From a virus (Duplodnaviria > Caudoviricetes): 64,000 nt of DNA. The notes beneath the pieces are model-generated. The model was not told the origin of the DNA and did no database searches. It was given only the letters and a program-made list of their open reading frames with translations. The stretch lies in the IMG/VR virus record IMGVR_UViG_3300010167_000010, positions 1-64,000 of that record; one strand, written 5' to 3'. The first letter of the stretch is position 1, and each line of letters starts with the position of its first letter. The position numbers were made by a program, and so were the translations under genes. Positions 1 through 64,000 of the stretch are shown here, in pieces.

Positions 1-216
1 GGTTACGTAATTGTAATACTAATGAAATAATAGAATGTTTTTCACAACGAGAAGCAGAATTTATAATAAGACCTAATCTTCCCAAACATCAAAATAAAGC
101 AGCTTATATATCACGAGTAAAAAATGGAACAAGAAAGTCAAATATAATAAATGGTTATAAAATATTTTTTGAAGAACCAAAACCTTTAAAAGATGGTTTT
201 CCATTTGGAGTAATAG

Positions 217-525
217 ATGTATAATGAAGATGTTGCTGTAATTAATGATATTGATGAAGAATTAGATATAGAAGAACCAAAAGATTATGTTATTATTGGT
301 TTAAACGATAATTATACTAGTATGGATTTTGTATGTCTAGTTCTTCAACAAATATGTCATAAATCTAAAGAAGAAGCGGAAAAAATAATGCTCGATATTC
401 ATCAAAAAGAAAAAGGAATTATGTGGATTGGAGTATACGATATTGCTCAAACAAAACAATTACAAATTGCTAGTTTAGCTAAACAATTTAGTTTTCCATT
501 TAAAACTATATTAGAGGAAGCTTAA
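217..525 (+). CDS. clpS: ATP-dependent Clp protease adaptor ClpS
   Basis: LNDNYTSMDFV...AEKIMLDIHQKEKG...YDIAQTK...FPFKTILEE matches the ClpS signature. Confidence 0.92.
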   Translation: MYNEDVAVINDIDEELDIEEPKDYVIIGLNDNYTSMDFVCLVLQQICHKSKEEAEKIMLDIHQKEKGIMWIGVYDIAQTKQLQIASLAKQFSFPFKTILEEA

Positions 526-728
526 TGGCTCAATTATCTAAAGAATCTATAAAATTTTATTATGAAAATATGATGAAAACTCAAGACAAATCTATTCTAG
601 TATTACCCGGTTCAGGAAATCATAAATTAGTTTTAAATGGTGGTACTCTTCAATATTTTCATAATGGAAAACTTATTTATAAATTAAATGTTTTGAATAT
701 TTCAGGTAATTATGAGTTATTTAACTGA
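525..728 (+). CDS. small hypothetical protein with C-terminal ELFN tag
   Basis: ORF coupled to clpS; ends SGNYELFN*. Confidence 0.7.
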   Translation: MAQLSKESIKFYYENMMKTQDKSILVLPGSGNHKLVLNGGTLQYFHNGKLIYKLNVLNISGNYELFN

Positions 729-996
729 ACAATTAGATGGTGAAATAGATCTAGAAAAAGAAATAAAATTATATTCTTTTTTAGAAAAAAGAGAAGCTGA
801 TCAATTAAATTTTATAAAACGTATTCTTATAAAAGCTAAAACATATTATAGAAGACAAGGTTCTCTTAAAAATATTCACGAATATATTTCAACAGACTTC
901 ACTTTTTATGGTGGTGAAAATTTTTTCTTAAATAAAAAATTATTTGTAGAATATATAATTACTTATCTAGGAAAAGAATATGAACTCTTTGACTAA
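712..996 (+). CDS. small hypothetical protein with C-terminal ELFD tag
   Basis: ends GKEYELFD*. Confidence 0.7.
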   Translation: MSYLTEQLDGEIDLEKEIKLYSFLEKREADQLNFIKRILIKAKTYYRRQGSLKNIHEYISTDFTFYGGENFFLNKKLFVEYIITYLGKEYELFD

Positions 997-1003
997 ATAA
1001 ATA

Positions 1004-1252
1004 ATGGGACATCGTAATTGGAAGGAACCACGTAAGAAAAAAGAAAAACGATTTAAAGAAGAACGACCAAAACAAGTTCGTGCAACTCAAAATGATGCAT
1101 GGAAAAACTTAAAAGAATGGTTTTGGTCTATTAGATATAAAACTTGGTCGGACGCTGGTTATTCTGATGAAGAAATAAATGATATGTTTATTAAAAAAGA
1201 ACCAACTAATTATTATGATAGATACGATAAACACCCTAAAAGTTCTAAATAA
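1004..1252 (+). CDS. hypothetical basic protein
   Basis: ORF preceded by ACTAAATA at 992. Confidence 0.6.
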   Translation: MGHRNWKEPRKKKEKRFKEERPKQVRATQNDAWKNLKEWFWSIRYKTWSDAGYSDEEINDMFIKKEPTNYYDRYDKHPKSSK

Positions 1253-1661
1253 GTTACAAGAAGCAGATTTAAATGCAGGAGCAGTTAATGCGGCTGTTCC
1301 CCAAGCTGCTCCGCCTGCAAATAATCAAGCAGTAGATGCAACTACTCAAGCTAATGCAGAACAACGATTAATATCATTAGAACAAACGATGAATAATATG
1401 ATAACAAAAATGGATGCCTTAAATCAAGGATTAGCACAAGCAACAGGAACAGATCAATCTGCAGAAGGTCAAGAACAAACTCAAGAAGCACCTGCTGAAC
1501 AAGAAACTGCTCCTCCTGCTGATGGTCAACCACCAGCACAAGAAGAGCCACAACAAGAAGAACAACCTGCTGTAGATGAACAAGGTCAACCACTTAATGC
1601 ATCTCAATTTAAAACTGGTGAATATTTTGAAAGAATATTTAACAAGACAAGACTAAACTAA
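1215..1661 (+). CDS. putative late/virion protein, Q/E/A/P-rich (start revised from 1179)
   Basis: ACTAATTA 10 nt upstream of ATG 1215; KLQE protease-type site near the N-terminus. Confidence 0.6.
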   Translation: MIDTINTLKVLNKLQEADLNAGAVNAAVPQAAPPANNQAVDATTQANAEQRLISLEQTMNNMITKMDALNQGLAQATGTDQSAEGQEQTQEAPAEQETAPPADGQPPAQEEPQQEEQPAVDEQGQPLNASQFKTGEYFERIFNKTRLN

Positions 1662-1831
1662 TTATTAAGGAGAATATAATGGCAATTGTAGAAACTGTTA
1701 AAAATAACAAAAAAATGGAAGAAAAAAACCAAAAAGAACAAGATAAACTCCAATCAGACGCTATTTCTAAACTTTATAAAAATAAGAAACAAATAGATAA
1801 TAGTAAAAATACGAAACGTTAATTTAATTAT

Positions 1832-2134
1832 ATGTTTGATCCAAGAAAAGCTCTTTTAGGTTGGTATAACGAAGATAAAAGACTTTTTGCAAATCATGTT
1901 ATTGAAGTTTATCCAGATTTTAACCCAGACAAAGGTGATCTTTTAGATACAGAAGAAAAACAATGGAATGTTTTACTTTCTATATTTGAAGAAAATTTAT
2001 TACAACGTATAACTGGTAAAGAAAAATGTATTCAATGTAGAAAAAATTATATAAAACTTTGTGATAAAGATTGTGTTCAATGGCGAATAGAATCACGTGA
2101 TAAAATTTATAGTAATGCTGAGCTTTTTGATTAA
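1832..2134 (+). CDS. small Cys-cluster protein with C-terminal ELFD tag
   Basis: CxxC..C...C; ends YSNAELFD*; GTTAAT 14 nt upstream. Confidence 0.7.
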   Translation: MFDPRKALLGWYNEDKRLFANHVIEVYPDFNPDKGDLLDTEEKQWNVLLSIFEENLLQRITGKEKCIQCRKNYIKLCDKDCVQWRIESRDKIYSNAELFD

Positions 2135-2160
2135 GTTAATATAATATCTTATATAATTAT

Positions 2161-2562
2161 ATGAAAAAGAAAATTGATTTGAATGATGAAGAAAATGAAG
2201 ATTTGGGTTTACCAATAGTAAAAGATAATAAAATTACTTTTGCTAAACTTATTTTTCAGGGAAATCGTGGACCATATATTGTAGCATTTGAAGATTCTTG
2301 TACTAGAACTTATGCTGAAATGAATGCACTCGATTTTAAGAATGTAAATATAAACGAAATAAAAACAGCTGATGTTCCTATTTGGGAACCCGGAGCAAAA
2401 GATCCAGAAGAAATAAATGCTCTCCCAAAATTGAACTTAAAGAAACAAAAAGAAAAAGCTTTAAAAGAAAAAGAAGCGAGAAAACAAAAAAGAGCTGAAA
2501 AAATGAAGGCTACATTAAAAGCTAAAAAAGAAGTAAAAAAGCCAAAAGGAAAGAAAAAATAA
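2161..2562 (+). CDS. hypothetical protein with Lys-rich C-terminus
   Basis: ORF after TCTTATATAAT; followed by a terminator. Confidence 0.65.
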   Translation: MKKKIDLNDEENEDLGLPIVKDNKITFAKLIFQGNRGPYIVAFEDSCTRTYAEMNALDFKNVNINEIKTADVPIWEPGAKDPEEINALPKLNLKKQKEKALKEKEARKQKRAEKMKATLKAKKEVKKPKGKKK

Positions 2563-2569
2563 TTTATTC

Positions 2570-2593
2570 AAGCAGCCTCAGGGCTGCTTTTTT
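2570..2593 (+). terminator. intrinsic terminator
   Basis: AAGCAGCC-TCAG-GGCTGCTT followed by a T run. Confidence 0.8.
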
Positions 2594-2611
2594 ATTGTTA
2601 ATTTAACATAA

Positions 2612-3622
2612 ATGAATAAGCTTTACCTCTTAGGAGATTGTCATCTATCAGTATCTAGGGATTGGGATAGAGAGGCTTTTAATAAATTTATAGATTGGTT
2701 TGAACAACAAAATTTTGGTAATAAAGAAGAATGCGAATTAATTCAATTAGGAGATGTTGTAGAAAAAGCTACAAATCTTGGTGATACTTTAGAATTAGTT
2801 GCTAAATTTTTTACTATAGTTTGTAAAAAATTCAAAACAATTTATTTAATTGGTGGAAATCATGACCATAGATTAGTTCACGAAAAGTCTCAATATGCAA
2901 CACAATTCTTAAAATATATTGGTGATAGTCAGATTGAATTAATTTTTAAAGAACAAATATTTCATACTAAAAATGGCTTTCACATTATGGCTTTACCATA
3001 TAGAAGAGTTGAAGGTAAAATATTAGATGATTATTATTCTAATGAATTACCAGAAGAATTTTATAAAACTAAAGTAGATTTAGTATGTGGACATGTAGCA
3101 ATAAAAGAAGTTAAATCATTTTATGGTGGAATAAATATATCTAAATTTCATGGTAAACATAGAGCATTTGGACACATACATACTCGTAATGGACAATTTA
3201 AAGAAGATTATTGTGGTAGTATTTTTCCATTTAAAATTGATGAAGATATTACTGAATTACCAAGAATTATAAAATGTTTAACATCAAAAGGTTTAAGTAA
3301 TCCTATAGAAATACCACAATTTATAAAATATGAAAATATGAAATTTGGTGAAAAACCAAAATTTAATAAAAATTCTAATAAACTAGTTCATATATACACA
3401 ATTCATAATTGTAAAAGTGTTCAACAAGCTAAATCTGAATACCCTAATATTTATATAAGAGGTATAGAAAAAATACAAAATCAGATAAATGTAAAAACGG
3501 GAGAAAAAATAGAACTATTTATAACACCTTTAGATGCACTTAATAATTTAATTAAAGAAACTGGAATGATAATAAGAAGAAAAACATTATCCTTATTAAA
3601 AAATATATTGGAGACTTCATAA
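2612..3622 (+). CDS. Mre11/SbcD-like metallophosphoesterase nuclease (T4 gp47-like)
   Basis: GDCH, LGDVV, GGNHD, GH and GHIH phosphoesterase motifs. Confidence 0.85.
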   Translation: MNKLYLLGDCHLSVSRDWDREAFNKFIDWFEQQNFGNKEECELIQLGDVVEKATNLGDTLELVAKFFTIVCKKFKTIYLIGGNHDHRLVHEKSQYATQFLKYIGDSQIELIFKEQIFHTKNGFHIMALPYRRVEGKILDDYYSNELPEEFYKTKVDLVCGHVAIKEVKSFYGGINISKFHGKHRAFGHIHTRNGQFKEDYCGSIFPFKIDEDITELPRIIKCLTSKGLSNPIEIPQFIKYENMKFGEKPKFNKNSNKLVHIYTIHNCKSVQQAKSEYPNIYIRGIEKIQNQINVKTGEKIELFITPLDALNNLIKETGMIIRRKTLSLLKNILETS

Positions 3623-3882
3623 TGGCTACTCCATCACCAAATAATTTAACTTCATTTTTTGAATTATTAAAAAGAAATCCTCCTAATACTATGGAAGAAA
3701 GTTTTAAAATACGTTGTAAAAAATGTAAATTGACTTTAGAAGAACCACTTTGTCTTATAAATCTAGATGCTAGACCATGTGATGGTTATAAAATATTAAA
3801 AGAAAAACAAGAAGAAGAAAAGAAACTAATAATTAAAAAACAATTAGAGCCGATCTATGAAAATGCAGAACTCTTCGAATGA
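3622..3882 (+). CDS. small Cys-cluster protein with C-terminal ELFE tag
   Basis: CKKC..PLC..PCDGY; ends YENAELFE*. Confidence 0.7.
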   Translation: MATPSPNNLTSFFELLKRNPPNTMEESFKIRCKKCKLTLEEPLCLINLDARPCDGYKILKEKQEEEKKLIIKKQLEPIYENAELFE

Positions 3883-4069
3883 TTATTTTGATTCTATTTG
3901 TACAAAAGACGATACTTGTGTAATGTGTTTAGATTTAATGGAAGGCCCACTTTGTGGAATTCCTGGAAAATTAAGCGGATGCGAAAATTATGAAAATAAT
4001 AAAAGAGATTCTTTTATAAAATTAGAAATAAATAGAAGATTAGGAGAAGATACAGAACTTTTTGATTAA
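3857..4069 (+). CDS. small Cys-cluster protein with C-terminal ELFD tag
   Basis: CVMC..PLC..GCENY (paralog-like to the upstream ORF); ends GEDTELFD*. Confidence 0.7.
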   Translation: MKMQNSSNDYFDSICTKDDTCVMCLDLMEGPLCGIPGKLSGCENYENNKRDSFIKLEINRRLGEDTELFD

Positions 4070-4083
4070 GTTAATGTACTATT

Positions 4084-5154
4084 ATGGAATATACCATACA
4101 AGAAATATCAGTAGAGATATGTAATAGATTAAATATTCCCTTAAATGGCAAAACTACTGGGCAAATAGTAATAAAATGTTTATCACCATATCATATAGAT
4201 AATAGACCTTCTTGTTCTATAAGTTTAGACAAAGGAGTATTTAACTGTTTTAGTTGTGGATATTCTGGAAGTTTAAAAAATTTATATTATCAACAATTTG
4301 GTAGATCAATTTATAAAGATATGGGAATACATCGTTCCCTTATAATTCAACCACAAATAGAAGAACAAGCAGATTTATCTTTAATACCAGAAACAGATTT
4401 TAAATTTACTGGACAATGTTTTCCAATGTATACTACAGAATTAAGTAAAAGTTGGGTTAAAAGAAGAGGTTTTACTCTAGATTTAATGGACAGATTAGGT
4501 ATTAAATATCTTAAATTTGGTAGAACAGTAAAAAAATCTGATCCAACTAATAAAGAAGAATGGCGATCATATTCTGATATGGCTTTCATTCCAATTTTTG
4601 AAGAAAAAGAATTATTATGTTTTGAAGCTAGACAACTTAGAACTGAAGAAGAATGGAGAAAACATTTAGAGACTAAAAAAATAGAAGTAAAGGACTATAA
4701 AAAGCTTTTATATCCAAAAAATAGTTCTACTAAAACTTTATATCAATTTAATAGATTAAAAAAGAATGAACCTTTATTTTTAGTAGAAGGTTTAATGGAT
4801 TTAATATCTTTAAGAACTAATTCTATATTTCAAAATTCTACAACAACTTTTGGAAGATCTATTAAAGAAAGACAATTTTATCTATTAAGTCAATTTAAAT
4901 CTGATATCTTTTATATTCCAAATAATGATATTCCAGGAATTTCTGCTATTCAACAATTTAAAGATAAAGACTTAAAAAATGTTAGTATTCTACCTTTGCC
5001 AAATACAGTGAAAGATGTTAATGATATTCTACAAAAGAAAGATACTCGATTTAACTCTTTAGAGGACTTAATTAACTTCGGATGGTTAAATAATGTTATA
5101 AATATAGATAGATATGATATTAAGGCCCAGATTGATAGAGTTAATATACATTAA
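4084..5154 (+). CDS. DNA primase (CHC2 Zn finger + TOPRIM)
   Basis: CLSPYH...CFSCG Zn finger; LVEGLMD, NND.PG and KDVND TOPRIM motifs. Confidence 0.88.
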   Translation: MEYTIQEISVEICNRLNIPLNGKTTGQIVIKCLSPYHIDNRPSCSISLDKGVFNCFSCGYSGSLKNLYYQQFGRSIYKDMGIHRSLIIQPQIEEQADLSLIPETDFKFTGQCFPMYTTELSKSWVKRRGFTLDLMDRLGIKYLKFGRTVKKSDPTNKEEWRSYSDMAFIPIFEEKELLCFEARQLRTEEEWRKHLETKKIEVKDYKKLLYPKNSSTKTLYQFNRLKKNEPLFLVEGLMDLISLRTNSIFQNSTTTFGRSIKERQFYLLSQFKSDIFYIPNNDIPGISAIQQFKDKDLKNVSILPLPNTVKDVNDILQKKDTRFNSLEDLINFGWLNNVINIDRYDIKAQIDRVNIH

Positions 5155-5433
5155 ATGGAGATAAAGATGAGAGAATATGTCACTGAAGAACTTGAATTAG
5201 ATGAAGAAACGTTAGCTAAATTAAAGGAAATGGCAGAACAGTATAATACAACTATTGATAATGTAGTCAATGAAATTCTGATACATTATATTTCCGAAAA
5301 AATTACTTTAAAAGATTTTGTTAAAATTGTGGAAGAGATTGATGATAATAAAAAAGATATTGCAGAACTACGAAAGTATTATACGATCGTTGACGAAACC
5401 GGGACGGGAATTGCGAGGGTCATCCCGCTCTAA
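5155..5433 (+). CDS. hypothetical protein, possible ribbon-helix-helix DNA binder
   Basis: LELDEETLAKLKEMAEQYNTTIDNVVNEIL pattern. Confidence 0.45.
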   Translation: MEIKMREYVTEELELDEETLAKLKEMAEQYNTTIDNVVNEILIHYISEKITLKDFVKIVEEIDDNKKDIAELRKYYTIVDETGTGIARVIPL

Positions 5434-5434
5434 A

Positions 5435-5929
5435 ATGAACAACTTAATATCTCGAGGCTGTAAAGTACAGACAGTCATATCACAATCATTGTATAGTAAT
5501 GCTTTCGAGTTATTCATATTTAATACAAGACAAAATATGAATATGGGCGTAAATAAATGGCTCAAAAAGGTTGGTTATAAAAGTAAATATGATCCAGACT
5601 TAGGAGCTGCTGGTTTAATATATGAAAATAATAAAAATCAAGAAATCGAATTTGAAGGGGAGGATTATAAATTATTTGCTGCAATGTTTTTAAATGAAGA
5701 AGATCTTCATGTAAATATTATTGCTCATGAAGTTACTCACATTGCTTTAACTTTAGAAAGAAATATATTAAGATTTGTCGGTGTATATGATGGTAATGAT
5801 GGAACAGGTAATGCTCCAGAAGAAAGATTAGCATATACTATTGATGAATTTATGGAAAAAATTATTAGAGTGTGTATAGATAAAAAAGTTAAGTTAACAC
5901 TTGTGGCAGCAGATAAGAAAAAGAAATGA
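5435..5929 (+). CDS. HExxH metallopeptidase-like protein (start revised from 5318)
   Basis: IIAHEVTHIA...EERLAY. Confidence 0.6.
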   Translation: MNNLISRGCKVQTVISQSLYSNAFELFIFNTRQNMNMGVNKWLKKVGYKSKYDPDLGAAGLIYENNKNQEIEFEGEDYKLFAAMFLNEEDLHVNIIAHEVTHIALTLERNILRFVGVYDGNDGTGNAPEERLAYTIDEFMEKIIRVCIDKKVKLTLVAADKKKK

Positions 5930-6495
5930 AAGGATATGTAACTTTATATCTTGGCTCAATGAGAAGTAGTAAAACTTCTAAATTATTTGATGTAATTGAT
6001 CAGGCTAATTATAGAAAATTAAGACATTGTTTAGTTAGACCTACAATTGATACACGTGATTTTATATCTCGATATAAAGATATCGATACAGATATAATTT
6101 TATGTGATAAGTTAACAGATGAAGGTCTACCCACTAAACTTAAAAAATACGATATAATTTGTATTGATGAAGGTCAATTTATAGAACATTTATTTTATGT
6201 TCATAATTTAGCTTTACTTGGAAAAGAAGTTTATATTGCCGCTCTCAACGGTGATACTGAAATGCGACCTTGGGATAATATATCTAACATATTACCATTA
6301 GTAGATTATATAGAGCGTCTTTCAGGTGTTTGTGAAGAATGTGGAAGTAACAAATCTACATTTTCATATTATACTGAAATTAAAACAGAACAAATTATAG
6401 TTGGAGATGGTAAGTATATGGCTTTATGTAGAGATTGTTATAATACATTTTATAGAGAAAAAATGGGAATAATAGCAAAAGATAAATATATTTAA
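5926..6495 (+). CDS. tdk: thymidine kinase
   Basis: GSMRSSKTS P-loop variant, IDEGQF, CxxC...YMALCRDCY. Confidence 0.92.
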   Translation: MKGYVTLYLGSMRSSKTSKLFDVIDQANYRKLRHCLVRPTIDTRDFISRYKDIDTDIILCDKLTDEGLPTKLKKYDIICIDEGQFIEHLFYVHNLALLGKEVYIAALNGDTEMRPWDNISNILPLVDYIERLSGVCEECGSNKSTFSYYTEIKTEQIIVGDGKYMALCRDCYNTFYREKMGIIAKDKYI

Positions 6496-6851
6496 TCTTT
6501 TACAAATTCATTTAATATAACTTCAAATCTAGGATCCGGTCGTATCGGATCCTTTTTTCTTTTATAAGAAGACCAAACCCTATGAACCCATTTGTGGCAG
6601 CCACTACACAATATCCTAAATCTTTCGTCTTGTAAATTTGTATAATTATCTGCACTATCATTCATATAAATATGATGACAAGTTAACCTTTTTCCATAAC
6701 CACAAAATTCGCATTTTTCTCGTTGTTTAACTATTCTATTACGAAATTCTACCCAAGTTTTAGTTTTACGAAATAATGTTTTTTGTGATGAATCCCATAT
6801 TTCTCCGGCAACCCATGTAACAACTAGTTCTTTTTTCTTTTTTCTTGCCAT
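6492..6851 (-). CDS. HNH endonuclease
   Basis: CEFCG...HHIY...LCSGCHKWVH. Confidence 0.75.
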   Translation of the reverse strand: MARKKKKELVVTWVAGEIWDSSQKTLFRKTKTWVEFRNRIVKQREKCEFCGYGKRLTCHHIYMNDSADNYTNLQDERFRILCSGCHKWVHRVWSSYKRKKDPIRPDPRFEVILNEFVKD

Positions 6852-7148
6852 AATATAATTAGATATAGTTTGTTGATCTCTGATTTTGTTTCCTTTTTAA
6901 ATTTATCTTTAAAAACGAAAGAGATTTCGAGATCAAGATTGAAATTACAATAAATAGTTAATATTATACTAAATTTATATGATAAACGAAGATATTAAAA
7001 AAGTAGAGTATTTCTGTAAATTATGTTCCCATAAATGGGAATTGCAATACCCAATAAATTCTATTCCACCCGCTGAGATTAAATGTCCAAATTGTAATAG
7101 AATTAGAAATCATAGAAAACCATATAACTTTTTTAAGGACAATCAAAA

Positions 7149-7364
7149 ATGATAGTTTCATATTATTGTGAACATTGCGATAAAACATTTTCAAGAAAAC
7201 AAATTCAATCTCCAGCATTTACTACAGATTGTGAATGTGGTCATAAAGCAACTAGAACTTATAAAAATATAACTTCTACAAAAGAAGATGAGAATGTATC
7301 AGCTGCAATAGAAACAATGAAATATAGTAGTCTACCTTCAGGAAAAAATAAGGTAAATTTTTAA
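7149..7364 (+). CDS. Zn-ribbon protein (FmdB-like)
   Basis: YYCEHCD...CECG...R.Y. Confidence 0.55.
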   Translation: MIVSYYCEHCDKTFSRKQIQSPAFTTDCECGHKATRTYKNITSTKEDENVSAAIETMKYSSLPSGKNKVNF

Positions 7365-7547
7365 TGAAATCACCAGAAGAAAAAATAGTTTTAATGACAC
7401 CTGCGTTATTAAAGGCTATTAAAAAAGCTTTACCTCAAATTAGATCTCCTTATGTAGCTAAAGATTTAATGCGAATAGCCCTTAAAGTTGCTAAAGAAAT
7501 AAAATTAGTTAAAGGTTTAGAGAAAACTAAATAAATAAGGGAAATTT

Positions 7548-7940
7548 ATGAATAAAGAATTTGAAGATATATATGAAGATGACCAACCAGAACTTAATTT
7601 TGATGTATGTGAAGTCTGTGGAGAAGAAGCTACAGATGAATTTGATGGTAAATTTTATTGTATAGAACACTCACCTTATGAAGATATTTATGATGAGGAC
7701 GATGAGTATGATGAAGATCATGATCCAGAAGATCATGATATTTCTGGCACAGAAGAAGATTATATGGAAGATGAATTCGAAGACATATATAATGAAGAAG
7801 ATACTGAAGAAACAGATCTTTCTGATTATTTACGAGATGAAGAAGATTTAGCCGATTGGGATGATGACGAATTAGAAGATGAATTTGGTGAAGATTTTAG
7901 TGATAATTTAAATCTAGATTCTGATGATGAGGATTACTAA
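7548..7940 (+). CDS. extremely acidic late protein with small Zn finger
   Basis: roughly half D/E; CEVCG..YC.EH; ACTAAATA at 7526. Confidence 0.65.
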   Translation: MNKEFEDIYEDDQPELNFDVCEVCGEEATDEFDGKFYCIEHSPYEDIYDEDDEYDEDHDPEDHDISGTEEDYMEDEFEDIYNEEDTEETDLSDYLRDEEDLADWDDDELEDEFGEDFSDNLNLDSDDEDY

Positions 7941-8986
7941 TGAGCATAATAAGAAAAATAAATAAACAATTAGCAGCTGAAAAAGCTGAAGTTTTTAATT
8001 TAAGAGAATGGTGGCCTTCAGTTATAGAATTTTTTAAGAATATTTGTTTCTTAGGAGAAGTTGATAAAGATAATGCATATATTTCTATGTTACACCAAGC
8101 TAGACATACTGAAACAGGTGCAATAAAAAATATAAATATGGATGAAGCTAATCAGTTTTGTCTTAATGGTCAATTTATTACTTTACAAAACCATGATCCG
8201 TTTGCATGGACATTTTGGAGAATAAACTTAAAAACTAGATTTATAACTGTTTATACTTCTTTTAATGGAAACCCAAATAGATCTCCTAAAGATAACTTTA
8301 TTATTGCTCAAGAACAGAAGCGACTTTATCCTGGCCAAAAATTACATTATAATGCACACTTTAAACATTTAACATTATCTGACAGAAGAATTTTTAGAGA
8401 ACTAGTTCTCATATTAAACCAAGCTAGAAATAAAAATAACGATATTACTATTGGTAATTTTAATATGAAAGTATTTGTTAACTTTATGGAATATTTTGGT
8501 ATAGTAAATAATAAAAATTTTGTTAAAGACAAATTTATAGATACAAAACCACCAGAAGTTATTAGACTTCCTCAAAGATATGATTCAGTTAGAATAGATA
8601 AAGATACAGAAGTTATGAATCGTTTAAGAGGAACTGTTTTTGAAACTTTAAATTTTGAAAATAATTCTACAATTAGAAGATTTAAGAAATTTAAAGATAT
8701 GCACGATTATCTTTATTCTTTAATAGATTTTATAAATAAACATGCTTTAGAATTAGAATTAGCTCAACGAATTTCTTTTGTTAGAAAACACTACGAATCT
8801 ATGCAATGGCCAATTCCACAAAATACAGAAGAAGCTGATAAGAATAGAAATCTTTTAACTCGATACGAAATTGCAATTACTAAATTTGAAAATAGAATAG
8901 CTTTTAGAGCTGATGTACAAGAATATGGGATTTGTTATTATATAACGAATTATATTCATGGTCCTAATCCTTGGGACGGTAATTAA
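7940..8986 (+). CDS. hypothetical protein
   Basis: 348-aa ORF coupled to the upstream gene. Confidence 0.7.
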   Translation: MSIIRKINKQLAAEKAEVFNLREWWPSVIEFFKNICFLGEVDKDNAYISMLHQARHTETGAIKNINMDEANQFCLNGQFITLQNHDPFAWTFWRINLKTRFITVYTSFNGNPNRSPKDNFIIAQEQKRLYPGQKLHYNAHFKHLTLSDRRIFRELVLILNQARNKNNDITIGNFNMKVFVNFMEYFGIVNNKNFVKDKFIDTKPPEVIRLPQRYDSVRIDKDTEVMNRLRGTVFETLNFENNSTIRRFKKFKDMHDYLYSLIDFINKHALELELAQRISFVRKHYESMQWPIPQNTEEADKNRNLLTRYEIAITKFENRIAFRADVQEYGICYYITNYIHGPNPWDGN

Positions 8987-9033
8987 ACTTATAAATCTTC
9001 TCTCAACTAATTACCAAGAGGAGAAGATAAATA

Positions 9034-12000
9034 ATGAATCCACAATATTATTTAATTGACGATAGTGATTTTGTTAGAAAAAGCGAATGCAATAATTTCA
9101 CTGACGGGTCAACTACTTCTTCAGGATTATTAAGGAGAAATCTTTTTAATGAGTTTGAGCAATTACCAAACCATAGTCCTGTTGTAAGATTAGCTGACAT
9201 CAAAAGAGAAATGGGAATTTTAGAAGCCTGTTTACCAGAATATAAACTTAATTATTCAGGTGTAATAAATAGAGATTATAGGCTTACTATTATTGCGTTT
9301 GCTGATACTCGATTAGTATTACCAAATAATACTATCATGAGTAATGGTGTATCAACACCAGCAATCAACCTAACTCGAAATCAAACTATGTATTTAAAGT
9401 TTACTGTATCAAGAAGCGGTGGGAAACTTGTTATAGTATTAGATATAAACTTAACGGCAGATGAAGTATTCTCAAAATTTCCAGATTACGACAATAAAAT
9501 AGCCGATGCCACCAACCAAATTAGCCAACTAGGAGTAACAGTTGATGGTCTCGTAACTAAAACAAATAAAATTGGAACAGAACAACAACTCTTAAAAGAA
9601 ACAGTTAGTGCTAATAAGAGTGATTTAAATACAAAAATTGAAGGAGTTCAAGCATCTTTAACAAGTAAATTTGAAAGTGCAAAAGAACATCTAAAAGAAG
9701 GCATTAAGAGTGCTCAACAAGTTGCAAATAGCATTAAAGATAGTGTTAGAGCAATTGAAAATGAACAGTCTGAATTAAAATCTGAATTAGATCAAAAAGC
9801 AGATTTAGCTGGTAAAATTAAATATGAATTAGCACAAGCAATTGAAAAAATTGCAGCTAATTTAGATGTTACAAACTCAGAATTATCTATAGCAAAACAT
9901 GATTTAAGTGTTAGTTTAACTAATGCTAAAAACGATGTTGATCAAAAAATTACAACAGCTAAAATCGCATATCAAGGTCTTGAAACTAAAATTACTGGAG
10001 TAGCTACAAAATTAGAAAATTCTATAAATACAGCAACAAGTGAAGTTAATCGTTTAATTGCTGAATATAATAGAGATAAGGGAATTGCTGAAAACATGCT
10101 TAAAGATCTCGCAGGAGATATTAAGAAAGTATCTGGTGATTTAACTACAGCAGTTAGTAGAGCAGTAAGTGAAGTAAATAGTTTAGTACAACAATATAAT
10201 CAACAAAGAGCAGATGACAGAGCAGAAGTAGAAGAAAAACTTAATGTTATTGAAAGTAATCTTAAACTTCTTATTGGAGATAAAATTACTCCAGCTGATG
10301 TTGATAAGAAAATTACTGATACTGTTAATGTTTATAAATCAATTGTAGATAACATTAGAAAAGCTTTAGAAAAAGATATTAGAGATATTAAATCTGATAT
10401 TGATGAAGGCCATAAAATGTTTAAAGCACTTGTTGACAAAGTAGATACAAAAATTACTTTAGAACAAGCTAATACGGCTATTACAACAAGAGTAACAGAA
10501 ATACAAAATAATTTAATGCCTATTATTGAAGCATTAGATACAAGAATTAGAAAAGAATTAAATTCTAAAATGGATGCAATTCAAACAGATACTGCTATTA
10601 AAGCTGCAGGAACTGCATTACATACTCAAATTCGTAATGAAGCTGTTCAAGAGTATAATCAAATTAGAAAACAAGCTATTGGGATTAGAGATGATTTAGT
10701 ATCACAACTTACAACAGCAGAAGCAGCTATTAAAGCCGATCTTTTACTTAAATTAGAAGCAGATGATTTAGAAAAAGCTATCAATGAAGTTATTAATAAG
10801 CTTAATGATTTAGAATCAGCATTTAATAATAAAATAACAGCTTTAACTTCAAGAGTTACCGCAGCAGAAAACTTTATAAGAGCAAATACTCACATGATTA
10901 CATCTTTAAATGCAGCTGCAATTGGTGAGAAAAACGGTACAACTTATAAAGTATCATTATTAGGTGTAGAAAGAGAAGTACAAGGTTTTGGTTGGGAAAA
11001 ACGAATTATAGATCTTGAAGGTAATTTAGAAACACTCGTTGGAAGAACTGATATTATCGAAAATATGAAAGTTAATAGAGACGAAATTAGAAATTTATTA
11101 GTTGATGCTCTTGCATTTAGAGGAATTGCAACATGTGACGATGATGACGGCAAAAATATTATTGCAGGTACACACTTCGTAACTTCAACAGCACGTAATG
11201 AATTTAGAACTATTGCAAGAGAAGCCAGAGAACTTATTAGTAAAGAAACATTAAAACTTGCAGAAGTTGCAGAAATGGAAAAGAAACTTCAAGCAGCATT
11301 AGAAAAAATCGAAGCTTCATTACAAACAGCACCTGAATATCCTATTGATGATATTGCAGACCTTCTTATAAAGGCTTATGAATTACTTGATATTCAAGTA
11401 GAAGAACATGCAAGTGATGTATTTAGAAATGAAGTCTTTACACTTGCAAGTATGCATGATAAACTTTATATGGCTCACGGTGCATTAGAAGCTAAATTTA
11501 ATAATGGTTTTGGTCAATATTCTTATAATACTATAGATAAGGATGTTAAAGCACTCAATGCAGCTCTAGATTATTTTGAAATATTTGAAGGAACAAAAGA
11601 ACCAGAAGAACTTCAAGAATTAGGAGAAGCTATAAGAGACGCATTTGGTATTATTAGAACTATAAATAGTATTACCGGTGGTTGGTCAGCCATAGCAAAA
11701 GCAGCAAATTATGGAATTCAAGCAAGATTCGAATCTGCAGTAGCAACAGCAAAAGAAGTTTATGCAACTGATTTTGATGATCCACAAGATGAATATGATA
11801 CAATTAAAACAGCACTTAATACATTAAATAATTTAATAAGTGAAGTATTACAACTTATTGATGATGCTATTGGTGATCCACTTGTAGCCAGTCTTTATAC
11901 TGAATTAAGTCCAGCAGGAATGAAACTAACAGTAAAGAATGATGCATTAGTAATAAGCGGAAATGTAGCAAGCGGAATGAGTGATTATGTAAGTAATATT

Positions 12001-12333
12001 ATGATTGGTGATGGTCCAGGGTTTGATCCAGCAAAAGCAGAATTAGGTTATTCTTGGATAACTTTAACTGATATTTTTGAAGAAGGTGAGATATATGAAG
12101 TAAAGCAATATAATCAAAGCTTAAATATATATAAACCAGAAGCAATAACAAATATTAATGCATTTAATACACCTGAAGTCCATACACATAGAAATCCATT
12201 TACAGGTAGAAAAGATTTTAATTGTATACTTTGGAATGGAGCTCCAAGATTATTTACTCTTGAAGTAACACCTCAAGGTGGAGAAACAAGAACTTATAGA
12301 ATTGATTGGGAAAGATTAGAAATAAAAGTTTAA
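9034..12333 (+). CDS. long coiled-coil late protein, possibly a virion fibre
   Basis: 1099 aa, heptad-rich middle, beta-rich ends; ACTAATTA at 9006; own terminator. Confidence 0.55.
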   Translation: MNPQYYLIDDSDFVRKSECNNFTDGSTTSSGLLRRNLFNEFEQLPNHSPVVRLADIKREMGILEACLPEYKLNYSGVINRDYRLTIIAFADTRLVLPNNTIMSNGVSTPAINLTRNQTMYLKFTVSRSGGKLVIVLDINLTADEVFSKFPDYDNKIADATNQISQLGVTVDGLVTKTNKIGTEQQLLKETVSANKSDLNTKIEGVQASLTSKFESAKEHLKEGIKSAQQVANSIKDSVRAIENEQSELKSELDQKADLAGKIKYELAQAIEKIAANLDVTNSELSIAKHDLSVSLTNAKNDVDQKITTAKIAYQGLETKITGVATKLENSINTATSEVNRLIAEYNRDKGIAENMLKDLAGDIKKVSGDLTTAVSRAVSEVNSLVQQYNQQRADDRAEVEEKLNVIESNLKLLIGDKITPADVDKKITDTVNVYKSIVDNIRKALEKDIRDIKSDIDEGHKMFKALVDKVDTKITLEQANTAITTRVTEIQNNLMPIIEALDTRIRKELNSKMDAIQTDTAIKAAGTALHTQIRNEAVQEYNQIRKQAIGIRDDLVSQLTTAEAAIKADLLLKLEADDLEKAINEVINKLNDLESAFNNKITALTSRVTAAENFIRANTHMITSLNAAAIGEKNGTTYKVSLLGVEREVQGFGWEKRIIDLEGNLETLVGRTDIIENMKVNRDEIRNLLVDALAFRGIATCDDDDGKNIIAGTHFVTSTARNEFRTIAREARELISKETLKLAEVAEMEKKLQAALEKIEASLQTAPEYPIDDIADLLIKAYELLDIQVEEHASDVFRNEVFTLASMHDKLYMAHGALEAKFNNGFGQYSYNTIDKDVKALNAALDYFEIFEGTKEPEELQELGEAIRDAFGIIRTINSITGGWSAIAKAANYGIQARFESAVATAKEVYATDFDDPQDEYDTIKTALNTLNNLISEVLQLIDDAIGDPLVASLYTELSPAGMKLTVKNDALVISGNVASGMSDYVSNIMIGDGPGFDPAKAELGYSWITLTDIFEEGEIYEVKQYNQSLNIYKPEAITNINAFNTPEVHTHRNPFTGRKDFNCILWNGAPRLFTLEVTPQGGETRTYRIDWERLEIKV

Positions 12334-12345
12334 TTTAACTTAGAA

Positions 12346-12376
12346 AAGGGAGCCTAATGGCTCCCTTATTTATTTT
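12346..12376 (+). terminator. intrinsic terminator
   Basis: AAGGGAGCC-TAAT-GGCTCCCTT followed by a T-rich tail. Confidence 0.75.
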
Positions 12377-12396
12377 AAAAAGTTAATCTAATTTAT

Positions 12397-13683
12397 ATGA
12401 ATATTTTATTTATTGGGTTTATGGATTATTTAACATTTACTAAAAATGAATCTATAAATGTATATACTGGTCAATATGAAGACGATAATTTTAATCCTAA
12501 TTACTATAATAATTTTGATAATTTTTCTGAATATGGTTTAGAAAGTATTAAATCGTATTGTTTAAATAAATGTAAAATAGATAATTTTGAAATAGTTTTA
12601 GACCCATCAGAAAATTTAAACATAAACTTTATTCCTGATATTATTGGAGTATCTTTAAAGTTTGAAAAGAATTTAATATACGAAAATTTAAAAAATTATA
12701 TTTCTTTTTTAAGAAAAAAATTTAATAAAACTTTTATAATAGCTGGTGGACCAGTAGCCTGTCTTAATAAAGAAAAATTTATAAATTTATTTGACGCGAT
12801 TTGTTTAGGAGAAGGTGAAATTCCTTTTAGTGAACTATTAAATAGTAATAATAAACAAAAATATTTAGAAGAAACTCCTTACTGGTTTATTAGGGGAAAA
12901 GAAAAAACCGAACTTTTTGTATTAAAAGATCTTGATATTTTATACCCCTTAGCTAAAGAAATTACTGACAAGTATAAAGATAAATATTTAGCCCTCTCTT
13001 TTACTAGAGGTTGTGTTAATGCTTGTATTTTCTGTTTTTCTTATCCATTTAGAAAATGTGTAATTTCACCATCTTTAAATAAAGTAATATCTGATTTGCA
13101 ATTCTATATAGATAATGGTATAAGAAAATTTTTATCTATGGATGATTTACCTTTTTATAATAAAGAATTATGGATGGGAATATTAAACTTTTTATTAGAA
13201 AACAATTGTAAAATAGATCTTATGAATATTCAATTTAATAATTTAGATGAAGAATTACTTGCATTATTATCTAAAGTTATAGAAGATAGAAGAATTGTAA
13301 TAGCAATGGATGGTCTTACTGAACAAACTATGAATAGAATTGGAAAAAAAGGAACATATGATCAAATTAGAAATATAATAAGAATAATTCATAAATATAA
13401 TATGTCTGCGGAAACATTTGTAGTTATTGGTTATCCATGGGATACTATTGAAGAAATAAAAAACATAAAAAATGTAGTAAAAAATTTAGGGTTCGATTAT
13501 TCTATATTTATAAAATTATTTTTAATAAAAAATTCCCCCATTTATAAAATGGCTGTTCAAGATGGTCTTATATCTAAAGAAGAACAAGAGTTATTATTTG
13601 TTGAAAAATCGGTATATTTAGAAAGATTAATGAAAGATTATCCAAATTTTGATTTAGAAAGTCTTATAAATTATTCTATGTAG
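12397..13683 (+). CDS. B12-binding radical SAM protein
   Basis: IIAGGPVA..DAICLGEGE cobalamin-binding domain; RGCVNACIFC CxxxCxxC. Confidence 0.85.
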   Translation: MNILFIGFMDYLTFTKNESINVYTGQYEDDNFNPNYYNNFDNFSEYGLESIKSYCLNKCKIDNFEIVLDPSENLNINFIPDIIGVSLKFEKNLIYENLKNYISFLRKKFNKTFIIAGGPVACLNKEKFINLFDAICLGEGEIPFSELLNSNNKQKYLEETPYWFIRGKEKTELFVLKDLDILYPLAKEITDKYKDKYLALSFTRGCVNACIFCFSYPFRKCVISPSLNKVISDLQFYIDNGIRKFLSMDDLPFYNKELWMGILNFLLENNCKIDLMNIQFNNLDEELLALLSKVIEDRRIVIAMDGLTEQTMNRIGKKGTYDQIRNIIRIIHKYNMSAETFVVIGYPWDTIEEIKNIKNVVKNLGFDYSIFIKLFLIKNSPIYKMAVQDGLISKEEQELLFVEKSVYLERLMKDYPNFDLESLINYSM

Positions 13684-13714
13684 TTTATGTTAATATAATC
13701 TCTAAGGAGATATA

Positions 13715-14818
13715 ATGCCATCAAAATTAGATAATTTAATAAGTTCTATACAAAAGAAACAACCAAAACTTTTCGGAGATGTAGAAAATTCAGCTAAAAT
13801 TAAAAAAGTAAAAATAGATAGTCCACAACTTTCTTATTTATTCGGAGGTGGAACTCCGATTGGAAGAATGATACGATTTAGAGGACCAGAATCTTCTGGT
13901 AAATCAATTATGTGCTGTTATTGTGCAGCTCAATTACAAAAGAGATTACCAGAATATTTAAATATGCCAGAAAAAGATAAAGTTATTTATATAGATTTTG
14001 AAAGAACTTTTGAAGCTAGGTTTGCATCACAAGTTGGAATAGATACTAACCCAAAAAAGTTTATTCATCTTTTACCAGACGATATTGAAACAGCCTCGGA
14101 TGCATTAGCTGAACTTATTCGTTCAGATGAAATAGCAGCTATTATATTTGATAGTGATGCGGCTGCACCAACACGAGCAATGTTTACTGATCCTTCTGGT
14201 AAAGCTAATTTCGGCGCAGGAGCAAAAGCTATTGCAGAATTTTTAAGAAAAGTAAATATTTTAAATGCAAATTATAATACTACATTATTTTGGGTCTCTC
14301 AAGAGAGAGTTAACATGCAACCAATGAGTCACCTTCCATCTGTTACTGGTGGTGAAGCACCAAAATTTTATGCATCGGTAGTAAATCGAGTTACAAAAAC
14401 TGATGTATTAAAAGATGCAGATGGAACTATTGGTATTAGTATTCGTTGTAGAAATTATAAGAATAAAACGGGTGTTCCATTCAGAGATGCTAATATGAAT
14501 TTATATTATAATGGTGGGTTTAAACCAGATGAAGAATATATAGATTTCTTAGTTAACTTTGAAATTATAAAACAAAAAGGTGCTTATTTCTATATTGATG
14601 GTGTAGAAAAATCTATTCAAGGTAGAGCTAAACTTCAAGATTGGTTAAACGATCATAATCAAGAATATGAAGCAATGAAATTAAAAGTAGATGATATGTT
14701 AGTAAATGAAAACATTTTAGATGCTAATAATGAAGCTGTTGGTGAAGGTGAAAACGAAAATTATTCTGAAACTATAAATGAAGAAATAAGTGACGATATT
14801 TTAAATGATGACGAATGA
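13715..14818 (+). CDS. recA: RecA/UvsX recombinase
   Basis: GPESSGKS Walker A, YIDFE, IIFDS, SQER, TGGEAPKFYAS, KNK. Confidence 0.93.
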   Translation: MPSKLDNLISSIQKKQPKLFGDVENSAKIKKVKIDSPQLSYLFGGGTPIGRMIRFRGPESSGKSIMCCYCAAQLQKRLPEYLNMPEKDKVIYIDFERTFEARFASQVGIDTNPKKFIHLLPDDIETASDALAELIRSDEIAAIIFDSDAAAPTRAMFTDPSGKANFGAGAKAIAEFLRKVNILNANYNTTLFWVSQERVNMQPMSHLPSVTGGEAPKFYASVVNRVTKTDVLKDADGTIGISIRCRNYKNKTGVPFRDANMNLYYNGGFKPDEEYIDFLVNFEIIKQKGAYFYIDGVEKSIQGRAKLQDWLNDHNQEYEAMKLKVDDMLVNENILDANNEAVGEGENENYSETINEEISDDILNDDE

Positions 14819-14834
14819 GATAATGTTAGTAATA

Positions 14835-15242
14835 TTATTTGCAGCAACATTGTTTCTTTTTATTTCTAATGGATCTGATAACTTTAAGTTCTAATCTTTT
14901 TAAGAACTTTTCATCTTCTAATATTTCTTTTCTAATTTGTTCTTTCAATTCGGTAGCTGCTACGTAAAGTCTACCGTTTTGATCGATTTTTATAGTTTGT
15001 TCATCAACATCAACATAATGAGAATTAAATTTATACGCACAATTTATTGGATCTAAATGCCAATCATGTTGTGGTATATTAGGATTACCAAATAATAATA
15101 AAATAGTTTGTCGTAAATTTCTTATATCATCCAGATTTAATGGAAGAGATAATCTGATACTTTCATTTTCGTGATTAAAATTGAAATTTCGTCTATCTAA
15201 AATGGTAGTCATCATTTTATAAAAATCTGTTTTTGTTATCAT
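14835..15242 (-). CDS. late protein with fibre-type VDxxTIKID.NG.L.V motif
   Basis: DVDEQTIKIDQNGRLYV; ACTAATTA 10 nt upstream. Confidence 0.5.
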   Translation of the reverse strand: MITKTDFYKMMTTILDRRNFNFNHENESIRLSLPLNLDDIRNLRQTILLLFGNPNIPQHDWHLDPINCAYKFNSHYVDVDEQTIKIDQNGRLYVAATELKEQIRKEILEDEKFLKRLELKVIRSIRNKKKQCCCK

Positions 15243-15283
15243 AATAATTAGTTAATATATTCATAAGAATAGGAGTATTACAA

Positions 15284-15745
15284 ATGACTATAAAGAAACC
15301 ATGTTTATCTGCATTAGTTAGAGGAGATATTATCTGGATAGTATATCAAATAAATAATCCAGATTTAATAGTTCCTAGATCTATTATAAAAAGAGCTGAT
15401 AAAGAAGAATATAAATCTACAAAATACGGTGCATTAGCATTAAAAGTAGTTTCAACTGGTATGAGAGAAATAGAGTGTTCCAGTGAACTAAATCCAGGAT
15501 TAGCTATAACTATTAATGAAAATGATATGTTTTATAAAGACTATTCTCTAGCTGAAAATAAAATATTATTATTAGAAACTTATGAAAATGAAGAATCAAG
15601 TCAAAGTGAACAACAAAAAGAAGAACTTAATGTAGATCAATTAAAAGAACAATTATTACAATTTTCTGAAGAATTACAAAATATATTTTCAGAAGAAACT
15701 ATTTCTAAAATTGGTAATATTTTTAACTCATTTAAAAAGGAGTAA
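15284..15745 (+). CDS. hypothetical protein
   Basis: ORF with AGGAG RBS. Confidence 0.65.
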   Translation: MTIKKPCLSALVRGDIIWIVYQINNPDLIVPRSIIKRADKEEYKSTKYGALALKVVSTGMREIECSSELNPGLAITINENDMFYKDYSLAENKILLLETYENEESSQSEQQKEELNVDQLKEQLLQFSEELQNIFSEETISKIGNIFNSFKKE

Positions 15746-15747
15746 AT

Positions 15748-16560
15748 ATGTTCGGAATAAATGAAGAAGTATTAAAAGGTGAAAGTCCTTGGACTCATGA
15801 AAATTGGAAAAAACGTCAAAAAGAAAGAACATTTAAAGAAAAATTAAAAGATTTTTGTGAAGAATATCATTGGGGTGATGGTTTTGAATATGATGAAGAT
15901 TATAATAAAATTGTAAATGTAACTTTTAAACTTTTTATGTATAATATTTATCGTAGAATAAGAGGTTGGTATCCAATTTTTAGATTACGAATGATATGTC
16001 AAAAAATATTTAGAAAAAATCATATATCAGACGATCAATTATGGAATCTACAATATCCACTTTCTAGACATGTTTATAAACATCTTAAAGCATTTAAAGA
16101 ATCTGATCGTCATGGTTATCCTGGTTGTTTTACTGAATATAATGAGAACGAATGGAAATCTAAAGAAGAATATAATGAAGCATTAGCTAATGGTAAAATA
16201 ATGGGTGGCGGAAATGAAGCTTGGGAAAAAATATTAGACCATATTTTAATGTCTCTTGAATATATAAATAATGAAGGTGATTCTAAAAAAGAAAAAGTAT
16301 GGTTTTTAAAATATTTTGGAATGGATCCTCATGAAGAAAATAACGAATGTAATAGACATGAAAGTTATAGTTATAGAAATATAGATTCCCCAAAAGGTGT
16401 TGGAAGTATTATGTCAGGTCAACAACCAGATTTAGAAAAAGTAGAATGGGCAACAAAATCAGTTAGTTGGTTAAATATGGATTTAATATTTTATGCTGAA
16501 TCTGTAGTACAAGACGGTTTAGAACTTATGGGAGTTTTCTGGAGAAATTTTTGGGATTAA
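15748..16560 (+). CDS. conserved phage hypothetical protein
   Basis: HGYPG...WEKILDHI...DGLELMG.FWRNFWD pattern typical of T4-like/jumbo phage ORFs. Confidence 0.6.
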   Translation: MFGINEEVLKGESPWTHENWKKRQKERTFKEKLKDFCEEYHWGDGFEYDEDYNKIVNVTFKLFMYNIYRRIRGWYPIFRLRMICQKIFRKNHISDDQLWNLQYPLSRHVYKHLKAFKESDRHGYPGCFTEYNENEWKSKEEYNEALANGKIMGGGNEAWEKILDHILMSLEYINNEGDSKKEKVWFLKYFGMDPHEENNECNRHESYSYRNIDSPKGVGSIMSGQQPDLEKVEWATKSVSWLNMDLIFYAESVVQDGLELMGVFWRNFWD

Positions 16561-16773
16561 ATGGAATTAAAAATAATTCAATCTGATGAAAATTTTGATG
16601 CTCTTGTTCGTTATATGGAAAAATATTTTAATAGTAAGCTAAATATAAAACAATTAGAATTATCTATTTTTGAACAGTATAGAATATATCCTGGAGAAAA
16701 GAAATTTATTCCTAAGATTTGGAGCTACAGAGTTGTGGCTAGAAGTGGAAAATTTCACTTTGGAACTATTTAA
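16561..16773 (+). CDS. hypothetical protein
   Basis: ORF abutting the upstream gene. Confidence 0.55.
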   Translation: MELKIIQSDENFDALVRYMEKYFNSKLNIKQLELSIFEQYRIYPGEKKFIPKIWSYRVVARSGKFHFGTI

Positions 16774-18146
16774 CGTCTATCTCCATCATTATTTTCTTCA
16801 AACCATTTTTCATATTGCTCATCTGTCATCATATCATGATCTCTCATTTCTTGAGTAATTGATGGTGGCGTATATTTTCGTTCATCACTTAAATATTCAT
16901 TATATTCATCTATAGATATACCAAAATCATCTAAATGATCTCTATTTCGTTCACCTTCAATTCCTAATATATCATTAACAACATCACAATCAGCCATATC
17001 TAATTGATATTCATCACAAATTCTTTCTGCTGCATCTTCTACACTAGATACACTATTCATAATCTCTAACACACTATCAAAATCTAAACCAAGTTCATCA
17101 GCTAATTGTTCTGCTTCTGGTCTAAATGTGTCCATATCATCTTCATAAGATTCTTTTACTTTCTTTCTAGAACATTTTGGACAAATGCCATCACCCCAAC
17201 AAGAATAATCTGCATTTTTTTTAGTTTGAACTGCACCACATTTACTACATTTTTCAGATTCTTCTAAAAGATCTAAATCAGCTTTATCTATAATTTTATT
17301 TTCAATAAGTCTTTTTTTATCTTGATATCTTTTTGCAGATTCTTGTAAGGCTGGACTAGCTTTTCCCTTAACTCTTCTTTCTATAAGTTTACCAGATTTT
17401 GTATGGGTAGGCATTGATTCATATAATTCATCATCTACATCCCAACCGTCCCACGGATCATTCTCATCAACATAATCATCTCTATCTAAATTATCTATAT
17501 CATTTCCATAACATTCTGGGCAAAGACAAGCTTCTTCATCTGTACCATCATCGTCGTGATTACATCCACAACGCTCACATATAAAACAATTTTTAGAATA
17601 TGGATCCATTTCAGCAATCATGTGTTCATATCCTTCATTAAGAAGATCTCTATCTTTTGGATCTATAATTCCTTCTAAAAGATCTCTTTTTGCATATGTA
17701 ACATTATAATCTTTTCTACCAACCCCAGTTGTAGGTGGTCCTTTCCATTTAGCATTGTTATATTCAAAATTAGGTAAACCTTTTATTGCTGGTTTTTTAT
17801 TTGTACCTTGTTTAAATTTATTTGTATCAGGATCCTCGACAGAATCTAAATCACCTGTTTTTGCATATGTAACATTATAATCGTCACGTCTTTCATCTAG
17901 TTTATATATTTTTTCAAAATCCATCTTGTTCTCCTTTAAACAATTTTTAATAGTCATCATAGCCATTCCAAACTCAGTATCTGTGAGCCCACAATTATCA
18001 ACAAGTCTTAATGGTGCTTTTTTATGTTCTAATACATATTCTACAAAACTCATCATATCATCATATTTATCAGCTACTTCTTCATCATTATACATCAATT
18101 TATCAAATATTTCAGTAGTGATATCTCTTATCTTTTCTTCATTCAT
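16770..18146 (-). CDS. acidic late protein, probable internal head protein, with two Zn ribbons and a DYNVTYAK repeat
   Basis: ACTAAATA 10 nt upstream; many LxE sites; MDFEKIYKLDE motif. Confidence 0.6.
   Translation of the reverse strand: MNEEKIRDITTEIFDKLMYNDEEVADKYDDMMSFVEYVLEHKKAPLRLVDNCGLTDTEFGMAMMTIKNCLKENKMDFEKIYKLDERRDDYNVTYAKTGDLDSVEDPDTNKFKQGTNKKPAIKGLPNFEYNNAKWKGPPTTGVGRKDYNVTYAKRDLLEGIIDPKDRDLLNEGYEHMIAEMDPYSKNCFICERCGCNHDDDGTDEEACLCPECYGNDIDNLDRDDYVDENDPWDGWDVDDELYESMPTHTKSGKLIERRVKGKASPALQESAKRYQDKKRLIENKIIDKADLDLLEESEKCSKCGAVQTKKNADYSCWGDGICPKCSRKKVKESYEDDMDTFRPEAEQLADELGLDFDSVLEIMNSVSSVEDAAERICDEYQLDMADCDVVNDILGIEGERNRDHLDDFGISIDEYNEYLSDERKYTPPSITQEMRDHDMMTDEQYEKWFEENNDGDRR
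17687..17882. repeat. 25-bp direct repeat (17687-17711 and 17858-17882) encoding DYNVTYAK twice
   Basis: TTTTTGCATATGTAACATTATAATC present twice. Confidence 0.85.
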
Positions 18147-18181
18147 AATATTTAGTACTTCTTTATTGTTAATATATTATA

Positions 18182-18631
18182 ATGGATAGTAAGCAATATA
18201 TCTTAATAAATTCATCATTAAATATGTCTGTAGGTAAAATAGCTGCTGCAGCAGCTCATGCTAGTTTAGGAATTATATTTGATAGAAGTCATAAATATGA
18301 AAAAATTTATTTAGAACCTAGAAATCAAATGTTTCCAACTGATTTTACTGAAGTATATAAATATTGGTTTACTTTAACTAAAGAGGAATCCGAATGGAAA
18401 GATGGTATATTTACTAAAATTTGCCTATCAGCTAAAGATTCAGAGGAAATAGAACTTCTGATAACTTTAGCTTCACAAGTTGGTGTTCTTACTAAAAAAA
18501 TATACGATTCTGGAAATACAGAAGTAGAACCAGGTTCTTTAACTGCCGCAGCTATTGGACCAATTAACTTAAAAACATTAGGGTATAAACAATTGTCGGG
18601 GAAATTGAAATCATTACCACTTCTAAAATGA
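18182..18631 (+). CDS. pth2: peptidyl-tRNA hydrolase, Pth2 type
   Basis: LNMSVGKIAAAAAHAS...W...TKICL...DSGNTEVEPGSLTAAAIGP...LPLL. Confidence 0.9.
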   Translation: MDSKQYILINSSLNMSVGKIAAAAAHASLGIIFDRSHKYEKIYLEPRNQMFPTDFTEVYKYWFTLTKEESEWKDGIFTKICLSAKDSEEIELLITLASQVGVLTKKIYDSGNTEVEPGSLTAAAIGPINLKTLGYKQLSGKLKSLPLLK

Positions 18632-18653
18632 CTAAATTTAAAAGGAACAACAT

Positions 18654-18887
18654 ATGAAAACATTTATTAAAATTTCAATTCTTAGCGAATCAAAAGAATC
18701 TAAAGAATTAGAAGTAGTCGGTGAGTACATCTCAAATTCAGAAGACAGTAACGTTTATGAAAGTCGGGCTAAAGATTTAGCAAACATTATGGCTTATGAT
18801 CATGAGCATTATTGTGATGTTAATATAGAAACAATATTAAGAGCAGCTGAAGTTGCAGGTATAATAGAAATAGAAAAAAATAGATAG
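18654..18887 (+). CDS. hypothetical protein
   Basis: ORF with RBS. Confidence 0.55.
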   Translation: MKTFIKISILSESKESKELEVVGEYISNSEDSNVYESRAKDLANIMAYDHEHYCDVNIETILRAAEVAGIIEIEKNR

Positions 18888-18895
18888 GAGAAAAA

Positions 18896-19501
18896 ATGAG
18901 CGAAGCAGAACATGTAAAATTGTTTGTATGTGGGGATACGAAGGCTCCACAAAGAAGAGCGGGTGACGCTGGTATAGATTTTTTTATGCCAAATTTAAGT
19001 GAACAATTCATTAAAGATTTAACAGAAAAAAATCCAGGTCAACCATTTAAATGGGGGCTTGTTGGAGCGCCTCAAAATGAGGAAGAAGTAAAGAATAATC
19101 AGGGGGTTTATTTATATTTACCTCCACATGAAGATTTACTTATTCCAACTTATGTTAAAGCTAGATTTCCAGAAAATGTAGTTTTAATGATTACAAATAA
19201 AAGTAAAGTTGCTACTAGTCAAAAACTTACTATTGGAGCTGATACTATTGATTCATCTTATGAAGGAATTATTCATATTCATGTCTTTAATAGCTCTAAC
19301 AATTTAAGATTTATAGAATTTGGACAAAAACTTGCCCAAGGTGTTCCCAAAGTAATCAATAATAAAGAAATAGAAATCTTTTATGATAATTCTATTGAAG
19401 CTTTTAAAGAATATAAAAATTTTATATCAGTAGATCAATTTTATGATGGTCACACTAATGTTCGTGGTGAAGGTGGATTTGGTTCTACAGGAACAACATA
19501 A
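18896..19501 (+). CDS. dut: dUTPase (trimeric)
   Basis: DAGIDF, KS, TIDSSYEG, KLAQG and RGEGGFGSTG motifs. Confidence 0.93.
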   Translation: MSEAEHVKLFVCGDTKAPQRRAGDAGIDFFMPNLSEQFIKDLTEKNPGQPFKWGLVGAPQNEEEVKNNQGVYLYLPPHEDLLIPTYVKARFPENVVLMITNKSKVATSQKLTIGADTIDSSYEGIIHIHVFNSSNNLRFIEFGQKLAQGVPKVINNKEIEIFYDNSIEAFKEYKNFISVDQFYDGHTNVRGEGGFGSTGTT

Positions 19502-19876
19502 ATGATTGATATTCAATATCTTGCCCAAGAAGTTTCTAATTTAATTGAAGATTATAATAAGACATATACGAGAAGTAATTTATTTAAACAAAATCCAATT
19601 TTTAGAAATAATTTAATTGGAACAATTAAACAATTAATAATAAATAAAAAAGTTGCAAAGGAACATGAATTAGAGATTCATAAGAGGTTATTAGAGGCTA
19701 TCAATAGGGCAGATATTGAAATAAAAAATATTATTGGAATAAACGAAGAATATGTTAAAAATGTACTTGCCGAATATGGCGATGAGATTGGTGGATATCT
19801 TTTATATTGTAATAAACTTATCGGGCAAGTATGTGTTAACGAATATAAAAATTTTAATGAAAACGTAAAAAAATAA
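19502..19876 (+). CDS. hypothetical protein
   Basis: ORF abutting dut. Confidence 0.6.
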   Translation: MIDIQYLAQEVSNLIEDYNKTYTRSNLFKQNPIFRNNLIGTIKQLIINKKVAKEHELEIHKRLLEAINRADIEIKNIIGINEEYVKNVLAEYGDEIGGYLLYCNKLIGQVCVNEYKNFNENVKK

Positions 19877-19891
19877 TCTTATATAATATTT

Positions 19892-20287
19892 ATGAAATTA
19901 GTAATGCCAGAACATCTCTTTAAAAGATGGGTTACTATTAGTTTATTATTAAAAGATGAAATTCAAATGCATCGAAATTTTGTTATAAGAGATGTATATG
20001 AAACTTATGTAAATTTTATTTTAATTCCTGGAAAAAAGGAAAATGAAATAAGTTTTGCTACTTGTCGTTTAGAAACTAAATTTAAAAATAAAATAAAATC
20101 ATGGTATTGGGAATATAATAAAGAATTGCATTATCTTAAAGATGCTGAAAGATTTATGTGGCTTTATAAAAAACTTTTTTCTATTTTAGAACAAAATAAA
20201 TTTAATAAAGCATTTTATGATACTTTTATACATAAGTTTGATTCTAATTATATAGAAATGATTACAGACTCAGAATTGTTTGACTAA
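19892..20287 (+). CDS. hypothetical protein with C-terminal ELFD tag
   Basis: ends ITDSELFD*; TCTTATATAAT at 19877. Confidence 0.7.
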   Translation: MKLVMPEHLFKRWVTISLLLKDEIQMHRNFVIRDVYETYVNFILIPGKKENEISFATCRLETKFKNKIKSWYWEYNKELHYLKDAERFMWLYKKLFSILEQNKFNKAFYDTFIHKFDSNYIEMITDSELFD

Positions 20288-20292
20288 ATATT

Positions 20293-20913
20293 ATGAAAGA
20301 TTTTAATCAAATATATGAAACTAATAAAAATAAATTTGTTCGTTATGGTCGATTAGATATTTGGAATAAACATAAAAATCACGTAAAAAATAAAAAGAAA
20401 AGTTTCAATGATGAAGATGATACAGAAGTATGTTTTCACACACCACCAATTTCAAGAGGCTTTTATGCAATGCCTTATGGGTATGAAGAACCATTTTTAA
20501 TAGGTGCACTTAATACCACACAACCAGATATGTTTCCAGATAATTTTGATGACAGCGATAACCCATATAATACTTTTAAACAAGAATGGAGAACACTTCC
20601 TTATGATGAAAGAAAAGTGGAAGAAGAAAAATGGGAAAAGAAATGTAGAGATTTTGATAAGCGATTAGTTAAATGGCGAAAAGAATCTTATTCTAAAAAT
20701 CGTAAAATATTTACAATGAAAGATTCGGATTTAATTTGGCACCATCTCGAAGATAAAACTCCATTAAATGAAATCGAAAGAAGATCTGGCGCGTGGGTAC
20801 AAACTACAGTCAAAACCTTCTTCAAAGCGCTAAAAAGATCACTTAGAAATAATGAAGGTCTTAGTTATTCACGAGATCACTTAGAAGTTTTTATATCTCC
20901 ATTTGAACATTAA
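20293..20913 (+). CDS. late protein with capsid-targeting-like N-terminus (MKDFNQIYE)
   Basis: ACTAAATA 10 nt upstream; N-terminal motif shared with the ORF starting at 55812. Confidence 0.55.
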   Translation: MKDFNQIYETNKNKFVRYGRLDIWNKHKNHVKNKKKSFNDEDDTEVCFHTPPISRGFYAMPYGYEEPFLIGALNTTQPDMFPDNFDDSDNPYNTFKQEWRTLPYDERKVEEEKWEKKCRDFDKRLVKWRKESYSKNRKIFTMKDSDLIWHHLEDKTPLNEIERRSGAWVQTTVKTFFKALKRSLRNNEGLSYSRDHLEVFISPFEH

Positions 20914-20922
20914 ATTTATATA

Positions 20923-20933
20923 TCTTATATAAT
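20923..20933 (+). promoter_or_regulatory. putative early promoter, TCTTATATAAT class (also 2147, 19877, 37671, 57187, 58989)
   Basis: exact 11-mer recurring upstream of small-gene clusters; contains the sigma70 -10 TATAAT. Confidence 0.65.
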
Positions 20934-20951
20934 ATTTGTAAGGGAGATACA

Positions 20952-21727
20952 ATGAAAACAAAGGTTATTAAAATGGTTTCAAGTAAAACAAGAGACAAAT
21001 TGTTAGATCTTGAACAAAAATATAATTGTATAATAGTTTGTGGCCTAACTTATAGGTCAGGAAAAAATATAAATTACACAGCTTGTTTTGCTGACGGTCG
21101 TACTTTTGGTACTCTTACTGTAGCTGATATGATATATTTTATCGGTAAATTTTACCGGAAAGAAATCTAAGGAGAATCGTATGAGCATGTATTTTGCTGA
21201 AGATCGCGAGCTCGATACATTTGGGCAATATAGATATGCAGCTGATGAAATCGGTCCGGCGAGACCAACACCAACTGCTGAACTTCCGGTACCAACTGAT
21301 ATTATCAACGAATATGCTGGGCAAATAAAAGCTCGTGGAGAAAAGTCTGGAATCCTTCGAAATATTGCAACTAATGAGACTGTTCAAATTAAAATTGAAG
21401 AACATGGTGGGTGGACAATCGTGAAGCCCAAGAAAGATTGGATATTGGAGTAATAAAATGAATCAGTATTCTGAACTAAAGAAAATAAATGAAGATAAAA
21501 CAGAGCCGTATCAGCTTAATGTAAAACCTACGGCAGCAAACTTAAACGATGCAATTAAAGATTTAGAGTGTGAAGCAGTTATAATGTATTCGCGAGTATC
21601 ACCTACAATTGGTTTTTGTGAAAAGATGCATGCTAATGGTTTTGCTCTCGATTATAGTAAAGAAAATAATGATCCAAACGCAACAGATCATGAAAAATTT
21701 ATAACTAGATTTGTTCGCGAAAATTGA
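20952..21727 (+). CDS. three small early hypothetical ORFs (20952-21170, 21181-21453, 21458-21727)
   Basis: strong GGAG RBSs downstream of the early-type promoter. Confidence 0.6.
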
Positions 21728-22006
21728 TATGCCGGTTAACGACCGGAAAATGAGCAGAGGGGCTGGGAGCAGTTACCCGAGCCAATCAGAATGGTGGATA
21801 GAAAGGACCACCCATTTACAAGATGAAGTCAGTAGCTGAGCGGATCGTTGCCGTAAGCCAGTCACTTCCAGTAGATAGTAAGTAGGAACGAAAATGGTTT
21901 ATACGACCGGCCCGCCTTGGCGGTAAAATTAGAGAATATATGTTATTAATGTTAGAGGCTGGCATCAAGGAGTTGCTCTGCCAGCCAATAATTCAGGAGG
22001 ATAATT

Positions 22007-22201
22007 ATGGACCATTTGAAATTTTGCCCATGTTGCGGTAATACTGAACTTGAAGTTTATATGTGTGTTAGTTGTCCAAAGTGTTTGATGCAGGGCCCAA
22101 AGTCGACTGATCGTGTGCAAGATTTTGAACACATTGATCGTGAATGGGCAATTAAACAGTGGAATAATCTTCCACGTGATAATCGTAAGTGTTGGAAATA
22201 A
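22007..22201 (+). CDS. Lar-family restriction alleviation-like Zn-finger protein
   Basis: LKFCPCCG...V.C..C..QGP...AIKQWN. Confidence 0.65.
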   Translation: MDHLKFCPCCGNTELEVYMCVSCPKCLMQGPKSTDRVQDFEHIDREWAIKQWNNLPRDNRKCWK

Positions 22202-22372
22202 GGGAGAAAATATGTTGGAAAATCCTGGACCATTTTTAAGTTGGTTATGGACAGAAGCTTCATGGATAAATTTATCTTATGGAGATATCTTAGTATTAGG
22301 AAGTTTATTTGGCTTTGCCGTTATTATAGAAATTATTTCCCATCTTAGGGGAAAAGGGAGCTTGTTTTTCTA

Positions 22373-22759
22373 ATGATTAGAAACATTGTTATCACCTGTA
22401 AAATAATCCAAAAAGAATTGGGATTAAATGATACCGCCTATCGTAAAATTTTGAATGAAGTTGCAGGAGTAAATTCTTCAAAGGATTTAGATAACGAAAT
22501 GGGACTAAGAGTAATCAAAGTTCTAGAAGATATGAAACCTAAAAAAGTTGAAATTAAAAAGCAAATAATTGATGCAAGTAAATTATATAGATCAACTTTA
22601 GCAAAAAAAGTAGATCCTTGGAAATATGATTATAATTTGTCTGAAGAAAAATGGGCAAATATTGGAACTCTTATTGAACAATATTCAAAACAAGGAATTA
22701 TATTAGTAGCAGTTTGGCCTGCTTATGGTGAAAAACACATTAAATGGAGAAAAAGATGA
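22373..22759 (+). CDS. Mu GemA/DUF1018-like N-terminal domain protein
   Basis: QKELGLNDTAYRKILNEVAGVNSSKDL. Confidence 0.6.
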   Translation: MIRNIVITCKIIQKELGLNDTAYRKILNEVAGVNSSKDLDNEMGLRVIKVLEDMKPKKVEIKKQIIDASKLYRSTLAKKVDPWKYDYNLSEEKWANIGTLIEQYSKQGIILVAVWPAYGEKHIKWRKR

Positions 22760-22959
22760 CAAAGAAAGCATTACGCAAGTATCAACGTGACTATTATAGG
22801 GAAAAGCGTAGAAATGATGGTGGAGAATATGCTGCATATATGGCAGAATATATGAGAAATTATCGAGCATCAAATCCTGATTATGTTAAACATGAAAGAG
22901 AATATAATAAAATATATGCTCGAAGAAAAAGACTTGAAAAAATAAGAGAAGGAAGATAA
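22744..22959 (+). CDS. small basic Y/R-rich protein
   Basis: YMAEYMRNYR-type repeats. Confidence 0.55.
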   Translation: MEKKMTKKALRKYQRDYYREKRRNDGGEYAAYMAEYMRNYRASNPDYVKHEREYNKIYARRKRLEKIREGR

Positions 22960-22961
22960 TA

Positions 22962-23342
22962 GTGATTTGGTTTTTAATTGTTGGTGGAATAACAGTTGTT
23001 GGATTCGTTTTATGGATTTTAGATCAATATTTTATGTGGTCTGGTGATGTCCTTTCGGTTATTGGTGTAATTTTTGGATTTGTTGGTGCAATTATTTTAA
23101 TATTTATGTTAAGTTTTGGAATTTATAATTGGGGCGGTGCTTTTGAAAGAGATTTTAATTTTAAGTATCAAGCTGCTGAGGCAATTTTAAAATCTGATAA
23201 CGATATTGCTAAAGCTGGAAATATGACTTCAATTCAAGATATAAATAAAATAATTTTAGGAAATAGAGCTTTTGTTGGTCATTCTTGGAGAGGGTTGTGG
23301 GCAAATGAAGGAATTGCTAGTTTAGAATTATTAGTTCCTTAA
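22962..23342 (+). CDS. membrane protein (2 TM)
   Basis: two hydrophobic helices. Confidence 0.6.
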   Translation: MIWFLIVGGITVVGFVLWILDQYFMWSGDVLSVIGVIFGFVGAIILIFMLSFGIYNWGGAFERDFNFKYQAAEAILKSDNDIAKAGNMTSIQDINKIILGNRAFVGHSWRGLWANEGIASLELLVP

Positions 23343-23375
23343 TGAGACTAATTATTAAGGAGTTAATATATAATT

Positions 23376-23552
23376 ATGGAAAAATTTTTAGTAGATTTAA
23401 CTATTACTGTTGAAGTAGAAGCAAATGATCATTGTCATGCAGAGGTTGTTGCTTTAGAAAAAATGAATATGCCAGGTATGGACGTAGTAAATGTTCGTTC
23501 ACTAGAAGAAGAATGTTCAGCTCAGGGAGAACTTTTTAATCAGTCCAACTAA
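23376..23552 (+). CDS. small protein with near-terminal QGELF motif (not in ORF track)
   Basis: MEKFLVDL...SAQGELFNQSN*; GTTAAT 14 nt upstream. Confidence 0.55.
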   Translation: MEKFLVDLTITVEVEANDHCHAEVVALEKMNMPGMDVVNVRSLEEECSAQGELFNQSN

Positions 23553-23726
23553 ACAATGGGTGCCTAATCAATTTAGACATCTTGATAGACAATGGGTTCA
23601 GTCATATCAATTACAAATTGAAACGAAAAGAGATTCAGATAGATCTTGGAAACCTAATAAAGAAAAATGTCCGCCGATAGGAGGAACTCACGCTATTCCA
23701 ATTGAAAGTAGTGAGAATACAAACTT

Positions 23727-24221
23727 ATGAAAGCAAAGTGTAAAGATTCAACTATTGAAATGTCTAATGAAGAATTTCAAGAAAAATTAGATAATTTAAT
23801 TACCAAAGAATTAATGAATCTTTTAGGTTCTTACTATCAAGGTAGTGAATATTTACAACCTATGGCAAAACAAGTTGTAGAAAATGCATCACATCTTGTT
23901 TTATTTCCAGTTCAAAGTGATTTAAAATATTTACAATTATCTGGTTGGTTTAAATGTGATGCTGAAAATTGTGATTGGAAAGGCTTGAATGGTATTTCTA
24001 GAGAAAATTATTTTTTAATTAGAAATTTACCCTGTCCAAAATGTGGAGCCAATATTTTCACAGATGCAGATTATAGTGGAATGGCATCAATAAATTGGGT
24101 AATGGGTTGGCCAATTATTAGATTTTTTAATTGGATTGGAAAACTTTTTAATATAAAAACTTCAAAGTTTTTAGTTAAAATGGACGGAACTGGGAAAGTA
24201 AATTTAGAAAAAATAGGTTAA
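23727..24221 (+). CDS. hypothetical Zn-finger protein
   Basis: KCDAENCDW...CPKCGANI. Confidence 0.6.
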   Translation: MKAKCKDSTIEMSNEEFQEKLDNLITKELMNLLGSYYQGSEYLQPMAKQVVENASHLVLFPVQSDLKYLQLSGWFKCDAENCDWKGLNGISRENYFLIRNLPCPKCGANIFTDADYSGMASINWVMGWPIIRFFNWIGKLFNIKTSKFLVKMDGTGKVNLEKIG

Positions 24222-24251
24222 TATAATAAAAATAATTATTGAGGAGAAAAA

Positions 24252-24632
24252 ATGAAAGTTGGAGCAATTGTTACATTATGCTCGTTTTTGTTTGTCGGAC
24301 TAATATGTCTGTCAATGTGGGGATGTCCAACGTATAGCGTTTGGAGTCAAGAAATGAAAGGTCGTGCAGAATTAGCACGAGCTGAACAAAACAAACAAAT
24401 TATGTTTATTGAAGCGCAAGCAATGCTTGAAGCAGAAAGATTTAATGCACAATCAGAAATTGTTAGAGCTGAGGGTATGGCTCAAGCTATGGAGATTGAA
24501 AATGGACAATTAACAGATATTTATATTCGATATTTATTTGTTAGAGCATTAGAAAATCTTCCAGAAGGTACGCAAGTTATTTATTTACCTGCAGCTGATT
24601 TTATGCCAATAAATGAGGCAGGAAGACGATAA
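24252..24632 (+). CDS. membrane-anchored band-7/SPFH-like protein
   Basis: TM followed by P.YSVWSQEMKGRAELARAE...AEG.A.A...YIRYL...VIYLP. Confidence 0.6.
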   Translation: MKVGAIVTLCSFLFVGLICLSMWGCPTYSVWSQEMKGRAELARAEQNKQIMFIEAQAMLEAERFNAQSEIVRAEGMAQAMEIENGQLTDIYIRYLFVRALENLPEGTQVIYLPAADFMPINEAGRR

Positions 24633-24652
24633 AGGAATTATAACTAAATAAT

Positions 24653-24727
24653 ATGAATATAAAAACCATTTCCAAACATAATTGTCTCTTTACAGCCATT
24701 TATAGTGATTGGAGGTGTCGGCCTTAA
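24653..24727 (+). CDS. 24-aa leader peptide MNIKTISKHNCLFTAIYSDWRCRP of a putative attenuator
   Basis: ACTAAATA 10 nt upstream; its 3' end can pair with the terminator 5' arm. Confidence 0.7.
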   Translation: MNIKTISKHNCLFTAIYSDWRCRP

Positions 24728-24786
24728 TTAACTTATAGAAATATAAGGAGGTGTATTAAGGCCGCAGAGAAATCTGCGGCTTTTTT
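24716..24786 (+). terminator. attenuator: antiterminator CGGCCTTAAT/ATTAAGGCCG overlapping terminator GCCGCAGA-GAAA-TCTGCGGC-T6
   Basis: mutually exclusive hairpins read directly from the sequence. Confidence 0.75.
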
Positions 24787-25079
24787 ATTGAACGATATTT
24801 TTTATATTCTTATATTCATTTTAGGAGGAAAAATAAATTGGGAACGTGCATAGAGTAAATGAGTATATGATATTTTTAATAATATCGTTTTATTATGATT
24901 GTGATTTAGAAGATGTAATTAACGACCGTATAGAAAAAGGTCGATATAAATATTATTGTTATTTATATTAAAATTGTTATTTGAAATGCGATGGTAAAAG
25001 TGGAATGCAATTACCAGATAGGGAAGGAAATATATTAAGTTACGTGTAGTTTGCTGTCTACTAATAAAACAGCAACTTT

Positions 25080-25152
25080 GCCGAATTAGCTCATTTAGCA
25101 GAGCCACCGCCTTGTAAGCGGAAGGTGACGGGTGCAATTCCTGTATTCGGCT
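25080..25152 (+). tRNA. tRNA-Thr(UGU)
   Basis: GCCGAAT/ATTCGGC acceptor; loop CT-TGT-AA. Confidence 0.85.
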
Positions 25153-25156
25153 TCAT

Positions 25157-25229
25157 ACACGATTGTTGTAGTGGTGCTGCAAACTTGTCTGATAAACAAG
25201 AAGTCTTAGTTCGATTCTAAGATCGTGTA
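25157..25229 (+). tRNA. tRNA-Ile(GAU)
   Basis: CTTGT-CTGATAA-ACAAG; TTCGA T-loop. Confidence 0.88.
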
Positions 25230-25336
25230 TCCAGGAACTTGGGGAATTCACGTCGGAGGACGGCCAAAGGTCCACAGGTTAAGTTCTATAGCGAAAGCGA
25301 ATGTTATATGCCCAGGACACTTATTTTGAAGGAGAA

Positions 25337-25600
25337 AATATGCTAAAGAAAATTAGAAAAATTGGAAGTAAAATATGGGATGGGTTTGGTTGGATATCAG
25401 ATAAACTTTCACCATTGTTAGCGTTGATATTTGCATTGCTATTTGCAATTTATTTATTCGCAACGATAATGGATTTTAGTATTTCAAATTTATTTCACTG
25501 TGTTTTAGGTGCATTATTTTTTAATACATTTGCGAGGATATCAATTAAATCGGTGATCATTGAAAGAGAAAAAGAGAAAAGAGATTTAGATAATAGTTAA
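25337..25600 (+). CDS. membrane protein
   Basis: AAGGAG RBS before MLKKIRK; two TM segments. Confidence 0.55.
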   Translation, partial: NMLKKIRKIGSKIWDGFGWISDKLSPLLALIFALLFAIYLFATIMDFSISNLFHCVLGALFFNTFARISIKSVIIEREKEKRDLDNS

Positions 25601-25616
25601 TTTATAAATTATAAAT

Positions 25617-25702
25617 GCGTCGTTATCCCGTAAGTAGTAGCGGTGCTGGCTGTAAACCAGTTGGCCGAAAGGCCTCGGGTGGTGCAACTCCATCACGGCG
25701 CA
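25617..25702 (+). tRNA. tRNA-Tyr(GUA)
   Basis: GCTGG-CTGTAAA-CCAGT; long variable arm. Confidence 0.9.
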
Positions 25703-25704
25703 AT

Positions 25705-26076
25705 ATGGAAAAAGATATTCTTTTTGAAAATGAAGATATCCAAGTTTACAAAGAAAAAAGAAGTGAGGATGTTGGATTAATGTTTGGAACTATTATTCCA
25801 ATTTATTCTCGTGAAGTTACAAAAAGAACTTTATTCCAGAAAATAAAAGATTGGTTTAAATGGTATTGGGATAGATTAATTTATTATCCATTCTTTTATG
25901 AAGAAATGGAATTTCCAATGTGGCATGTTTATAAAATAACAGATACTAACGGAATAGAACAAATGGTTCAATTATTAAGAATGCAAAAATTTGGTGAACC
26001 AATTCCACCAGATGCGGTGGATGAATATTTTAGAGATATGGAGATTCCAGGATGTATTATAAATCCTGAAAAATAA
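25705..26076 (+). CDS. hypothetical protein (start revised to follow tRNA-Tyr)
   Basis: MEKDILF... starts just after the tRNA. Confidence 0.55.
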   Translation: MEKDILFENEDIQVYKEKRSEDVGLMFGTIIPIYSREVTKRTLFQKIKDWFKWYWDRLIYYPFFYEEMEFPMWHVYKITDTNGIEQMVQLLRMQKFGEPIPPDAVDEYFRDMEIPGCIINPEK

Positions 26077-26255
26077 AAAATGGAAAAATCAGAATTTTTT
26101 GAATTGATACGTGAGGGTTCATATAAAGGATTTTATAAAATAATTATAGATAAAGGTCCACCTTATTGGGGCCCAATCGTTAATCGCGAACAAGCAGAGG
26201 AAATGTGGTCCCGCTTCAAAAATAGCGGACAAACTTTTGAGGAATTCGTTAAGGA

Positions 26256-26759
26256 ATGGTTATGAAATATCTAGGTCCAGAAAATCAAAGACCATGGAGT
26301 AAATTGGGAAGGGAAATCAAAAAGCTATTTGATCCAAAACTTCCACTTCAAATTCATTGTGTAGCTAGAACAATGAGAGGAAAAAACGCAATTGGTTCAA
26401 CGAGATTTCCAAGATATTGGATAACTTTGGGCAAAGAGATCATTTTCGATTATCCTGGACAATTTATGGAAATGATAGATCATGAAGCAAAGTCATGGTG
26501 TAGAAGTTCAGAAAATGATGGTTTTTGCCGAATTAAAGATTGTTATCCTTACGAAGAGCACGATGTTTCAGAGATATCTAATCTAATTAGAGAATACATT
26601 GATAGAGAAAAAGATAAATTATTCGAACCATTTGAAAATGACAGATGGGGTTTAATAGATTATTTAAGAGCTTCTGACAGGAGGATTGGAAAAAGAAGAT
26701 TAGAAAAAATACAAACAGAAAATGAATATGTAAAAAAAATTATTAAAATGAGGGGCTGA
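26256..26759 (+). CDS. conserved hypothetical protein (SF0329-like)
   Basis: WSKL...RYWITLGKEIIFDYP...DRRIGKRRL. Confidence 0.55.
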   Translation: MVMKYLGPENQRPWSKLGREIKKLFDPKLPLQIHCVARTMRGKNAIGSTRFPRYWITLGKEIIFDYPGQFMEMIDHEAKSWCRSSENDGFCRIKDCYPYEEHDVSEISNLIREYIDREKDKLFEPFENDRWGLIDYLRASDRRIGKRRLEKIQTENEYVKKIIKMRG

Positions 26760-27130
26760 AAATAGTTTCGATTTTTATGTTCAGCGTATTTGATTTTAGG
26801 ATAGTCGGCGAGACGATAAACAGCAAATAATTAATCGGCGAAACATACGATTATAGTTATGACAGACCTGTTAGAAATAACAGAGCTGCATTCGCGAGAG
26901 CGGCATAACCGATCCTGTTAGAAATGATAGTATCTAATAAGGGTTGACACCATGCTATCAAAGGCGAAAACTTTTTACTGATGGGTTTAGCATTAAAATT
27001 AAGATCAGTTGCAACTGGAGATACGAATTGCTTGTTGTTGATATCTCGGTTAGTTCGTAGAAACAAGATATTCCTATAGAGAATTAAGTATTGCAGTAAA
27101 AAGACGGCGGGGCAGAGCCGCCCAGCTCCA
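26752..27130 (+). ncRNA. ssrA: tmRNA; tag (A)GETYDYSYDRPVRNNRAAFARAA* at 26837-26908
   Basis: 5' GGGGCTG..TTCGA and 3' T-arm + CAGCTCC-A with G3:U70; internal tag ORF ending AA*. Confidence 0.92.
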
Positions 27131-27139
27131 CTTATACAA

Positions 27140-27211
27140 GCTCGGATAGCTTAGGTAGTAAAGCAATCGACTGAAAATCGATTTTCCCGGATGCGAGCGC
27201 CGGTTCGAGCA
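27140..27211 (+). tRNA. tRNA-Phe(GAA)
   Basis: ATCGA-CTGAAAA-TCGAT; atypical T arm. Confidence 0.8.
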
Positions 27212-27395
27212 AAACGCAAGCTTGCGGTTAGGAGATTAAAATGGATTTTAAATTAGAACTTACTTATGGTGAAGCATGCTCATTAAGAGATCTTTTATCT
27301 ACATTTCCTGATTGGGAAGATGTTGTAAAACAACTCAATAAATATATCGAATGGTATGAAAACGAATATCCAAAAAGGTATGGAGTAAGTTAAAT

Positions 27396-27653
27396 ATGTC
27401 AGAGTTAAAAACTCAAGAAAAATTAAAAAGTTGCTTCGAATGTAGATATAATATAATGAATGAAATACACCCAAGAGATTGGGCTTATACTGAAGAAACT
27501 GGATATTGTTTTTTTAAGAAATTAAAAACTAAAAGAGAAAATTATTGTGATGATCACATTAAAATTGGAATTGGAAAATTAATCAATATAAAAGTTTTTA
27601 ATGATGATAAACAAATGATAAAAGAAGCAATACAATATCTTCAGAGTTTATAA
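27396..27653 (+). CDS. hypothetical Cys-containing protein
   Basis: CFEC..GYC..YCD. Confidence 0.55.
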   Translation: MSELKTQEKLKSCFECRYNIMNEIHPRDWAYTEETGYCFFKKLKTKRENYCDDHIKIGIGKLINIKVFNDDKQMIKEAIQYLQSL

Positions 27654-27658
27654 AAATT

Positions 27659-27742
27659 GGAGAGGTAGTCAAGCGGCTTTGGCGGGACTCTTGAAAAGTC
27701 TTGTACCGAAAGGTATCGTGAGTTCGAGTCTCACTCTCTCCG
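27659..27742 (+). tRNA. tRNA-Ser(UGA)
   Basis: GGACT-CTTGAAA-AGTCT; long V arm; G73. Confidence 0.9.
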
Positions 27743-27746
27743 TAAA

Positions 27747-27860
27747 GATGACTGTAGCTCAGTGGTAGAGCACTTAAACCGGATCGTGTATATGGTCTTC
27801 ACCGCAATTCTAAACGCAATTTTAATGCAGTGGTCGGACGTTCAAATCGTTCCAGTCATC
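27747..27860 (+). ncRNA. tRNA-like RNA whose anticodon arm is replaced by a ~55-nt insert carrying the ACxGCAA motif
   Basis: acceptor GATGACTG/CAGTCATC, D arm GCTC/GAGC, T arm GGACG-TTCAAAT-CGTTC; no anticodon loop. Confidence 0.75.
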
Positions 27861-27900
27861 TAATGGTTATACTTAATGGGGTCGCACCTCATTAAATGAA

Positions 27901-27961
27901 TGTCGTGATGGGGATAGGTTTCCTCTGGCGCCACGATTGGGTTCGAGTCCCAAACACGATA
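27901..27961 (+). ncRNA. anticodon-less mini tRNA-like RNA
   Basis: TGTCGTG/CACGATA stem plus TTGGG-TTCGAGT-CCCAA T arm. Confidence 0.55.
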
Positions 27962-28097
27962 TAAAATTGAGTTGAAAGAACCAGGTTGCTACTGGAAGTT
28001 TAATTAACTTCCTTGAAAATTGCCTCACTGTCTTTTGGGAGTGCGCACTCCTTAATCCGTGCGGATCAGGTTAAAGTCGGCGGAGGAAAACTCAAAT

Positions 28098-28181
28098 GGG
28101 CGGTTGCCAGAATGGGATTGGAGCGGGCTTTTAACCCGTTGGAAAATTCTTCCAAAGAGTGTTCGATTCACTCATCGCTCA
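28098..28181 (+). tRNA. tRNA-Lys(UUU) with long variable arm
   Basis: GCGGG-CTTTTAA-CCCGT; V arm TGGAA/TTCCA. Confidence 0.82.
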
Positions 28182-28188
28182 AGTTTTA

Positions 28189-28262
28189 GGGCACATAACT
28201 CAGATGGTACGAGTCCCTGACTTTTAATCAGGTTGTCGGTGGTTCAAATCCACCTGTGCTCA
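28189..28262 (+). tRNA. tRNA-Lys(UUU)
   Basis: CCTGA-CTTTTAA-TCAGG, canonical. Confidence 0.92.
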
Positions 28263-28283
28263 TAGTAATACTAAATTTTATAT

Positions 28284-29441
28284 ATGCACAATTTTTTTAA
28301 TAATACTAAGAATAAAATTACTCTTATAATTTTATTGATGACAACAATCGCTTATGCTTCTTTATACTTTGTAGTTTATTTTACTGTAAAAGATGCATTA
28401 GATAGTAAAATGATTAATAATGTAACTTCAATTGCTGCATCTATATCAAAAACTATTGAAAATGATTTAGATAGATATTTATATTTTATAGAAACTAAAG
28501 ATATTTATTCAGATTATTATTTAGAAATGAATAGACATTTTGCACACCTAAAAGAAATTGGTTCATTAGCATATATTTATACAGTACGATTAGTTTGTGA
28601 TAACTATCTAGAATTTTTATTAGATGGTGAATTAAAATTTTCTGAATATTGGTCTGCACCGGGTGAATTAGAAGAAATTGATATAGGTGGAATAATTGCT
28701 TATTCAGAAAATAGGGTAGTTGGATTAAGAGATAAATCTGAATGGGGAGATTTAATAGTTGGGTATGCACCCATTCGTAATAAAGACGGAGAAATAATAA
28801 GTTTAGTTGGTGTTGATATTAGTGGTGATTTATTAAGTTCTTATTTGAATAAAATACAAATAATTTTAATTTTTCTTTATGCTATTTTATTAATTGTAGT
28901 TTGGATATTTGCAAAACAATATTCTAGTTCTATAGTTAAATCTATGTCAAAAGATAAACTTACTGGCGCTTATATAAAAAGATATTATGAATCAATATTA
29001 AAATATTGTGTTAAAAAAATGAATAGGAAAGATGATAAATTATTTGTAATGATTTTAGATTTAGATCGTTTTAAAAATATAAATGATAATTATGGTCATC
29101 CTTTCGGCGACAAAGTTTTAACAGAAGTTTCTAAAACAATTATGGGAATTTTAAGAAATAGAGATTATTTAATTAGATATGGTGGAGAAGAATTCGTAGC
29201 AATAATTCAATGCGATAAAGATATGAGAATTGAAGATGTAGCGAACAGAATTAGAATAGCTGTATCTGAGACTAAAATTTATAATGAAGAGCATAATAAA
29301 GATATTAGTTTAACTATTAGTATTGGCATAAGTGTTTATTTTCCAAAAGGAAAATCTTCAGATATGATACATCAGGCTGATAAAGCTTTATATGAAGCTA
29401 AAAAAGAAAGAAATAAAGTACATAGATTTATAAAAGGATAA
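28284..29441 (+). CDS. membrane-bound diguanylate cyclase (GGDEF domain)
   Basis: 2 TM around a periplasmic sensor; DKLTG, DLDRFKNIND.YGH..GD, RxxD I-site, RYGGEEF, ADKALYEAK. Confidence 0.93.
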   Translation: MHNFFNNTKNKITLIILLMTTIAYASLYFVVYFTVKDALDSKMINNVTSIAASISKTIENDLDRYLYFIETKDIYSDYYLEMNRHFAHLKEIGSLAYIYTVRLVCDNYLEFLLDGELKFSEYWSAPGELEEIDIGGIIAYSENRVVGLRDKSEWGDLIVGYAPIRNKDGEIISLVGVDISGDLLSSYLNKIQIILIFLYAILLIVVWIFAKQYSSSIVKSMSKDKLTGAYIKRYYESILKYCVKKMNRKDDKLFVMILDLDRFKNINDNYGHPFGDKVLTEVSKTIMGILRNRDYLIRYGGEEFVAIIQCDKDMRIEDVANRIRIAVSETKIYNEEHNKDISLTISIGISVYFPKGKSSDMIHQADKALYEAKKERNKVHRFIKG

Positions 29442-29443
29442 TT

Positions 29444-29923
29444 ATGGAAAACTTTAAGTTAAATAAAGATGCTAAAGATTATATTAAACATTTTTTAACT
29501 ATAATTTCAATAGCAGCTGCGTTTTGTATTTTTGTTGGTTTAACAATTGATTTTATTACTGTTGATGAAGTAATTGTGAGCCCAATTCAAATAATGGCAC
29601 TTATAGGAATTATAATTGGTGTAATTACTGCATTTTTTTTAATACCAACTTTAATAATATTTATAATTATTTTTATAAATCATATGAAATACTATAAATC
29701 TGTTAAAGGTTTATGGGGTTCTATTTTAGTAAATATTAAAACAGAAGAATTAGATTTAACAGAAGAAGCAATAGAATCAGAACAAGAACGAATTAAAAAG
29801 CATAACGAATTAGTTTTTTATTTTACTAAACAATGGATGATAGAAAATGAAGATAAACAAACTGAATGGATAAAAATACAATTAGAAAAATATTATAAAG
29901 GTGAAATAGAAATAGAAGAATAA
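29444..29923 (+). CDS. membrane protein
   Basis: 2 TM segments. Confidence 0.6.
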   Translation: MENFKLNKDAKDYIKHFLTIISIAAAFCIFVGLTIDFITVDEVIVSPIQIMALIGIIIGVITAFFLIPTLIIFIIIFINHMKYYKSVKGLWGSILVNIKTEELDLTEEAIESEQERIKKHNELVFYFTKQWMIENEDKQTEWIKIQLEKYYKGEIEIEE

Positions 29924-29940
29924 TAAAGGAAGAATTTAAT

Positions 29941-30105
29941 ATGCTAAAAACTATAAATGAAAAAGAATTTGTTAAGAAAATTGAACAAGCAATTAAAGAA
30001 AAAAATGCTGATTGGCTTTCTGAAAATATGTGGCTTATACATAATTGTGATGAATGGCACAAATTAGCAAAAGAAAGAACAGAAGGAGCAGAATTATTTG
30101 ATTAA
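29941..30105 (+). CDS. 54-aa protein with C-terminal ELFD tag (not in ORF track)
   Basis: MLKTINEK...ERTEGAELFD*; AAGGA RBS. Confidence 0.65.
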   Translation: MLKTINEKEFVKKIEQAIKEKNADWLSENMWLIHNCDEWHKLAKERTEGAELFD

Positions 30106-30108
30106 ATT

Positions 30109-30195
30109 GGAAGATGACCTCAGCCGGGACGAGGCTCGCCTGCTAAGCGATGGGTACATAAAATGGCCAACCGAGTTCGATTCTCGGATCTTCCG
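30109..30195 (+). tRNA. tRNA-Ser(GCU)
   Basis: loop CT-GCT-AA; long V arm; G73. Confidence 0.85.
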
Positions 30196-30198
30196 TAA

Positions 30199-30400
30199 AT
30201 TATATCGGACAGTCGCTAATAGAAATTTTTTTATTAGAGGAAACTCAGGGCACCTCGAATCAATTGAAGGAGATTTTAAATCGTTATTACTTCAATAGGG
30301 TGCAACACAAACAGACTAAGAGGATGGATCTTGCTCTATGAAGTCGGGTAGTGGCTTAGATAGATGACTGTTAAAACAGAACCCTGGTTATGGATATAAT
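30199..30400 (+). ncRNA. rnpB: minimal RNase P RNA (catalytic domain only)
   Basis: P1 ATTATATC/GATATAAT; GAGGAAACTCAGGGC and AACAGAACCCTGGTTA P4 halves with compensatory changes; CAGTCG/TGACTG P2. Confidence 0.88.
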
Positions 30401-30406
30401 TAAAAT

Positions 30407-30479
30407 GCTCGAGTGATAGTAACGGTAAGCTATCCACTCTTATAAGGTGGACGTGGTGGTTCAAATCCACCCTCGAGTA
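30407..30479 (+). tRNA. tRNA-Ile(UAU)
   Basis: CCACT-CTTATAA-GGTGG. Confidence 0.85.
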
Positions 30480-30557
30480 ATATTGAACTGAGTCAATAAG
30501 TCCTAGGTAACTCAGTATTGGCCCAGCTACGATCTGGAGAGGGAGCGGGCCTCTTAT

Positions 30558-30629
30558 AGGTTCGTGGTGTTAACAGCAGCATTTCGGTCTCCAAAACCGC
30601 GGGAGCGGGTGCAAATCCTGCCGAACCTG
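30558..30629 (+). tRNA. tRNA-Trp(CCA)
   Basis: loop CT-CCA-AA; AGGTTCG/CGAACCT; G73. Confidence 0.88.
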
Positions 30630-30676
30630 AAAGTAATAAGATATTTAACTTATGATATGTTAATATACTAATTATT

Positions 30677-31411
30677 ATGATTGGGATATATAAAATAACT
30701 AATAAAATAAATAATAAATTTTATATTGGAATGGCAGAAGATATAGAAAAAAGATGGATTAGACATAAAAATTTGGATAATCATTCTTGTATAAAATTAC
30801 ATAGAGCAATGAAAAAATATGGAGTAGAAAATTTCATATTTGAAATTATTGAAGAATGTTCAAGTCAAATTATAGCATGGGAAAAAGAACGTTTTTGGAT
30901 AAAAGAATTAAAAGCTAGAGAATTAGGATATAATATAAATGAAGGCGGACATGGTGGTGACACCTTTTATGGTCAATCTTTAGAAAAACAAAATGAAATA
31001 AAAGAAAAAATAAGAAAAGCAAATTCAAAACCAAATTTTAAATTAAGAGGAAGAATTCAATCAGAAGAAGAAAGAAATAATAGAAGAAAACCTCAAATTG
31101 GAAATAAAAATGCTTGTGGAAAAAGAACAGAAAAACAAAGAAAAAATATAAGTGATTCTTTAATTGGAAAAACATGGGAAGAAAAAATGGGTAAAGAAAA
31201 GTCTGATATAAGAAAAGAAAAGGCTAAAGGAAATAAATATGCTTTTGGCCATAAAAAAACTGAAGAAGTAAAATTTAAATGTGGAAATTCAACTAGAAAT
31301 AAAATTTGGTGGACAAATGGAAAAAATAATATAATAGATTTTAATTGCCCAGAAGGTTTTTGGAAAGGAAGAACTGTATTTTGGAGCAGAAAAGGAATAA
31401 AAAACAAATGA
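30677..31411 (+). mobile_element. free-standing GIY-YIG homing endonuclease (Seg-like, NUMOD tail)
   Basis: IGIYKITNKIN..FYIGMA....RW..H...E...GYNINEGG. Confidence 0.88.
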
Positions 31412-31980
31412 AAATTTTAGCAATGAATAGTAATTATATTCCAATAAGAATTATATCTAAATATACTGCTATATGTAAATTTTATAACAATATGGTAGAA
31501 TTTATTTATATAAAAGGAAATAATTGGGAAGCAAAAAACTGGGAACAATGGCTTGAACTATCATCAAAGAATATTTGGCCAGAAGATACTGACTTTATAA
31601 ATTCAGTAAATTTTCGTATTGCTGTACCAAAGGTAATAAGATTTTTAAATTATTCAAAAATTCCAAAAGTGACATTTAGACTTTCTCGTAAGTCAATCTA
31701 TGAGAGAGACAATTTTACTTGTTACATTTGTGGAAAAAAGTTCGGTGAATCTAAGCTCTCAATAGACCACATGAGACCAGTCTCAAGAGGTGGCGGAAAC
31801 AGCTGGGAGAATATGATCACTTGCTGTGTAAAGTGCAACTGGGACAAAGGCGATAAGACTCTCGATGAGCTCAGACTCAAGCCAAAGTTCATGCCTTACA
31901 AGCCACAGATGTCTAATATGCAAAAGCTAAAAGCATCTGTAACTACATATCAGCCTGAATGGAAACTTTTTGGTTTTTAG
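31408..31980 (+). CDS. HNH endonuclease (McrA-like; start revised from 31345)
   Basis: IYERDNFTCYICG...SIDHMRPVSRGG.NSWENMITCC..CN..KG. Confidence 0.9.
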   Translation: MKILAMNSNYIPIRIISKYTAICKFYNNMVEFIYIKGNNWEAKNWEQWLELSSKNIWPEDTDFINSVNFRIAVPKVIRFLNYSKIPKVTFRLSRKSIYERDNFTCYICGKKFGESKLSIDHMRPVSRGGGNSWENMITCCVKCNWDKGDKTLDELRLKPKFMPYKPQMSNMQKLKASVTTYQPEWKLFGF

Positions 31981-32094
31981 AAGTTAATATAAAATTAAAG
32001 TTGTCCAACTTAAATGGACTGGTGGAGGTGACTTAACCGGTCACCCTATGCGATGGCTCGATGGAGCCCCTTGAGTGGGAAACATCGCTTTTAT

Positions 32095-32165
32095 GTCTCC
32101 GTTGTTCAGTAGAGAGCAAATGGTCTGCAAAATCATTAGAGTTGGTGCAAGTCCAACCGGGGACT
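32095..32165 (+). tRNA. tRNA-Cys(GCA)
   Basis: ATGGT-CTGCAAA-ATCAT; U73. Confidence 0.88.
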
Positions 32166-32166
32166 A

Positions 32167-33381
32167 ATGATGAATATTGAAAAATTAGAATCAAGATTAG
32201 AAGATACTCATAAAACAGTTGCTGTATTAAGAGGAATGCTTGAAGAGTCTTTAATTCAAGAAGTATGTAAATTTTTAATTACTATTGGAAAAACTGAAGC
32301 AACAAAAATTTGTGCTATGTTAGATGAACAAACTTTAGAAACTATAACGTTTGAAATAGCTAGACGAGAATATCTAACTGAATCAGAATGTCAAAATATT
32401 TTAGAAATGTTTTGTAATTTATATGATAATGATAATTTTATAGTTTTAGGTGGAATAAATTATGCCAAAGATTTAATGACAGAAACTGTTGGCGAACAAA
32501 AAGCTATAGATATATTAAATAGAATGTCATCATCATTACAAATTAAACCATTCGACTATATAAGAAGATGTCATCCTATAGATTTATTAAATATAATTCA
32601 ACAAGAACATCCTCAAGTAATAGCTTTAATTTTATCTTATTTAGAACCAAATAAAGCATCTATAATGTTACAAAATTTACCAGCTGAACTAAGATCAGAT
32701 ATTACCAGAAGAATAGCTTGCATGGACAGTATAGAACCAGAAACTTTACGAGAAGTTGAAAGGGTTTTAGAAAAAAAATTATCTACATTATCTGCTGAAG
32801 ATTATTGGAGAAATGCCGGCGGATTGCCAGCGGTTGTAGAAATATTAAATTTGGTTGATAGAGAAGTTGAAAAACAAGTTATAGAAAATTTAGAAGATGA
32901 AGACCCAGAATTAGCTGAAGAAATTAAAAAACGAATGTTTATATTTGAAGATATTGTTATGTTAAATGATCATTATATACAAAAAATATTACGAAATGTA
33001 GATAGTCAAGAGTTAGCTAAAGCATTATTTAATGTAGATTCAGAAGTACAAAATAAAATATTTAGAAATTTTTCTAAACGAGCTGAAGCAATGTTAAAAG
33101 AAGATATGATTTATATGGGTCCATTAAAATTAAAAGATATCGAAGAAGCTCAACAAAAAATAGTTTCTATAATTCGTAAATTGGAAGAAGACGGTGAAAT
33201 TTCACTTAATAGATGTGGTGAAAATGAAATGATTTCTCCTAATCTAAATATAGATGAAAAAGTTCAAGAACAAATGAAAAAAGAACATGAAGAAAATAAA
33301 TTGATATTAAATAGCGAAGAAAAACATAATTTTTTTTGGAAGCTAATTCTTAGAAAAATAAAAAGGTTAACTAATGGGTAA
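32167..33381 (+). CDS. fliG: flagellar motor switch protein FliG
   Basis: [15 protein letters not shown] linker, [22 protein letters not shown]...IEEAQQKIV. Confidence 0.95.
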
Positions 33382-34771
33382 ATACGTATTAGATCAAGAT
33401 GATATTGATGATTTAGTAGAAAATGACGATTGGAAAGAATCTTTTAGTTTTAAAAAAGTTAAGGGAAAACATAAAATGACTGAAGTATTAAGTGCAAAAG
33501 AAATAGACGAATTATTAAAAGCTATTAATGCTGGAGAAACTGATCCAGAAGATTTAAAACCGGCGTGTAATGCTAGAAAAATAAAAATATACGATTTTAA
33601 GCGTCCTGATAAATTTTCCAAAGAACAAATTAGAACTGTTTCAATAATGCATGAAACATTTGCTAGATTAAGTACTACTTTTTTATCGGCCAGATTAAGA
33701 CAATTAGTTCATGTTCATGTTGCTTCAGTTGATCAATTAACTTATGAAGAATTTATTCGTTCTGTACCAACACCTACTACAATGGCAATTATAAACATGG
33801 ATCCATTAAAGGGTAGTGCAATATTAGAAATTGATCCTGCAGTAACATTTGCTTTTATAGATAGATTATGTGGTGGAACTGGAGAAGGTACAAAATCTCA
33901 ACACGAATTAACTGATATTGAAATGAGTTTAATGGAAGGAATGATTGTACGATTATTGGGAAACATAAGAGAAGCCTGGTCACAAATTATAGATTTACGA
34001 CCACGATTAGGACAAGTAGATACTAATCCACAATTTTGTATGATAGTACCACCAACTGAAATGACAGTTCTTGTTACATTTGAAGTAAAGGTTGGTGATG
34101 TAGAAGGAATGTTTAATTTATGTATTCCACATATTTTATTAGAACCTATAATGGATAGAATGTCAGCTGCATATTGGTATGGGAGTGGTTGGAATAATAC
34201 TGTCCCTAAAACTTTTAATCAAGAAAAATTAGATAATATAGATGTTTCTTTAAGAGCTGAATATTTTAAAACTACTATGTCGTTATCACAATTAAGTTAT
34301 TTATTAAATAATAATGGAATAATATTAAATGAAGATCATGAAGAAAATACTGGAAAATTATATATAAATAATTTATATATTGGGGAATTTAAAGAAATAG
34401 ACGTTTTAAGAGAACATAAGAAAATTAAAATAACAAAAATAACAAATATTATGGAGAAAAATTATATGAATGAAAAAAATAATATCGACTTTTCAGGTGG
34501 AAATTTATCTGAAATTAAGGTCCAAATAATTACTGAATTAGGAAGAACTTCTAGAACTTTAAAAGAAATTTCTAGTTTTGGAGAAGGTACAATCTTAGAA
34601 TTAGATAAGTTAGCTGGAGAACCTGTCGATATATTTGCTAATAATGTTTTAATAGCAAAAGGTGAAGTTGTAGTAATAGATGAAAATTTTGGTGTCAGAA
34701 TAACTGATGTTCTTAATCAAAAAGAAAAGGAAGAGGGGCCTTGCAAAGGAGATGAAGCTCAAAACAGCTAG
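33374..34771 (+). CDS. fliM: flagellar switch FliM fused to a FliN/FliY SpoA domain
   Basis: [48 protein letters not shown]; C-terminal [36 protein letters not shown]. Confidence 0.93.
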
Positions 34772-34969
34772 TATTTTATTTTTAATTTTATTTTTAATAA
34801 CGTTTTTAATGATATTATTAAAAGTATCAATTATAAGTTTAATCTTATTTTGTATTACAACAATTTTTGCAATATTTTTAGGAGGATATTTAATATATGA
34901 GCACAATGGTCTTTGTTAGTTGTATAGTTTTATTTTTAGTTTTTTGGATTAAAATAAGTTGGTAATTTT

Positions 34970-35054
34970 GCTCAGGTGGTGGAATTTAGAAGACACCCTA
35001 GCCCGAGGAGCTAGTGCCCGAAAGGGCGTGCAAGTGCAAGTCTTGTCCTGAGTA
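34970..35054 (+). tRNA. tRNA-Leu(GAG)
   Basis: CTAGC-CCGAGGA-GCTAG (C33); long V arm. Confidence 0.85.
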
Positions 35055-35096
35055 ATATGAATGTCGATATGGAAATGTACAATCCATGAAGTTCAT

Positions 35097-35158
35097 ATCT
35101 TGGGAAAGAGCAGGCTAGAAATGACCCCTGGGTGAGTGCGAAGTCTCACCTCCAAGAT
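35097..35158 (+). ncRNA. anticodon-less tRNA-like RNA
   Basis: ATCTTGGG/TCCAAGAT stem plus GGTGAG-loop-CTCACC T-like arm. Confidence 0.45.
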
Positions 35159-35161
35159 TAT

Positions 35162-35236
35162 GCCATCGTAGCCCAACGGCAGAGGCACTACGCTTAGAAC
35201 GTAGAAAGGTGTCGAGTTCAAATCTCACCGATGGTA
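35162..35236 (+). tRNA. tRNA-Leu(UAG) with short variable loop
   Basis: CTACG-CTTAGAA-CGTAG. Confidence 0.82.
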
Positions 35237-35468
35237 CTTATACAATAAATATTATAGAGGTAGATTAAAATTACTTTAAGTGTCCTCTACTAAATAGTAA
35301 TAAAGTGAAGATAAATATTATGAGTATTGAATTTAATCAAAAAGTAGTTTGTGAAGATTGTAAAGAATTACTAGAAAGTGAATACGAGATAATTTCTGAA
35401 GCTACTGATAAATGTGATTTTTGTGATAAAATTGGAAAATTTGAAATAATACTTTTAATTGATTAGAA

Positions 35469-35539
35469 GCCCGATTGATGTAACAGGAGCATGATGGTCC
35501 TACAAACCGTTCGCAATGGTGCAAATCCATTATTGGGTA
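35469..35539 (+). tRNA. tRNA-Val(UAC)
   Basis: ATGGT-CCTACAA-ACCGT (C33). Confidence 0.82.
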
Positions 35540-35552
35540 AAAGGAAAATAAT

Positions 35553-35777
35553 ATGAGTAAGTTCGTAAAACAAAATAAAATGAAAGATTACGAAACTGTT
35601 GTACCTGCAAAAATACTTCATTATATGTTTACTACTCATGGTTTTCCACCAGAAATGGTAAAAGAAATGGCAGAAGAAAAGGGTTTAACAGTTGACTTAG
35701 ATGGTTTTTATAAAATGATGGAATTAGAAAAAGAAAAGTCTAGATCTAATAGTAAATTGATACAAGGTAAAATATAA
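35553..35777 (+). CDS. stand-alone fragment of the alanyl-tRNA synthetase helical domain
   Basis: MFTTHGFPPEMVKEMAEEKGLTVDLDGFYKMMELEKEKSR resembles AlaRS LYDTYGFP.....E.A.E.GL.VD..GF...M..Q+E+SR. Confidence 0.75.
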   Translation: MSKFVKQNKMKDYETVVPAKILHYMFTTHGFPPEMVKEMAEEKGLTVDLDGFYKMMELEKEKSRSNSKLIQGKI

Positions 35778-35817
35778 AGCCCCGCGTCTGGCAGCTTCGG
35801 CGTATGACGCACTTTAA

Positions 35818-35889
35818 GCAGTATATGAGTAGATAGCGACTCACGTGATTGCCAATCATGAGAGGCGGGTGCGTGTCCCGCATACTGCT
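35818..35889 (+). tRNA. tRNA-Gly(GCC)
   Basis: CGTGA-TTGCCAA-TCATG; U73; atypical T loop. Confidence 0.75.
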
Positions 35890-35891
35890 AT

Positions 35892-35974
35892 GTGAACGTG
35901 CGCGAGTGGTTAAAGCGGCTTGATTGTGGATCAAGTGGAGAAATCCATCGGGAGTTCAAATCTCCTCGTTCACC
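35892..35974 (+). tRNA. tRNA-His(GUG) with long variable arm
   Basis: CTTGA-TTGTGGA-TCAAG; C73; V arm TGGA-GAAA-TCCA. Confidence 0.85.
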
Positions 35975-35986
35975 TAACTAATTATT

Positions 35987-36349
35987 ATGAAAAAATGTTG
36001 TAAATGCAAAAACAAACAAGAAGATAAACAACCAGATTACTATTATTATGATAGAAATCCCAGAGTAACCTCTATGAGACGATTTATAAAAGAACAATAT
36101 GCATTATGGTTAGCAGAACAAAGATCCAAACCACAACAGAAAAAAGATGATGGAGAATGGAATTATAGATTTAAATTTGGAGACGTATCACCAAAACAAG
36201 CTTGGCAAACTTATTCAAAATATATTGAAGACAATGCTTGTAGATATCCAGTTTGGCCAAATTTTCATGGTCGAATGACTTCTGTTTCATCATTAGATAC
36301 TTCAAATATTAGAACTGTACAAAAATTTGGCACAACTTGGAGAGTATAA
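35987..36349 (+). CDS. hypothetical late protein
   Basis: ACTAATTA 10 nt upstream. Confidence 0.6.
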   Translation: MKKCCKCKNKQEDKQPDYYYYDRNPRVTSMRRFIKEQYALWLAEQRSKPQQKKDDGEWNYRFKFGDVSPKQAWQTYSKYIEDNACRYPVWPNFHGRMTSVSSLDTSNIRTVQKFGTTWRV

Positions 36350-36662
36350 ATGTTTATTTTTAGTTTAATAGTTGCTATTCTTGTTATAGTAATTATTATA
36401 AAAATTTCATTTAGTATTGGTTATCAAAAAGGCCATGAAAATGGTTATATGGAAGCAGAATATCGTTTCAATAAAAAATCTACAACTTATGCAAATCCTT
36501 TAGATGAAGATTTAACTGGGTATATTTAACATGTCAGCATCTGGGCGAGTATGGGAGCAGAAAGCAAGGAGATAAGGCGATGAGCGGCTCGAGCGTGGTC
36601 GTCGTGAACGGGGCGGAACCGACCGCTGGCAAACCTATATTAGTTAATTTAACTAAATAAAT

Positions 36663-37298
36663 ATGATAGGTATTTATTTAATTACAAATTTAACTAATAA
36701 AAAACGATATGTTGGTAAATCTAAAAATATTGAAAATAGATGGAAACAACATAAAAAATTAAATGATGGTTATAGACCGTCTTACTTACAAAGTGCCTTT
36801 TTAAAAGAAGGGATAGAAAATTTTTCTTTTGAAGTTTGGGAAGAATGTATTTTAGAAAAATTAAATGAAAGAGAAAAATTTTGGATTAAAGAATTAGAAA
36901 CGAGAAATCCCGAATTTGGATATAATTTAACAAAGGGTGGTGATGGGGGAGATACTTTTTATATTCAATCTGAAGAAAAACAAAATGAATTAAGAAAAAT
37001 TTTTAGTGAAAATAGTAAAAAATATAATACTATTAAATATCTTCAAACAGATAGAGCTGAACAATCAAGAAAACCTCATAGAAAAAAATTAGGCCAAAAT
37101 GCTAAAGGTAAAACATGGCAATGGAATGAAGAAAAAAGAAAAAATTATATACCTTCAAATAAAGGAAAATTAATGAATAATGAACAAAAAGAAAAACAAA
37201 AACAATATCATTGGTTTAATAATGGGATTATTCAAATAATGTCAATAAAATGTCCGGAAAATTTTAATTCAGGAATGTTAAAAAGAAAAACTAACTAA
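36663..37298 (+). mobile_element. second GIY-YIG homing endonuclease
   Basis: IGIYLITNL..KRYVGKS....RW..H...GYNLTKGG. Confidence 0.88.
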
Positions 37299-37312
37299 TA
37301 AGAAGTTTTTAT

Positions 37313-37654
37313 ATGAACAAAGGACCAATAGTTCAAAAGTTAGCTAAGCTTTTGATGTTATATCAAAATGCGGCGTCTACCCGTGGTGAAAAAGATGTAG
37401 CAATAATTAAAATAAAAAACTTATGTGAACAACATAAGTTAAAAATTGATGGAAATACTGTTATTGATTTAGAAGCTGTTAAAAAAGTAGAAACACAAAA
37501 AACAGCACCTATTTCACCAGTAGTAAAACAAACTATTTTAGGAGACCCATCAGCGTACAATAGATATGTATATTATAATGGACAAAAATATTATGGAAGG
37601 GTACCTAAACATATTTATGAAAAAGATAATGAAATTAGAAAAAGAAAATTTTGA
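37313..37654 (+). CDS. DUF2786-like helical protein
   Basis: KLAKLLML..NAASTRGEKDVA..K...L. Confidence 0.5.
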   Translation: MNKGPIVQKLAKLLMLYQNAASTRGEKDVAIIKIKNLCEQHKLKIDGNTVIDLEAVKKVETQKTAPISPVVKQTILGDPSAYNRYVYYNGQKYYGRVPKHIYEKDNEIRKRKF

Positions 37655-37767
37655 ACAATAACATTATTTTTCTTATATAATTAATGTAAGGGAGTGGAAA
37701 CACACCTTTATAGAGTGAGTAAGGCAGAGCCGAGGCGGAGCAACTTAAATGTTGAACCCAAAACTCT

Positions 37768-37865
37768 AAAAGAAGTCTGTCAAAGAACTAGTGGTCAGAG
37801 CCGGATTGATACTAGTCAGGTAGGCAGCCGGGTACGGTAATATGGGTTCGATTCCCATCTTCTTT
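37768..37865 (+). ncRNA. tRNA-like RNA with acceptor and T arm and an unrelated interior
   Basis: AAAGAAG/CTTCTTT plus ATGGG-TTCGATT-CCCAT. Confidence 0.5.
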
Positions 37866-37953
37866 TATTCGGAGTGAGTAAAGAGCGGCTTATTTACTAG
37901 TAGCCGGGACTCCGAGTTTTTGAAATTGATCTCCGAGGTTAGGAGTTCAAATT

Positions 37954-38181
37954 ATGTACAAGTATGGTAGAAAAATCGCAATAGAGAATTGCGCAAAAGG
38001 TATGATGACTGTCAAGACATTGGCAAATGCATTGTATTACATGGGTTATCGGTATTCTGATGACGAAGTAAAAGAATTAGTAAATAATTGCTTAGATGGT
38101 TCCGGAGACTTTGTGAGCTTGTCTGGAGCGGCAGTTAATATAATTAAAGATGGTCAGCTGTTTGGTTATGGAACTCACTAG
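37954..38181 (+). CDS. hypothetical early protein
   Basis: AGGAG RBS. Confidence 0.55.
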   Translation: MYKYGRKIAIENCAKGMMTVKTLANALYYMGYRYSDDEVKELVNNCLDGSGDFVSLSGAAVNIIKDGQLFGYGTH

Positions 38182-38518
38182 TGGAGTATACTGCCGGCAA
38201 ATCTGCATTCATCAAAATGTTGGTCAAAAGTATTAAGTTACAGGACGGCCTTCATAGATAGTTGCCATAGCTTAGTCTGCGCGCTATCAAAAATAAATGG
38301 TGGCATAGTGGCCTTAAATGTCGTATGGCAGCCAAAATATTCCGTCACAGTCATAACGGATATAAAAAGACTGGTCGCCTAAAGGTTGCGACTAATAAGT
38401 GAACCAGTTAAATTGCACCGAGTCGACAGTGCCGAGGTTGGAATGCTCCGCGTTAATAAAAGCAAGTTGCAGGCGCCTGCACATTAAAATTATTAGACCT
38501 TACGTATAGCGTGAGGGT

Positions 38519-38586
38519 TTGCAAGAATTGAAGTGCCGGGATCCGCGGATTATTAACTGGTAGAGGGTGCAACTCCCTCCTTGCAA
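38519..38586 (+). ncRNA. anticodon-less tRNA-like RNA
   Basis: TTGCAAG/CTTGCAA plus GAGGG-TGCAACT-CCCTC. Confidence 0.5.
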
Positions 38587-38601
38587 AGAGTTTTATTTTT
38601 A

Positions 38602-38674
38602 CAGAGTGTAGACCAAATAGATGGCCGCCTGTTTTGGAGACAGGAGATTGGAGATGCGAGCGCTCCCGCTCTGA
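38602..38674 (+). tRNA. tRNA-Pro(UGG)
   Basis: CCTGT-TTTGGAG-ACAGG. Confidence 0.82.
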
Positions 38675-38682
38675 TTTATTTT

Positions 38683-38754
38683 GGCGCTATCGGCTAATGG
38701 TTAGGCCAGCAGGTTTTCAACCTACTAATCGGAGTTCGATTCTCCGTAGCGCTA
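38683..38754 (+). tRNA. tRNA-Glu(UUC)
   Basis: loop TT-TTC-AA; canonical D and T arms. Confidence 0.88.
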
Positions 38755-38850
38755 TTATACTATGTGTTTACCAACTATCAACGTTGGGCTGGAACAGTCG
38801 GAATACTAAATTAAATTGTTTATCCGATATGCCAGTGCATAGTATTTTAT

Positions 38851-38924
38851 TCCCTGGTAGCTCAGTTGGTATGAGCAACTGGCTGTTAACCAGTTGGTCC
38901 TAGGTTCAAGTCCTAGTCAGGGAG
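38851..38924 (+). tRNA. tRNA-Asn(GUU)
   Basis: ACTGG-CTGTTAA-CCAGT; TCCCTGG start; G73. Confidence 0.93.
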
Positions 38925-38929
38925 AAACA

Positions 38930-39400
38930 AAATCCCACCGCCCCCGGGTTTTAGAAAAACAAGCGGAAAGGGTATTGCGGGTCGTTAAACCTTGACGACA
39001 ACAAGGACGCAAGTTAAACCGGACGATGCTAATGGCGGAGAGTCTTAGCGGGACGGAATCTATATGGTGTAGGTAGCACATCGACCGCAATGTCGAAGGT
39101 TTGAGATCGGAACTCAATATAGAAAAATTTCAATGTTAGGATTTAGACCACGATAGCTTGGCGATCAGATGGCGTACAAATGAGTCCATTCTGAGCAAGT
39201 AGCGACAATAACTAGATTCCGGCGAAATTCGACTGACCGTCGTATAAAGTCAAATGAGTAAACCTTGATTAATGGTGCTGAATAGCTACAGTGATTAATC
39301 CGTAAATGTTCACGTGACGAACTGAGTTTGGCGACAAGTCTTTGTAATATGTCGTGGGTATTTGGTACCATTTACCCTGCTTCCGGAGCAAAAAATGGTA
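38930..39400 (+). ncRNA. large structured ncRNA, possibly GOLLD-like, with an embedded tRNA-like cloverleaf (39059-39123)
   Basis: ~470-nt GC-enriched stretch with no credible ORF, between tRNAs; many hairpins; embedded cloverleaf has a 6-nt anticodon loop. Confidence 0.5.
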
Positions 39401-39406
39401 CAATTT

Positions 39407-39482
39407 GCGCTACTGGTGTTAATAGTTTTGAGCATATCAGTCTTCCAAACTGGTGGGGAGAGTGCAAGTCTCTCGTAGCGCT
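39407..39482 (+). tRNA. tRNA-Gly(UCC)
   Basis: TCAGT-CTTCCAA-ACTGG; U73. Confidence 0.88.
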
Positions 39483-39601
39483 TAATACGGGAAACCGGGT
39501 GTTGTTGGTACGCTTCCAACGAACTAAATAAGTCTAGGAGTAGACAACTATTTTAGGGATTGGATCAGGATCTCGTGTTAAATCCGAGAAACCAACTTTA
39601 A

Positions 39602-39676
39602 GGGCTTGTAGCTCACAGTAGGTAGAGCGCGTGCTTTGCAAGCATGAGGTAGACCGTTCGATCCGGTTCAGGTCCA
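39602..39676 (+). tRNA. tRNA-Ala(UGC)
   Basis: CGTGC-TTTGCAA-GCATG; G3:U70. Confidence 0.92.
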
Positions 39677-39695
39677 TTAGTTAATTTAAAAATAC

Positions 39696-39840
39696 GGGCA
39701 AGTAGCATATCGGCAAAGTTTGGGGGAGTGCAGGAGTGCACGCTGATCTCGTCCATTTGCTAAAATAGTCTTAATGCGCTCCTGTCAGCCATGTCGACAT
39801 TGGCGAGGTAGAGAACTTGGTGCAAACCCAAGCTGGTCCA
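39696..39840 (+). ncRNA. expanded tRNA-like RNA with an Ala-type G3:U70 acceptor and a large D-loop insertion
   Basis: GGGCAAG/CTGGTCC-A; GCAT..ATGC D stem; CTTGG-TGCAAAC-CCAAG T arm. Confidence 0.55.
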
Positions 39841-40027
39841 TTTTTAATTTATAAGAAGTAATTTACAGCTGGGAGCAGCCATATATCATCTAGTAAAATA
39901 TTACGTATTGGATAGCCGTATGATGAAAAAATGATATGGAATTACTGGTAAAACTTGCTATCTAAGGAAAGCATTTTACCGCAGAAGTGGTCGATATGTT
40001 ACTGCGAATTAAAAAACTAATCGATTG

Positions 40028-40099
40028 GGTTGTATAGTCTAGTGGTTAGGACGGGAGATTGTCAATCTCTTAGCGCGGGTTCAATTCCCGCTACGACCG
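40028..40099 (+). tRNA. tRNA-Asp(GUC)
   Basis: GGAGA-TTGTCAA-TCTCT; G73. Confidence 0.92.
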
Positions 40100-40309
40100 A
40101 TAGTCGTGTAAACTGGAAATAGGAATGGGAAACACGACTTAAAATAATGGAACTGCCTTTCCAGTGCTGAAGGTTCCACCGTTCATGTTTGTTACCTCCC
40201 TTATAAAAACATGATACGGCATTCCGAGGTTTGGTGCCAAGCAACAAACTAGTAGGTGCAATGCAACTATGTATCGGAATGGTTTCCAAATAAATAAAAA
40301 GGAAATTTT

Positions 40310-40525
40310 ATGAAAGATTTTTTAGAAACAATAGGAACAGCTTTTGCTTGCGCACTAATTCTTGTTATAGGTGTTCCTCTTATGATTGCACTTGCTATTA
40401 TTTGTATTGCAATATCACCGCTAATTTTAGCAGCTTATTTAATACAAGTTAAAATATTAGCTAAAAGTATTGATAAATTTACAAAAGTAATAAATAGTAA
40501 AATAGCCAGTAATAACAAGAGTTAG
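40310..40525 (+). CDS. small membrane protein
   Basis: hydrophobic; RBS. Confidence 0.55.
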   Translation: MKDFLETIGTAFACALILVIGVPLMIALAIICIAISPLILAAYLIQVKILAKSIDKFTKVINSKIASNNKS

Positions 40526-40574
40526 CCCTTATCTCATAAGTAAGTGGAAGATGGAGCATTACCATCTATTGGCA
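40505..40574 (+). tRNA. tRNA-Met/Ile(CAU), degenerate D arm
   Basis: GCCAGTA/TATTGGC; CTTAT-CTCATAA-GTAAG. Confidence 0.6.
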
Positions 40575-40579
40575 AACGA

Positions 40580-40649
40580 CGCAGGGAGAATGGGTATTCA
40601 AGTGAGTCTCATAAATTCACCTCTGCTGGTTCGACTCCAGCCCCTGTTA
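40580..40649 (+). tRNA. tRNA-Met(CAU), initiator-like (1:72 mismatch)
   Basis: CGCAGGG start; TGAGT-CTCATAA-ATTCA; TTCGA loop. Confidence 0.72.
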
Positions 40650-40797
40650 TATGGAATGTAAACATAATTGGAAAGAAAAAGAAGAATATCCAAACAATGT
40701 AATTGAATGTACATTGTGTGGAGAAATTTGCAAATGTGAATATTTTATTGAAGTTGAACAAGACAATTTTGTATGTAGTGTTTGTGGGTTTAATTAA

Positions 40798-41652
40798 ATG
40801 TTTGTAACTTTAAAAGATATGGAAGATATATATCGAAAATATACTGGAAATAGAAATTGTGTAATGGTAGAAATAACTCAAGAATGTAATTTTAATTGTC
40901 ATTTTTGTAATTATAATCATGAAGGAAAAGGAAAAATTTTAGATTTAAAATTATTTGAAGATTTCATGAGACCTTTAGAAGGTCAAGATATTGCAATAGT
41001 TTTATTTGGTGGAGAACCGACATTAGAAATGGAAATGTGTAAACAAACTATTGAAATGTGTAAAAAATATGGTTTTTTAACTTCAATGTTTTCTAATGGT
41101 TGGTGGGGGAAAAATGAAAAAGTACTAAAAGAAATAGAAGAAATAAATTTTGATTATATTTATATATCTACAGATAGACTTCATGCTGAATTTGTATCTG
41201 CAGATATTATAGAAAATATCTTTAGATATTTTGAACATAATCAAAATACTAGAATTTTAACTATTTCAGTATTTGATACTCAAGAAGGTGAAGCACAAAA
41301 TAAAGATTTAGATTTTTTACGGAATTTAAATTTTGATGGTGCAAAAATGGCTTTAGCATTAAATAATTATTTATTTGAAGAAGATATTCCACACGAATAT
41401 TGCATGACCGATGGTATATTATTTGAATATAATGGAATATTAAAACATTCTTGTCCATTAGGTGCACATGCTTGTACAATTGGACACGCAAGAGATTTAG
41501 ATGGTAAAGCAGTTTATAAAAATTTTATTAGACCTATAGAAAATAGACTAATGAAAAAATTATTAAATATTAATGATCATACTGAAATATCTAAAATAGA
41601 TTATGAGAAAGTAGATAAATTATTAAGACCAATTAATGCAGCATTGTGTTAA
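40798..41652 (+). CDS. radical SAM protein
   Basis: CNFNCHFC, FGGEPTL, SNG, ISTD..H. Confidence 0.88.
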   Translation: MFVTLKDMEDIYRKYTGNRNCVMVEITQECNFNCHFCNYNHEGKGKILDLKLFEDFMRPLEGQDIAIVLFGGEPTLEMEMCKQTIEMCKKYGFLTSMFSNGWWGKNEKVLKEIEEINFDYIYISTDRLHAEFVSADIIENIFRYFEHNQNTRILTISVFDTQEGEAQNKDLDFLRNLNFDGAKMALALNNYLFEEDIPHEYCMTDGILFEYNGILKHSCPLGAHACTIGHARDLDGKAVYKNFIRPIENRLMKKLLNINDHTEISKIDYEKVDKLLRPINAALC

Positions 41653-41658
41653 TTATTA

Positions 41659-41730
41659 GCCCGGTTCGCTTAATGGATAAAGCCTGTGCCTTCTAAGCAC
41701 ATTCTGGGGGTTCGATTCCCTCACCGGGTA
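41659..41730 (+). tRNA. tRNA-Arg(UCU)
   Basis: TGTGC-CTTCTAA-GCACA. Confidence 0.92.
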
Positions 41731-41899
41731 ACTTCTTTTCTGAGAAAAATGTCATTATTCTTTAAGCCTGGAGAGGTTGAATAATGAAGATATGCTTCGT
41801 GCATACTCAGTTTAATGAGGGATCACAAATGATAAAGAAGTAGTCAGTCGTGCCCTAGACGAAAAACAACGGAAAACCAGTGAGTGGTAAAAACCGTAT

Positions 41900-41971
41900 G
41901 ATTCTATAGTGTAATAGATAGCACTACAGTCTTCGAAACTGTAAGTAGGGGTGCAAATCCTCTTAGAATCA
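41900..41971 (+). tRNA. tRNA-Arg(UCG)
   Basis: ACAGT-CTTCGAA-ACTGT. Confidence 0.88.
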
Positions 41972-42070
41972 TTATGAGAGAAGAAACTAAACTAAAAGTA
42001 ATGTTAGTATTTTGGCCTTGGATAACTATTTATTATTTATTCAGAACTTTAGTACTTTTCATTAATAAGC

Positions 42071-42142
42071 AATCGCGTCGTTCAACGGATAGGACACAAC
42101 ACTGCGAATGTTGAAATGATGGTTCAATTCCATCCGTGATTA
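42071..42142 (+). tRNA. tRNA-Arg(GCG)
   Basis: CAACA-CTGCGAA-TGTTG. Confidence 0.88.
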
Positions 42143-42317
42143 TAAATGTATAAACAATGTGTTAAATGTAGTAACTGGGAAGAAGTTACTGAAAAATGTT
42201 GTTCTGTTTGTAACAGGATGCATTTTAGAAATGAGAAAGAAGCAGAAGATGCTTTAGCTAAAGAATACTATTATTTTGTAATTAAAAGAAAAAAACGTAA
42301 GAGTTAATATATTTCTA

Positions 42318-42674
42318 ATGGTTAAAAAATACTTGCTTTACTTAGGTCGCTGGCAACTTAGTACACCAATTTTAGCCGGAGTACTTATCATAATGTCTGG
42401 ATTTAATCCAACATTTGCAACCATAATTGCCAATTTTATTGGAGGTTTAATTTTCTTTTGGATAGATAAGTTTATTTTTAGAACTGTATCTAAGAATCCA
42501 TTATGGGAAATTAAAGATGAAAATGTTTGTGCTGATTGTGGAAAAATAGGAATTGGTTATCGTATAGTTGAATGGCGAGGGTATAACAGAAGAAAAAATA
42601 AAGACCCTCAATTTAGATGTGAAAGTTGTAGAATATTAAAACTACAATCTATAAAAAAGAAGGAAAAATACTGA
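42318..42674 (+). CDS. membrane protein with C-terminal Zn ribbon
   Basis: RWQLSTPIL..ANFIGGLIFFWID; CADCG..CESC. Confidence 0.6.
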   Translation: MVKKYLLYLGRWQLSTPILAGVLIIMSGFNPTFATIIANFIGGLIFFWIDKFIFRTVSKNPLWEIKDENVCADCGKIGIGYRIVEWRGYNRRKNKDPQFRCESCRILKLQSIKKKEKY

Positions 42675-42733
42675 TACATGTTTTAATGACCGTGAGTCAG
42701 TGTTAATATAATAAAATATTAAGGAGAAACACA

Positions 42734-44212
42734 ATGATTAATGCTATCCAAAAAGAGATAAAGAATCAAGAAAAAAACGAGTTAATGCGATCAGAAAATG
42801 GTGCATTTATGTTTAAAACTTCGGGGCAAAATTTGCTCGATATGAATTTCCGTGTAGCGAGCTATCGCGGAGCTTCTGAAAATAAAATATTAAGTGATTG
42901 GAAAAAGGCTTTTGCTGATGATCCAGAACTTGCTGTAAAGTGGTTGTTTTATGTGAGAGATGTGCGAGAAGGTTTAGGTGAAAGAGATACTTTCAGAAAA
43001 ATTGCAAATTATCTTTCAGGTACTGAAGATAGATTCGTAAAATTAATTAATCAAATACCAGAGTTTGGTAGATGGGATGACCTTTTTTCAGTTTATGGTT
43101 CTAATAAGAAAGCTGTATGTGGGCTCATATCTGCACAACTTAATTTAGATAAGAAAAATATGAAAGAAAATAAGTCAATTTCTCTTTTAGCTAAGTGGCT
43201 TCCATCTGTAAATACATCTTCAAAAGGAAAAAGAAATCTTGCAAGGGAGATAGCAAAAGAATTATGTTTAACAGAAAGAAATTATAGAAAGACTTTAGCA
43301 GAACTTAGAGATTATCTTGACGTAATCGAAGTAAAGACATCTGGCGGAAAGTGGAATGAGATTAATTATGAAGCAGTTCCATCACAAGCGAATTTAAAAT
43401 ATCGTACAGCATTTTTCAAGCATGACGAAGAAAGACGAAGAGAATTTTTATCAAAACTTGAAAAAGGTGAAACAAAGATAAATGCTGGAACTACATTTCC
43501 ACATGATATTGTATCACGTGTAGCTAGATTAAGTAAAACAGATGCAGCATTAGAAGCAATGTGGAAAGCTTTACCATCATACGGTGTTGAAAACACTTTA
43601 GTTGTTGCAGATGGTTCAGGCTCAATGACATCTAGTATCCCAGGTACAAATTCTTCAGCTTTAGATGTTGCAAATGCGCTCGCTATTTATTGTGCTGAAC
43701 ATAATTCTGGTGAGTTCAGAGATAAGTACATCACTTTTTCAGAGAATCCACGTTTTGTCGATTTTAGCAAGTGCACAACTTTACTTCAAAAGATTCAGAC
43801 AGCTATGTCTCATAACGAAGTAGCAAATACAGATATTTATAGAGTGTTCAAACTCGTATTAAATACAGCTGTAAAGAATAATATGAAGCAAGAAGATTTT
43901 GTAAAGAATATTCTTGTTATTAGTGATATGGAGTTCGATCAAGGTACAAGTAATGCTTCTGAAAGTTTGTTTACTAAAATAGCAAAAGAATATGCAGACG
44001 CTGGATATGATTTACCACGTTTAATTTTCTGGAATGTAAATAGCCGAACAGGCGCAGTTCCAGTAAATCAGAACAAGTTAGGAGTAGCTCTGGTATCAGG
44101 TTTTAGTGTACACATCGCAAAGATGGTTATGAGTGGACAACTTTGCCCATTTGAAGCATTGAAAGAAGTCTTAATGGGTGAACGATATAAGGAGATTACT
44201 TTAGGGGGTTAA
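42734..44212 (+). CDS. DUF2828-family TROVE/Ro60-like protein with a vWA domain
   Basis: SENGA, RDVREGLGER, FGRWDDL, LAKWLPS, YEAVPS.A, PHDIV, vWA MIDAS DGSGSM, ISDMEFD, IFWNV, VSGFS. Confidence 0.8.
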   Translation: MINAIQKEIKNQEKNELMRSENGAFMFKTSGQNLLDMNFRVASYRGASENKILSDWKKAFADDPELAVKWLFYVRDVREGLGERDTFRKIANYLSGTEDRFVKLINQIPEFGRWDDLFSVYGSNKKAVCGLISAQLNLDKKNMKENKSISLLAKWLPSVNTSSKGKRNLAREIAKELCLTERNYRKTLAELRDYLDVIEVKTSGGKWNEINYEAVPSQANLKYRTAFFKHDEERRREFLSKLEKGETKINAGTTFPHDIVSRVARLSKTDAALEAMWKALPSYGVENTLVVADGSGSMTSSIPGTNSSALDVANALAIYCAEHNSGEFRDKYITFSENPRFVDFSKCTTLLQKIQTAMSHNEVANTDIYRVFKLVLNTAVKNNMKQEDFVKNILVISDMEFDQGTSNASESLFTKIAKEYADAGYDLPRLIFWNVNSRTGAVPVNQNKLGVALVSGFSVHIAKMVMSGQLCPFEALKEVLMGERYKEITLGG

Positions 44213-44216
44213 TATA

Positions 44217-44224
44217 ACTAAATA
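44217..44224 (+). promoter_or_regulatory. late-type promoter ACTAAATA driving the RNA array; same class at 992, 1205, 1657, 7526, 9006, 20283, 24643, 30667, 35977, 36652, 45747, 49261, 50242 and on the minus strand at 15252, 18156, 54960
   Basis: ACTAA[A/T]TA recurs before structural genes, mostly 10-11 nt from the ATG; resembles T4 late TATAAATA. Confidence 0.7.
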
Positions 44225-44256
44225 AATACGGGAAAATATTTTCCCGTTTATTCACT

Positions 44257-44880
44257 AAGGCGGGTTCTGCAAACCATACAAAAATCAGGATGCTGCCAAA
44301 CAAACAGTCGTCCAAATTTTGGGCGCAAAAGTAATTGTTTGGCTAGACTTTTTTGGAGTTTTTAAAGTCAATAAACTTTATAAATGACCAAGACCGTCTT
44401 GTTTATTAAAATAAGCCGCTGACGGGCGGTGAAATATATTATGTTAGGTGCGTTAACAGCAAAAACTACTTAAAAATCAATTTGGTAGATTTGTCTTTTG
44501 GAGGTTTAGACGTTAAAGAAAATTGCCACCACGCATCTAGTTTTTATTTTATTATTCCGATGCATACAGCAATTCAAACATACACTTAAAATGTAATTAA
44601 AAGTGCATCGTGTTTATTTTAGATAATGATAAACGACGGTTTATCATAAATTATAATTTAGGCGCTAACTGCAAATTAAAAAAGGTTAATAAAATTTCTT
44701 AAACAATTTTTAGTTGGTTCGATCCCGACAACGTAGAAATACGTGATTCTAACGCGTCTAGTTTTTATTTAATATGAAGGCCTTCTTAATCATTGTGTGG
44801 CCAACATATAAAAAGGTTCAAGCAGCAATTTAAACTTATAAATTATCTGTTAAATGATTATTGTTAAAATACGAATCTTG
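44257..44880 (+). ncRNA. array of five small RNAs (44257-44401, 44445-44540, 44558-44612, 44659-44761, 44813-44880), each a terminal stem + [A/G/T]C[A/T]GCAA
   Basis: covarying 7-9 bp terminal stems, conserved motif, T-rich spacers; anticodon-loop and T-arm mimics inside. Confidence 0.75.
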
Positions 44881-44905
44881 GCTCCCTTCGGGGAGCATTT
44901 TTTTT
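44881..44905 (+). terminator. intrinsic terminator closing the RNA array
   Basis: GCTCCC-TTCG-GGGAGC followed by a T run. Confidence 0.85.
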
Positions 44906-44910
44906 CTCAT

Positions 44911-44918
44911 GTTAATAT
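44911..44918 (+). promoter_or_regulatory. GTTAAT(AT) promoter-like motif, middle class; also 1818, 2597, 4070, 5140, 12382, 18168, 23362, 42303
   Basis: often 14-15 nt upstream of ATGs lacking an SD; precedes replication and recombination genes. Confidence 0.6.
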
Positions 44919-44988
44919 ATAAATAATAATCAATAGTTTGATTCTTCTTACAAAATAGACAGCTTTAAATTACATAATAAGGAGAATT

Positions 44989-45741
44989 ATGAAACCAATA
45001 AAATATGAAAATGAAGCCAGGGCGCCGATAGTTTTTTCTGATGAGGGTGCTGTCTGGCATGGTGAATTAAAATTTAAACCAGAAATAGAACAAGAACTTT
45101 TTTTAAAACAAGAAAAATTTTATAAAGAAAAAAATGAAAATAAACGACAACTTATTTGGAGAGATATGTTTACTCTTGTCCAAAAATATTCTAAATCTTT
45201 AATACTTAAAAAAATAAAAGGTAGACGATATGTTGAGCCTGATGAAGTAGACGATCAGGCTACTCAAACAGCTTTATCATTTATGAGTCAATATATTTAT
45301 AGACCGGGTTACCATGTTGGTGCATCATTTGCTGGTATGATAAATCCAAAAGTATTAGAAACTTTATATAAACATTCTAAAGAGGATTCTCATTATTCTT
45401 TAAACAGCATATTAGGAGATACAAATCTCGAATTAGAAGATATGCAAGAAAGAATTGGTTTTGAATCTATATATGGAAATAATTTTGAAAATCCCGGCGA
45501 TTTTATAAATAGAATATCATTAAAAGATACGCTCAATGGAATAATTAAAGAGTTTTGTAAAGAAGTTAAAAATGAAACATTTAGATTTAAATTAATGCTT
45601 TATATTCAGATTCTATTACGAAAACCTAAAAATAAACATACTCGACCAATGTTTTTTAAATACATAACTCCTAATAAAAAAGAATACGATTTAATACATT
45701 TATTTGAATATGAATTACAGAAGAGACTGAGCAATAATTAG
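44989..45741 (+). CDS. hypothetical protein, possibly a divergent phage sigma-like factor
   Basis: helical region-2-like pattern (LVQKYSKS..DDQATQTALSF...SFAGMI); lies next to late genes. Confidence 0.3.
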   Translation: MKPIKYENEARAPIVFSDEGAVWHGELKFKPEIEQELFLKQEKFYKEKNENKRQLIWRDMFTLVQKYSKSLILKKIKGRRYVEPDEVDDQATQTALSFMSQYIYRPGYHVGASFAGMINPKVLETLYKHSKEDSHYSLNSILGDTNLELEDMQERIGFESIYGNNFENPGDFINRISLKDTLNGIIKEFCKEVKNETFRFKLMLYIQILLRKPKNKHTRPMFFKYITPNKKEYDLIHLFEYELQKRLSNN

Positions 45742-45756
45742 TACTTACTAATTATT

Positions 45757-47508
45757 ATGATAACAAATTCTTCAGATTTAGTAAAGGCCCACCCTAATCC
45801 TAATATTACTCCCCCACAAGCTGAAGAAGGGAGATATGTTCTCCCAATGTTTATAAATAATGAAATAGAAAATAGATTCGTTTACGGAATATATGGTTAC
45901 GAATATCATTTGGGAGAACCATCTAATAATGTAGAAATACCAGAACCCCAAAGTAGATATAAAGTACAAACTAGAAGAGCAATTGATTTAAATTTAAAAT
46001 CTCAACCACATGGAATATTAGGAAGCTTTTTAGCAACTAAAGATACGTCAAATGAAAAAGAAGGTGGATTCTTCCAGAATGCTATCTCAAGCGGTACTTG
46101 GAAAACTACATTAGAAAGATGGAATAGAGAAAATTTAGCTATAGTTCCTGCATTTATTAGAGGTATAGAAAACTTAGATGATTTTAAAGATAATGCAAAA
46201 GACTCTTGGAATCAATTTACAGAAGGTCTTGGTGGTATGGGAAGTTCTATTGCTGATTTAGCAAAAAGATCGTTAGATTTAGTATTAGCAGATATGTGGG
46301 GTCCAGCTAGAAGTTTTAGAAAAACACCAAAAGAAAAAGCTATCCCTAGACCAATGGAAGAATTTCTTAATTTATTTAGAGAGAAAAAAGTTACTAGTCA
46401 AGATTTGATAGATTTTGAACTTTATAAAAAAAGCGAAGTTGTGCCGGAACATTTTTGGATTCCGTGGGGTTCAGATACTGTATTTGAAAGATTAAATCCA
46501 ATAAGAGGTTCATTTCGTAGGACAGAACAAAATATTCATAAACCACACCCCCAACGTAACAGAAGAGGTTTTTCTCCTCCAGAAATGATACAAAATATTG
46601 GTGCTGACTTTCTTCAACATAAATTTGATGCATTTTTTATTTGGAATTTTATGGAAGAAGATCAGATAGAAATGGACCAAGCAATTGAAAACGCTAAATG
46701 GTTAACACCTTATGAAAAACATATTTTAAGTAGAAGCGGGTTTGCAGTTAGAGTTGGTCAAATTACTGTGCCGCATATAATTAATGAAGAGTTTACTTTA
46801 CAATTTTTACAAACAGAAATTAAAAAAATAAAATCTACAAAAGAAATAAATAATCAATCTACATTCTCTATAAGAATGGATCAAAATCTTATTTGGTTAA
46901 ATCAAATAAACGAATTTGCCGGAAGAAAAAATAGTGTTGATGAAACAATATTATTAAAAGCTGATGTACATCCTTATATTAAAGCAGCTGAAAAAAATAA
47001 AAACTTAGAATGGCGATATGCATTAAAAACTATTGCAAAATCATGGCCGTTTCATGAGAGCGGTATTCCTAAAAGAATTAAAAAATCAGAATTATGTTTA
47101 ATAATAAAAATGGTTCATTTATCTAATTGGATTCAACCATCTTATCAACAAGATAATTTACCTTGGTTTGTATTTGAAAATGTACGGATATTAGGAACAT
47201 CTGATAAAATAACTTATAATAGAGAAGGTAATGATATATTAAATATGAATGTAAATTTTATATTTAGAAGATGTTATCAAATAAATCAGGGATTTATGAG
47301 ATCAGCACCAAATAGAAATCTTCCAATTAGAGATAATACTAATTCAGTTTTAGAAATTTCAAGAAACACAGATTTTATCGCTAATACTAGAAGAATCGTT
47401 GGTATACCACAAATACCTGCTTATGGAAAAATGTTTGATTGGAGAAATAGAGATCCTAATACTTTTAGAATAATGAGCGAAAGTCCAGCCATTAAGGGTA
47501 ATATATGA
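45757..47508 (+). CDS. virion protein with a C-terminal tube/baseplate-hub-like domain
   Basis: late promoter; C-terminal domain paralogous to the next gene (RV.QITVP...PWFVFENV..LG...F.F+RC). Confidence 0.5.
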   Translation: MITNSSDLVKAHPNPNITPPQAEEGRYVLPMFINNEIENRFVYGIYGYEYHLGEPSNNVEIPEPQSRYKVQTRRAIDLNLKSQPHGILGSFLATKDTSNEKEGGFFQNAISSGTWKTTLERWNRENLAIVPAFIRGIENLDDFKDNAKDSWNQFTEGLGGMGSSIADLAKRSLDLVLADMWGPARSFRKTPKEKAIPRPMEEFLNLFREKKVTSQDLIDFELYKKSEVVPEHFWIPWGSDTVFERLNPIRGSFRRTEQNIHKPHPQRNRRGFSPPEMIQNIGADFLQHKFDAFFIWNFMEEDQIEMDQAIENAKWLTPYEKHILSRSGFAVRVGQITVPHIINEEFTLQFLQTEIKKIKSTKEINNQSTFSIRMDQNLIWLNQINEFAGRKNSVDETILLKADVHPYIKAAEKNKNLEWRYALKTIAKSWPFHESGIPKRIKKSELCLIIKMVHLSNWIQPSYQQDNLPWFVFENVRILGTSDKITYNREGNDILNMNVNFIFRRCYQINQGFMRSAPNRNLPIRDNTNSVLEISRNTDFIANTRRIVGIPQIPAYGKMFDWRNRDPNTFRIMSESPAIKGNI

Positions 47509-49265
47509 TAGTAGAAGTTCCTAATATTAAAAGCAGTCAAGAAATAGAATTATTTATAAATAACATCAATCCCAATTTAAGTCCACCAGAAAAAAATTTT
47601 GGATTATATTTTATTGGTGGTGGAGAAGAGGGCTTAAGTTTAAGTGCATTATCTTTAGATGCTTCTGAATTTATGAAAGAATCTTTACAAAGAATATCTG
47701 ATGCTTGGGGAATGAATCGTTCAACATATGTTAGTGCTAATACTGGTTCAGATTTTTTAGATGGTAAAGTTGAAGAATTTTTTGGTGTATTAGAAAAACA
47801 TGCTAGAAATATAAAAAATAAAGGTGAAAAACTTAAAAATGAAATAACAGGTTCTTGGAAATTAGATGATTTAGATTGGAGTATGATGAATGATATAAGG
47901 AGTTCTCCACCTAAACAAGACGAAAAAGTTTTAGTAGTATTTACTGATATTCTAAAGAACTTTAATGAAAGAGCTAATCGTAATATAACAAATATTGGTC
48001 AAACAATAAATTCTGATCATTATTATTGGTTACCATATCATTATCCTAAAAAAGACAGCGGCCCAACATATAGTGGGTATGAAGTAAACTTTAAAAAGAT
48101 ATATGACACTTTACAATGGGCATGGAATACATCTCTTCATAATCCTGATATTGGGGGACATGCTGGAAATGCGTGGACAACAGCTAATAATTTAGGTAGA
48201 AATGCCAGTGCTCAGTTATGGAATAGATTATTAAGAATTCCTGAATTACAACATTTACCTGTTATCCCAGATTATAGACCCAATTTAAATGAATTAGATG
48301 AGAGATTAAATGAAGGTACTAGAGATGCCTCAGCATCTTTAAGACCTAAATTAGAAAATAAACGTAATCAAGCAATAGAGTATCTTCTTAATTCTGGTAC
48401 TGATTTTATAGATAATATGTTTGATGTTATGCTTATTTGTTCACGTGGTTCTGGTCGAGATGGTAGTTTTACTAATTTCTTTGAAGAATTATATAAAAGT
48501 AAATTTATTGGTGGAAATTTACCACCATTTTTAAGTTATGGAAATATATTTATGGTTAGGGCAACTACTATTGATGTTCCACAATCTGAATCTGAATCGT
48601 TCGACTTAAAATTTGGTATTCATGCTATTAAAAAAGTTAGAACAAAAGTTAAATATGAAAGACGAGCTGATTTAAAAGTGCTTATGGACGAACCATTATA
48701 TTTTATGGGAATATTTAATATGATATCTAATAATAATAGAATAGTATTTGATGGTATTTCAGAAAGAAATAGATATCCAAAAGGATTTGCAACTTTCTCT
48801 ACTCAAAGAATTATAAAAGAAAATATATTATCTAAAAATATTAGAATAGATATTTTAATTAAACATCAAAAATTAATGAATAATCCAGAAGTAGAAAACT
48901 TAAGAAATAATAAAGGAATAAATGGTTGGAAATATGATACTTCATTAAATAGAACTGTTATCAACCATGCTGGTTTAAGTTCAGCTGAATTACCATTATG
49001 GTGGTTTGAAGATGTTAAATTTTTAGGCCAAGGTGATGATTTAGTATTTAATAGAGATAATGCTGAAAAATTAGATTTAACTTTTCCATTTTTATTTAAA
49101 AGATGTATTAAAATAGATAGACAATTTAGACACGGTACAGAACAAACTATACAATTTGATGGTAAACCGATTGATGGAATAGAAAGATTTATTGATGAAA
49201 GATTAGTAAAAGAAAGTTTCTATGAACAATCAAATCAAGAGTGGTACTATGACAAATCAAACTAA
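47505..49265 (+). CDS. virion protein, paralog of the upstream gene (tube/hub-like domain)
   Basis: VRATTIDVP...PLWWFEDVKFLG...FLFKRC. Confidence 0.5.
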   Translation: MIVEVPNIKSSQEIELFINNINPNLSPPEKNFGLYFIGGGEEGLSLSALSLDASEFMKESLQRISDAWGMNRSTYVSANTGSDFLDGKVEEFFGVLEKHARNIKNKGEKLKNEITGSWKLDDLDWSMMNDIRSSPPKQDEKVLVVFTDILKNFNERANRNITNIGQTINSDHYYWLPYHYPKKDSGPTYSGYEVNFKKIYDTLQWAWNTSLHNPDIGGHAGNAWTTANNLGRNASAQLWNRLLRIPELQHLPVIPDYRPNLNELDERLNEGTRDASASLRPKLENKRNQAIEYLLNSGTDFIDNMFDVMLICSRGSGRDGSFTNFFEELYKSKFIGGNLPPFLSYGNIFMVRATTIDVPQSESESFDLKFGIHAIKKVRTKVKYERRADLKVLMDEPLYFMGIFNMISNNNRIVFDGISERNRYPKGFATFSTQRIIKENILSKNIRIDILIKHQKLMNNPEVENLRNNKGINGWKYDTSLNRTVINHAGLSSAELPLWWFEDVKFLGQGDDLVFNRDNAEKLDLTFPFLFKRCIKIDRQFRHGTEQTIQFDGKPIDGIERFIDERLVKESFYEQSNQEWYYDKSN

Positions 49266-49271
49266 ATATTT

Positions 49272-50144
49272 ATGGCAATAGATAGAATAAACTTTGGAGA
49301 TGCGATTGAATCTGGTGAAGACAATAAAGGCCAAATCAAATTCGGTGAAGAGTTTATACAACAATTAGATAGATTTCAATCAGATGGTCTCGATTATTTA
49401 TATGAAGTTGAACCACAATCTCAAAACTTATTCTGGGTTGGTTATTTTAGACAAGCTGGTATTGGAGAAAGAAATAGGGGAGAAATAAAAGCTTTTTATA
49501 ATGCTGCATATAGAATAAGAAAAATAACTATCCCCCTACCTAAATTAGAAATAGATCAACAAAATGAATTAAGGGCACCAATATTTAAGAACGTTAATTT
49601 TCCACAAGAAATATCTATAGAATGGTTTGAAGATGTTTATCATTCAGTTAAAAAATATCATTTAGATTGGTATGCTCGTTGGTATAATAGACAATTTGAC
49701 GTATTACGATGCGGAGTAAACGGAAAGTTTAGACAATTAACTTTAGTTGCTTATCATTATATAAATAATGATCATGATTCTTTAATTGAAACACCTATAA
49801 CACAACCTATAATGGCAATTAAAGTTGGTGGTTTAATTCCACTATCACTCCCAGATATTACATTCGATCATGGTGCTGATCAAAATGATCAAGCAATTGC
49901 TATGACTTATAAATGTAGTGCAATTCATTGGGCTTATAGTGATAAAATTGGTTTTGGTACAGACTCGGGACAATTATTTGCAGACGGAACTGGTTCGTTA
50001 CCAGATAGAGACATTGATATTTGGAAACCAGAAGGATTTCAAGAAGAAGGCTCTGTTGATAGATCTGATAATAGTTTCTTAGAACATATTAGAATTGCAA
50101 GAGCAGCAACAAGTCATCAAGTGGCGGAAGGAGCAATTGGATAA
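49272..50144 (+). CDS. tail tube/baseplate-like protein (gp19/gp54 type)
   Basis: RIRKITIP...ISIEWFED...W...P..L..ITFD; late promoter. Confidence 0.5.
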   Translation: MAIDRINFGDAIESGEDNKGQIKFGEEFIQQLDRFQSDGLDYLYEVEPQSQNLFWVGYFRQAGIGERNRGEIKAFYNAAYRIRKITIPLPKLEIDQQNELRAPIFKNVNFPQEISIEWFEDVYHSVKKYHLDWYARWYNRQFDVLRCGVNGKFRQLTLVAYHYINNDHDSLIETPITQPIMAIKVGGLIPLSLPDITFDHGADQNDQAIAMTYKCSAIHWAYSDKIGFGTDSGQLFADGTGSLPDRDIDIWKPEGFQEEGSVDRSDNSFLEHIRIARAATSHQVAEGAIG

Positions 50145-50251
50145 CGAAACGTTCCTTCTATAATTTAATTGTTAACTAATTAAAAGGAGTTAAGGGGAAG
50201 CAATTCCTCTTGGATATAAACTCGGCTTTAAAATATCATAAACTAAATAAT

Positions 50252-50716
50252 ATGGCAATTAAATCTTTATTAGCAAAAGACATTAAAAAATTAAATAATA
50301 GTATAAATAATGCTATCAATTATGTAGACATAGATTATGATGTAAAAAGAGATCCTAGTAATCCCTGGACAACAAAAACACGTTCTACAATATGTAGAAA
50401 TGATTACGCTATATTAAATGCTTATCGATTATGGCTACAATCTAAACGTTACGATTATGTAAGAGCTCCAGATTTCGGCGGATTATTTGAAAATAATTTA
50501 AATGATAGAGTTTATTTTAGTCCAGATAATGAAGAAGCAGTACGACAAATTGTAATAGAAGAATCAGCAATTAAATGGCCTGATATAACAGTATTAGAAT
50601 GTCATGTAACTGCAATTGTTCAAAGAAGAGAATGGTTAATTAGAATAGTAGCTCAAGATAAGGGAACACGTTTAGTTTTAACTGATGAAAATTTAATTAT
50701 ACCAGTAGATAATTAA
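50252..50716 (+). CDS. baseplate wedge protein, gp25-like (start revised from 50210)
   Basis: AILNAYRLWL.S...DYVRAPDFGG.F...W P.I.V; ACTAAATA 10 nt upstream. Confidence 0.65.
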   Translation: MAIKSLLAKDIKKLNNSINNAINYVDIDYDVKRDPSNPWTTKTRSTICRNDYAILNAYRLWLQSKRYDYVRAPDFGGLFENNLNDRVYFSPDNEEAVRQIVIEESAIKWPDITVLECHVTAIVQRREWLIRIVAQDKGTRLVLTDENLIIPVDN

Positions 50717-51936
50717 TTTATTTGCTTTGATGCCCAATCAAATTCATCTTCACAACCCATAAATTGGGCCATTCGAGTAAAATCATCACCGTTTTCAAAA
50801 AATTCTTCAATTTCTTCATCTGTCATATTTTTCTCTTTAACACAATATCTACAAAAAGCATCAGGTAATTTTCTTTCTACAATATCGAAAAGATAATCTT
50901 TTACTCTACCTTCTTCAAGTTTACTTTCTCTCATAGATTCTTTATCTTTTTTGAATAATTCGAGAGCATATTCTATACAACTAGGACAAAGTTTTCCACC
51001 TGAAAGATTTTCGCCTCCACAATGTTCACATTTTGAATCTTTATATTTATTAGCAACACGATTTTTCTTATCATTCATTCTTGCAACTTTATCTTTATCC
51101 CATGACCAATTTGCTTCATACTCAAAATCATCTTTATATCTTCCAGGGTTTCTATTATATGCAGCTAGTAATCTTGATAATGCATCTTGATAAGAAAGTT
51201 TTGTAGTTCCACCTTTAGTATCGTTAAGAATATGCATACCAGAACCACTTCTATTAGGTGCTCTTATATAACCTTCTTTAGTTATAGTTACTACTGAACC
51301 ATTAGGAAATTGAAATTCTGCTGTTCCATTACCAAATTGTCTTGCAGATGATATAATTTCAGCTCCTGTAGTTTCTAAGAAAGAACTCATTTCATTTGAA
51401 TTCATAAAATTTTCAAAATCTTTCATAGTATTTTCAGATTCTTGTAATTGAGATTCTTTCATTCTCATTAGTATTTTAAATTCTTCTAAGCTATATCCTA
51501 GTTTCATTAAAACATCTCTAAGCCATCCAGCATCTCTTATTTCTCCACTATCATAAGCATTAATAGCAACATTAATTAAACGTTTAATATCTGTATCGCT
51601 TAAATTATCTAAATCACCAGAAGTTAAAAAATCTATATCACTTACTTCACTTGGTGTAGGACCTTTATGTGCTTCAATTATTTTTTTAGAATAAATATCT
51701 TCATAAGAACCATTTTCATTTAATTTTTCTTGATTATTACCATCATACATTTCAGTAAATGTTCTAGGATAATTCTTTTTATATTCTTTAAAGGAGAAAC
51801 CTTTTCCGTATTCAGTTTCTACTTTAGGTGATTTATTTACAATTGAAGAATAAAGTTGTTCCCAAGACATACTCTTTTCTTCCTGTAGTTTTTCTTCTTT
51901 ATTATCTTGTAACTTTTCCAATTTATTCTCCTTCAA
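50713..51936 (-). CDS. putative internal head protein with many LxE sites
   Basis: LQE/LNE/LEE repeats; in the protease operon. Confidence 0.55.
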   Translation of the reverse strand: MKENKLEKLQDNKEEKLQEEKSMSWEQLYSSIVNKSPKVETEYGKGFSFKEYKKNYPRTFTEMYDGNNQEKLNENGSYEDIYSKKIIEAHKGPTPSEVSDIDFLTSGDLDNLSDTDIKRLINVAINAYDSGEIRDAGWLRDVLMKLGYSLEEFKILMRMKESQLQESENTMKDFENFMNSNEMSSFLETTGAEIISSARQFGNGTAEFQFPNGSVVTITKEGYIRAPNRSGSGMHILNDTKGGTTKLSYQDALSRLLAAYNRNPGRYKDDFEYEANWSWDKDKVARMNDKKNRVANKYKDSKCEHCGGENLSGGKLCPSCIEYALELFKKDKESMRESKLEEGRVKDYLFDIVERKLPDAFCRYCVKEKNMTDEEIEEFFENGDDFTRMAQFMGCEDEFDWASKQIN

Positions 51937-51939
51937 AAA

Positions 51940-52728
51940 TTAAACTATATGGCCGCCGCCGCCTAATGCATCAAACTTTAATGGCATACCATCAGATCCG
52001 CCAAAAGCTTTCATTCTACTAAAATCAAGTTTAGTTCCTTCTGTTAAATGTTCTGTATCTTCAAACATTTCATCATCAGCTGCTGCTCTCATTTGTTCTC
52101 TTATTACTGTTCTTTCTTGTTGTGGTACTGGTTTAGCAACATTTTTGCTGAATTGTGCCATCATATCACCATCATATTGAACACCAAAGATATTATTTTC
52201 TCTTAATGAATTAAAAGATAAAGTATTATCATCATATTCGTAAGTATTTACTTCTTCTTGTAATACATTTCTATAGAAATCTTCTAAAGTTTGTTCTTTT
52301 ACTGAACCTATTGCACTTTGTGGACCATCTGAATAATTTACATTAAGATTTACTCTATTATCTAAATCCTTTTTTACTTCTCCAGGTGATTTTTTATCAA
52401 AGCTTCCAACAGGTAATGTGTTTATAAGTTCAGCTGTTTTAGACATAGAACTTCCGTTATTTGGATCTATCATATTATTTAATTTTTGAATAATATTAGA
52501 AAACTCTGTAGAAAAATTAGATAAATTATTTGGTATCTTTAAAGTTTCTTGATTTATATTAGATATTTTTTGAGTTCCTTCTTCACCTAATAATGCAGAT
52601 AATTCGGCATCGACTTTCTTAACAGCATCTATAGCTTTTGATACACTAGTTTCTATTTTTGAGATTGATGACTTAAACGAATTTAAATCTGATATATCGT
52701 ATTTTTCTCTTAGATTATATCTTGCCAT
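51940..52728 (-). CDS. putative prohead core/internal protein
   Basis: LRE, LQE and LTE sites; downstream of the protease. Confidence 0.55.
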   Translation of the reverse strand: MARYNLREKYDISDLNSFKSSISKIETSVSKAIDAVKKVDAELSALLGEEGTQKISNINQETLKIPNNLSNFSTEFSNIIQKLNNMIDPNNGSSMSKTAELINTLPVGSFDKKSPGEVKKDLDNRVNLNVNYSDGPQSAIGSVKEQTLEDFYRNVLQEEVNTYEYDDNTLSFNSLRENNIFGVQYDGDMMAQFSKNVAKPVPQQERTVIREQMRAAADDEMFEDTEHLTEGTKLDFSRMKAFGGSDGMPLKFDALGGGGHIV

Positions 52729-52740
52729 TTTATGCTCCTT

Positions 52741-54912
52741 TTATTGTAATCCTGCTGCATGAAGATTTTTTAAGAATTCTTCATTTTTTTGATCTGTAGA
52801 ACTTTCTCTATAAGAGTCAAGAGGATTAATTATTCCTTGATGTTCATATAATTTTGCTCTTTCATCTCTATTTCTATATGAGAATTCAGCTGGTTGTGCT
52901 ACAGCAAAATTAGGATCTATTTGTGTTCTTAAACTTAGGAAAGTAGATGTTGCTTCTCGTAAAGTTTTAGCTCCTCTAATTTGATCTTCAAATGGATCAA
53001 TTGCATCACCATATTTTTCTTTAAGATCTGCCCAATATGATTCAATTTCTATACCTTTATTTTCTCTAAAATTTAAAAACTTACCAATTCTTTCTTCAAA
53101 CTTTGGTTGAATTCTTGCAATCGGATTATATGTATCATTTACTTCTTGCTTGTATGCATTAAAATCTTCTTGAAGCTTTGTATATCGTTTAGATTGTACA
53201 TCATAATTCTTTTCAATTTCTTCATTAGCTTCTTCAAGCTCTCGAATTCTTTCTTGAAGTTTAATAATACCAGCATCGATCTTTTTATTTTCTTCTTCTC
53301 TTAATGTGCTTTCTTCTTTAACACCTTTCATAATAGTTCCAGCTTCTTTTAATTTTCCAACTAAAATATCATTTTCTTTTTCAAATTCTTTATTACTTAA
53401 TGCTAATTTTGAAACTCTTTCCATTAATCTTTCATTTCTAGTTTCAAGTTTTTCAACTGTTTCTTGTAATGATTCTACTTCTGAAGATTTATCTACAATT
53501 TCTTTATTAGAAAGCATGATTTTCTTTTCAGAAAGTTTATTATGAATATTTAATTTTTTCTTTAAATTTTCATTTTCTTCTTTAAGTTGAATATTTCGCT
53601 TTGCTAATCCATCACAAAGTTCTTTATAATCAGTAACTTGCTCATGTAATAAAAGACCTTGTGCTGTATTTCTTTCTGCAGCTTCTCTGAATTGAGTGAT
53701 ATTCATATCATAATCTTTTTCAGTAGTAACTACTTCTTCTACTAATTTTTCTAAAGCACTTTTCTCTTCTAATAGTTGTTTTTCAAGTGCTTCCCGTAAG
53801 TCTGGACAATTTCCTTCATCGAAGCAACTAAGAATGTCAACGCACTCATTAAGTCGTTTAATAGGGTTATCTATCTTATTTGCATCTTCTAAAAAAGATT
53901 GTACATACTTTCTAAATGCTTTTTCTTCCACTTTTGTTAAAGTTCCTTTTGTTTCCATTCTTGTACTCTCCTGTAATGATTCTCTGGTTGTTTTTACTGC
54001 ATCTGCTTTTTGCTCATTTTCATTTGCAATTTGTGATGCACCTTGTGCTGCCCCGTCGGTTGGCGCAGCTATAGGCGCTTGACCTGATGGAGCGGCAGGT
54101 TGTGGTTGCTGGTTTTCTCTAACAGCATCATATTTTTCTGCCATAATTTTACTCCTTGGTTTTATTTTTTCAGCTTCTTTCATTGGCTGATATTTATTAT
54201 ATTCAATCGACGCTCCCTTTGCAGGGTCTTTTAAGAATTCGCCGGCTGTTTTTGTATCTTTTGCAGTACCAAATGTCCCTTGTGAAGGATTTAACACTAA
54301 GTCTGCTAATCTTTCAATTATATAAGTGTTTGGGTCTACTGTTTTAGTTATTGTATCAACATCACCGAATCCAGAAGATGATGTTCCAACACGACCACCA
54401 TGCTCTAATATCTCTTGTGCTAATGCTCCGTATGGTCCAACAAAAGAACCATATCCATAAACTAAACCACCATCTGTTGGAACATCCATATCGTGCCAAA
54501 TAACAGCTTGGTTTTTAAATTCACCTGGATCATTATCTGCTACTGGATGATCACATAATCCACAAAAGCCTTTCCAAGTATCAGATTGTTTATCTTTTAC
54601 ATTTTGCCAAAGTTGTAATGGATAAATACGTTTATTCCCATTCATATTACCATATTTACCAATTGGTAATTTCCAAACTTTGAATGAATTAGATAATCCA
54701 TTTTCAGCTAATTTATTTAAAATAGAATTAAAAACTTTTTGATCGTTTTCTGTCAATCTAGATTTTAATTCATTAGCAACAGAGACAACTTCATTAAGAT
54801 TAATTTGTGATTCAGTGAGACGAACTTTAATATTAAGATTTTTAATTTCTTCTTCTGTGAGACGAGTTATTTCATTGCGGTCAAAAAACCAACTTTCACG
54901 TAATCTTTCCAT
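52741..54912 (-). CDS. prohead core protease (T4 gp21-like) fused to a coiled-coil scaffold
   Basis: NGNKRIYP, DHP, GPYG, VGTSSSGFG, ADLVLNPS; long C-terminal coiled coil rich in LxE. Confidence 0.85.
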   Translation of the reverse strand: MERLRESWFFDRNEITRLTEEEIKNLNIKVRLTESQINLNEVVSVANELKSRLTENDQKVFNSILNKLAENGLSNSFKVWKLPIGKYGNMNGNKRIYPLQLWQNVKDKQSDTWKGFCGLCDHPVADNDPGEFKNQAVIWHDMDVPTDGGLVYGYGSFVGPYGALAQEILEHGGRVGTSSSGFGDVDTITKTVDPNTYIIERLADLVLNPSQGTFGTAKDTKTAGEFLKDPAKGASIEYNKYQPMKEAEKIKPRSKIMAEKYDAVRENQQPQPAAPSGQAPIAAPTDGAAQGASQIANENEQKADAVKTTRESLQESTRMETKGTLTKVEEKAFRKYVQSFLEDANKIDNPIKRLNECVDILSCFDEGNCPDLREALEKQLLEEKSALEKLVEEVVTTEKDYDMNITQFREAAERNTAQGLLLHEQVTDYKELCDGLAKRNIQLKEENENLKKKLNIHNKLSEKKIMLSNKEIVDKSSEVESLQETVEKLETRNERLMERVSKLALSNKEFEKENDILVGKLKEAGTIMKGVKEESTLREEENKKIDAGIIKLQERIRELEEANEEIEKNYDVQSKRYTKLQEDFNAYKQEVNDTYNPIARIQPKFEERIGKFLNFRENKGIEIESYWADLKEKYGDAIDPFEDQIRGAKTLREATSTFLSLRTQIDPNFAVAQPAEFSYRNRDERAKLYEHQGIINPLDSYRESSTDQKNEEFLKNLHAAGLQ

Positions 54913-54973
54913 TTTTTCTCCATAAACATATAGCCACTTCTTGGAGTGATATTATTTAGTTATTTTTACTTTT

Positions 54974-55285
54974 TTATTTTCCAAAAAGTATATCAATTAA
55001 TTCATTAAATAATTCTAAATTATCATAAGCCCAATTTTCATCTAATTTTCTAACTGGACTAATAGTAATTAATTTTCTTCCCTCTGGTCTCCAATAAAAA
55101 CGATATCCATTTTGACCAACTTTTTCTTTTGGTATTTTATATTTAGAAGCTAATGCTCTAACTAAATCGTTATGATCCCTCGACGGCCCATTACTTTTAA
55201 TAGCTAATCCTTGATAAATTACTATACGACCAGTATCATAAGATAATTTCCCATCTTGAATGGCCCATGAAATTCTATAATCCAT
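54974..55285 (-). CDS. hypothetical protein
   Basis: coupled to the upstream late gene. Confidence 0.6.
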   Translation of the reverse strand: MDYRISWAIQDGKLSYDTGRIVIYQGLAIKSNGPSRDHNDLVRALASKYKIPKEKVGQNGYRFYWRPEGRKLITISPVRKLDENWAYDNLELFNELIDILFGK

Positions 55286-55812
55286 TATTTTCCAAAATTC
55301 CTATTGATTCTTTTAACTTCTTTAATAATATGTTTTGCATGCTGTTGAGCAAACTTATAAGAAGCAGGTGTACTTCTTCCTCTAACATAAGATTGACCAG
55401 AATTATCTACTCCCCAATAACCTGCAATACTATCACCATATTTATCTTTTTTAACTGTTGAGGGGTGTTGTCCTTCTATTCTTCCGTCACTAACTCGAAT
55501 GGACTCATCTCTATCCCACCACCATCTACCATATCCACCTTGCCAATCTTTGAAAAACCTGGGATCAGTTTTTCCCGTTAGATCTGGTGGCATTTCTCCA
55601 TCCGACTTAAATATAATATTATTTATAACTATATCACCAGAATCTCTCGATGGTCCTCTACTTTCTGGTTTTGATGATGCTCCTTTTAATTTCATATATT
55701 CATTAAAATCTAAAAGTTCACCATCTTCTAAATCATAATCTATTTTTTTTACACCATTTTCAATGTAAGATCGCTTTTCATTTAATTTATATATTTCATC
55801 AAATGTTTTCAA
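55285..55812 (-). CDS. putative internal protein with a capsid-targeting-like leader MKTFDEIYKLNE
   Basis: resembles the T4 internal protein leader MKTYQEFIAE. Confidence 0.6.
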   Translation of the reverse strand: MKTFDEIYKLNEKRSYIENGVKKIDYDLEDGELLDFNEYMKLKGASSKPESRGPSRDSGDIVINNIIFKSDGEMPPDLTGKTDPRFFKDWQGGYGRWWWDRDESIRVSDGRIEGQHPSTVKKDKYGDSIAGYWGVDNSGQSYVRGRSTPASYKFAQQHAKHIIKEVKRINRNFGK

Positions 55813-57131
55813 TTTATTCCTCCACCTATTTCATTTTGAGAATTATCATTAGCTGATCTAACTAATGTTTCTACTGTTTGTACTATATTTTGAGCATATT
55901 CTGAATTAGATGATTTAGCTTTTTGTAATAAATTTCTTAAATCAAATTGTAAATTAGCATTTAATCCATTTTCTATTTTTTGTAATCTCATTTTTAATTG
56001 CTCATTTTCACTATTATTTCCATCATTCATCATTTGTTTTAAAGACATTACAGCACCTGCAGTTAGTAAACCAGCGTCAGCTGCTTTATCTAATCCATTA
56101 TTTATTGTATCAAAAAATGCTTCTCTTCTTTCTACCCTACTATTATTTGAAAAAACATTATGAATATTATTTTGTCTATCGAAAGGATTAAAATCATTTA
56201 ATTGACGTTGTCTAGGAGCAGCAGTAACCTGTCCGCCTTGAGAACTTAATTGTTGTATTTGATTAGAATCATTTGTTCTAATAACTTGACCATCCGGCAT
56301 AGTAATATTTACATCTCCTTGAGAAATAGTTCCCATAGGGATTTCAGCATGACGTTGACCTAACCATAAGTTTCTTTCATGTTCTATTTCTTCTGGCGTT
56401 CTTTCTTGATTCCACCAATCTTCATTTAATCTATATATTTGTTCAAATTTACTTTCTTTGGTTTGTAAAGGTTGTTTACTTAAAACTTCTAAAGTATTTA
56501 TTATAGATTGAGCATATTCATTTTCACTGGTATTAGCCTTTTGAATTATGCTTCTTAAATCAAATTGTAAATTTTGATCTTGATTATTCCCCCCGCCGCC
56601 CAATTGTTTAGTTGCCTGATTAAAAAAATTACCAATTAAATTCATTATTTCTTTTAAGAAATTATTTAAAGTTAGTTTAGATGTTAAAGTAATTCCAAAT
56701 TTAGTAATTAATTTAGTAATTCCAGCAGCTAAACCACCTACCCCACCTACAGCTGCTAATCCAACACCGCCGGCAACAATTACTCCAGCACCAATTAACA
56801 TTTGAGTCATTGCTTTATTTATATCTTGTTCTAATTGTTGTTGAGATACTTGTGCCATTTGTCTGCCAGCTTCTAATCTTTCATTATCAGCTTGAGTAAT
56901 TGCAGCTCCTAATGGTTTATCAGGATCTTGTTGTTGTATTATTCTAGCTTGACGCATATTTTGTGCTTGAGTTTGACTATTATATTCTCTTCCATCAAAT
57001 TCCCATATAAAATTATTAGACTCATCTCCACCTCTACCAGTAAAATTAGGATTAGGCCTTCTAGTTATTTCAGGAATTTCATCGTTTTCTTTTAATTTTG
57101 GGTACAATTTTGAGAATAAAACAGCATTCAT
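55809..57131 (-). CDS. putative ejected/internal protein with a Gly-rich hydrophobic helix and an internal duplication
   Basis: NLQFDLR...QKA..S..EYAQ twice; FEQIYRLNE. Confidence 0.55.
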   Translation of the reverse strand: MNAVLFSKLYPKLKENDEIPEITRRPNPNFTGRGGDESNNFIWEFDGREYNSQTQAQNMRQARIIQQQDPDKPLGAAITQADNERLEAGRQMAQVSQQQLEQDINKAMTQMLIGAGVIVAGGVGLAAVGGVGGLAAGITKLITKFGITLTSKLTLNNFLKEIMNLIGNFFNQATKQLGGGGNNQDQNLQFDLRSIIQKANTSENEYAQSIINTLEVLSKQPLQTKESKFEQIYRLNEDWWNQERTPEEIEHERNLWLGQRHAEIPMGTISQGDVNITMPDGQVIRTNDSNQIQQLSSQGGQVTAAPRQRQLNDFNPFDRQNNIHNVFSNNSRVERREAFFDTINNGLDKAADAGLLTAGAVMSLKQMMNDGNNSENEQLKMRLQKIENGLNANLQFDLRNLLQKAKSSNSEYAQNIVQTVETLVRSANDNSQNEIGGGIN

Positions 57132-57229
57132 AAATAGTTAGTTTGAATTTAGATGTTTTGTTGATTTTGAACATATATTTCTATAATCTTATATAATATT
57201 GAGAACAAACTTACCGAAGGAGGTACAAA

Positions 57230-57526
57230 ATGAGAACGAAGAAACTTGTTAGAACAGTGAATAAAGGAAAACCAGTCGTGGAGTTCACATTGTGGCACTC
57301 CAATGAAAACGGTTATTGTCCTGTAGCTAATCGTGAGATTATTGGAATTATCAATGCTCGTTTCATAGTGAAGAAAGTTTTGAATATTACAGCGAAACAA
57401 GTAGAAATGGTAATCAATAAAATCCAAGAAGAGAAGAATTATATCGTTTTTGGAAAAGATATCGAGCCTTATTTCGAATCCAAAATCAAAAAACTTCCGA
57501 ATGTATTTTTCTTAGGAGCTAATTAA
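57230..57526 (+). CDS. early hypothetical protein
   Basis: TCTTATATAAT at 57187; AGGAGGT RBS. Confidence 0.65.
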   Translation: MRTKKLVRTVNKGKPVVEFTLWHSNENGYCPVANREIIGIINARFIVKKVLNITAKQVEMVINKIQEEKNYIVFGKDIEPYFESKIKKLPNVFFLGAN

Positions 57527-58962
57527 TGAATATTCAGTCTAAAATACCTTCCACTGCGAAGAAAATCTGTAATACCCTTCACAAAAAAGGTTTTGAGGCT
57601 TATATTTGTGGCGGAGCAATTAGAGATATAATTATTGGTCGCGAGCCTAAAGATTTCGATATTGTATCTAATGCAACCCCAGAAGATATAGAAAAACTTT
57701 TTCCGAAGACGCTTCCTATTGGAAAAGCATTTGGAATAATTACTGTTATTTATAATAATGAATCTTATGAAATTGCTCAGATGAGAATAGACGGAAATTA
57801 TTCTGACGGAAGACATCCTGATGATATTTTTATCACCCGAGATATTGAAAAAGATTTGGCAAGACGAGATTTTACAATGAATGCTATTGCGTGGTGCCCG
57901 TCAAGAGAAATAATAAGAGATCCGTATGCGGGTACTATGGATATAATGGATAAAGAAATTACTTTTGTTGGTGATGCTTTAATTCGTATTCAAGAAGATA
58001 AGCTGCGCATATTAAGAGCTTTTCGTTTTTCAAGTCAAATAGGTTTTAAAATTGCTGACAGTTCTTTAGAAGCTATTCAATTATGGATAAATGAAGGAAA
58101 TACTTTTGAAGGTGTTTCTCAAGAAAGAATTTCTGCAGAATTTAGCAAAATAGTAACTGGTAAAAATGCAATGGAAACAATTAAATTGATGGCAGAAATT
58201 GGATTACTTTGGATGATTATTCCTGAATTAAAAGATTTGTGTGAAGAACATAATAACGAATATCATACTGAGTTTATGAGGGACCTAAAAAATATTAGTA
58301 ATACTTCTATTTTGGTTCACGTATTATACGTAATAAAGTTTGCAACAGAACATCTCTTAAATAGGGGAGTAGAAACTGAAACAGAAAAATTGTTAATTAT
58401 GTTAGCAGCTTTATTTCATGATATTGGAAAACCTGTTTGTAGAGAAACAAAATCGAACGGAAAAAGTAGATATTTGAATCATGATACTATTGGTGCTGAA
58501 ATGACTTTTAATATTTTAACTCGTATGAAGTTTTCAAACGAGATTATTAAAGGTGTTACTAATTTAGTTAGAAGACATATGAATGCGCATGATATTCCTA
58601 AAATTAAAAAGGTTCATAAAATAAAGCGCATATTAGCTTCAGAGTATTTCGACTTGTTAATGATATTATCGTATTGTGATACTATGGGGACTGCTGGAAA
58701 TAATGGAGTACCTAACTTAAAGGATGCAGAAGCATTTCATAATTGTGTTTGTGATTATATATCTAAATATGGAAAGAAACTTCCTACTCCTTTGGTAACA
58801 GGTGATACTTTAATTCATCTTGGTTTTACTCCTGGTCCAGACTTTAAGGAAAGATTAGAGAAGACTTTCAATTATCAACTTAATGGTTGTGATTGTAAAA
58901 TCAAACTAATATCTTATGCAAAGGGGTTGATTCTAAAAAATCAATCTTGGGAAACACCTTAG
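57526..58962 (+). CDS. cca: CCA-adding tRNA nucleotidyltransferase (class II) with HD domain
   Basis: GGAIRD..DFDI, DLARRDFTMNA, EDKLRILRAFRF, SQERI..E, LFHDIGK. Confidence 0.92.
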   Translation: MNIQSKIPSTAKKICNTLHKKGFEAYICGGAIRDIIIGREPKDFDIVSNATPEDIEKLFPKTLPIGKAFGIITVIYNNESYEIAQMRIDGNYSDGRHPDDIFITRDIEKDLARRDFTMNAIAWCPSREIIRDPYAGTMDIMDKEITFVGDALIRIQEDKLRILRAFRFSSQIGFKIADSSLEAIQLWINEGNTFEGVSQERISAEFSKIVTGKNAMETIKLMAEIGLLWMIIPELKDLCEEHNNEYHTEFMRDLKNISNTSILVHVLYVIKFATEHLLNRGVETETEKLLIMLAALFHDIGKPVCRETKSNGKSRYLNHDTIGAEMTFNILTRMKFSNEIIKGVTNLVRRHMNAHDIPKIKKVHKIKRILASEYFDLLMILSYCDTMGTAGNNGVPNLKDAEAFHNCVCDYISKYGKKLPTPLVTGDTLIHLGFTPGPDFKERLEKTFNYQLNGCDCKIKLISYAKGLILKNQSWETP

Positions 58963-59014
58963 ATTTAATCCCCCAGAAATGGGGGATTTCTTATATAATA
59001 TTAAGGAGATAAAA

Positions 59015-59509
59015 TTGTTAAAAACTAATCATAATTGGAAAAAAATTCCAACTTTTTCAAAAATTAGAAAATTTCATAATCATCATTTTGATGTTATAAA
59101 TTCAACAATGGATAATGAAGATATAAAAGATTATTCAGACGGAAGACATCCAATAAAAAATAAATATCAATGGTTAAGACAACCTAGCGGTGGAAATTCA
59201 CATAATTTCGATATTAAAGATTTTCCAAAGTCTGTATGTTATATCCCTACTAATAAAGAATTCTTTATAAGAAAAAATGGAGAATCTGGTACATTTGGTA
59301 ATAGAAGAAATGATCCTAAATATTCTAGAGATTATCATTATTTTATGTGTTTTCTTGAAGAATGGATTGGAAAAAAAATATTTGATGTAAAAATAACGAA
59401 AGAAAATTATAATTTAGATTCAACAAGACATTTAGTTGAGTTTAGAACTAAAAATGCTTTATTTGATATTTTTAAAACTTCTAACCCAAATGACCATTAT
59501 AAAACTTAA
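59015..59509 (+). CDS. hypothetical protein (TTG start after AAGGAG; revised from 58979)
   Basis: promoter at 58989 and RBS lie inside the longer ORF. Confidence 0.5.
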   Translation: MLKTNHNWKKIPTFSKIRKFHNHHFDVINSTMDNEDIKDYSDGRHPIKNKYQWLRQPSGGNSHNFDIKDFPKSVCYIPTNKEFFIRKNGESGTFGNRRNDPKYSRDYHYFMCFLEEWIGKKIFDVKITKENYNLDSTRHLVEFRTKNALFDIFKTSNPNDHYKT

Positions 59510-59529
59510 TTTCAATAAAGGAGAAAAAT

Positions 59530-59790
59530 ATGACAGATCATGAAAGATGGGAAGCATCATCAATAGATGCTTGTTTACGATTAAAAGAAGATTTAGGATT
59601 AAAGATTACTTCTGAACTGCAAGAATTGCTTTACGAGCATAAAAAAGGAATGTTTATTGCAGACTGTAGTGACGATTATTTTGGCAAAACTATTCCAGAA
59701 CAAGCCGCGCTCAAAAAGAAACTTCAAGATTATTTGCTTAATTTAGGTTTTACAAAAGAAAAAATAAACCAAACAATTAAATGGATATAA
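59530..59790 (+). CDS. hypothetical protein
   Basis: AAGGAG RBS. Confidence 0.6.
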   Translation: MTDHERWEASSIDACLRLKEDLGLKITSELQELLYEHKKGMFIADCSDDYFGKTIPEQAALKKKLQDYLLNLGFTKEKINQTIKWI

Positions 59791-59853
59791 CAACTAAATA
59801 ATTAAGTTAATATAATTATAGGAAATCAGAGAGATTTCTAAAATGGAGTTTAA

Positions 59854-60867
59854 ATGAAAATAGGCGTTTTTATTGGGCGCTTCCAACCTGTTCACAATAT
59901 TCATTCTAAAATAATAAATTATTCTCTATCTAAATATGATAAAACTGTAATTATAATTGGAAGTTCTGAAGCTTCATTTTCTTTACGAAATCCTTTTAGT
60001 GATGATTTTAGAAAACATATGATTACTGGCTGTATTGAAGATAAAAGAGCTAGTACTTTTTCGATTAGATTTTTAAAAGATTCTAATTATAATTTTAATC
60101 AATGGTTAAAAGATGTTCATAATATTGTTGAAGATGAAAAATTAACAAAAAATGATGAAATATTTTTAATTGGTCATTATAAAGATTCTGGAAGTTATTG
60201 GTTAAATCATTTCCCGCAATGGAATTTAGATAAAATAGATTTTGAAGATAAATTAAGTAGTACACAAATAAGAGAAAATTTATTTAGTTGGTGTCCAACT
60301 GATTGGAAAGATTATGTTCCAGAGTCTACAATAAAAGTTATAAATGATTGGAAATCTTCTAGAAATGATTTATTTGAATTAGCTAAAAATGAACTTCAAT
60401 TTATTACCGATTATAAAAATAAATGGTCAAATGCACCATTTCCGCCAACATTTGTTACAGTAGATTCGATAGTATTATGTAAAGGCCATGTAGTAATAAT
60501 AAAACGTGGAAGAAACCCAGGCAAAGGTCAATATGCAATGCCTGGCGGTTTTATAAATCAAAATGAATCTTTAAAAGATGCAGCAATTAGAGAATTAAAA
60601 GAAGAAACTAAAATTGATGTTGCAAAACCTATTTTAGAAAATTCTTTGAAACAAGTTAAAGTATTCGATTATCCATATAGAGACCCGCGGGGTAGAATTA
60701 TTACTCATGTGCATCAATTTGAATTAAATTTAAAAGAACTTCCAAATATCAAAGCAGCTGATGATGCAAATGATGTTAAATGGATGTCTTTTGGAGATAT
60801 TGATTTAGGATATAGTCATTTTTATTCTGATCATTATCAAATTATAAAAAACATATTAGAGTTCTAA
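59854..60867 (+). CDS. nadM: bifunctional NMN/NaMN adenylyltransferase - Nudix ADP-ribose pyrophosphatase (NadM-Nudix)
   Basis: IGRFQPVHNIH, IGS...RNPFS, SSTQIR; Nudix box PGGF....ESL..AAIRELKEET; RDPRGR. Confidence 0.92.
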   Translation: MKIGVFIGRFQPVHNIHSKIINYSLSKYDKTVIIIGSSEASFSLRNPFSDDFRKHMITGCIEDKRASTFSIRFLKDSNYNFNQWLKDVHNIVEDEKLTKNDEIFLIGHYKDSGSYWLNHFPQWNLDKIDFEDKLSSTQIRENLFSWCPTDWKDYVPESTIKVINDWKSSRNDLFELAKNELQFITDYKNKWSNAPFPPTFVTVDSIVLCKGHVVIIKRGRNPGKGQYAMPGGFINQNESLKDAAIRELKEETKIDVAKPILENSLKQVKVFDYPYRDPRGRIITHVHQFELNLKELPNIKAADDANDVKWMSFGDIDLGYSHFYSDHYQIIKNILEF

Positions 60868-60880
60868 GGAGGAACACGAA

Positions 60881-61552
60881 ATGAAAAAAATATTAATTGT
60901 AGTAGACCCACAAAATGATTTTGTGAAACCGAATGGAGCATTAGCGGTCCCTAATGCAGAAACAGTAATTCCTAACATAAATAAATTGTTAAACGCTAAA
61001 TTTGATTTTGTAATTATTTCACAAGATTGGCATCCAGCAGATCATATTTCTTTTGCTAGGACACATGGTGCTGAAGTATTTACTGAAAGAGATACTTTAC
61101 AAGGAGCTGGAAGTGCAGCAGGAATTAAAACTATCAGACAAGTGATGTGGCCGAACCATTGTGTTGCAAATACTTCAGGAGCTGAAATTCATTCAGGTAT
61201 TGATCAAAGTAAAGTTAATGCAATATTTAGAAAAGGAGCTGATAAATTTAGAGAATGTTATTCTTTATTTGAATATGTTTATGAACCTGGAACTACTGTT
61301 TTTGGAGATGAGTATTTAACACCGTTTTATAAAATAATTGCAGAAATGAAACCTATAGAAATTATAATTTGTGGTTATGCAACTGATTTTTGTTGTGCAC
61401 AAACTGCAATAGGGGCAAATAAAATTGCTTGCGCTACTTTAATAACAGATGCATGTGCTCCAGTTGATCCAGGAAATGTAGAAATGACTTATAAACGTTT
61501 ACAAGCTATAAACATTACATTAAAAACTACTGCTAAATATTTGGGAGAATAA
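60881..61552 (+). CDS. pncA: nicotinamidase/pyrazinamidase
   Basis: VVDPQNDF..GAL.V, SQDWHP.DH.SF, WP.HC, KG, G.ATDFC. Confidence 0.92.
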   Translation: MKKILIVVDPQNDFVKPNGALAVPNAETVIPNINKLLNAKFDFVIISQDWHPADHISFARTHGAEVFTERDTLQGAGSAAGIKTIRQVMWPNHCVANTSGAEIHSGIDQSKVNAIFRKGADKFRECYSLFEYVYEPGTTVFGDEYLTPFYKIIAEMKPIEIIICGYATDFCCAQTAIGANKIACATLITDACAPVDPGNVEMTYKRLQAINITLKTTAKYLGE

Positions 61553-61553
61553 T

Positions 61554-62753
61554 ATGATTATAGAATCTTTACTTGATACTGATTTATATAAATTTAATAT
61601 GATGCGTATATTTATTGAGAAATTTTTTAATAGTTATGGTCGTTATGTATTTAAATGTAGAACACCAAATATAAAATTTACTCCAGAAATGTTTAAAGAT
61701 ATTGGAGAAGAATTACGACATGTTGCTACATTGCGATTTTCTCCTGAAGAAATAGATTATATAAAAAATATTCGTTATCATAGTACAGCATACGGATATC
61801 TTAATTTTCTAAAAATGTTTCAATTAGACATGAGTAATTTTAAAAAATTAGATTTACATGATGGTAAACTTGAGATAGAAGTTGAAGGACCAATATTTCA
61901 AGTAAGTATGTGGGAAACATTTGTATTAGCGATAGTACAAGAAACTTATTGGAAACATACTATTGGTGATGACGACGTTCCTGATAGAAATACTTTAATG
62001 CACGATGGTATAAATAAATTACTTGGAGATTTAGAAATTATGCATCATCATCCATTTTTATTAATCGAATTTGGGACTAGAAGAAGATTTAGCAAAGGTT
62101 ATCAAGAAGCAGTATTAAAAATTTTATTAAAACAAACACCAGAAGGATCTTTATTTGGTACTTCTAATGTAGAACTTGCTAAAAAATATCGCTTACGACC
62201 TTGCGGAACTATGGCACACGAATATATTTGTTTAGGCCAAGCACTTAAACATGTACCTATTGGAGAAAGTCAAACTTATATGCTGGATCAATGGTACGAT
62301 TTATATGGTGATAGTTTAGGAACTGCATTAAGTGATACTCTTGGTACAGATAAATTTTTAAAAGATTTTACTCCCCGATATGCTAAATTATATGATGGTG
62401 TTCGTCACGATTCTGGTGACCCTTTAACTTGGGGAAATAAAATTATTGAACATTATACAAGTATGGGAATTGATCATAAAACTAAAGTATTATTTTTTAG
62501 TGATAGTTTAACTCTAGAAAAAGCTTCTGAAATAAAAACTTACTTTAAAAAATTTCATGATCATTATAAAATAAGTTTTGGGATAGGGACAGCTTTAACT
62601 AATAATATCCCAGGAATAACTCCATTAAATCTAGTAATGAAACTAGTTGAAGCAAATGGAAGACCAGTAGCAAAAATTAGTGATGAATCTGGAAAAACGA
62701 TGTGTGAAGATGAAAAATATCTTGAATATTTGAGATATACTATAAATAATTAG
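61554..62753 (+). CDS. pncB: nicotinate phosphoribosyltransferase
   Basis: SLLDTDLYKF.M, EFGTRRRFS, GTSNV, GTMAHE, GVRHDSGDP, FGIGT, VMKL...PVAKISD..GK. Confidence 0.93.
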   Translation: MIIESLLDTDLYKFNMMRIFIEKFFNSYGRYVFKCRTPNIKFTPEMFKDIGEELRHVATLRFSPEEIDYIKNIRYHSTAYGYLNFLKMFQLDMSNFKKLDLHDGKLEIEVEGPIFQVSMWETFVLAIVQETYWKHTIGDDDVPDRNTLMHDGINKLLGDLEIMHHHPFLLIEFGTRRRFSKGYQEAVLKILLKQTPEGSLFGTSNVELAKKYRLRPCGTMAHEYICLGQALKHVPIGESQTYMLDQWYDLYGDSLGTALSDTLGTDKFLKDFTPRYAKLYDGVRHDSGDPLTWGNKIIEHYTSMGIDHKTKVLFFSDSLTLEKASEIKTYFKKFHDHYKISFGIGTALTNNIPGITPLNLVMKLVEANGRPVAKISDESGKTMCEDEKYLEYLRYTINN

Positions 62754-62762
62754 GAGAATAAA

Positions 62763-63248
62763 ATGTATACTAGTTTAATTGACATTCTTTTATGGCTTAG
62801 TTTAGTAAAAGGAATTATTATTGCCTTTGGACTAACTTTTGGTTTTGGTTCAATTGTTTGGTGGGTTTATGCATATATGAGAAGCGATAATCATAAATCT
62901 TATAGAGCTCAAACAATAATGGGATTTGTTTTTCTATTTTTAATGATGTGTATGATTGCTGTAGGTTCATCATATTTTTTAAAACCAGAATGGCAAATAG
63001 CTAAAGCAGTTGCAAAGCAAGTTGATATTCATATTGTTGCTAACCCAGAATCTACATTTAGTCCAGACGTTTTAATTGGTCATGCTGATAAGGCAGTATT
63101 AGGAGTATTTACAATTATTCAAGATGCTCCAGCAAATATTCAAAAATTGATTGGCGGCCAATCGATGGCTGAAATTCAAGCTGAACGTGAAGCACGAGAA
63201 AGACAAGCTGAGTTCCAAGAATTTTTAAGATGGCGAGAACAGCAATGA
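62763..63248 (+). CDS. membrane protein
   Basis: 2 TM segments. Confidence 0.6.
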   Translation: MYTSLIDILLWLSLVKGIIIAFGLTFGFGSIVWWVYAYMRSDNHKSYRAQTIMGFVFLFLMMCMIAVGSSYFLKPEWQIAKAVAKQVDIHIVANPESTFSPDVLIGHADKAVLGVFTIIQDAPANIQKLIGGQSMAEIQAEREARERQAEFQEFLRWREQQ

Positions 63249-63291
63249 TTGGAATGTATATTTATGGTATTGGAATGATAGGATTAAGTAT

Positions 63292-63765
63292 ATGTCTGGT
63301 CTTTTATCTAAAACACTATTTGGAAAACCCATGAAAAAATATTTAGAAATTTATACAGATGGGGGTTGGTATGAACAAAAAAATAGAATTACCTGGGGAT
63401 TTATTATTGTAGATAATGATGTTATTCAATATACAGAAAATTCTCATGGATCAGGTGCACATAAAGCAGACGTGGAGCGGGCTGAAAGTGAAGCTATTAT
63501 ACAAGCATGTAAATATGTTGCTAAAAATCCCGGAAATTATCGTTTATATACCGATAGCAAAAGTGTAATAAATAAAATAGAAAATAAAGTCCCAAATGCA
63601 ACTAAAAACCCAAATATAAAAGGGATTCAAAAAATATTAAATAGTGTTAATAGTTCTTGGAATCCAGAATCATTAGTTATAGAATATAAAAGAAGACGAA
63701 GCGATATATTTTCTGAACATATAGATGATTTATGTAGAGCATGGAGCGGGGTAAATTTTAAATGA
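63292..63765 (+). CDS. ribonuclease HI-like protein
   Basis: IYTDGG, AESEAI, LYTDSKSV, D.LC. Confidence 0.82.
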   Translation: MSGLLSKTLFGKPMKKYLEIYTDGGWYEQKNRITWGFIIVDNDVIQYTENSHGSGAHKADVERAESEAIIQACKYVAKNPGNYRLYTDSKSVINKIENKVPNATKNPNIKGIQKILNSVNSSWNPESLVIEYKRRRSDIFSEHIDDLCRAWSGVNFK

Positions 63766-64000
63766 ATGGGAAAATTATTAGTGTTTTTCCATGTTCAGGA
63801 AAAACACATACAGTAACAAAATATTATTTTGAACTTGATTGTGTAGATCATGATTTTTATGATTGGAAATATCGCTCCGTTCATCAGGAAAAAATTTGGT
63901 TAAAACATTACTTATCTAGAATGCATCAATTACAAAGAAAATTTAAATTTGTTTTTGTAAATGCTTTACCAGAAATTGTTAACGAATTACCAAAAGATTC

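Follow-up and report, generated by a model that had tools for sequence, protein, structure and literature searches.

About 30 unrelated small nonstructural proteins of this phage end in the same short peptide, exemplified by ELFD followed directly by the stop codon. The explanation that we favor, and hold with about even confidence, is that the tail acts as a short linear motif, portable and C-terminal, that docks its carriers to one reader. The carriers belong to a spirochaete-type jumbo phage (G000) with a genome of 329,018 bp and 436 gene-like ORFs; the window referred to below is the whole stretch of DNA analysed here, 64,000 nucleotides long.

The initial annotation of the window listed seven small proteins ending in ELF[D/E/N]-stop. 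An ORF check found all seven on the + strand at the coordinates in Table 1, and no - strand ORF has an end of this type. An eighth frame, described as carrying the motif near its terminus (QGELFNQSN), is there as well. Across the genome, ELF[DEN] ends occur in 17 of the 436 genes, where within-protein permutation (2000 trials) yields 0.03 on average and never more than 1, so that the enrichment over shuffled controls on which the earlier proposal depended is borne out. The broader pattern L[FL][DEN] is found at the end of 30 of the 436 (permutation mean 1.14, maximum 6). The + strand has all 30 of these carriers (Fisher p = 6.5e-5), and 28 of its 171 small genes bear the tail. At the DNA level, the pattern GARYTNTTYGAYTRA occurs 14 times in the forward direction and is absent both in reverse and from a backwards-read control.

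Such ends might in principle have no common function and reflect chance, hidden paralogy of the carriers, or a signal in the DNA, for instance a terminator, a recombination site or an element of a promoter. It is true that several genes share an identical 15-mer (GAATTATTTGATTAA) through use of the commonest codons. However, the permuted count for ELF[DEN] never rose above one, and the E, L, F and D codons of the tails match genomic usage, with four Leu codons among them. Nucleotide information is limited to the last four codons and the stop. It reaches its minimum at third positions, giving a three-periodic profile, and is back to background one base past the stop. A DNA repeat or DNA signal is rejected by this profile together with the codon usage, and the earlier argument from synonymous codons that selection acts on the peptide holds. 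The genes 3' of the carriers also start at varying places, from 26 nt before the carrier stop, in overlap, to more than 30 nt past it. Hidden paralogy is rejected because BLAST among the 30 carriers, after trimming the tails, gave only three weak matches of coiled-coil type; the carriers are indeed mostly unrelated, as first thought. They are ORFans in PHROGs, and the tail is kept in orthologues at 39–58% identity. As far as sequence analysis goes, the absence of a common function is refuted, and we give it almost no credence.

Table 1. Tail-bearing ORFs, genes of their neighbourhood and the phage clamp (window coordinates except for the clamp)
Feature	Position	Strand	C-terminus	Remarks
67-aa ORFan	525..728	+	SGNYELFN	begins where the phage ClpS gene stops
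94-aa ORFan	712..996	+	GKEYELFD	
100-aa ORFan, 4 Cys	1832..2134	+	YSNAELFD	GTTAATATA promoter-like motif 14 nt 5' of the start
86-aa ORFan, 4 Cys	3622..3882	+	YENAELFE	
70-aa ORFan, 5 Cys	3857..4069	+	GEDTELFD	primase adjoins downstream
131-aa ORFan	19892..20287	+	ITDSELFD	
58-aa ORF	23376..23552	+	GELFNQSN	near-terminal tail, ELFN four residues before the end
54-aa ORF	29941..30105	+	TEGAELFD	missing from the gene track of the initial annotation
ClpS	217-525			54% identity to the Pfam-annotated ClpS of a relative
Mre11-like phosphoesterase	2612-3622			
DnaG-type primase	4084-5154			
Conserved HExxH protein	5420-5926			
DnaN-like (beta-type) clamp, 392 aa	genome 150014-151192			Atlas structure match to bacterial beta clamps, TM 0.71-0.75, plus language-model features

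The clustering of carriers around clpS, an Mre11-like nuclease and primase, proposed at the outset, is as described, and so are the Cys clusters in three of them (Table 1). ORF 2161-2562, also considered as ClpS, was rejected in favor of ORF 217-525. The products of 525..728 and 712..996 have no PHROG matches. Orthologues of the first end in YELFDDEEL in the 68% relative and in NYELFE and NYELFD in others, and the second has no homologue among the sampled relatives. The 86-aa ORFan has a weak orthologue in the 68% relative, with the end SELFDDEELI, and the 131-aa ORFan has one in G006 (39% identity) that ends SDLFDDEEF. The G006 orthologue of the 58-aa ORF ends PELFDE; therefore, we take this ORF to be a true member with a short extension. 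Since the 54-aa ORF has a 52%-identical, tail-bearing orthologue in G006 (AELFDDEED, at the contig end), it is a real gene. Near the carriers there is also a conserved 174-aa helical protein, for which only insignificant ECF-sigma-like matches were found, and the remaining conserved genes of the block have no PHROG or Pfam matches.

Over the 30 tails the consensus is (E/K)(E/D/N)(N/A/S)-(E>I/L)-L-(F>L)-(D>N,E)-COOH. The anchor pair consists of an invariant L (30/30) followed by F in 24 and L in 6, and the last residue is D in 26, N in 3 and E in 1. Position -6 is more varied (E8, D5, N4, K3, G2, T2, M1, Q1), as is position -5 in the 28 of 30 tails with listed counts (N8, A6, S4, Y3, D2, W2, C2, T1). 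Among the carriers are a NUDIX hydrolase, an rIIB-like protein and one that has a CheY-docking peptide of the FliM type. An Hsp20-like carrier ends NILLD, and its orthologues end in the ordinary sHSP motifs I-x-L or V-x-I; judged from these ends, it may be a false member. The tail is absent from both halves of the split family-A polymerase and from the ligase, and no carrier is found in the - strand structural blocks.

Close relatives carry the tail on orthologous proteins, often extended (ELFDDEEL), which answers the earlier question of whether relatives keep it; ELFD-stop gave no match in three complete jumbo relatives (993 kb in total). The tail comes in two forms, short (LFD-COOH) in this phage, or continued by an acidic run and then a hydrophobic end (LFDDEEL) in the 68% relative. 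For six of eight orthologous pairs it is short in G000 and extended in G006, and one G006 protein has two copies in tandem, SKLFDDSELFDDED. In more distant relatives the tail is on a small WGR protein of an RNA-ligase cassette, and in two of these there is a degenerate tail on the gene downstream. The alignment of WGR orthologues has its final invariant columns at L, F and D, which follow a variable linker. The same tail is present in 12 of 149 retrieved 50%-identity clusters of WGR homologues, mostly the closest ones. Farther afield, the same analysis of G008 gave no enriched C-terminal k-mer, a scan of IMG/VR for the extended tail found one relative only, and a match among GenBank phages was lacking. 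In five spirochaete genomes (13.4 Mb) the pattern occurs six times, never as the C-terminus of an ORF of at least 30 aa, and host proteins with the same end are rejected on that basis. The NUDIX orthologue in the tail-less G008 aligns as far as, but not into, the 6-residue tail, which is found on the NUDIX enzyme in this lineage only; the rIIB-like orthologue in G010 has no tail. By these comparisons the tail is restricted to one clade. It is ancestral on the small WGR-domain protein of the RNA ligase/HAD cassette and has spread, in one clade only, to lineage-specific accessory genes and to older enzymes such as NUDIX.

The appending of the tail to an older enzyme in one lineage would also suit a degron. 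A host AAA+ protease or adaptor would read the tail, early and middle effectors would be removed or spared together, and the phage ClpS would modulate the protease. The strictly C-terminal position in this phage is in keeping with this, and functionally diverse carriers suit a fate tag. The carriers are nonstructural and on the + strand, mostly behind putative non-late promoter-like motifs (for the 27 with an assigned motif, the nearest is of a non-late class in 23 and late-type in 4), and the ClpS gene lies directly upstream of two carriers both in this phage and in L046. We nevertheless regard a degron as unlikely. Known bacterial C-degrons are non-polar (ssrA ends in LAA) and acidic ends block them, whereas this tail ends in an acidic residue or Asn. 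Relatives extend the protein by 3–8 residues beyond LFD, so a reader does not meet the free carboxylate at one set position. The tail has been conserved anciently on the WGR protein of a repair cassette, and the phage encodes no ClpP. As for ClpS, it reads N-termini, not C-terminal tails, and two tail-rich relatives do not have it in their syntenic 21-kb windows (primase +/- 10 kb). The suggestion that ClpS is the hub is therefore rejected.

The strand and promoter classes also bear on loading of cargo, in which the tail would bind the inside of an HK97-type capsid or its scaffold, and small effectors would be packed and injected into the next host. A short C-terminal peptide common to unrelated proteins is the logic of encapsulin cargo loading, and the carriers resemble effectors of host takeover, which would gain from arriving with the DNA. 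Yet they lie among replication and accessory genes rather than in the structural blocks, and few have a late-type motif nearest to them. The cargo peptides of encapsulins are Gly/Ser/Leu-rich rather than acidic, and the ancestral carrier is a protein of an RNA-repair cassette. We consider cargo loading very improbable.

The terminal residue, D with N as the minor form, could instead mark the site of an enzyme: a peptide-modifying enzyme (the phage has many radical SAM enzymes), a protease that cleaves behind Asp/Asn, or a ligase with terminal Asp/Asn as its target. A cut after D would remove the acidic extension seen in the relative, and all seven tail-bearing relatives have the HExxH protein, which G008 and G015 do not. 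However, its AF2 model (pLDDT 81.5) has no match to a protease fold (Foldseek E >= 0.09; VIA Z <= 5.3), and in G000 no residues follow the Asp that could be cleaved off. No enzyme is tied to the tail by adjacency or by specific co-occurrence; 127 of 228 larger genes likewise have no homologue in G008, which is thus too distant for phylogenetic profiling to point to a hub. An enzyme site seems to us improbable.

We return to the docking motif. Docking would take place inside the infected cell. The invariant Leu-Phe pair would anchor in a hydrophobic pocket, while the Asp, paired with either the free carboxylate or the acidic side chain that follows it, would contact a basic rim, much as the gp55, gp33 and gp43 tails of T4 dock on the gp45 clamp, or as the LF anchor of bacterial clamp-binding motifs does. 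The phage-wide docking code first proposed gains from the ~30 unrelated carriers, the selection on the peptide, its retention in orthologues and its addition to pre-existing proteins. The further idea of one hub fits the pattern, but several of the hubs that come to mind are poorly supported, ClpS among them. The groove of Hsp20 is rejected, as the E-L-F class is not I-x-I and the Hsp20-like orthologues end in ordinary sHSP motifs. Mimicry of the SSB tip is rejected as well, since the spirochaete SSBs retrieved end DDIPF, DDVPF or NLV(S/K)(I/V)EN, unlike the tail, which does not end in Phe. The SSB domain PF00436 is absent from the phage genome, and a separate phage protein ends FEEDDEF. A CheY or flagellar-switch reader is rejected, as the phage FliM retains its own CheY-docking peptide and G000 encodes no stand-alone REC protein.

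Three kinds of reader are left to weigh. The clamp named in the initial annotation gains from the phage having a beta-type clamp of its own (Table 1), although Pfam and PDB sequence searches with this candidate were negative. The clamp gene is also in the tail-less G008 and G015, and the tail has only half of a clamp-binding motif, as detailed below. Neither is a replisome address obvious, because the carriers include the NUDIX hydrolase, the rIIB-like protein and the protein with the CheY-docking peptide. That the phage clamp or the host clamp is the reader is therefore doubtful. Presence of the WGR protein tracks the tail perfectly, in a small sample; the WGR fold is known for binding nucleic acids and is not known to bind peptides, and we think it quite unlikely that the WGR protein is itself the reader. 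Another phage or host protein as reader is a guess that we hold only weakly; a compartment or a protease is a possible target. Put more broadly, we suggest tentatively that this clade of phages may run a protein-addressing system of its own, in which the WGR protein or another phage or host hub reads the ...LFD tails and has coevolved with them. In that view ~7% of the proteome and 16% of the small + strand genes would have been wired to the hub through the gain of four residues, and coevolution between sister phages would have led to a short tail in one and an acidic-extended tail in the other.

In virology no block of proteins of unknown function is larger than the small ORFans of phages. 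A four-residue label common to 30 of them gives experiments one point of entry, and naming the hub could assign the whole effector set to a single pathway. With a sliding clamp as reader, the phage would have the largest viral clamp "toolbelt" known; with any other reader, the tail would represent a new viral device for sorting or timing. Being portable, the tag might also serve as a tool to direct proteins in infected cells. Our literature search found no published description of such a tail.

Among known systems, the chemoreceptor pentapeptide (xWxxF-COOH) is unlike the tail, which has W in 2 of 30 and never Phe as last residue. The sHSP I-x-I/V tail, which binds the beta4/beta8 groove, is matched by the I/L/F-L-F/L subclass alone (9/30) and not by the 18 E-L-F tails; an sHSP-type motif probably applies, from its sequence, to the Hsp20-like carrier only. 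The ssrA-type C-degrons are similar as short C-terminal tags deciding the fate of many proteins, but ssrA is added cotranslationally and ends non-polar, while the tail is encoded in the gene itself, has an acidic end and allows further residues behind it. Encapsulin cargo-loading peptides share the scheme of one receptor for a C-terminal peptide common to unrelated proteins; they are of another sequence type, the carriers here are nonstructural, and a link to the capsid is only a candidate. The SSB tip (...DFDDDIPF) and the Phe-terminal tails of T7 gp2.5 and gp4 are likewise acidic-hydrophobic hub addresses, and the extended forms LFDDDGAMF and LFDDDDEILI of the relatives look similar; in this phage, however, the end is Asp/Asn and the carriers are not SSBs. 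The beta-clamp-binding motif Q-aliphatic-x-[L/M]-[F/L] (PMC11139829) is often at a disordered C-terminus and brings many partners to one pocket, as the tail may do. The Leu-Phe pair corresponds to its [L/M][F/L] anchor, a review of the motif states that LF by itself binds subsite I of the beta clamp (PMC11139829), and a beta-type receptor is present in the genome. The tail differs in lacking the position-1 Gln (1/30) and the position-2 aliphatic residue (N/A/S instead), and in the obligatory Asp/Asn after Phe. Finally, the T4 clamp epitopes of gp55, gp33 and gp43 are short, hydrophobic-acidic and interchangeable, with divergent linkers (PMC2988020). In T4 three carriers are known, compared with ~30 here, the polymerase of this phage is of family A and tail-less, and its clamp is DnaN-like, no gp45-family clamp being found (PF02916, whole genome, E <= 1). 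Binding of tail to clamp is a candidate here, and the likeness to T4 lies in the extreme C-terminal position, the hydrophobic-acidic character, the unrelated carriers, the divergent linker and the portability.

The virus record, whose first 64 kb make up the window, is complete (329,018 bp, direct terminal repeats, 28.5% G+C) and has neither a nucleotide nor a protein match among GenBank phages. The host is probably a spirochaete, since the phage FliM-FliN gene has 53-67% identity to the genes of spirochaete genomes, Brachyspira, Exilispira and uncultured Spirochaetaceae among them. The initial annotation had described seven ORFs that end in ELF[D/E/N] followed by a stop codon, and all seven ends are as claimed, every one on the + strand. 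A near-terminal case is also present, with ELFN four residues before the end of the ORF (see table). In the whole genome, 18 ORFs of at least 40 aa end in ELF[D/E/N], and one block that spans the contig ends (320.9 kb to 4.07 kb) holds 12 of them.

Enrichment was assessed on a greedy choice of 436 non-overlapping ORFs, of which 14 end in ELFD, more than in any other tetrapeptide (the next, ILFD, 4 times). The shuffled controls, made by permuting residues within each protein, bear the enrichment out: 17 ELF[DEN] ends are observed against a mean of 0.03 and a maximum of 1 in 2000. With the pattern widened to L[FL][DEN], there are 30 against a mean of 1.14 and a maximum of 6, and such a tail is seen on only 2 of the 551 ORFs not in the gene set. 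All 30 carriers of the tail are on the + strand, which holds 316 of the 436 genes (Fisher p = 6.5e-5), and 28 of them are among the 171 small + strand genes (<=160 aa). Counted by position, the 30 tails have E/K at -7, E/D/N at -6, N/A/S/Y at -5, E18 I5 L3 at -4, L30 at -3, F24 L6 at -2 and D26 N3 E1 at -1. The shared tail is thereby confirmed and extended; a literature search found no published description of it.

That selection acts on the peptide, and not on a DNA repeat, also stands. The codons for the E, L, F and D of the tail match genomic usage (Leu: TTA 12, CTT 2, CTC 2, TTG 1). The four final codons and the stop are the only positions rich in nucleotide information, which is least at third codon positions and already at background one base past the stop codon. 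The distance to the downstream gene start varies widely. The DNA pattern of the tail occurs 14 times forward and never in reverse in this genome. With the tail trimmed, the carriers give just three marginal BLAST matches to one another.

By PHROGs and Pfam, nearly all the carriers are ORFans. Those of a recognisable family are a NUDIX hydrolase, a WGR-like protein and an Hsp20-like protein. A 284-aa carrier has no match in either search, and another carrier additionally contains a FliM-type peptide. The nearest promoter-like motif is of early or middle type for 23 of 27 assignable carriers and of late type for 4, the motif classes being putative. This timing and the strand bias weakly favour action in the infected cell over packaging. 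A promoter-like motif, GTTAAT(A/G)TA, starts right after the stops of two tagged genes, ahead of the next gene.

Relatives were reached through primase homologues, so that distance is given as primase identity to this phage. At 68%, G006 (57.5 kb of the L040 relative) has 15 tails in 96 ORFs, mostly extended by an acidic run (ELFDDEEL, ELFDDDEV, DLFDEDELD), and one tandem, SKLFDDSELFDDED. At 67%, L046 has 5 tails over about 21 kb, either ELFD, DLFD or extended, and at 62%, L042 has 8 in about 21 kb (ELFD, ELFE, ELYDD, ILFD, ILYD). At 55%, G010 has none in 16.7 kb around its primase; its record of 51.8 kb contains a single LFDDD protein, the orthologue of 118722, and a single ORF ending in LLD. 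At 51%, 49% and 46% (L044, L047, L049), only the WGR protein carries the tail, as ELFDDDDEILI, ELFDDDGAMF and NLLFD; in the first two, the next, small gene bears a degenerate version of the tail. The complete genomes G008, G015 and G014 (41%, 41% and 28%; together 993 kb) have no ELFD-stop, and the same analysis applied to G008 gives no enriched C-terminal k-mers. In five spirochaete genomes (13.4 Mb) the pattern matches six times, never where an ORF of at least 30 aa ends. Of eight pairs of orthologues, six have the short form here and the extended form in G006. The G008 orthologue of the NUDIX hydrolase aligns with our protein as far as its last six residues but not over them, and the G010 orthologue of the 284-aa carrier is without the tail. 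For most carriers of the dense block, even the close relatives yield no homologue in the parts sampled. Within the window, a 47-aa hydrophilic ORF has 77-89% identity across relatives, against just 45-68% for its neighbours; it would be either a peptide under strong constraint or the site of an RNA or regulatory element that overlaps it.

The WGR protein is present in every tail-bearing phage sampled and missing from G008 and G015. A profile built from eight WGR orthologues retrieved 149 clusters at 50% identity, of which 12, mostly the closest, have a C-terminal module in which an F-M-x-x-L-G helix end leads through an acidic linker to (E/D)-L-(F/L)-D; more distant members end in WELE, WDLPD or similar. 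From this profile search and the comparison of relatives, we infer that the WGR protein has long carried the tail, which spread later, within one clade, to accessory genes and older enzymes. Since the WGR protein tracks the tail-bearing phages, tails cluster most densely around its gene and the next gene downstream is tagged in 4 of 4 tail-rich phages, an ancestral contact between WGR domain and tail, exploited later by other proteins, is possible. Two further genes lie nearby. A 174-aa two-domain helical protein follows the WGR gene in every relative; its sole fold matches are insignificant ones to ECF sigma factors, and it could be a phage sigma-like factor. A 290-aa protein, with 70% identity in the 62% relative and interrupted by a GIY-YIG endonuclease gene in the 68% relative, shows, by eye, the motifs DIDFD and GGGIH that archaeo-eukaryotic primase-polymerases typically have.

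Features discussed, in genome coordinates (identical to window coordinates up to 64,000)
Feature	Coordinates	Strand	Locus	Remarks
ClpS	217-525
Hydrophilic ORF	1679-1822	+
Promoter-like motif	2135-2160, 4070-4083			after stops at 2134, 4069
Lysine-rich protein	2161-2562	+		tail ...KKPKGKKK
HExxH protein	5420-5926	+
Near-terminal ELFN	23376-23552	+
SSB candidate	147308-147808		L005:8308-8808	166 aa, ends STFEEDDEF
DnaN-like clamp	150014-151192
Hsp20-like carrier	154239-154982	+		ends NILLD
Family-A polymerase	154998-158831		L005	695 aa + 300 aa
Intervening ORF	157082-157924			280 aa
NUDIX carrier	230262-230732	+		ends ELFN
284-aa carrier	277893-278747	+		ends NNILFD
Carrier with FliM-type peptide	320902-321282	+		LSQEEIDQLL
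WGR-like carrier	326329-326694	+		ends ELFD; downstream of T4 Rnl1-type RNA ligase and HAD_SAK_2 phosphatase
Helical protein	327124-327648		L014:17124-17645	174 aa
Primase-polymerase motifs	327677-328549		L014:17677-18546	290 aa

The initial annotation had proposed a phage-wide docking code with a hub such as a clamp or a protease adaptor; its logic is supported, the named hubs are not. ClpS is missing from the syntenic 21-kb windows of two tail-rich relatives, and the phage encodes no ClpP. The phage has a DnaN-like clamp, predicted from structure only (TM 0.71-0.75), along with a split family-A polymerase, a ligase, a RecA-like protein and a primase. Several carriers surround the ligase and polymerase, neither of which ends in a tail. 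The clamp is found in tail-less G008 and G015 too, and the tails are without the Gln-aliphatic half of the clamp motif. Phylogenetic profiling for a reader had limited reach, because G008 is too distant. A HExxH protein lies directly 3' of the primase in 7 of 7 tail-bearing relatives and is missing from the complete G008 and G015. It has an invariant HEC-x-H ... ERN ... GNDGTG ... EERLAY signature, its confident AF2 model (pLDDT 81.5, pTM 0.81) has no convincing PDB fold match, and it may represent a novel minimal fold that binds zinc.

Other observations concern the replication genes. The two polymerase parts are separated by an ORF with no homologue in G008. No SSB family was detected in the genome; a replication-module protein with an acidic, Phe-terminal end like the SSB and T7 gp2.5 tails is a candidate single-strand-binding protein. 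The SSBs of Brachyspira/Exilispira-like low-GC genomes (L069, L073, L074) end in (D/E)(D/E)(D/Q)NLV(S/K)(I/V)EN, not the canonical DDDIPF, and those of the two higher-GC spirochaete genomes searched (L066, L071) in DDIPF or DDVPF. A protein whose N-terminal part is folded and whose tail is rich in lysine is kept directly upstream of the Mre11-like nuclease in relatives, wherever the region was sampled, and may be a DNA-end-binding accessory.

The best reading of the tail is as a portable docking motif recognised by a single common reader, because selection is at the peptide level, the linker is variable, the motif moves onto unrelated proteins and sometimes occurs in tandem, and sister phages differ in its form in a concerted way. 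On that reader, the invariant Leu-Phe pair would point to a hydrophobic pocket, and Asp/Asn followed by the chain end or by more acidic residues to a basic rim taking either negative charge. Beyond the shared ends, the analysis adds a map of the clade, the WGR protein as ancestral carrier, the joint shift of tails between the short and the extended form, and the negative controls in complete relatives and host-like genomes. The nearest precedents are the clamp epitopes of T4 gp55, gp33 and gp43, which are short, hydrophobic-acidic and interchangeable, with divergent linkers (PMC2988020), and, second, the LF anchor of beta-clamp ligands (PMC11139829).

Follow-up and report, generated by a model that had tools for sequence, protein, structure and literature searches.

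A conserved leader unit upstream of a phage tRNA island has the anatomy predicted for a ribosome-dependent transcription attenuator

Directly upstream of the tRNA island of a giant phage lies a short unit composed of a promoter-like start motif, a 24-codon open reading frame (ORF), two complementary arms and an intrinsic terminator. We propose this unit to be a ribosome-dependent transcription attenuator acting on its own short transcription unit: a ribosome at the leader stop codon would bring about termination, and slow or absent translation would allow read-through. Strong support for the attenuator-like anatomy comes from within-genome statistics and from its conservation across four phage lineages, covarying positions included; the proposed mode of action we hold to be an evenly balanced proposition. 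A preliminary description of this DNA had located the motif, the ORF, the complementary arms, the terminator and its T6 tract, all of which are present as placed. The attenuator architecture it proposed is borne out by the lineage comparison: all four share ORF length and frame, a stop codon within the upstream arm and a rare but invariant CTC codon, and both helices show compensatory changes.

Results

The window, i.e. the whole stretch of DNA that was analyzed, covers positions 1 to 64,000 of a 329,018-bp virus record (the phage under study, here named G000) with direct terminal repeats and 28.5% GC. It contains at least 19 tRNA genes, a tmRNA gene (26752-27133; Rfam match at threshold) and a reduced RNase P-like RNA (30197-30406), a ~210-nt class A-like species whose Rfam score is under the gathering threshold (69.5 vs 100 bits, E=1.6e-19). 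Upstream of the leader unit ends P0001 (24252-24632), a gene for a 126-residue protein with an N-terminal hydrophobic segment.

The unit opens with ACTAAATAAT (24643-24652, + strand), a copy of the class III gene-start/promoter motif, with an ATG immediately 3′. Extending the first part of this motif, ACTAAATA (24643-24650, + strand), to the 13-mer ACTAAATA[AT]TATG yielded 22 copies in the genome, compared to 0.3 in dinucleotide shuffles. All but one of these copies (21/22) start ORFs of 120-2239 codons that lack a Shine-Dalgarno (SD) sequence, the ATG at 24653 being the sole one to open a short ORF. The ACTAAATA box is also found 5′ of ORF-less RNA units and farther upstream of SD-led genes, which argues that it would act as a promoter, with the RNA starting at or next to the ATG, rather than as a ribosome-binding site. 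For the leader, such a start implies a putative leaderless or near-leaderless transcript. PHROGs annotation of ten genes 3′ of the class III motif did not establish these as a late class. Pfam models of RNA polymerase and sigma region 2 had no match anywhere in the genome; for the polymerase that would read the motif, a response to hairpin terminators is assumed.

The leader ORF (24653-24727, + strand) comprises 24 codons and encodes the peptide MNIKTISKHNCLFTAIYSDWRCRP. As counted previously, 16 different amino acids occur in it, with only part of the peptide being conserved, at the nucleotide level. There is no codon run for one amino acid, and tandem codons for the amino acid of a controlled pathway are absent from the leader, which holds only scattered rare codons and the invariant CTC. 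The peptide is polar and basic, without a hydrophobic stretch, unlike the small ORF of a type I toxin system (a hydrophobic membrane peptide plus antisense RNA). The GC-richer codons highlighted in the preliminary description are real—six of 23 leader codons have a relative synonymous codon usage (RSCU) below 0.3, as opposed to 8.5% of gene codons—but the effect is modest, as at least six such codons are present among the first 24 in 9% of real genes. Across the four lineages, a similarly modest excess of rare codons is seen (4-6 per 22-24 codons); most of those in the leader fall in paired segments.

Two sequence boxes stand out within the ORF. The first is the core CTCTTTACA (24686-24694, + strand), which specifies Leu-Phe-Thr, is identical in all four lineages and is pyrimidine-rich and anti-SD-like, pairing best with GUAAGG(G)AG-type SD contexts. 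Its CTC codon is rare (RSCU 0.14) yet invariant, and a tRNA-Leu(GAG) is encoded by both G000 and the related phage G001. The second is an SD-like box (R1, GGAGGTGT, 24711-24718, + strand) that lies 9 nt 5′ of the stop codon; its counterparts (GGAGG, AGGAG or AAGGA) are found 7-9 nt 5′ of the leader stop in each lineage. Past its TAA, the G000 leader frame remains open for 42 codons (24653-24855), through the terminator and the promoter behind it; this is not so in G001, and the open frame probably arose by chance.

The end of the leader ORF is embedded in the first of the two complementary arms. Arm A (CGGCCTTAAT, 24719-24728, + strand) includes the Pro codon CCT and the stop codon TAA, and arm A′ (ATTAAGGCCG, 24755-24764, + strand) is its exact reverse complement. 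A′ overlaps the intrinsic terminator GCCGCAGA-GAAA-TCTGCGGC (24761-24780, + strand), sharing 4 nt with the 8-bp stem (arms 24761-68 and 24773-80) and 7 nt with its 11-bp extension (24758-24783). The 8-11 bp stem is GC-rich, has a GNRA loop and is followed by the T6 tract (24781-24786). Another SD-like box (R2, AAGGAGGTGT, 24745-24754, + strand), after which a conserved ORF is absent, is positioned in the antiterminator loop. R2 pairs with GGCCT of arm A in the terminated fold, and its region, AAAGGA(N)GTGA, is common to all four lineages.

We compared this arrangement with the 32 strict hairpin-plus-T-tract terminators mapped in the genome, using as a competition score the energy gained when the 5′ arm of a terminator may pair with the 108 nt upstream. 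The competing helix of the leader unit (-10.6 kcal/mol) ranked first among the 32, followed by a terminator at -6.1 kcal/mol (median about -2), and was matched by 4/1000 dinucleotide shuffles of the upstream RNA. In folds of the growing transcript, the minimum-energy structure includes A:A′ when the 3′ end falls between 24764 and 24780, with the terminator fold being preferred at full length only, when both the stem and the U tract are complete (-36.7 vs -32.3 kcal/mol). While + strand terminators usually begin 6-51 nt past a long ORF, the one described here begins 128 nt past P0001 and 33 nt past the leader stop. It is the only strong + strand terminator in the 24.7-44.6 kb interval, so read-through would go far. 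An Rfam cmscan search (E<=1, 24000-44000) returned no match within 24643-24786.

A single further + strand terminator is similarly remote from any long ORF. It belongs to a unit outside the window (G000:C1:152417-152600), in which a class II motif (GTTAATATA) precedes a ~170-nt, strongly structured, ORF-less RNA (-53 kcal/mol). This unit is probably a small RNA gene.

Copies of the same phage in three other samples are 100% identical over the region and thus hold no usable variation. Related phages were reached in two ways. Scanning for the conserved 5′ leader of the sigma70-like promoter class led to G001 (IMG/VR contig 3300006226_001721, 94 kb), and homologues of the upstream protein P0002 led to L120 (identical to L121 and L122) and to L123. 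Together with L113, a 174-kb metagenome contig that has the leader unit of G001, this allowed comparison of four lineages (G000, G001/L113, L120-122 and L123), the relatives being uncultured phages. The preliminary description had suggested that similar leaders be sought in related phages, and three further lineages indeed carry them. G001 encodes 24 tRNA/tmRNA genes, its tRNA island likewise holding a tmRNA, and its minus strand (76937-76785) aligns to window positions 24643-24797 with 72% identity; within 5 kb, only six stretches could be aligned, this one included.

Other searches added no lineage. Pattern scans of viral and other genomes recovered G001 only, plus one chance match in a Methylomarinum MAG; in a metagenome pattern scan, 12 of the 13 matches were due to chance; and a search of INPHARED phages in distant mode gave tRNA matches only. 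G002 is without the leader unit and G000 without a paralogue of it. Homologues of P0001 (~50% identity; one source-annotated as HflC/stomatin-like) are numerous and were discarded as a route to relatives, as they reside mostly in unrelated 40-60 kb phage contigs devoid of synteny; the closest ones (63-66%) have a tRNA or tRNA-like sequence immediately 3′ and no leader. Conversely, the leader-bearing relatives are without P0001, and their leader unit comes after the P0002 homologue; in G000, P0001 is inserted between P0002 and the leader unit. On the minus strand of G001 (76940-76928; L104:14929-14941), the P0002 homologue stops at a TAA within the ACTAAATAA box, one base 5′ of the leader ATG, and translation of the G001 leader by termination-reinitiation could therefore also occur.

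The ACTAAATAAT start motif is kept in G001, L120 and L123. The homologous leaders encode the peptides MKKRSTYHSYNCLFTATIKDRSWP (G001), MRNINFVSTISKHLFTSIYSDRSWP (L120) and MNKIVLVNSKHNLFTSIYSKGQP (L123), with ORFs of 24, 25 and 23 codons, respectively, that are separated by several indels, all of them multiples of three. Each of the four ends with Pro-stop (TAA or TAG after CCT, within GCCTTA(A/G) of arm A). The peptides share a core K-H-(N)-(C)-L-F-T-[AS]-I-Y-S, the N-terminal half drifting. Maintenance of frame and length suggests that the leader is translated. At conserved leader codons there were no synonymous differences relative to G000 (0/9 in G001, 0/11 in L120 and 0/11 in L123); in the adjacent gene, codon choice differs at 43%, 30% and 43% of conserved residues, respectively. 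This points to a constraint at the nucleotide or codon level, fitting a regulatory leader over a working peptide.

The two competing helices are preserved as well. The antiterminator comprises 9-11 bp in the four lineages, with A′ sharing 3-5 nt with the 8-bp terminator stem, and has energies of -10.6, -9.1, -11.8 and -9.0 kcal/mol (G000, G001, L120 and L123), which were reached by 1, 2, 0 and 0 of 400 shuffles. A:A′ offsets 0-7 are paired in all four lineages, as an anchor-based pair table shows. Two-sided changes were found at offsets -2 (C-G to T-A), 7 (T-A to A-T), 10 and 12, and offsets 4 and 6 alternate between A-T and G-T only, i.e. pairs that are G-U compatible on the + strand only, which argues for an RNA structure rather than a DNA site. 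Likewise, the terminator stems (GCCGCAGA, GGCGACTA, GGCCATCC and GGCGAGGA) differ at 4-5 of their 8 pairs, with pairing kept throughout and GNRA loops in three of the four. Counting against the attenuator reading, both antiterminator arms are largely conserved in sequence, so that the covariation rests on few positions in only four lineages, and both are subject to extra constraints, arm A from the Pro-stop codons and arm A′ from the terminator base. A two-sequence alifold prediction suggests a long-range helix; no consensus pause hairpin or 1:2 helix common to the four ORF regions was found.

One base past the T tract starts a strong class I sigma70-like promoter (TTGAAC-N15-CTTATAT, 24788-24815, + strand), a perfect copy of its class that the preliminary description overlooked. 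The class motif TTGAAY-N14-16-CTTATAT occurs 20 times in the genome, always on the + strand (0.8 copies expected); other sites in G000 include 20903, 37651 and 57167. As a rule, a conserved GTAAGGGAGA SD and an ATG come next, about half of the copies having an almost invariant leader, AATATWTGTAAGGGAGAT, plus ATG. A terminator followed by a promoter is the usual layout in this genome, and the same order of terminator and TTGAAC recurs at 289200. G001 and L120 keep the class I promoter at the same position, and L123 has a degenerate form of it.

Behind this promoter (24838-24971, + strand) come an SD, a six-codon mini-ORF (24838-24858; TTG GGA ACG TGC ATA GAG TAA) and, via a TAAATG overlap, a small ORF of 34-41 codons (24846 or 24867 to 24971). 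The sequence of this region is conserved in L120 and partly in L123, with the mini-ORF in both, and it may constitute a second layer of leader control before tRNA-Thr. The first tRNA genes that read-through would reach are tRNA-Thr(UGU) and tRNA-Ile(GAU) (25080-25233, + strand), with tRNA-Thr starting at 25080, 294 nt past the T tract and in agreement with the ~300 nt reported earlier. L120 has a tRNA-Thr(UGU) at the corresponding place. In G000 and L120, the genes reached first would hence be the small ORF and tRNA-Thr (and Ile); in G001, they would be tRNA-Asn and tRNA-Ala.

The earlier proposal of a leader that switches on the tRNA island is not supported as it stood. The class I promoter, lying 3′ of the terminator, renders the tRNAs independent of terminator read-through, and transcription of the tRNAs mainly from downstream promoters is what the preliminary description had itself named as evidence against its proposal. 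Moreover, between 25.5 and 45 kb the island contains no fewer than 12 further motifs of class II (GTTAATWTA) or class III. With so many internal promoters, a single leader cannot be the switch that had been suggested; together with the class I promoter, they imply that the unit can only add read-through transcription to the first segment. Such read-through could still be relevant should the host-type class I promoter fall silent as infection proceeds.

Discussion

Several features that define leader-peptide attenuators are present in the unit, namely a short 5′ ORF, an intrinsic terminator, a mutually exclusive antiterminator and an ORF end that overlaps arm A; tandem regulatory codons and a promoter-free stretch between the terminator and the downstream genes are absent. 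The sequence of events that we propose would begin with an RNA whose AUG is at the 5′ end, or a few bases in, as transcription starts at the ACTAAATAAT motif. On naked RNA, arm A (24719-28) would pair with A′ (24755-64) as polymerase advances, tying up the base of the terminator stem and giving read-through. A ribosome finishing the 24 codons would come to sit on CCU-UAA and, as this end lies inside arm A, would cover that arm. SD-like sequences are known to pause ribosomes and termination after proline to be slow; the SD-like box 9 nt before the stop and the C-terminal Pro could thus hold the ribosome on arm A. The freed A′ would form the terminator with 24773-83, and a ~134-nt transcript would be released. 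If ribosomes are scarce or stall early, e.g. at rare codons including the invariant CUC, arm A would stay free and transcription would continue past the class I promoter to the small ORF, tRNA-Thr, tRNA-Ile and further. The sequence features, both competing folds and their covarying conservation are observed; where the RNA starts, that the ORF is translated, that ribosomes park at its end, which way the switch works and to which physiological signal it responds are the parts of this model that we infer.

Could the attenuator serve more specifically as a broad sensor of host tRNA damage, switching on a replacement tRNA/tmRNA island, as proposed in the preliminary description? This reading shares the architecture of the favored model and draws on the 16 amino acids of the peptide, the 4-6 rare codons per lineage, the invariance of the CUC codon together with the tRNA-Leu(GAG) of both phages, and the tRNAs and tmRNA downstream; phage tRNAs are moreover known to counter tRNA-targeting defences (PMC10264068, PMC11555353). 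We consider it doubtful in view of the class I promoter right after the terminator and the at least 12 further motifs inside the island, of the nearest tRNAs varying by lineage (Thr and Ile in G000, Asn and Ala in G001), and of there being no feature that would link the unit to tRNA cleavage over any other slowing of translation. Sensing of host tRNA cleavage by the leader is, at this stage, pure conjecture. If the unit were instead a gene in its own right, encoding a 24-residue peptide between a dedicated promoter and an ordinary terminator, with a competing helix devoid of a regulatory role, this would account for the persistence of the ORF in four lineages, where indels keep the frame and the peptides have a common core and end in Pro, for a codon use that is more gene-like than that of chance ORFs of its size (26% vs a mean of 37% rare codons) and for a terminator-promoter order that is usual in G000. 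A peptide gene would, however, be expected to accumulate synonymous changes (30-43%), of which there are none at 9-11 conserved codons, and would not keep a terminator-overlapping helix of 9-11 bp with compensatory changes in every lineage; its N-terminal half is not conserved and rare codons are over-represented relative to genes. We therefore judge a mere peptide gene to be quite unlikely.

A regulatory RNA of ~134 nt, possibly with a dual function as in rnTrpL/peTrpL, would likewise be flanked by a promoter and a terminator of its own, as is the ORF-less 170-nt RNA unit at 152417-152600, and an attenuator that also acts in trans has a precedent (PMC7968998). In this scenario the terminator merely ends the RNA, and the CU-rich core, whose nucleotides are conserved, would base-pair with SD regions, for example that of the conserved GUAAGGGAGA leader of class I mRNAs. 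Duplexes between the core and translation initiation regions with GUAAGGGA leaders indeed average -10.4 kcal/mol, compared to -5.4 +/- 2.5 for other start regions (rank 9-27 of 454). Against this, the target was picked after the fact, the core pairs equally well or better with many ordinary GUAAGGAG SDs, and duplex energies computed with the whole leader fail to distinguish class I leaders from controls (-19.8 vs -18.8). A small RNA would also leave the frame-preserving ORF and the stop codon fixed in arm A without a reason, making this explanation very unlikely. Finally, a protein controlling the adjacent class I promoter might use the inverted repeat as a DNA operator. In favor of this, the repeat is co-conserved with the promoter and situated 25-70 bp 5′ of the -35 element; yet the pairs kept at offsets 4, 6 and 10 are G-T on the + strand only, which fits RNA and not a symmetric DNA site, the arm spacing varies from 23 to 31 nt, and the arms overlap the ORF stop codon and the terminator, leaving an operator with next to no probability.

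Leader-peptide attenuation is a textbook bacterial mechanism, with trpL, hisL, pheL and pheM being established leader-peptide attenuators of amino-acid operons or pheST, and bmrB-bmrCD, vmlR and lmo0919 being antibiotic-responsive, ribosome-mediated attenuators. To our knowledge, there is no leader-peptide attenuator that starts on a leaderless transcript, and a limited full-text literature search found none reported in a phage or 5′ of tRNA genes. The phage unit shares with the former group the short leader ORF, the intrinsic terminator, the mutually exclusive antiterminator and an ORF end that overlaps the upstream arm, such that a ribosome at the stop would lead to termination and an earlier stall to read-through (for the pheL attenuator, see PMC3082878). 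It differs from this group in having neither a codon run for a single amino acid nor a conserved 1:2 anti-antiterminator or pause helix; it is carried by a phage, is predicted to be leaderless behind a phage-specific motif, is followed by tRNAs with their own promoter and matches no Rfam leader. As in bmrB-bmrCD, vmlR and lmo0919, normal translation of the leader would make termination the default and the response would be to general ribosome slowing; those attenuators, however, control ABC-F/efflux resistance genes in bacterial chromosomes, whereas the phage cargo consists of tRNAs and small ORFs (this class of translation-stress attenuators is discussed in PMC8079631 and PMC5314783).

The G000 peptide (MNI...RP) is further reminiscent of TnaC of the tna operon, a 24-residue leader ending in Arg-Pro-stop, in which the decisive event likewise takes place at the stop codon with peptidyl-tRNA-Pro in the P site. 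TnaC requires Trp12, Asp16 and free tryptophan, and blocks Rho loading. The terminator of the phage unit is intrinsic, and the other three homologues, with WP or QP as their last residues, lack those of TnaC; the likeness is probably a coincidence. In analogy to rnTrpL/peTrpL of Sinorhizobium (PMC7968998), both the terminated transcript and the peptide could have separate functions.

Taken further, the unit might serve as a gauge of translation capacity, an extension that we regard as speculative and unlikely as a whole. Here, a leaderless leader with a ribosome-parking end would stop transcription when translation is healthy, and ribosome slowing would let a second, phage-specific promoter read into the tRNA/tmRNA genes. 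This would provide feedback on the phage's own supply of decoding RNAs, e.g. after a tRNA-targeting defence or shut-off of the host-type promoter, and the terminated RNA might additionally act in trans via its anti-SD-like core.

If working as proposed, the ~134-nt conserved element would constitute an easily tested, portable sensor of translation rate. A giant phage would then monitor the speed of translation and adjust its transcription accordingly, which would bear on why phages carry sets of tRNAs and on how they cope with tRNA-cutting defences (PMC10264068, PMC11555353).

What the first reader, a model, noticed from the sequence alone, without database searches (positions are those of the whole stretch)
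27747..27860. tRNA body whose anticodon arm is replaced by a circularly permuted copy of the DUF2828-array motif
Seen: canonical acceptor (with an extra G-1:C73 His-like pair), D arm and T arm. The anticodon position instead holds TTAAA-CC-GGATCG-TGTATA-TGGTCT-TC-ACCGCAATTCTAAAC...TTTAA. ACCGCAATTCTAAAC matches unit 3 (ACAGCAATTCAAAC) and unit 5 (GCAGCAATTTAAAC) about 17 kb away, and GGATCG-TG mirrors the unit 3' arm TGCATCG-TG. The order is 3' arm first, then 5' arm plus motif. Inference: a sixth ligand of the Ro-like protein and the topological inverse of YrlA. It has free acceptor ends that RNase P and the CCA enzyme could process, and possibly an aminoacyl-tRNA synthetase could charge, while the array supplies anticodons without bodies.
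Basis: partly seen in the sequence, partly recalled or inferred. Interest (0 to 1): 0.8.

Follow-up and report, generated by a model that had tools for sequence, protein, structure and literature searches.

The report
Handle-tagged tRNA-Lys, Ro60-like protein partner
This odd "tRNA gene" of a 329-kb phage is a complete lysine tRNA with a conserved 41-base docking handle grafted into its anticodon stem. The same handle marks the small RNAs encoded beside a Ro60-shaped phage protein in dozens of phages, so it is most likely that protein's partner RNA and not a broken or intron-bearing tRNA.

Summary
Window 27748-27860 is a high-scoring tRNA (Rfam 42.7 bits). The anticodon arm is not replaced. 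A 41-nt module (27775-27815) sits between tRNA positions 28 and 29. Without it the cloverleaf is perfect: stem CUGCA/UGCAG, loop AUUUUAA, Lys UUU. The module is a 6-bp hairpin whose loop starts UG, followed by ACCGCAA. It is a circular permutation of the stem + ACAGCAA "handle" of the five RNAs downstream of the DUF2828 gene.

A covariance model found 62 such RNAs in 39 of 50 DUF2828-bearing phage contigs. Fifty-six lie within 1.5 kb upstream of that gene on the same strand, and every helix covaries. The DUF2828 model folds like Ro60. Relatives include forms with no anticodon loop. Near-identical bodies carry different anticodons. The discriminator base is not conserved. No splicing endonuclease or RtcB is encoded.

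I read it as a Y-RNA-like adaptor, the topological inverse of YrlA, and not as an intron-bearing tRNA. Binding and processing are untested. GenBank calls the KVP40 copies "tRNA-Pseudo". I found no paper or Rfam family for the class. This scan has noted the same handle/DUF2828 pairing in at least 60 other genomes.

The parts
27748..27754 (+). acceptor stem 5' strand (ATGACTG); pairs with 27853-27859
   Evidence: Rfam tRNA alignment; 7/7 pairs covary in the family
27757..27771 (+). D arm (GCTC AGTGGTA GAGC), then A26 at 27772
27773..27774 (+). tRNA positions 27-28 (CT), the outer 2 bp of the anticodon stem; pair with AG at 27829-27830
   Evidence: covaries CG/CG with CU/AG in relatives
27775..27815 (+). 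41-nt handle module inserted at position 28/29. Linker TAAACC (27775-80); hairpin GGATCG (27781-86), loop TGTATA (27787-92), TGGTCT (27793-98); spacer; ACCGCAA (27801-07); linker TTCTAAAC (27808-15)
   Evidence: hairpin 95.9% paired across the family, with double changes at 6/6 pairs; motif census
27816..27830 (+). lower anticodon stem-loop: GCA, loop ATTTTAA (anticodon TTT at 27821-23), TGC, then AG (positions 42-43)
   Evidence: read from the sequence; the same 3 bp + 7-nt loop is kept in all type A relatives
27831..27860 (+). variable loop TGGTC, T arm (GGACG TTCAAAT CGTTC), acceptor 3' strand CAGTCAT, discriminator C (27860); no encoded CCA
42734..44212 (+). DUF2828/DUF7788-vWA protein gene (492 aa), predicted Ro60-like ring; the presumed protein partner
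   Evidence: Pfam; AlphaFold2 pLDDT 87.5; Foldseek matches to Ro60 1yvr/2i91 and phage phiLo Ro60 9kop/9l5y, E about 1e-8
44258..44881 (+). array of five open-handle RNAs (about 44258-44401, 44447-44539, 44558-44612, 44660-44761, 44813-44881). Each has a 5' arm, 2-4 nt, C[AT]GCAA, a cargo, then a 3' arm
   Evidence: the same design occurs in relatives L002 and L003
57526..58962 (+). CCA-adding enzyme-like gene (PolyA_pol head domain), which could finish the acceptor end
   Evidence: 120 bits
30197..30406 (+). reduced RNase P RNA-like gene (catalytic core kept, specificity domain mostly missing); possible 5' processing activity
   Evidence: 69.5 bits, below the gathering score of 100

Best explanation
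The locus encodes a "handle-tRNA". It is a full L-shaped tRNA body with its own acceptor ends and an authentic Lys(UUU) anticodon stem-loop. A docking module projects from the 5' strand of the anticodon stem, between positions 28 and 29. The module is a 6-bp hairpin whose loop begins UG, followed by single-stranded ACCGCAA.

That module is the closed, circularly permuted form of the stem + ACAGCAA handle that closes the five small RNAs next to the DUF2828 gene. I infer that the Ro60-like DUF2828 ring binds this handle. The RNA would then act as a Y-RNA-like adaptor: the handle holds the protein, and the tRNA part presents a tRNA-Lys look-alike to a tRNA-reading partner.

Shown here: the anatomy, covariation, family-wide conservation, gene linkage to DUF2828, and the Ro60-like fold of the protein. 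Inferred: protein-handle binding, 5'/3' maturation by RNase P and the CCA enzyme, and that the module stays in the mature RNA. Speculative: the partner is an enzyme that reads anticodon loops of ANN-codon tRNAs. It could be a host anticodon nuclease being decoyed, or part of a tRNA repair or surveillance route, in line with three Lys(UUU)-type genes within 520 nt and a T4 Rnl1-like ligase in the genome.
For: (1) Rfam tRNA at 42.7 bits, with the insert confined to the anticodon arm.
(2) A relative phage has the same design at the same 28/29 site in a tRNA-Asn(GUU) body, with compensatory changes in the hairpin.
(3) Model R1 finds 62 long full-length hits in 39 of 50 DUF2828-bearing contigs. Fifty-six are on the same strand within 1.5 kb upstream of the DUF2828 start, median 426 nt.
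(4) 98.1% of cells pair, against 41-45% in slid controls. The handle hairpin has 6/6 pairs with double changes. RNAalifold on an independent MAFFT alignment recovers the hairpin and the 3-bp lower stem.
(5) AC[ACT]GCAA occurs in 41 of 47 distinct homologs. The same motif and the UG after the 3' arm occur in open-handle units of the window, L002, L003, mycobacteriophage Nicholasp3, a FelixO1-like phage and Aeromonas phage 4_4572.
(6) Type B relatives have the handle in place of the anticodon loop and no anticodon. For them the handle cannot be an intron of a decoder.
(7) The discriminator varies freely among Asn-type members. Both jumbo phages also carry canonical tRNAs with the same anticodon.
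(8) The DUF2828 model matches Ro60 structures.
(9) No tRNA splicing endonuclease and no RtcB are found in the complete genome.
Against: No experiment links the protein to the handle. The link rests on synteny and shared motifs.

In this phage the RNA lies 15 kb from the DUF2828 gene, inside the tRNA cluster. Removing exactly 41 nt would give a flawless 72-nt tRNA-Lys, which is what an intron would look like. The phage encodes three RNA ligases that could seal exons.

The hairpin of this copy has three G-U pairs and on its own is no more stable than shuffles (z -0.27). The DUF2828 profile finds no Ro60 by sequence. The covariation counts come from an alignment fitted to the model.
Confidence: 0.72

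Rival explanations
1. It is an intron-bearing tRNA-Lys(UUU) gene. The 41-nt module is cut out by an unidentified nuclease, possibly guided by the DUF2828 protein. The halves are sealed by a phage RNA ligase, giving an ordinary decoder.
For: Removing 27775-27815 restores a perfect 5-bp anticodon stem and 7-nt loop. All type A relatives keep the 2+3 bp split and canonical loops with U33 and A37 A38. The phage has Rnl1-like and Rnl2-family ligases.
Against: No tRNA splicing endonuclease or RtcB is encoded. I could see no bulge-helix-bulge pairing around the junctions, by eye or in RNAalifold. The module is far too small for a group I intron. Type B relatives have no anticodon to restore. The discriminator is not kept as isoacceptor identity would require. 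Canonical Lys(UUU) and Asn(GUU) genes coexist with the handle versions. The same module works as an end-closing handle on non-tRNA cargoes.
Confidence: 0.13
2. It is a working decoder that keeps the module as an extra arm, like a class II variable arm. It is charged with lysine and used on the ribosome, perhaps as a nuclease-resistant spare tRNA-Lys.
For: The cloverleaf, tertiary-pair nucleotides and anticodon loop are intact. A CCA-adding enzyme is encoded. Three Lys(UUU)-type genes are clustered. The anticodons seen in the family read codons common in AT-rich phages.
Against: A 41-nt arm leaving the anticodon stem at 28/29 has no precedent among decoders known to me, and it would sit in the crowded intersubunit space (inference). 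The discriminator is C73, while the neighbouring canonical tRNA-Lys has A73. Type B relatives cannot decode.
Confidence: 0.08
3. It is a dead tRNA gene, a pseudogene disrupted by an insertion, as GenBank annotates the KVP40 copies.
For: tRNAscan-type tools call the homologs pseudogenes (KVP40 tRNA-Pseudo-3/4/5; Aeh1 and 44RR pseudogene counts in PMC1524935). ARAGORN misses this copy.
Against: Every helix, including the inserted hairpin, is kept by compensatory changes across phages of Vibrio, Aeromonas, gut and termite-gut hosts. The insertion site and motif are invariant. The element is tightly linked to one protein gene.
Confidence: 0.03

Closest known systems
YrlA-type Y RNAs bound by bacterial and phage Ro60/Rsr (Rfam RF02553; Chen et al. 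2014, PMC4201824)
   Same: A small RNA encoded near a Ro60-shaped protein gene. [quoted passage not shown] Several different RNAs share one binding module.
   Different: In YrlA the RNA ends lie in the Ro-binding stem, the acceptor is a closed hairpin and there is no anticodon arm. Here the ends are the acceptor ends, the binding stem is a closed hairpin, and a full anticodon stem-loop is kept. The motif is AC[ACT]GCAA, not GNCGAAN0-1G. The protein is Pfam DUF2828/DUF7788, not TROVE. The Rfam YrlA score is only 27.1 bits against a gathering score of 69.
[quoted passage not shown]
   Same: A Ro60-bound tRNA mimic that ends up with a free, CCA-tailed acceptor end. This is precedent for tRNA-processing enzymes acting on such RNAs.
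   Different: That RNA becomes two base-paired halves after cleavage. This one is a single chain made with free acceptor ends from the start.
'tRNA-Pseudo-3/4/5' of vibriophage KVP40 (AY283928.2) and the tRNA pseudogenes counted in Aeh1 and 44RR (PMC1524935)
   Same: KVP40 tRNA-Pseudo-3 (179301-179416) has the same design: CG, a linker, a hairpin, a CCAGCAC motif, then UGC-CUGUUAA-GCA, an Asn(GUU) loop. It scores 73.8 bits with my model.
   Different: These are known only as database annotations of pseudogenes. I found no described structure, family or protein link.
Archaeal tRNA introns at non-canonical positions (review PMC4090602)
   Same: A short insertion inside the anticodon stem whose removal restores a canonical tRNA.
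   Different: Those need a bulge-helix-bulge motif and an EndA-type endonuclease. Neither was found here. The insert is a conserved module that is also used outside tRNAs.
Thermus phage phiLo Ro60 with Yrl1/Yrl2 (PMC12135203; PDB 9KOP, 9L5Y)
   Same: A phage Ro60-fold protein with partner RNA genes just upstream. Its structure is among the best matches to the DUF2828 model.
   Different: Those RNAs are classical stem-bulge-stem Y RNAs with a CGAA motif and no tRNA body.
Class I RNAs of dictyostelid amoebae (PMC7919456)
   Same: The paper reports a 6-bp stem joining the 5' and 3' ends, an unpaired 11-nt motif next to the 5' strand with T, C, C, A, A fixed at positions 3, 6, 9, 10 and 11 (compatible with ..U..C..CAA as in UUACAGCAA), and a 3' end of CUGU. 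This is like the open handle here.
   Different: The resemblance is only to the open handle. The lead came from earlier notes of this scan.

Membership tests
Canonical tRNA (Rfam RF00005) | Cloverleaf with acceptor, D and T arms, scoring above the gathering score | tested here: met
   42.7 bits against a gathering score of 29
Canonical tRNA (Rfam RF00005) | Contiguous 5-bp anticodon stem with a 7-nt loop | tested here: not met
   The stem is split 2+3 bp by a 41-nt module at position 28/29. ARAGORN finds nothing without its intron mode.
Canonical tRNA (Rfam RF00005) | Aminoacylation and use in decoding | not testable with these tools
   Indirect evidence only: C73 against A73 in the canonical neighbour, and a variable discriminator in the family
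YrlA Y RNA (Rfam RF02553) | Score at or above the gathering score; ends in the Ro-binding stem; closed acceptor hairpin between the T and D arms | tested here: not met
   27.1 bits against 69. The match spans the T arm of the preceding tRNA-Ser and the D arm of this RNA. The topology is the inverse.
YrlA Y RNA (Rfam RF02553) | Genomic linkage to a Ro60-fold protein gene | tested here: met
   The family lies within 1.5 kb upstream of DUF2828 in 36 of 39 contigs. The protein model matches Ro60. In this phage the distance is 15 kb.
Ro60/Y RNA ribonucleoprotein | Direct binding of the RNA stem by the ring protein | not testable with these tools
   No RNA-protein prediction tool or assay was available
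Intron-bearing tRNA, archaeal/eukaryal type | Bulge-helix-bulge motif at the junctions and a splicing endonuclease | tested here: not met
   No PF01974 match in the complete genome. No junction helix in RNAalifold.
Intron-bearing tRNA, bacterial/phage group I type | Self-splicing group I ribozyme core (about 200 nt or more) | tested here: not met
   The insert is 41 nt and there is no Rfam intron match
Closed-handle tRNA family defined here (model R1) | tRNA body + hairpin with a UG-starting loop + AC[ACT]GCAA in the anticodon arm, with covariation | tested here: met
   121 bits, but this sequence is one of the two used to build R1. Independent members score 65-106 bits. Covariation.

The most novel reading that the evidence does not exclude
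Type A handle-tRNAs are programmable baits. The Ro60-like ring holds a genuine tRNA body whose anticodon is swapped over evolutionary time among GUU, UUU, UGU, UCU, GCU and GUC. In one pair, two of the four differences between near-identical copies fall on anticodon positions 34-35. The bait would match whichever host tRNA is under attack, capturing or diverting anticodon nucleases, or feeding cleaved tRNAs to the phage Rnl1-type repair route. This would be a new RNA-guided counter-defence principle found across tailed phages.
Probability: 0.2. Interest if true: 0.88.

Novelty: new variant of a known kind. Interest (0 to 1): 0.68.

Why it matters
Ro60/Y RNA particles are known from animals and bacteria, and tRNA-mimicking YrlA RNAs from bacteria and mycobacteriophages. 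This locus belongs to a widespread phage version that differs in four ways: another protein family (DUF2828), another handle, inverted topology, and a real anticodon loop.

Databases file these RNAs as tRNA pseudogenes or miss them, so phage tRNA counts and "pseudo-tRNA" calls need re-reading. The class is present in culturable phages (KVP40, Aeromonas phage 4_4572), so binding, processing, charging and infection phenotypes can be tested directly. Three findings tie the system to the phage-host conflict over tRNAs: shifting anticodons, clustered tRNA-Lys variants, and phage RNA ligases.

Tried and rejected
- Exact-pattern scans of IMG/VR with the D arm plus the start of the insert found nothing new or only the known relative.
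- BLASTN of the region against cultured phages gave only ordinary tRNA matches.
- The GGDEF neighbour protein gave no related loci.
- BLAST of the element against three relatives failed. Only the Rfam tRNA scan of whole records exposed the 119-nt homolog.
- ARAGORN in intron mode calls tRNA-Cys(GCA) with a 35-nt intron. I rejected this because it needs C33, a 2-nt position 26 and a 10-nt variable loop, whereas the Lys(UUU) reading is fully canonical and matches all relatives.
- The extended 9-bp acceptor seen here and in G002 is not conserved.
- A loose regex scan for handles across the genome gave mostly chance hits.
- Single-sequence folding is not significant: z -1.98 for the whole RNA and -0.27 for the insert.
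- A sequence-profile search of the PDB with DUF2828 found no Ro60. Only the fold search did.
- R1 found no closed-handle tRNA near DUF2828 in the Listeria, mycobacteriophage, FelixO1-like, Bacillus, Campylobacter, Enterococcus and Staphylococcus phages sampled. The two whose gaps I read, Nicholasp3 and REP8, carry open-handle units instead.
- I did not use complex prediction, because it cannot take RNA.

Full report
**Setting.** The window is the first 64 kb of a complete 329-kb phage genome with terminal repeats and about 28% G+C. Positions 25-42 kb hold a tRNA island. ARAGORN finds 19 tRNAs and Rfam finds a few more. Downstream lies a 492-aa DUF2828/DUF7788-vWA gene at 42734-44212, followed by a 776-bp non-coding stretch.

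**Observation.** Rfam's tRNA model matches 27748-27860 at 42.7 bits (gathering score 29). The acceptor, D and T arms are intact, and 54 nt are skipped inside the anticodon arm. ARAGORN without introns misses it.

C27 U28 (27773-74) pair with A42 G43 (27829-30). After a 41-nt insertion (27775-27815) come G29 C30 A31, the loop AUUUUAA and U39 G40 C41. Without the insertion the molecule is a flawless 72-nt tRNA-Lys(UUU) with a 5-nt variable loop. The anticodon arm is therefore interrupted, not replaced. ARAGORN's intron mode offers Cys(GCA) with a 35-nt intron. That model needs C33 and a 10-nt variable region, and no relative supports it.

**The insert is a conserved module.** A relative phage (contig G002, 60% identical DUF2828 protein) has a 119-nt tRNA hit. 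It carries a 46-nt insert at the same 28/29 position in a different body. Removing that insert gives GGGGA/UCCCC and the loop AUGUUAA, Asn GUU. The two inserts align: UAAA start, a 6-bp hairpin with two compensatory pairs, a loop starting UG, then C[CU]GCAA.

I built a covariance model from these two sequences (R1). In 50 IMG/VR contigs chosen only because they encode a DUF2828 homolog, it found 62 full-length hits of 103-130 nt in 39 contigs. There are 47 distinct sequences.
- Over 27 modelled pairs, 98.1% of cells pair, against 41-45% when partners are slid.
- The handle hairpin is 95.9% paired, with double changes at all six pairs.
- The 3-bp lower anticodon stem is 99.2% paired.

That alignment was fitted to the model, so I repeated the test with MAFFT and RNAalifold on 21 members. 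The hairpin and the lower stem came back unaided. AC[ACT]GCAA is present in 41 of 47 sequences, and ACAGCAA in 34.

**Relation to the array.** The units downstream of DUF2828 in the window and in relatives L002 and L003 share a layout: a 5' arm (6-7 nt), 2-4 nt, C[AU]GCAA, a variable cargo, and a 3' arm complementary to the 5' arm, usually followed by UG or G and often a U-run. In the tRNA insert the order is 3' arm (GGAUCG) + UG, loop, 5' arm (UGGUCU), spacer, CGCAA. This is the same helix and flanks with the ends joined and the cargo side opened.

The same open handle, with UAACAGCAA, flanks a YrlA-like unit (T arm, closed acceptor hairpin, D arm) in two cultured phages. One is next to the "Ro-like RNA binding protein" gene of mycobacteriophage Nicholasp3; the other is in a FelixO1-like coliphage. 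Aeromonas phage 4_4572 has five open-handle units directly upstream of its DUF2828 gene. It also has an unannotated closed-handle tRNA with an encoded CCA 2.4 kb further upstream, at NC_048773.1 77443-77559. That is the same 5+1 repertoire as in this window.

**Linkage to the protein.** Of the 62 long hits, 56 (in 36 contigs) lie on the same strand within 1.5 kb upstream of the DUF2828 start, median 426 nt. The exceptions are the jumbo-phage clade (this window, G002, G004), where the RNA sits 9-15 kb away in the tRNA island. An AlphaFold2 model of the window's protein from a 44-sequence alignment (pLDDT 87.5, pTM 0.85) matches Ro60 structures: Xenopus 1yvr, 2i91 and 1yvp, human 9nep, and Thermus phage phiLo 9kop and 9l5y. 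E-values are about 1e-8 and TM-scores 0.52-0.59. A sequence profile finds none of them.

**Two types in the family.** Type A, which includes this window, keeps 2 bp, the module, then 3 bp and a canonical 7-nt loop with U33 and A37 A38. The anticodons are GUU (most common), UUU, UGU, GGU, UCU, GCU and GUC. Type B has a 5-bp anticodon stem capped by the module and no anticodon at all.

Near-identical bodies carry different anticodons. L110 and L112 differ at 4 of 125 positions, and two of those are anticodon positions 34 and 35, GUU against UCU. The discriminator base varies freely among Asn-type members (U, C, G, A). The extra -1:73 pair seen here is not conserved. Both jumbo phages also have canonical genes with the same anticodon: Lys UUU at 28189-28262 here and Asn GUU in G002.

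**Splicing or not.** The complete genome has no tRNA splicing endonuclease domain and no RtcB. It does have two Rnl2-family ligases and one T4 Rnl1-like ligase, a CCA-adding enzyme-like gene at 57526-58962, and a reduced RNase P RNA-like gene at 30197-30406 (69.5 bits). I saw no bulge-helix-bulge pairing at the junctions, and the insert is far too small for a group I intron.

Four observations make the intron reading the less likely one: the type B forms, the variable discriminator, the redundancy with canonical genes, and the use of the same module as an end-closing handle on non-tRNA cargoes. The exact restoration of a tRNA on removal means the intron reading is not excluded. I give it about 0.13.

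**Mechanism proposed.** The RNA is most likely matured at its acceptor ends like a tRNA. M. smegmatis YrlA is cut by RNase P and receives CCA in vivo (PMC4201824), which is a precedent. The RNA keeps the module, which docks the Ro60-like DUF2828 ring. The tRNA part, with a true Lys anticodon loop, then engages a tRNA-reading factor.

The identity of that factor is open. Three Lys(UUU)-type genes lie within 520 nt: this one, a Lys(UUU) gene with a long variable arm at 28098-28181, and a canonical one. Together with the Rnl1-like ligase and the shifting anticodons in relatives, they point to the conflict over anticodon-loop cleavage. That step is speculation.

**Comparison with what is known.** The closest published system is Ro60/Rsr with YrlA (Rfam RF02553; PMC4201824), including phage cases, and phage phiLo Ro60 with Yrl1/2 (PMC12135203). 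This RNA fails YrlA membership (27.1 bits against 69, inverse topology, different motif), yet it probably works like YrlA.

Rfam lists the relatives only as tRNA. GenBank calls the KVP40 copies tRNA-Pseudo-3, -4 and -5. A comparison of T4-like phages merely counts such "pseudogenes" (PMC1524935). Searches for DUF2828, YrlA, Ro60 with phage, and tRNA intron with bacteriophage found no description of this class.

Earlier notes of this scan report the same handle/DUF2828 pairing in at least 60 other genomes, and they point to dictyostelid Class I RNAs. The published Class I consensus is a 6-bp end-joining stem, an adjacent 11-nt motif with T, C, C, A, A at positions 3, 6, 9, 10 and 11, and a CUGU 3' end. 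That is compatible with the open handle (PMC7919456). I did not test amoeba sequences.

**Verdict.** This is a new variant of the Ro60/Y-RNA kind. Interest is moderate to high.

Noticed in passing
window 30197-30406 (+): A reduced RNase P RNA-like gene abuts tRNA-Ile(UAU). Rfam RNaseP_bact_a scores 69.5 bits (gathering score 100), with the catalytic-core strings kept (GAGGAAAC.., ACAGAACCC) and about 150 nt of the specificity domain replaced by 36 nt. It may be a phage-encoded mini RNase P RNA.
   Followed up: partly
window 28098-28181 (+): A tRNA with anticodon UUU (Lys) has a class II-like long variable arm (about 14 nt, GGAA..UUCC), which is unusual for tRNA-Lys. It lies between the handle-tRNA-Lys and a canonical tRNA-Lys (28189-28262), giving three Lys(UUU)-type genes within 520 nt.
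   Followed up: no
window 27862-28096 (+): This 235-nt ORF-free spacer follows the handle-tRNA. It has a 9-bp hairpin (27873-27895) and a tRNA-like piece (about 27900-27962): an 8-bp closing stem, a possible D arm and a T arm UUGGG-UUCGAGU-CCCAA, but no anticodon arm. There is no Rfam hit and the fold z-scores are not significant.
   Followed up: partly
L134 (KVP40 AY283928.2) 179301-179416, 180967-181090, 181101-181213, 181332-181454: The 'tRNA-Pseudo-3/4/5' features of vibriophage KVP40, plus one unannotated neighbour, are closed-handle tRNAs of this family. Pseudo-3 is type A with an Asn(GUU) loop. They lie 10-12 kb upstream of the KVP40 DUF2828 gene (KVP40.0300).
   Followed up: partly
L127 (Aeromonas phage 4_4572, NC_048773.1) 2512-2628 and 4600-4985: An unannotated type B closed-handle tRNA ends in an encoded CCA. 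Five unannotated open-handle mini-RNAs (stem + UUACAGCAA) lie directly upstream of the 'RNA-binding protein' (DUF2828) gene. This phage is culturable and so a tractable test system.
   Followed up: partly
L120 (Listeria phage LMTA-94, NC_047872.1) 1449-2000: A ROOL RNA-like element (Rfam RF03087, 84.4 bits, below the gathering score of 99.1) lies 1 kb upstream of the DUF2828 gene. An annotated tRNA-splicing ligase (RtcB) lies 1.3 kb downstream.
   Followed up: no
L110:1501-1625 vs L112:1501-1625: Two 125-nt type A RNAs differ at only four positions. Two of these convert the anticodon GUU (Asn) to UCU (Arg). A third relative (L115) has UUU. This suggests selection acting on the anticodon itself.
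   Followed up: partly
window 28284-29441 and 32167-34771 (+): A GGDEF diguanylate cyclase gene and FliG plus FliM-FliN flagellar switch genes sit inside the phage tRNA island (Pfam).
   Followed up: no
genome G000:C1 324774-325427, 124726-125187, 226673-227170: One T4 Rnl1-like and two Rnl2-family RNA ligase domains are encoded outside the window. There is no RtcB. This is a phage tRNA-repair toolkit.
   Followed up: partly

Follow-up and report, generated by a model that had tools for sequence, protein, structure and literature searches.

Organization of the fliG-fliM Locus

The window analysed here, the whole stretch of 64,000 nucleotides, contains two flagellar switch genes in a tRNA island:

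31982-31992, + strand: promoter-like motif AGTTAATATAA, about 100 nt 5' of the tRNA-Cys gene
32095-32165, + strand: tRNA-Cys(GCA), found with ARAGORN, ending 1 nt ahead of the first fliG ATG
32167-33381, + strand: fliG, 404 amino acids (TIGR00207, 371 bits at a cut-off of 226.7), with FliG_N, FliG_M and FliG_C
33374-34771, + strand: fliM-fliN/Y fusion ("long FliM"), 465 amino acids, overlapping the fliG stop by 8 nt
34969-35055, + strand: tRNA-Leu(GAG), 3' boundary of the unit

An earlier note on this DNA had described intact fliG and fliM genes between tRNA-Cys and tRNA-Leu, written in phage-like AT-rich codons. Both ORFs are indeed present at these coordinates with the ARAGORN tRNA genes on either side, and GC3 amounts to 10.6% for fliG and 12.9% for fliM, compared to 63% for the fliG of Leadbettera. 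The AGTTAATATAA-type motif occurs 17 times within the window (at most one mismatch), always on the + strand and in many cases directly 5' of ORF starts; judged by this pattern it may serve as a phage promoter. Scans for sigma-70 promoters and terminators gave no signal above background. A gene caller chose the second fliG ATG, which leads to a protein of 403 amino acids.

The Phage Genome and Its Integrity

The locus is part of a DTR record of 329,018 bp (G000; CheckV 100%) which originates from termite-gut metagenomes and has a genome GC content of 28.5%. The phage carrying fliG and fliM is a complete jumbo phage. Matches to a T4-type portal protein in this genome are weak and came from two libraries. 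A sister jumbo phage of 328 kb shares the synteny of the tRNA array at about 58% protein identity, and there a tRNA-Leu(GAG) gene is likewise located 3' of fliM. Judged by homology and habitat, the hosts are probably Treponema spirochaetes.

In three runs, the span from tRNA-Cys to tRNA-Leu lies on one contig and differs by no more than a single mismatch, and a fourth run from a separate study yielded fragments of 100% identity, one of them covering the fliM end and tRNA-Leu. Because these independent assemblies agree, a chimeric assembly, which the earlier note had asked to be checked, is excluded; the genes are phage-borne and no artefact. They present the features by which host-derived phage genes are recognized, namely a bona fide phage genome, near cellular homologs, and adaptation to and conservation among phage relatives.

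FliG

The product of 32167-33381 is a true FliG. The Pfam families PF14842, PF14841 and PF01706 were all detected above their cut-offs in the order N-M-C, the sequence is 64-66% identical to canonical FliG of termite-gut Treponema and Leadbettera over 81-83% of its length, and the structural model matches the solved FliG structures 8UMD, 3HJL, 1LKV and 1QC7. The following regions could be assigned:

32167-32259, + strand: N-terminal extension, residues 1-31, putative decayed remnant of the C-terminal FliG-binding helix of FliF, with no TM segment
32584-32799, + strand: middle domain (PF14841, 95 bits) with EHPQ and the partner Arg (RRIA) kept
32884-33207, + strand: C-terminal torque domain (PF01706, 143 bits)
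33235-33381, + strand: C-terminal tail, residues 357-404, delimited by alignment, helices with low to moderate pLDDT

In the multiple alignment, residues 1-31 line up with Leadbettera FliF "...EHPEDVAQLIRTWLLEE" and with the FliF-tail fusions of the relatives L008, L013 and L105, and two helices are predicted for this region (residues 2-10 and 14-26, pLDDT about 84). As natural FliF-tail-FliG fusions we counted sequences with a TM helix and/or the C-terminal motif of FliF (...VAQLIRTWL...) ahead of FliG_N. L008, L013 and L105 are clear fusions (blastp E 2-4e-5), the FliF-tail likeness of P0122 and L004 is intermediate to weak (E 0.03-0.04), and in related phages TM2 of FliF together with the tail is joined to FliG. 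The extension of the window FliG taken alone is degenerate and TM-less, its homology to the FliF tail being weak with no significant pairwise match. FliG_N itself was recognized at 94 bits; its first helix is diverged, and the FliF-tail-like helix lies upstream in cis. What had been described as a diverged N-terminus may be a decayed FliF tail, at the weak homology given for the window copy.

The EHPQR motif for FliM binding and the Gly-Gly hinge (AGG) line up with the canonical sequences. FliG_C is 55-60% identical to FliG_C of T. maritima (TM 0.87-0.96). Of the five conserved charged residues of the torque helix (E. coli numbering), the equivalents of R281, D288 and D289 are kept (as R, E and D), the equivalent of R297 is K and that of K264 is F. 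The relatives P0122, L103 and L004 carry F or M at the K264 position; K is found in L008, L013 and L105. The tail of 48 residues is a shortened form of a tail of 100-130 residues present in the phage proteins L004, L008 and L103 and in the chromosomal L006. The three peculiarities pointed out before, i.e. a diverged N-terminus, an added C-terminal tail and an altered LAKALK motif, are all found in the protein as an extension of 31 residues, a tail of 48 residues and the replacement of K by F.

The FliM-FliN/Y Fusion and Its Doubled Docking-Type Peptide

The product of 33374-34771 is a true FliM, scoring 304 bits with TIGR01397 (cut-off 219.6) over residues 37-322. The resemblance of its core to Treponema FliM, pointed out in the earlier note, amounts to 81% identity with the canonical protein in 230 columns. 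The mean pLDDT of the predicted structure is 80.5. The fusion is composed as follows:

33386-33418, + strand: first (extra) CheY-P docking-type peptide, 11 amino acids, residues 5-15, predicted helix 8-16
33476-33478, + strand: internal ATG (Met35) with its own Shine-Dalgarno-like site AAGGG
33485-33517, + strand: canonical N-terminal CheY-P docking peptide of FliM, 11 amino acids, residues 38-48, predicted helix 41-53
33590-34162, + strand: FliM middle domain, residues 73-263 (PF02154, 253 bits; pLDDT 94-98)
34223-34441, + strand: SpoA1, the diverged C-terminal SpoA domain of FliM itself, residues 284-356 (FliMN_C, E=0.002)
34442-34504, + strand: linker with the motif EKNYMxEKNN, diagnostic of type-A long FliMs
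34505-34714, + strand: SpoA2, SpoA domain of FliN/FliY type, residues 378-447 (PF01052, 92 bits; TIGR02480)

The claimed extra copy of the docking motif is real: residues 38-48, the LSQxEIDxLL-type peptide expected at the N-terminus of a FliM, align with MTEVLSQEEIDQLL of canonical Treponema FliM, and residues 5-15 precede them. The doubled peptide was found in P0001-P0006 and P0008, four of which have a known context on phage contigs of 174-329 kb; the six closest relatives (P0002-P0006 and P0008) show a cleaner first peptide with LSQEEID or LAQEEID. Residues 1-34 alone were predicted to dock on CheY of T. pallidum (CHEY_TREPA) with a score of 0.78, the best control reaching 0.30, and with contacts to residues 108-127, 134 and 138. 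At least 74% of these contacts agree between runs, and the partner pLDDT is at least 66. Of 80 solved complexes, 58 reached the mark applied to the docking score, as did two of 110 mismatched pairs. The model was calculated with an unphosphorylated stand-in CheY and may owe its score to resemblance to solved CheY-FliM-N structures. Met35 is a possible second start, giving a FliM with a single peptide; because this ATG has its own ribosome-binding-like site, some of the protein might be translated without the extra peptide.

The FliG-binding motif GGXG of the middle domain corresponds to G167, G168 and G170 in near-invariant columns, and the model of this domain superposes on FliM_M of T. maritima and H. 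pylori with a TM of 0.94-0.97. SpoA1 aligns with the C-terminal SpoA of the canonical FliM of 343 amino acids and is beta-rich (pLDDT 84-89). Behind this diverged C-terminus follows the fused SpoA domain of FliN/FliY type, as had been proposed: FliMN_C matches residues 378-447, and SpoA2 passes the FliN model TIGR02480 with 90.1 bits (cut-off 84.05; residues 378-449). SpoA2 is 63% identical to FliN of T. maritima, and both SpoA domains are predicted to fold confidently. The EKNYMxEKNN linker was present in 21 sequences, all of type A and including the chromosomal clade described below.

The model for full-length FliY (NF005995, PRK08119) gave 130 bits with the fusion, which is below its cut-off of 218; the middle domain is of FliM type (PF02154), and the CheC-like phosphatase domain of FliY is absent. 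A truncated FliY tail in L013 represents an unfused intermediate. These comparisons point to FliY as the source of the fusion tail. Perhaps the first docking peptide derives from FliY too, or else it is of FliM type; its flanks are strongly diverged.

Further Motility and Chemotaxis Genes

The earlier statement that no other flagellar genes accompany the pair is correct as far as the window is concerned, whereas in the complete genome we detected further motility and chemotaxis genes:

G000:179449-181269: MCP, a Cache-type chemoreceptor
G000:306492-307346: FlaB flagellin
G000:310402-310668: stand-alone FliN
G000:320902-321282 (approximately): 126-amino-acid protein showing a FliM-N docking peptide

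No match to CheX, CheW or MotA/ExbB was obtained in G000, and there were none to FliH, FliI or FlhA among the host-like matches of the phage. A receiver domain at about 164 kb was considered as CheY and rejected, as it is part of a hybrid sensor kinase. In a related phage, genes encoding a CheY-like receiver, CheX and a kinase lie 5' of fliG-fliM.

Recurrence in Phages and Chromosomal Relatives

By now, nine phage contigs carrying such fliG/fliM pairs are known to us. A scan of viral contigs with the single FliM protein had given no match, and an alignment-based scan was needed to find the relatives. Many of them are fusions reduced even further, among them FliM_M-FliG_MC proteins that have no docking peptide; one of these (P0257) lies on a contig of 4.2 kb, whose shortness precludes a classification. 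The fliM gene of "Microcystis phage MaAM05" was rejected as a precedent: its neighbours murJ, fabI and engB are bacterial housekeeping genes. Fragments listed as Listeria and Salmonella "phage" are short records that carry no annotation.

Pairs of FliG and long FliM are also encoded on chromosomes of termite-gut Treponema (L006, L007 and L017). These FliMs resemble the window protein in having two SpoA domains and the EKNYM linker; they carry one docking peptide, and FliG_N of their partners is divergent or missing. A tree of the FliM core is a poorly resolved star. The chromosomal long FliMs form one clade nested among the phage-type sequences, and the gene pairs are 5-6 GC points lower than their flanks. 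The nested clade and the low GC content therefore suggest a transfer of accessory switch genes from phage to host, and the nesting suggests phages as a source of the accessory switch paralogs in spirochaetes.

Proposed Function and Alternatives

Since the phage carries remodelled switch-ring proteins, it probably controls the swimming of its host and the response to chemical signals. We propose a host-derived C-ring kit, hard-wired by fusion, which would re-tune or maintain motility and chemotaxis of the infected cell, and give this reading about an even chance; incorporation into the motor, CheY-P binding and the behavioural effect are what we infer. The switch gene set would have been taken from the host and be long resident in a jumbo-phage lineage, probably one of termite-gut Treponema. 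FliG and the FliM-FliN/Y fusion, which would be expressed from the phage tRNA island, keep the contacts for ring building and torque (EHPQ/Arg of FliG, GGXG of FliM, the main charges and two SpoA domains), and neighbour contacts would be hard-wired by the FliF-tail remnant on FliG and the FliY-derived SpoA on FliM. The CheY-P docking capacity per FliM would be doubled, and the fusion omits the CheC-like phosphatase domain which FliY of the host possesses. During infection the phage subunits could join or displace those switch subunits of the periplasmic-flagella motors that are exchangeable, thereby changing how strongly the motor captures and reads CheY-P. Together with the phage chemoreceptor and flagellin, they would leave the infected cell motile under rules set by the phage. 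A more far-reaching version, which we regard as doubtful, is a self-contained spirochaete-phage switch, hard-wired by fusion (FliF tail-FliG, FliM-FliY/N) and with doubled CheY docks, that replaces the host C-ring and, aided by the chemoreceptor and flagellin of the phage, steers the cell ("virocell chemotaxis"), with phages having seeded the FliG/FliM paralogs on Treponema chromosomes.

Several functions had been offered in the earlier note. C-ring subunits that alter switching or sequester CheY-P are a reasonable idea in view of the docking predicted for residues 1-34 (0.78 versus 0.30). Jamming of the motor or saving of energy fits poorly with the retained EHPQ, partner Arg, Gly-Gly hinge, main torque charges and GGXG, and with a phage that also carries a chemoreceptor and flagellin. 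Flagellotropic competitors are unlikely to be kept out in this way, since in spirochaetes the flagella lie in the periplasm (PMC7225975).

The main alternative is a CheY-P sink or dominant-negative switch, by which off-motor assembly or poisoning of the ring together with titration of CheY-P would slow the motors or cut their link to chemotaxis, so that the cells are locked in smooth swimming. Each phage has three docking peptides; besides the two of FliM there is that of the 126-amino-acid protein, which resembles a CheY-P decoy. The FliY phosphatase domain was left off the fusion, the FliF-tail remnant could fill in cis the FliF-binding groove of FliG and block docking to the MS ring, the charge equivalent to K264 on the torque helix is lost, and many relatives are still more reduced, down to FliM_M-FliG_MC without any docking peptide. 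The K264 loss, the remnant and the decoy-like protein are no less compatible with interference than with functional replacement. However, all tested motifs for ring building and the main torque motifs are kept in the window proteins, a phage that simply abolished chemotaxis or rotation would have no use for a chemoreceptor and a flagellin, and a peptide alone would suffice where two full multi-domain proteins have been conserved. We consider interference possible but rather unlikely.

A use of the C-ring outside motility appears quite improbable. Here the proteins might support the type III export gate of the flagellum from the cytoplasm, for instance so that FlaB or other products of the phage reach the periplasm, or they might form a scaffold at the cell pole on which phage processes take place. 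The export ATPase FliH/FliI is docked by the SpoA domains of FliM and FliN (title of PDB 4YXC), and the phage has an export substrate, FlaB, and an extra FliN; but FliH, FliI and FlhA are missing among its host-like matches, and the doubled CheY-docking peptides and the MCP indicate signalling. That fliG and fliM are neutral passenger DNA or an artefact (recent host capture, mis-binned bacterial contig or chimera) is hardly conceivable and already largely refuted: although public "phage" records are sometimes bacterial, as with MaAM05, here independent assemblies agree, the composition is fully ameliorated, the sister phage at 58% identity keeps the synteny, the ORFs are intact with functional motifs conserved, and the pair was found again in nine phage contexts.

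Comparison with Known Systems

Canonical FliG, FliM and FliY of Treponema and Leadbettera belong to the same families, and the phage proteins share with them the docking peptide, the GGXG and EHPQ motifs, the partner Arg and the main charges of the torque helix. The canonical genes reside in a fliE-fliF-fliG-fliH operon and with fliM-fliY, whereas the phage genes are AT-ameliorated and away from any flagellar operon. Compared with canonical Treponema, the phage FliM has an additional docking peptide and an additional SpoA of FliY/FliN type without the CheC-like domain of FliY, and the phage FliG has the FliF-tail remnant, the C-terminal tail and K changed to F on the torque helix.

The engineered Salmonella FliM(SPOA)::FliN (4YXB/4YXC) shows the same covalent joining of adjacent ring subunits, and the two-SpoA module of the window superposes on 4YXB (E 5e-12, TM 0.70, 178 columns). 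Salmonella FliM-FliN and FliF-FliG fusion mutants (Kihara et al. 1996; Francis et al. 1992) are reportedly still motile. The phage joins differ in being natural, conserved and phage-encoded; the added SpoA2 is attached behind a complete FliM, with FliY and not FliN as its donor. Natural phage fusions repeat in this way classic laboratory fusions, and the FliM-FliN, FliF-FliG and FliG-FliM fusions together with the doubled docks are ready variants for the study of C-ring stoichiometry, MS-ring tethering and CheY-P-set switching.

Accessory FliG paralogs occur in spirochaetes, e.g., FliG1/FliG2 of Borrelia (PMC7225975); like the phage genes, they and the termite-gut Treponema pairs are extra copies of switch proteins outside the main operon. 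Another phage-borne gene of FliM type was found in L016 (IMGVR_UViG_3300009093_000034). Its FliM is truncated (32% identity), whereas the FliM of the present phage bears GGXG and two docking peptides and is accompanied by a full FliG and further motility genes.

PHROGs contain no family for FliG, FliM, FliN or the docking-peptide protein, and no description of phage-encoded C-ring genes was found in the searched literature, which lies mostly outside subscription journals, so this absence is no proof. Phages carry host metabolic genes and small pilus inhibitors, and the termite hindgut is an ecosystem in which spirochaete motility is central. If the proteins enter host motors, a virus would rewrite swimming and chemotaxis by exchanging motor parts. 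Tip and Aqs1 of Pseudomonas phages act on type IV pili and are likewise instances of phage control over host movement; they are small inhibitors unrelated to machine parts, whereas the present phage encodes structural subunits of the machine itself.

Phage Residency of the fliG-fliM Pair

The source record comprises 329,018 bp, is bounded by direct terminal repeats and is rated 100% complete by CheckV; the window is its first 64 kb. From 25 to 42 kb the window holds a tRNA island, in which 19 tRNA genes are interspersed with GIY-YIG and HNH homing-endonuclease-like ORFs. As the earlier note had claimed from the sequence, an intact fliG and an intact fliM lie here between tRNA-Cys and tRNA-Leu. 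The two ORFs overlap by 8 nt, and both score above their family cut-offs. No PHROG family matched either protein. The features of the locus are (window coordinates):

tRNA-Cys, ends at 32165, upstream neighbor of fliG
32167-33381, fliG, 404 aa, with FliG_N, FliG_M and FliG_C (TIGR00207, 371 bits vs. cut-off 227)
33374-34771, fliM, 465 aa (TIGR01397, 304 bits vs. cut-off 220)
tRNA-Leu(GAG), starts at 34969, downstream neighbor of fliM
30677-31411, 31345-31980 and 36663-37298, flanking homing-endonuclease-like ORFs of GIY-YIG type (MIGIYKITN.../MIGIYLITN...) and HNH type, which may help genes to move from one co-infecting phage to another

In three termite-gut metagenome runs, single Logan contigs span 30500-36500 or 30600-35663 with at most one mismatch. 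The source sample may be among these three best runs, so the independent evidence is that of a fourth run, taken from another study, which yielded 100%-identical fragments; one of these bridges the end of fliM and tRNA-Leu. The AT-rich, phage-like codon usage that had been noticed is reflected in a GC3 of 10.6% for fliG and 12.9% for fliM in a genome of 28.5% GC (Leadbettera fliG: 63%). Moreover, a sister contig of 328 kb carries fliG-fliM at the same position of its tRNA array, directly followed by tRNA-Leu(GAG), with proteins only about 58% identical to those of the window, and a 749-aa ORF gave weak portal matches in two libraries. Taken together, these findings exclude an assembly chimera, which the earlier note had asked to have checked, as well as a recent capture.

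The first ATG of fliG sits 1 nt past the 3' end of tRNA-Cys (window 32160-32172), so that the only Shine-Dalgarno-like bases (GGGGA) fall within the tRNA. Either translation starts on the precursor before it is processed, or maturation of the tRNA 3' end yields a near-leaderless fliG mRNA. A candidate phage promoter element, AGTTAATATAA, occurs with at most one mismatch at 17 sites of the window, always on the + strand and often just 5' of ORF starts (e.g., 12381, 13688, 31982, 36642, 42701, and 44207).

Architecture of the FliM-FliN/Y Fusion

The anatomy of FliM was read from an alignment with the canonical 343-aa Treponema FliM and from an AlphaFold model (mean pLDDT 80.5):

residues 5-15, extra docking peptide, short predicted helix
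between the two docking peptides, basic linker
residues 38-48, canonical docking peptide
middle domain, pLDDT 94-98, GGXG motif present
residues 284-356, diverged SpoA at the canonical FliM end point (FliMN_C E 0.002)
linker with EKNYMxEKNN, then second SpoA at residues 378-447

The middle domain is 81% identical to canonical FliM, which confirms the noted resemblance of the core to Treponema FliM. The second SpoA scores above the cut-off of the FliN-specific model and shares 63% identity with FliN of T. maritima. The name FliM-FliN fusion is apt, since the module of two SpoA domains can be superposed on 4YXB, an engineered FliM(SPOA)::FliN fusion of Salmonella (E 5e-12, TM 0.70, 178 columns). 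A FliN/FliY SpoA indeed follows the diverged FliM C-terminus. This second SpoA comes from fliY, which adjoins fliM in the host: Treponema FliY begins with MSDGALSQDEIDALL and ends in a FliN-type SpoA. In a related phage (L013) the two parts are still unfused: after a 341-aa FliM comes a distinct ORF of 121 aa, clearly a truncated FliY tail.

Among the 120 best relatives, two docking-type motifs occur only in the window FliM and in six others (P0002-P0006 and P0008), whose first copy is a clean LSQEEID or LAQEEID; the proposed extra copy of the motif is genuine. All four doubled-peptide proteins of known context are encoded on phage contigs of 174-329 kb. When FliM residues 1-34, which lack the canonical copy, were folded together with T. 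pallidum CheY, the complex scored 0.78 (best of three controls 0.30), a level attained by 58 of 80 solved complexes and by 2 of 110 mismatched pairs. At least 74% of the contacts agreed between runs, the partner pLDDT was at least 66, and the predicted contacts join CheY 108-127, 134, and 138 to peptide residues 3-8, 11-12, and 14-15. As CheY-FliM-N complexes are already solved, we read this prediction as likeness to the known docking mode, not as binding. The extra dock may derive from FliY, because in the distant relatives P0295, P0381, and P0259 the first of two peptides bears the FliY signature DG[ST]LSQxEIDA[LM]L; the window copy is too diverged to assign. Met35 of the window FliM has its own Shine-Dalgarno-like site, so a single-peptide form may also be produced.

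In place of a second docking peptide, nine phage FliMs of another tail type (type B, see below; P0007, P0009, P0011, P0014, P0016, P0033, P0034, P0037, and P0050) have at their N-terminus a polybasic tag (MNRKRKNRKRQNKAKK...), conserved and about 20 residues long, immediately before the acidic CheY-docking peptide.

FliG and Its Probably FliF-Derived N-Terminus

In the alignment the window FliG differs little from canonical FliG in its middle and C-terminal domains. It retains EHPQ together with the partner Arg, the Gly-Gly hinge and residues equivalent to E. coli R281, D288, and D289; the R297 equivalent is K, and the LAKALF variant noted earlier corresponds to F at the K264 equivalent.

The N-terminus, described as diverged, can be accounted for by FliF. 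At the C-terminus of Leadbettera FliF a TM helix precedes ...EHPEDVAQLIRTWLLEE, and the phage FliGs of three loci (L008, L013, and L105) open with a hydrophobic, TM-like stretch that leads into HPETVAKLIRTWLL, QPKNAAQLIRTWLV or RPENIAQLIRTWLV (blastp E 2-4e-5). Judged by sequence, these are natural FliF-tail-FliG fusions. A relative (P0122) and the sister-contig FliG (L004) have a weaker copy of the FliF tail without TM, and the window FliG keeps only a 14-letter remnant, predicted to be helical (pLDDT ~84), which is probably a homologous, decayed FliF tail. Its added C-terminal tail, likewise present in the alignment, is a shortened form of a 100-130-residue tail common to several phage FliGs and one chromosomal paralog.

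Further Motility and Chemotaxis Genes of the Phage

The assumption that other flagellar genes are absent did not hold for the whole phage genome, which encodes sensory input proteins in addition to motor parts (genome coordinates):

310402-310668, stand-alone FliN, 88 aa
306492-307346, full-length FlaB-type flagellin, 284 aa
179449-181269, + strand, Cache-HAMP-MCP chemoreceptor, 606 aa, 39% identity to a termite-gut Treponema protein
~164185-166020, - strand, hybrid sensor histidine kinase (dCache-HisKA-HATPase-REC), 51% identity to a termite-gut Treponema protein
~320902-321282 (L102:1403-1783), FliM-N-peptide protein from a motif scan, 126 aa

The flagellin matches 284-286-aa flagellins end to end with up to 357 bits (Leptospira FlaB1: 298 bits). 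The 126-aa protein contains TEVLSQEEIDQLLTAIN, the exact canonical FliM N-terminus, and its C-terminus reads ...ELFD. CheX, CheW, and MotA were looked for in the phage genome and none was found. A 332-aa ORF without Pfam family outside the window (85382-86380, - strand; L101:1883-2881) shares 52% identity, across 174 residues, with the C-terminal portion of a Treponema sp. R8-4-B8 protein that contains FliG_C, and may be another motor-associated module.

Possible Function

The window encodes assembly-competent-looking C-ring subunits conserved in a phage lineage, in which contacts between neighboring ring subunits have been made covalent, CheY docking sites, as judged by their motifs, multiplied and the FliY phosphatase domain discarded. 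That the phage thereby controls host motility in one way or another is very probable. FliM and FliN are exchangeable parts of working motors, as established for E. coli, so phage-made subunits could enter host motors. We give an even chance to a scenario in which such subunits would enter the periplasmic-flagella motors during infection, keep them running past host shut-off and change their sensitivity to CheY-P, with the chemoreceptor supplying phage-chosen input. In the main rival reading, which we hold tentatively, the complex may instead stay off the motor or poison it and soak up CheY-P, which would lock the cell in smooth swimming; such interference would agree with the FliF-tail remnant in cis on FliG, with the loss of the K264-type charge and with the free docking-peptide protein. 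Less likely than either form of motility control is a role in type III export, which we regard as improbable, and hardly credible is neutral passenger DNA. The suggested exclusion of flagellotropic phages does not suit spirochaetes, as their flagella are periplasmic (PMC7225975).

Distribution and Likely Direction of Transfer

The phenomenon extends beyond the window's phage, whose gene set is so far the most complete. An exhaustive search gave 1,038 representative clusters with E ≤ 1e-30, and fliG and fliM occur together in nine phage contexts:

window phage
sister 328-kb contig
183-kb contig, with T4 RNA ligase, primase and thymidine kinase
174-kb ENA contig carrying P0005, with CheY-like receiver (122 aa), CheX (157 aa) and HATPase-type kinase (HATPase_c protein, 637 aa) ~5 kb upstream of fliG-fliM
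L008, L103 and L105 (three contexts), common DnaJ-MJ0330_N-fliM/fliG-T4-portal block
L104, two tandem copies beside a D5-type primase
L013, unfused arrangement

The chemotaxis module of the P0005 phage is fuller than that of the window's phage. Each tandem long fliM of L104 (6840-10973) is followed by a FliG fragment that has just the N and M domains. Another IMG/VR phage, of 306 kb (L016), encodes a truncated FliM (32% identity) and a FliN-like ORF. The pair was also detected in Treponema chromosomes, flanked by ffh, gpsA, RNase R, and PBP1 (L006) or by fab and acc genes and a tRNA synthetase (L007). According to record titles and run metadata, all pair-bearing phage and chromosomal records derive from termite hindguts.

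The core-column FliM tree is a star, with canonical FliMs in a tight cluster and long forms on longer branches; one clade (SH-aLRT 99) unites the long FliMs of the chromosomes, and every phage-context protein falls outside it. The tree of the C-terminal module separates two tail types. Type B (100/100) comprises the portal-adjacent phage forms, and type A includes every doubled-peptide form. An 18-row type-A set (99/96) that contains the window, P0002, and P0008 encloses the chromosomal clade (99/95) as a nested group. A tree uniting the non-chromosomal type-A rows was rejected (AU p 0.005, log-likelihood difference 23.6), a p value that is optimistic because the tested group was named after a quick tree had been seen. 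The unfused L013 falls among type-B-like cores, so that the root may plausibly lie near type B, and the GC content of the chromosomal pairs is 5-6 points under that of their flanks. Nesting, plausible root and lower GC favor a transfer of the accessory pair from phage to Treponema chromosome.

FliG, FliM, and FliN are known protein families; new are their occurrence in phages, the naturally fused forms, the doubled dock and the apparent descent of the chromosomal Treponema paralogs from phage genes. No published description of such phage-borne switch genes was found in the literature searched, and PHROGs holds no such family.

In the core tree, the long FliM P0103 of Treponema sp. R8-4-B8 (GCA_054786175.1, 113-kb contig) clusters weakly with phage P0002. 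It lies ~10 kb from a FliG_C protein, with an AAA ATPase and three TPR proteins between and no housekeeping genes in view. The contig may be phage or prophage DNA, which would provide a physical link to the host. The fliM-fliY-like genes of 'Microcystis phage MaAM05' (MW495066.1, 274 kb) were set aside, as the stretch looks bacterial-chromosomal (neighbors murJ, fadM, fabI, engB, and pomA).

Further fusions recovered by the exhaustive search comprise FliM-SpoA×2-FliG, FliG_M-FliM and dozens of FliM_M-FliG_MC proteins of ~600-640 aa without docking peptide or SpoA. The single-chain FliM_M-FliG_M-FliG_C class (P0257, P0258, P0261, P0263, and about 40 more) also lacks FliG_N, and at one locus (L107) such a protein adjoins a 91-aa FliN and a 96-aa mini-flagellin.
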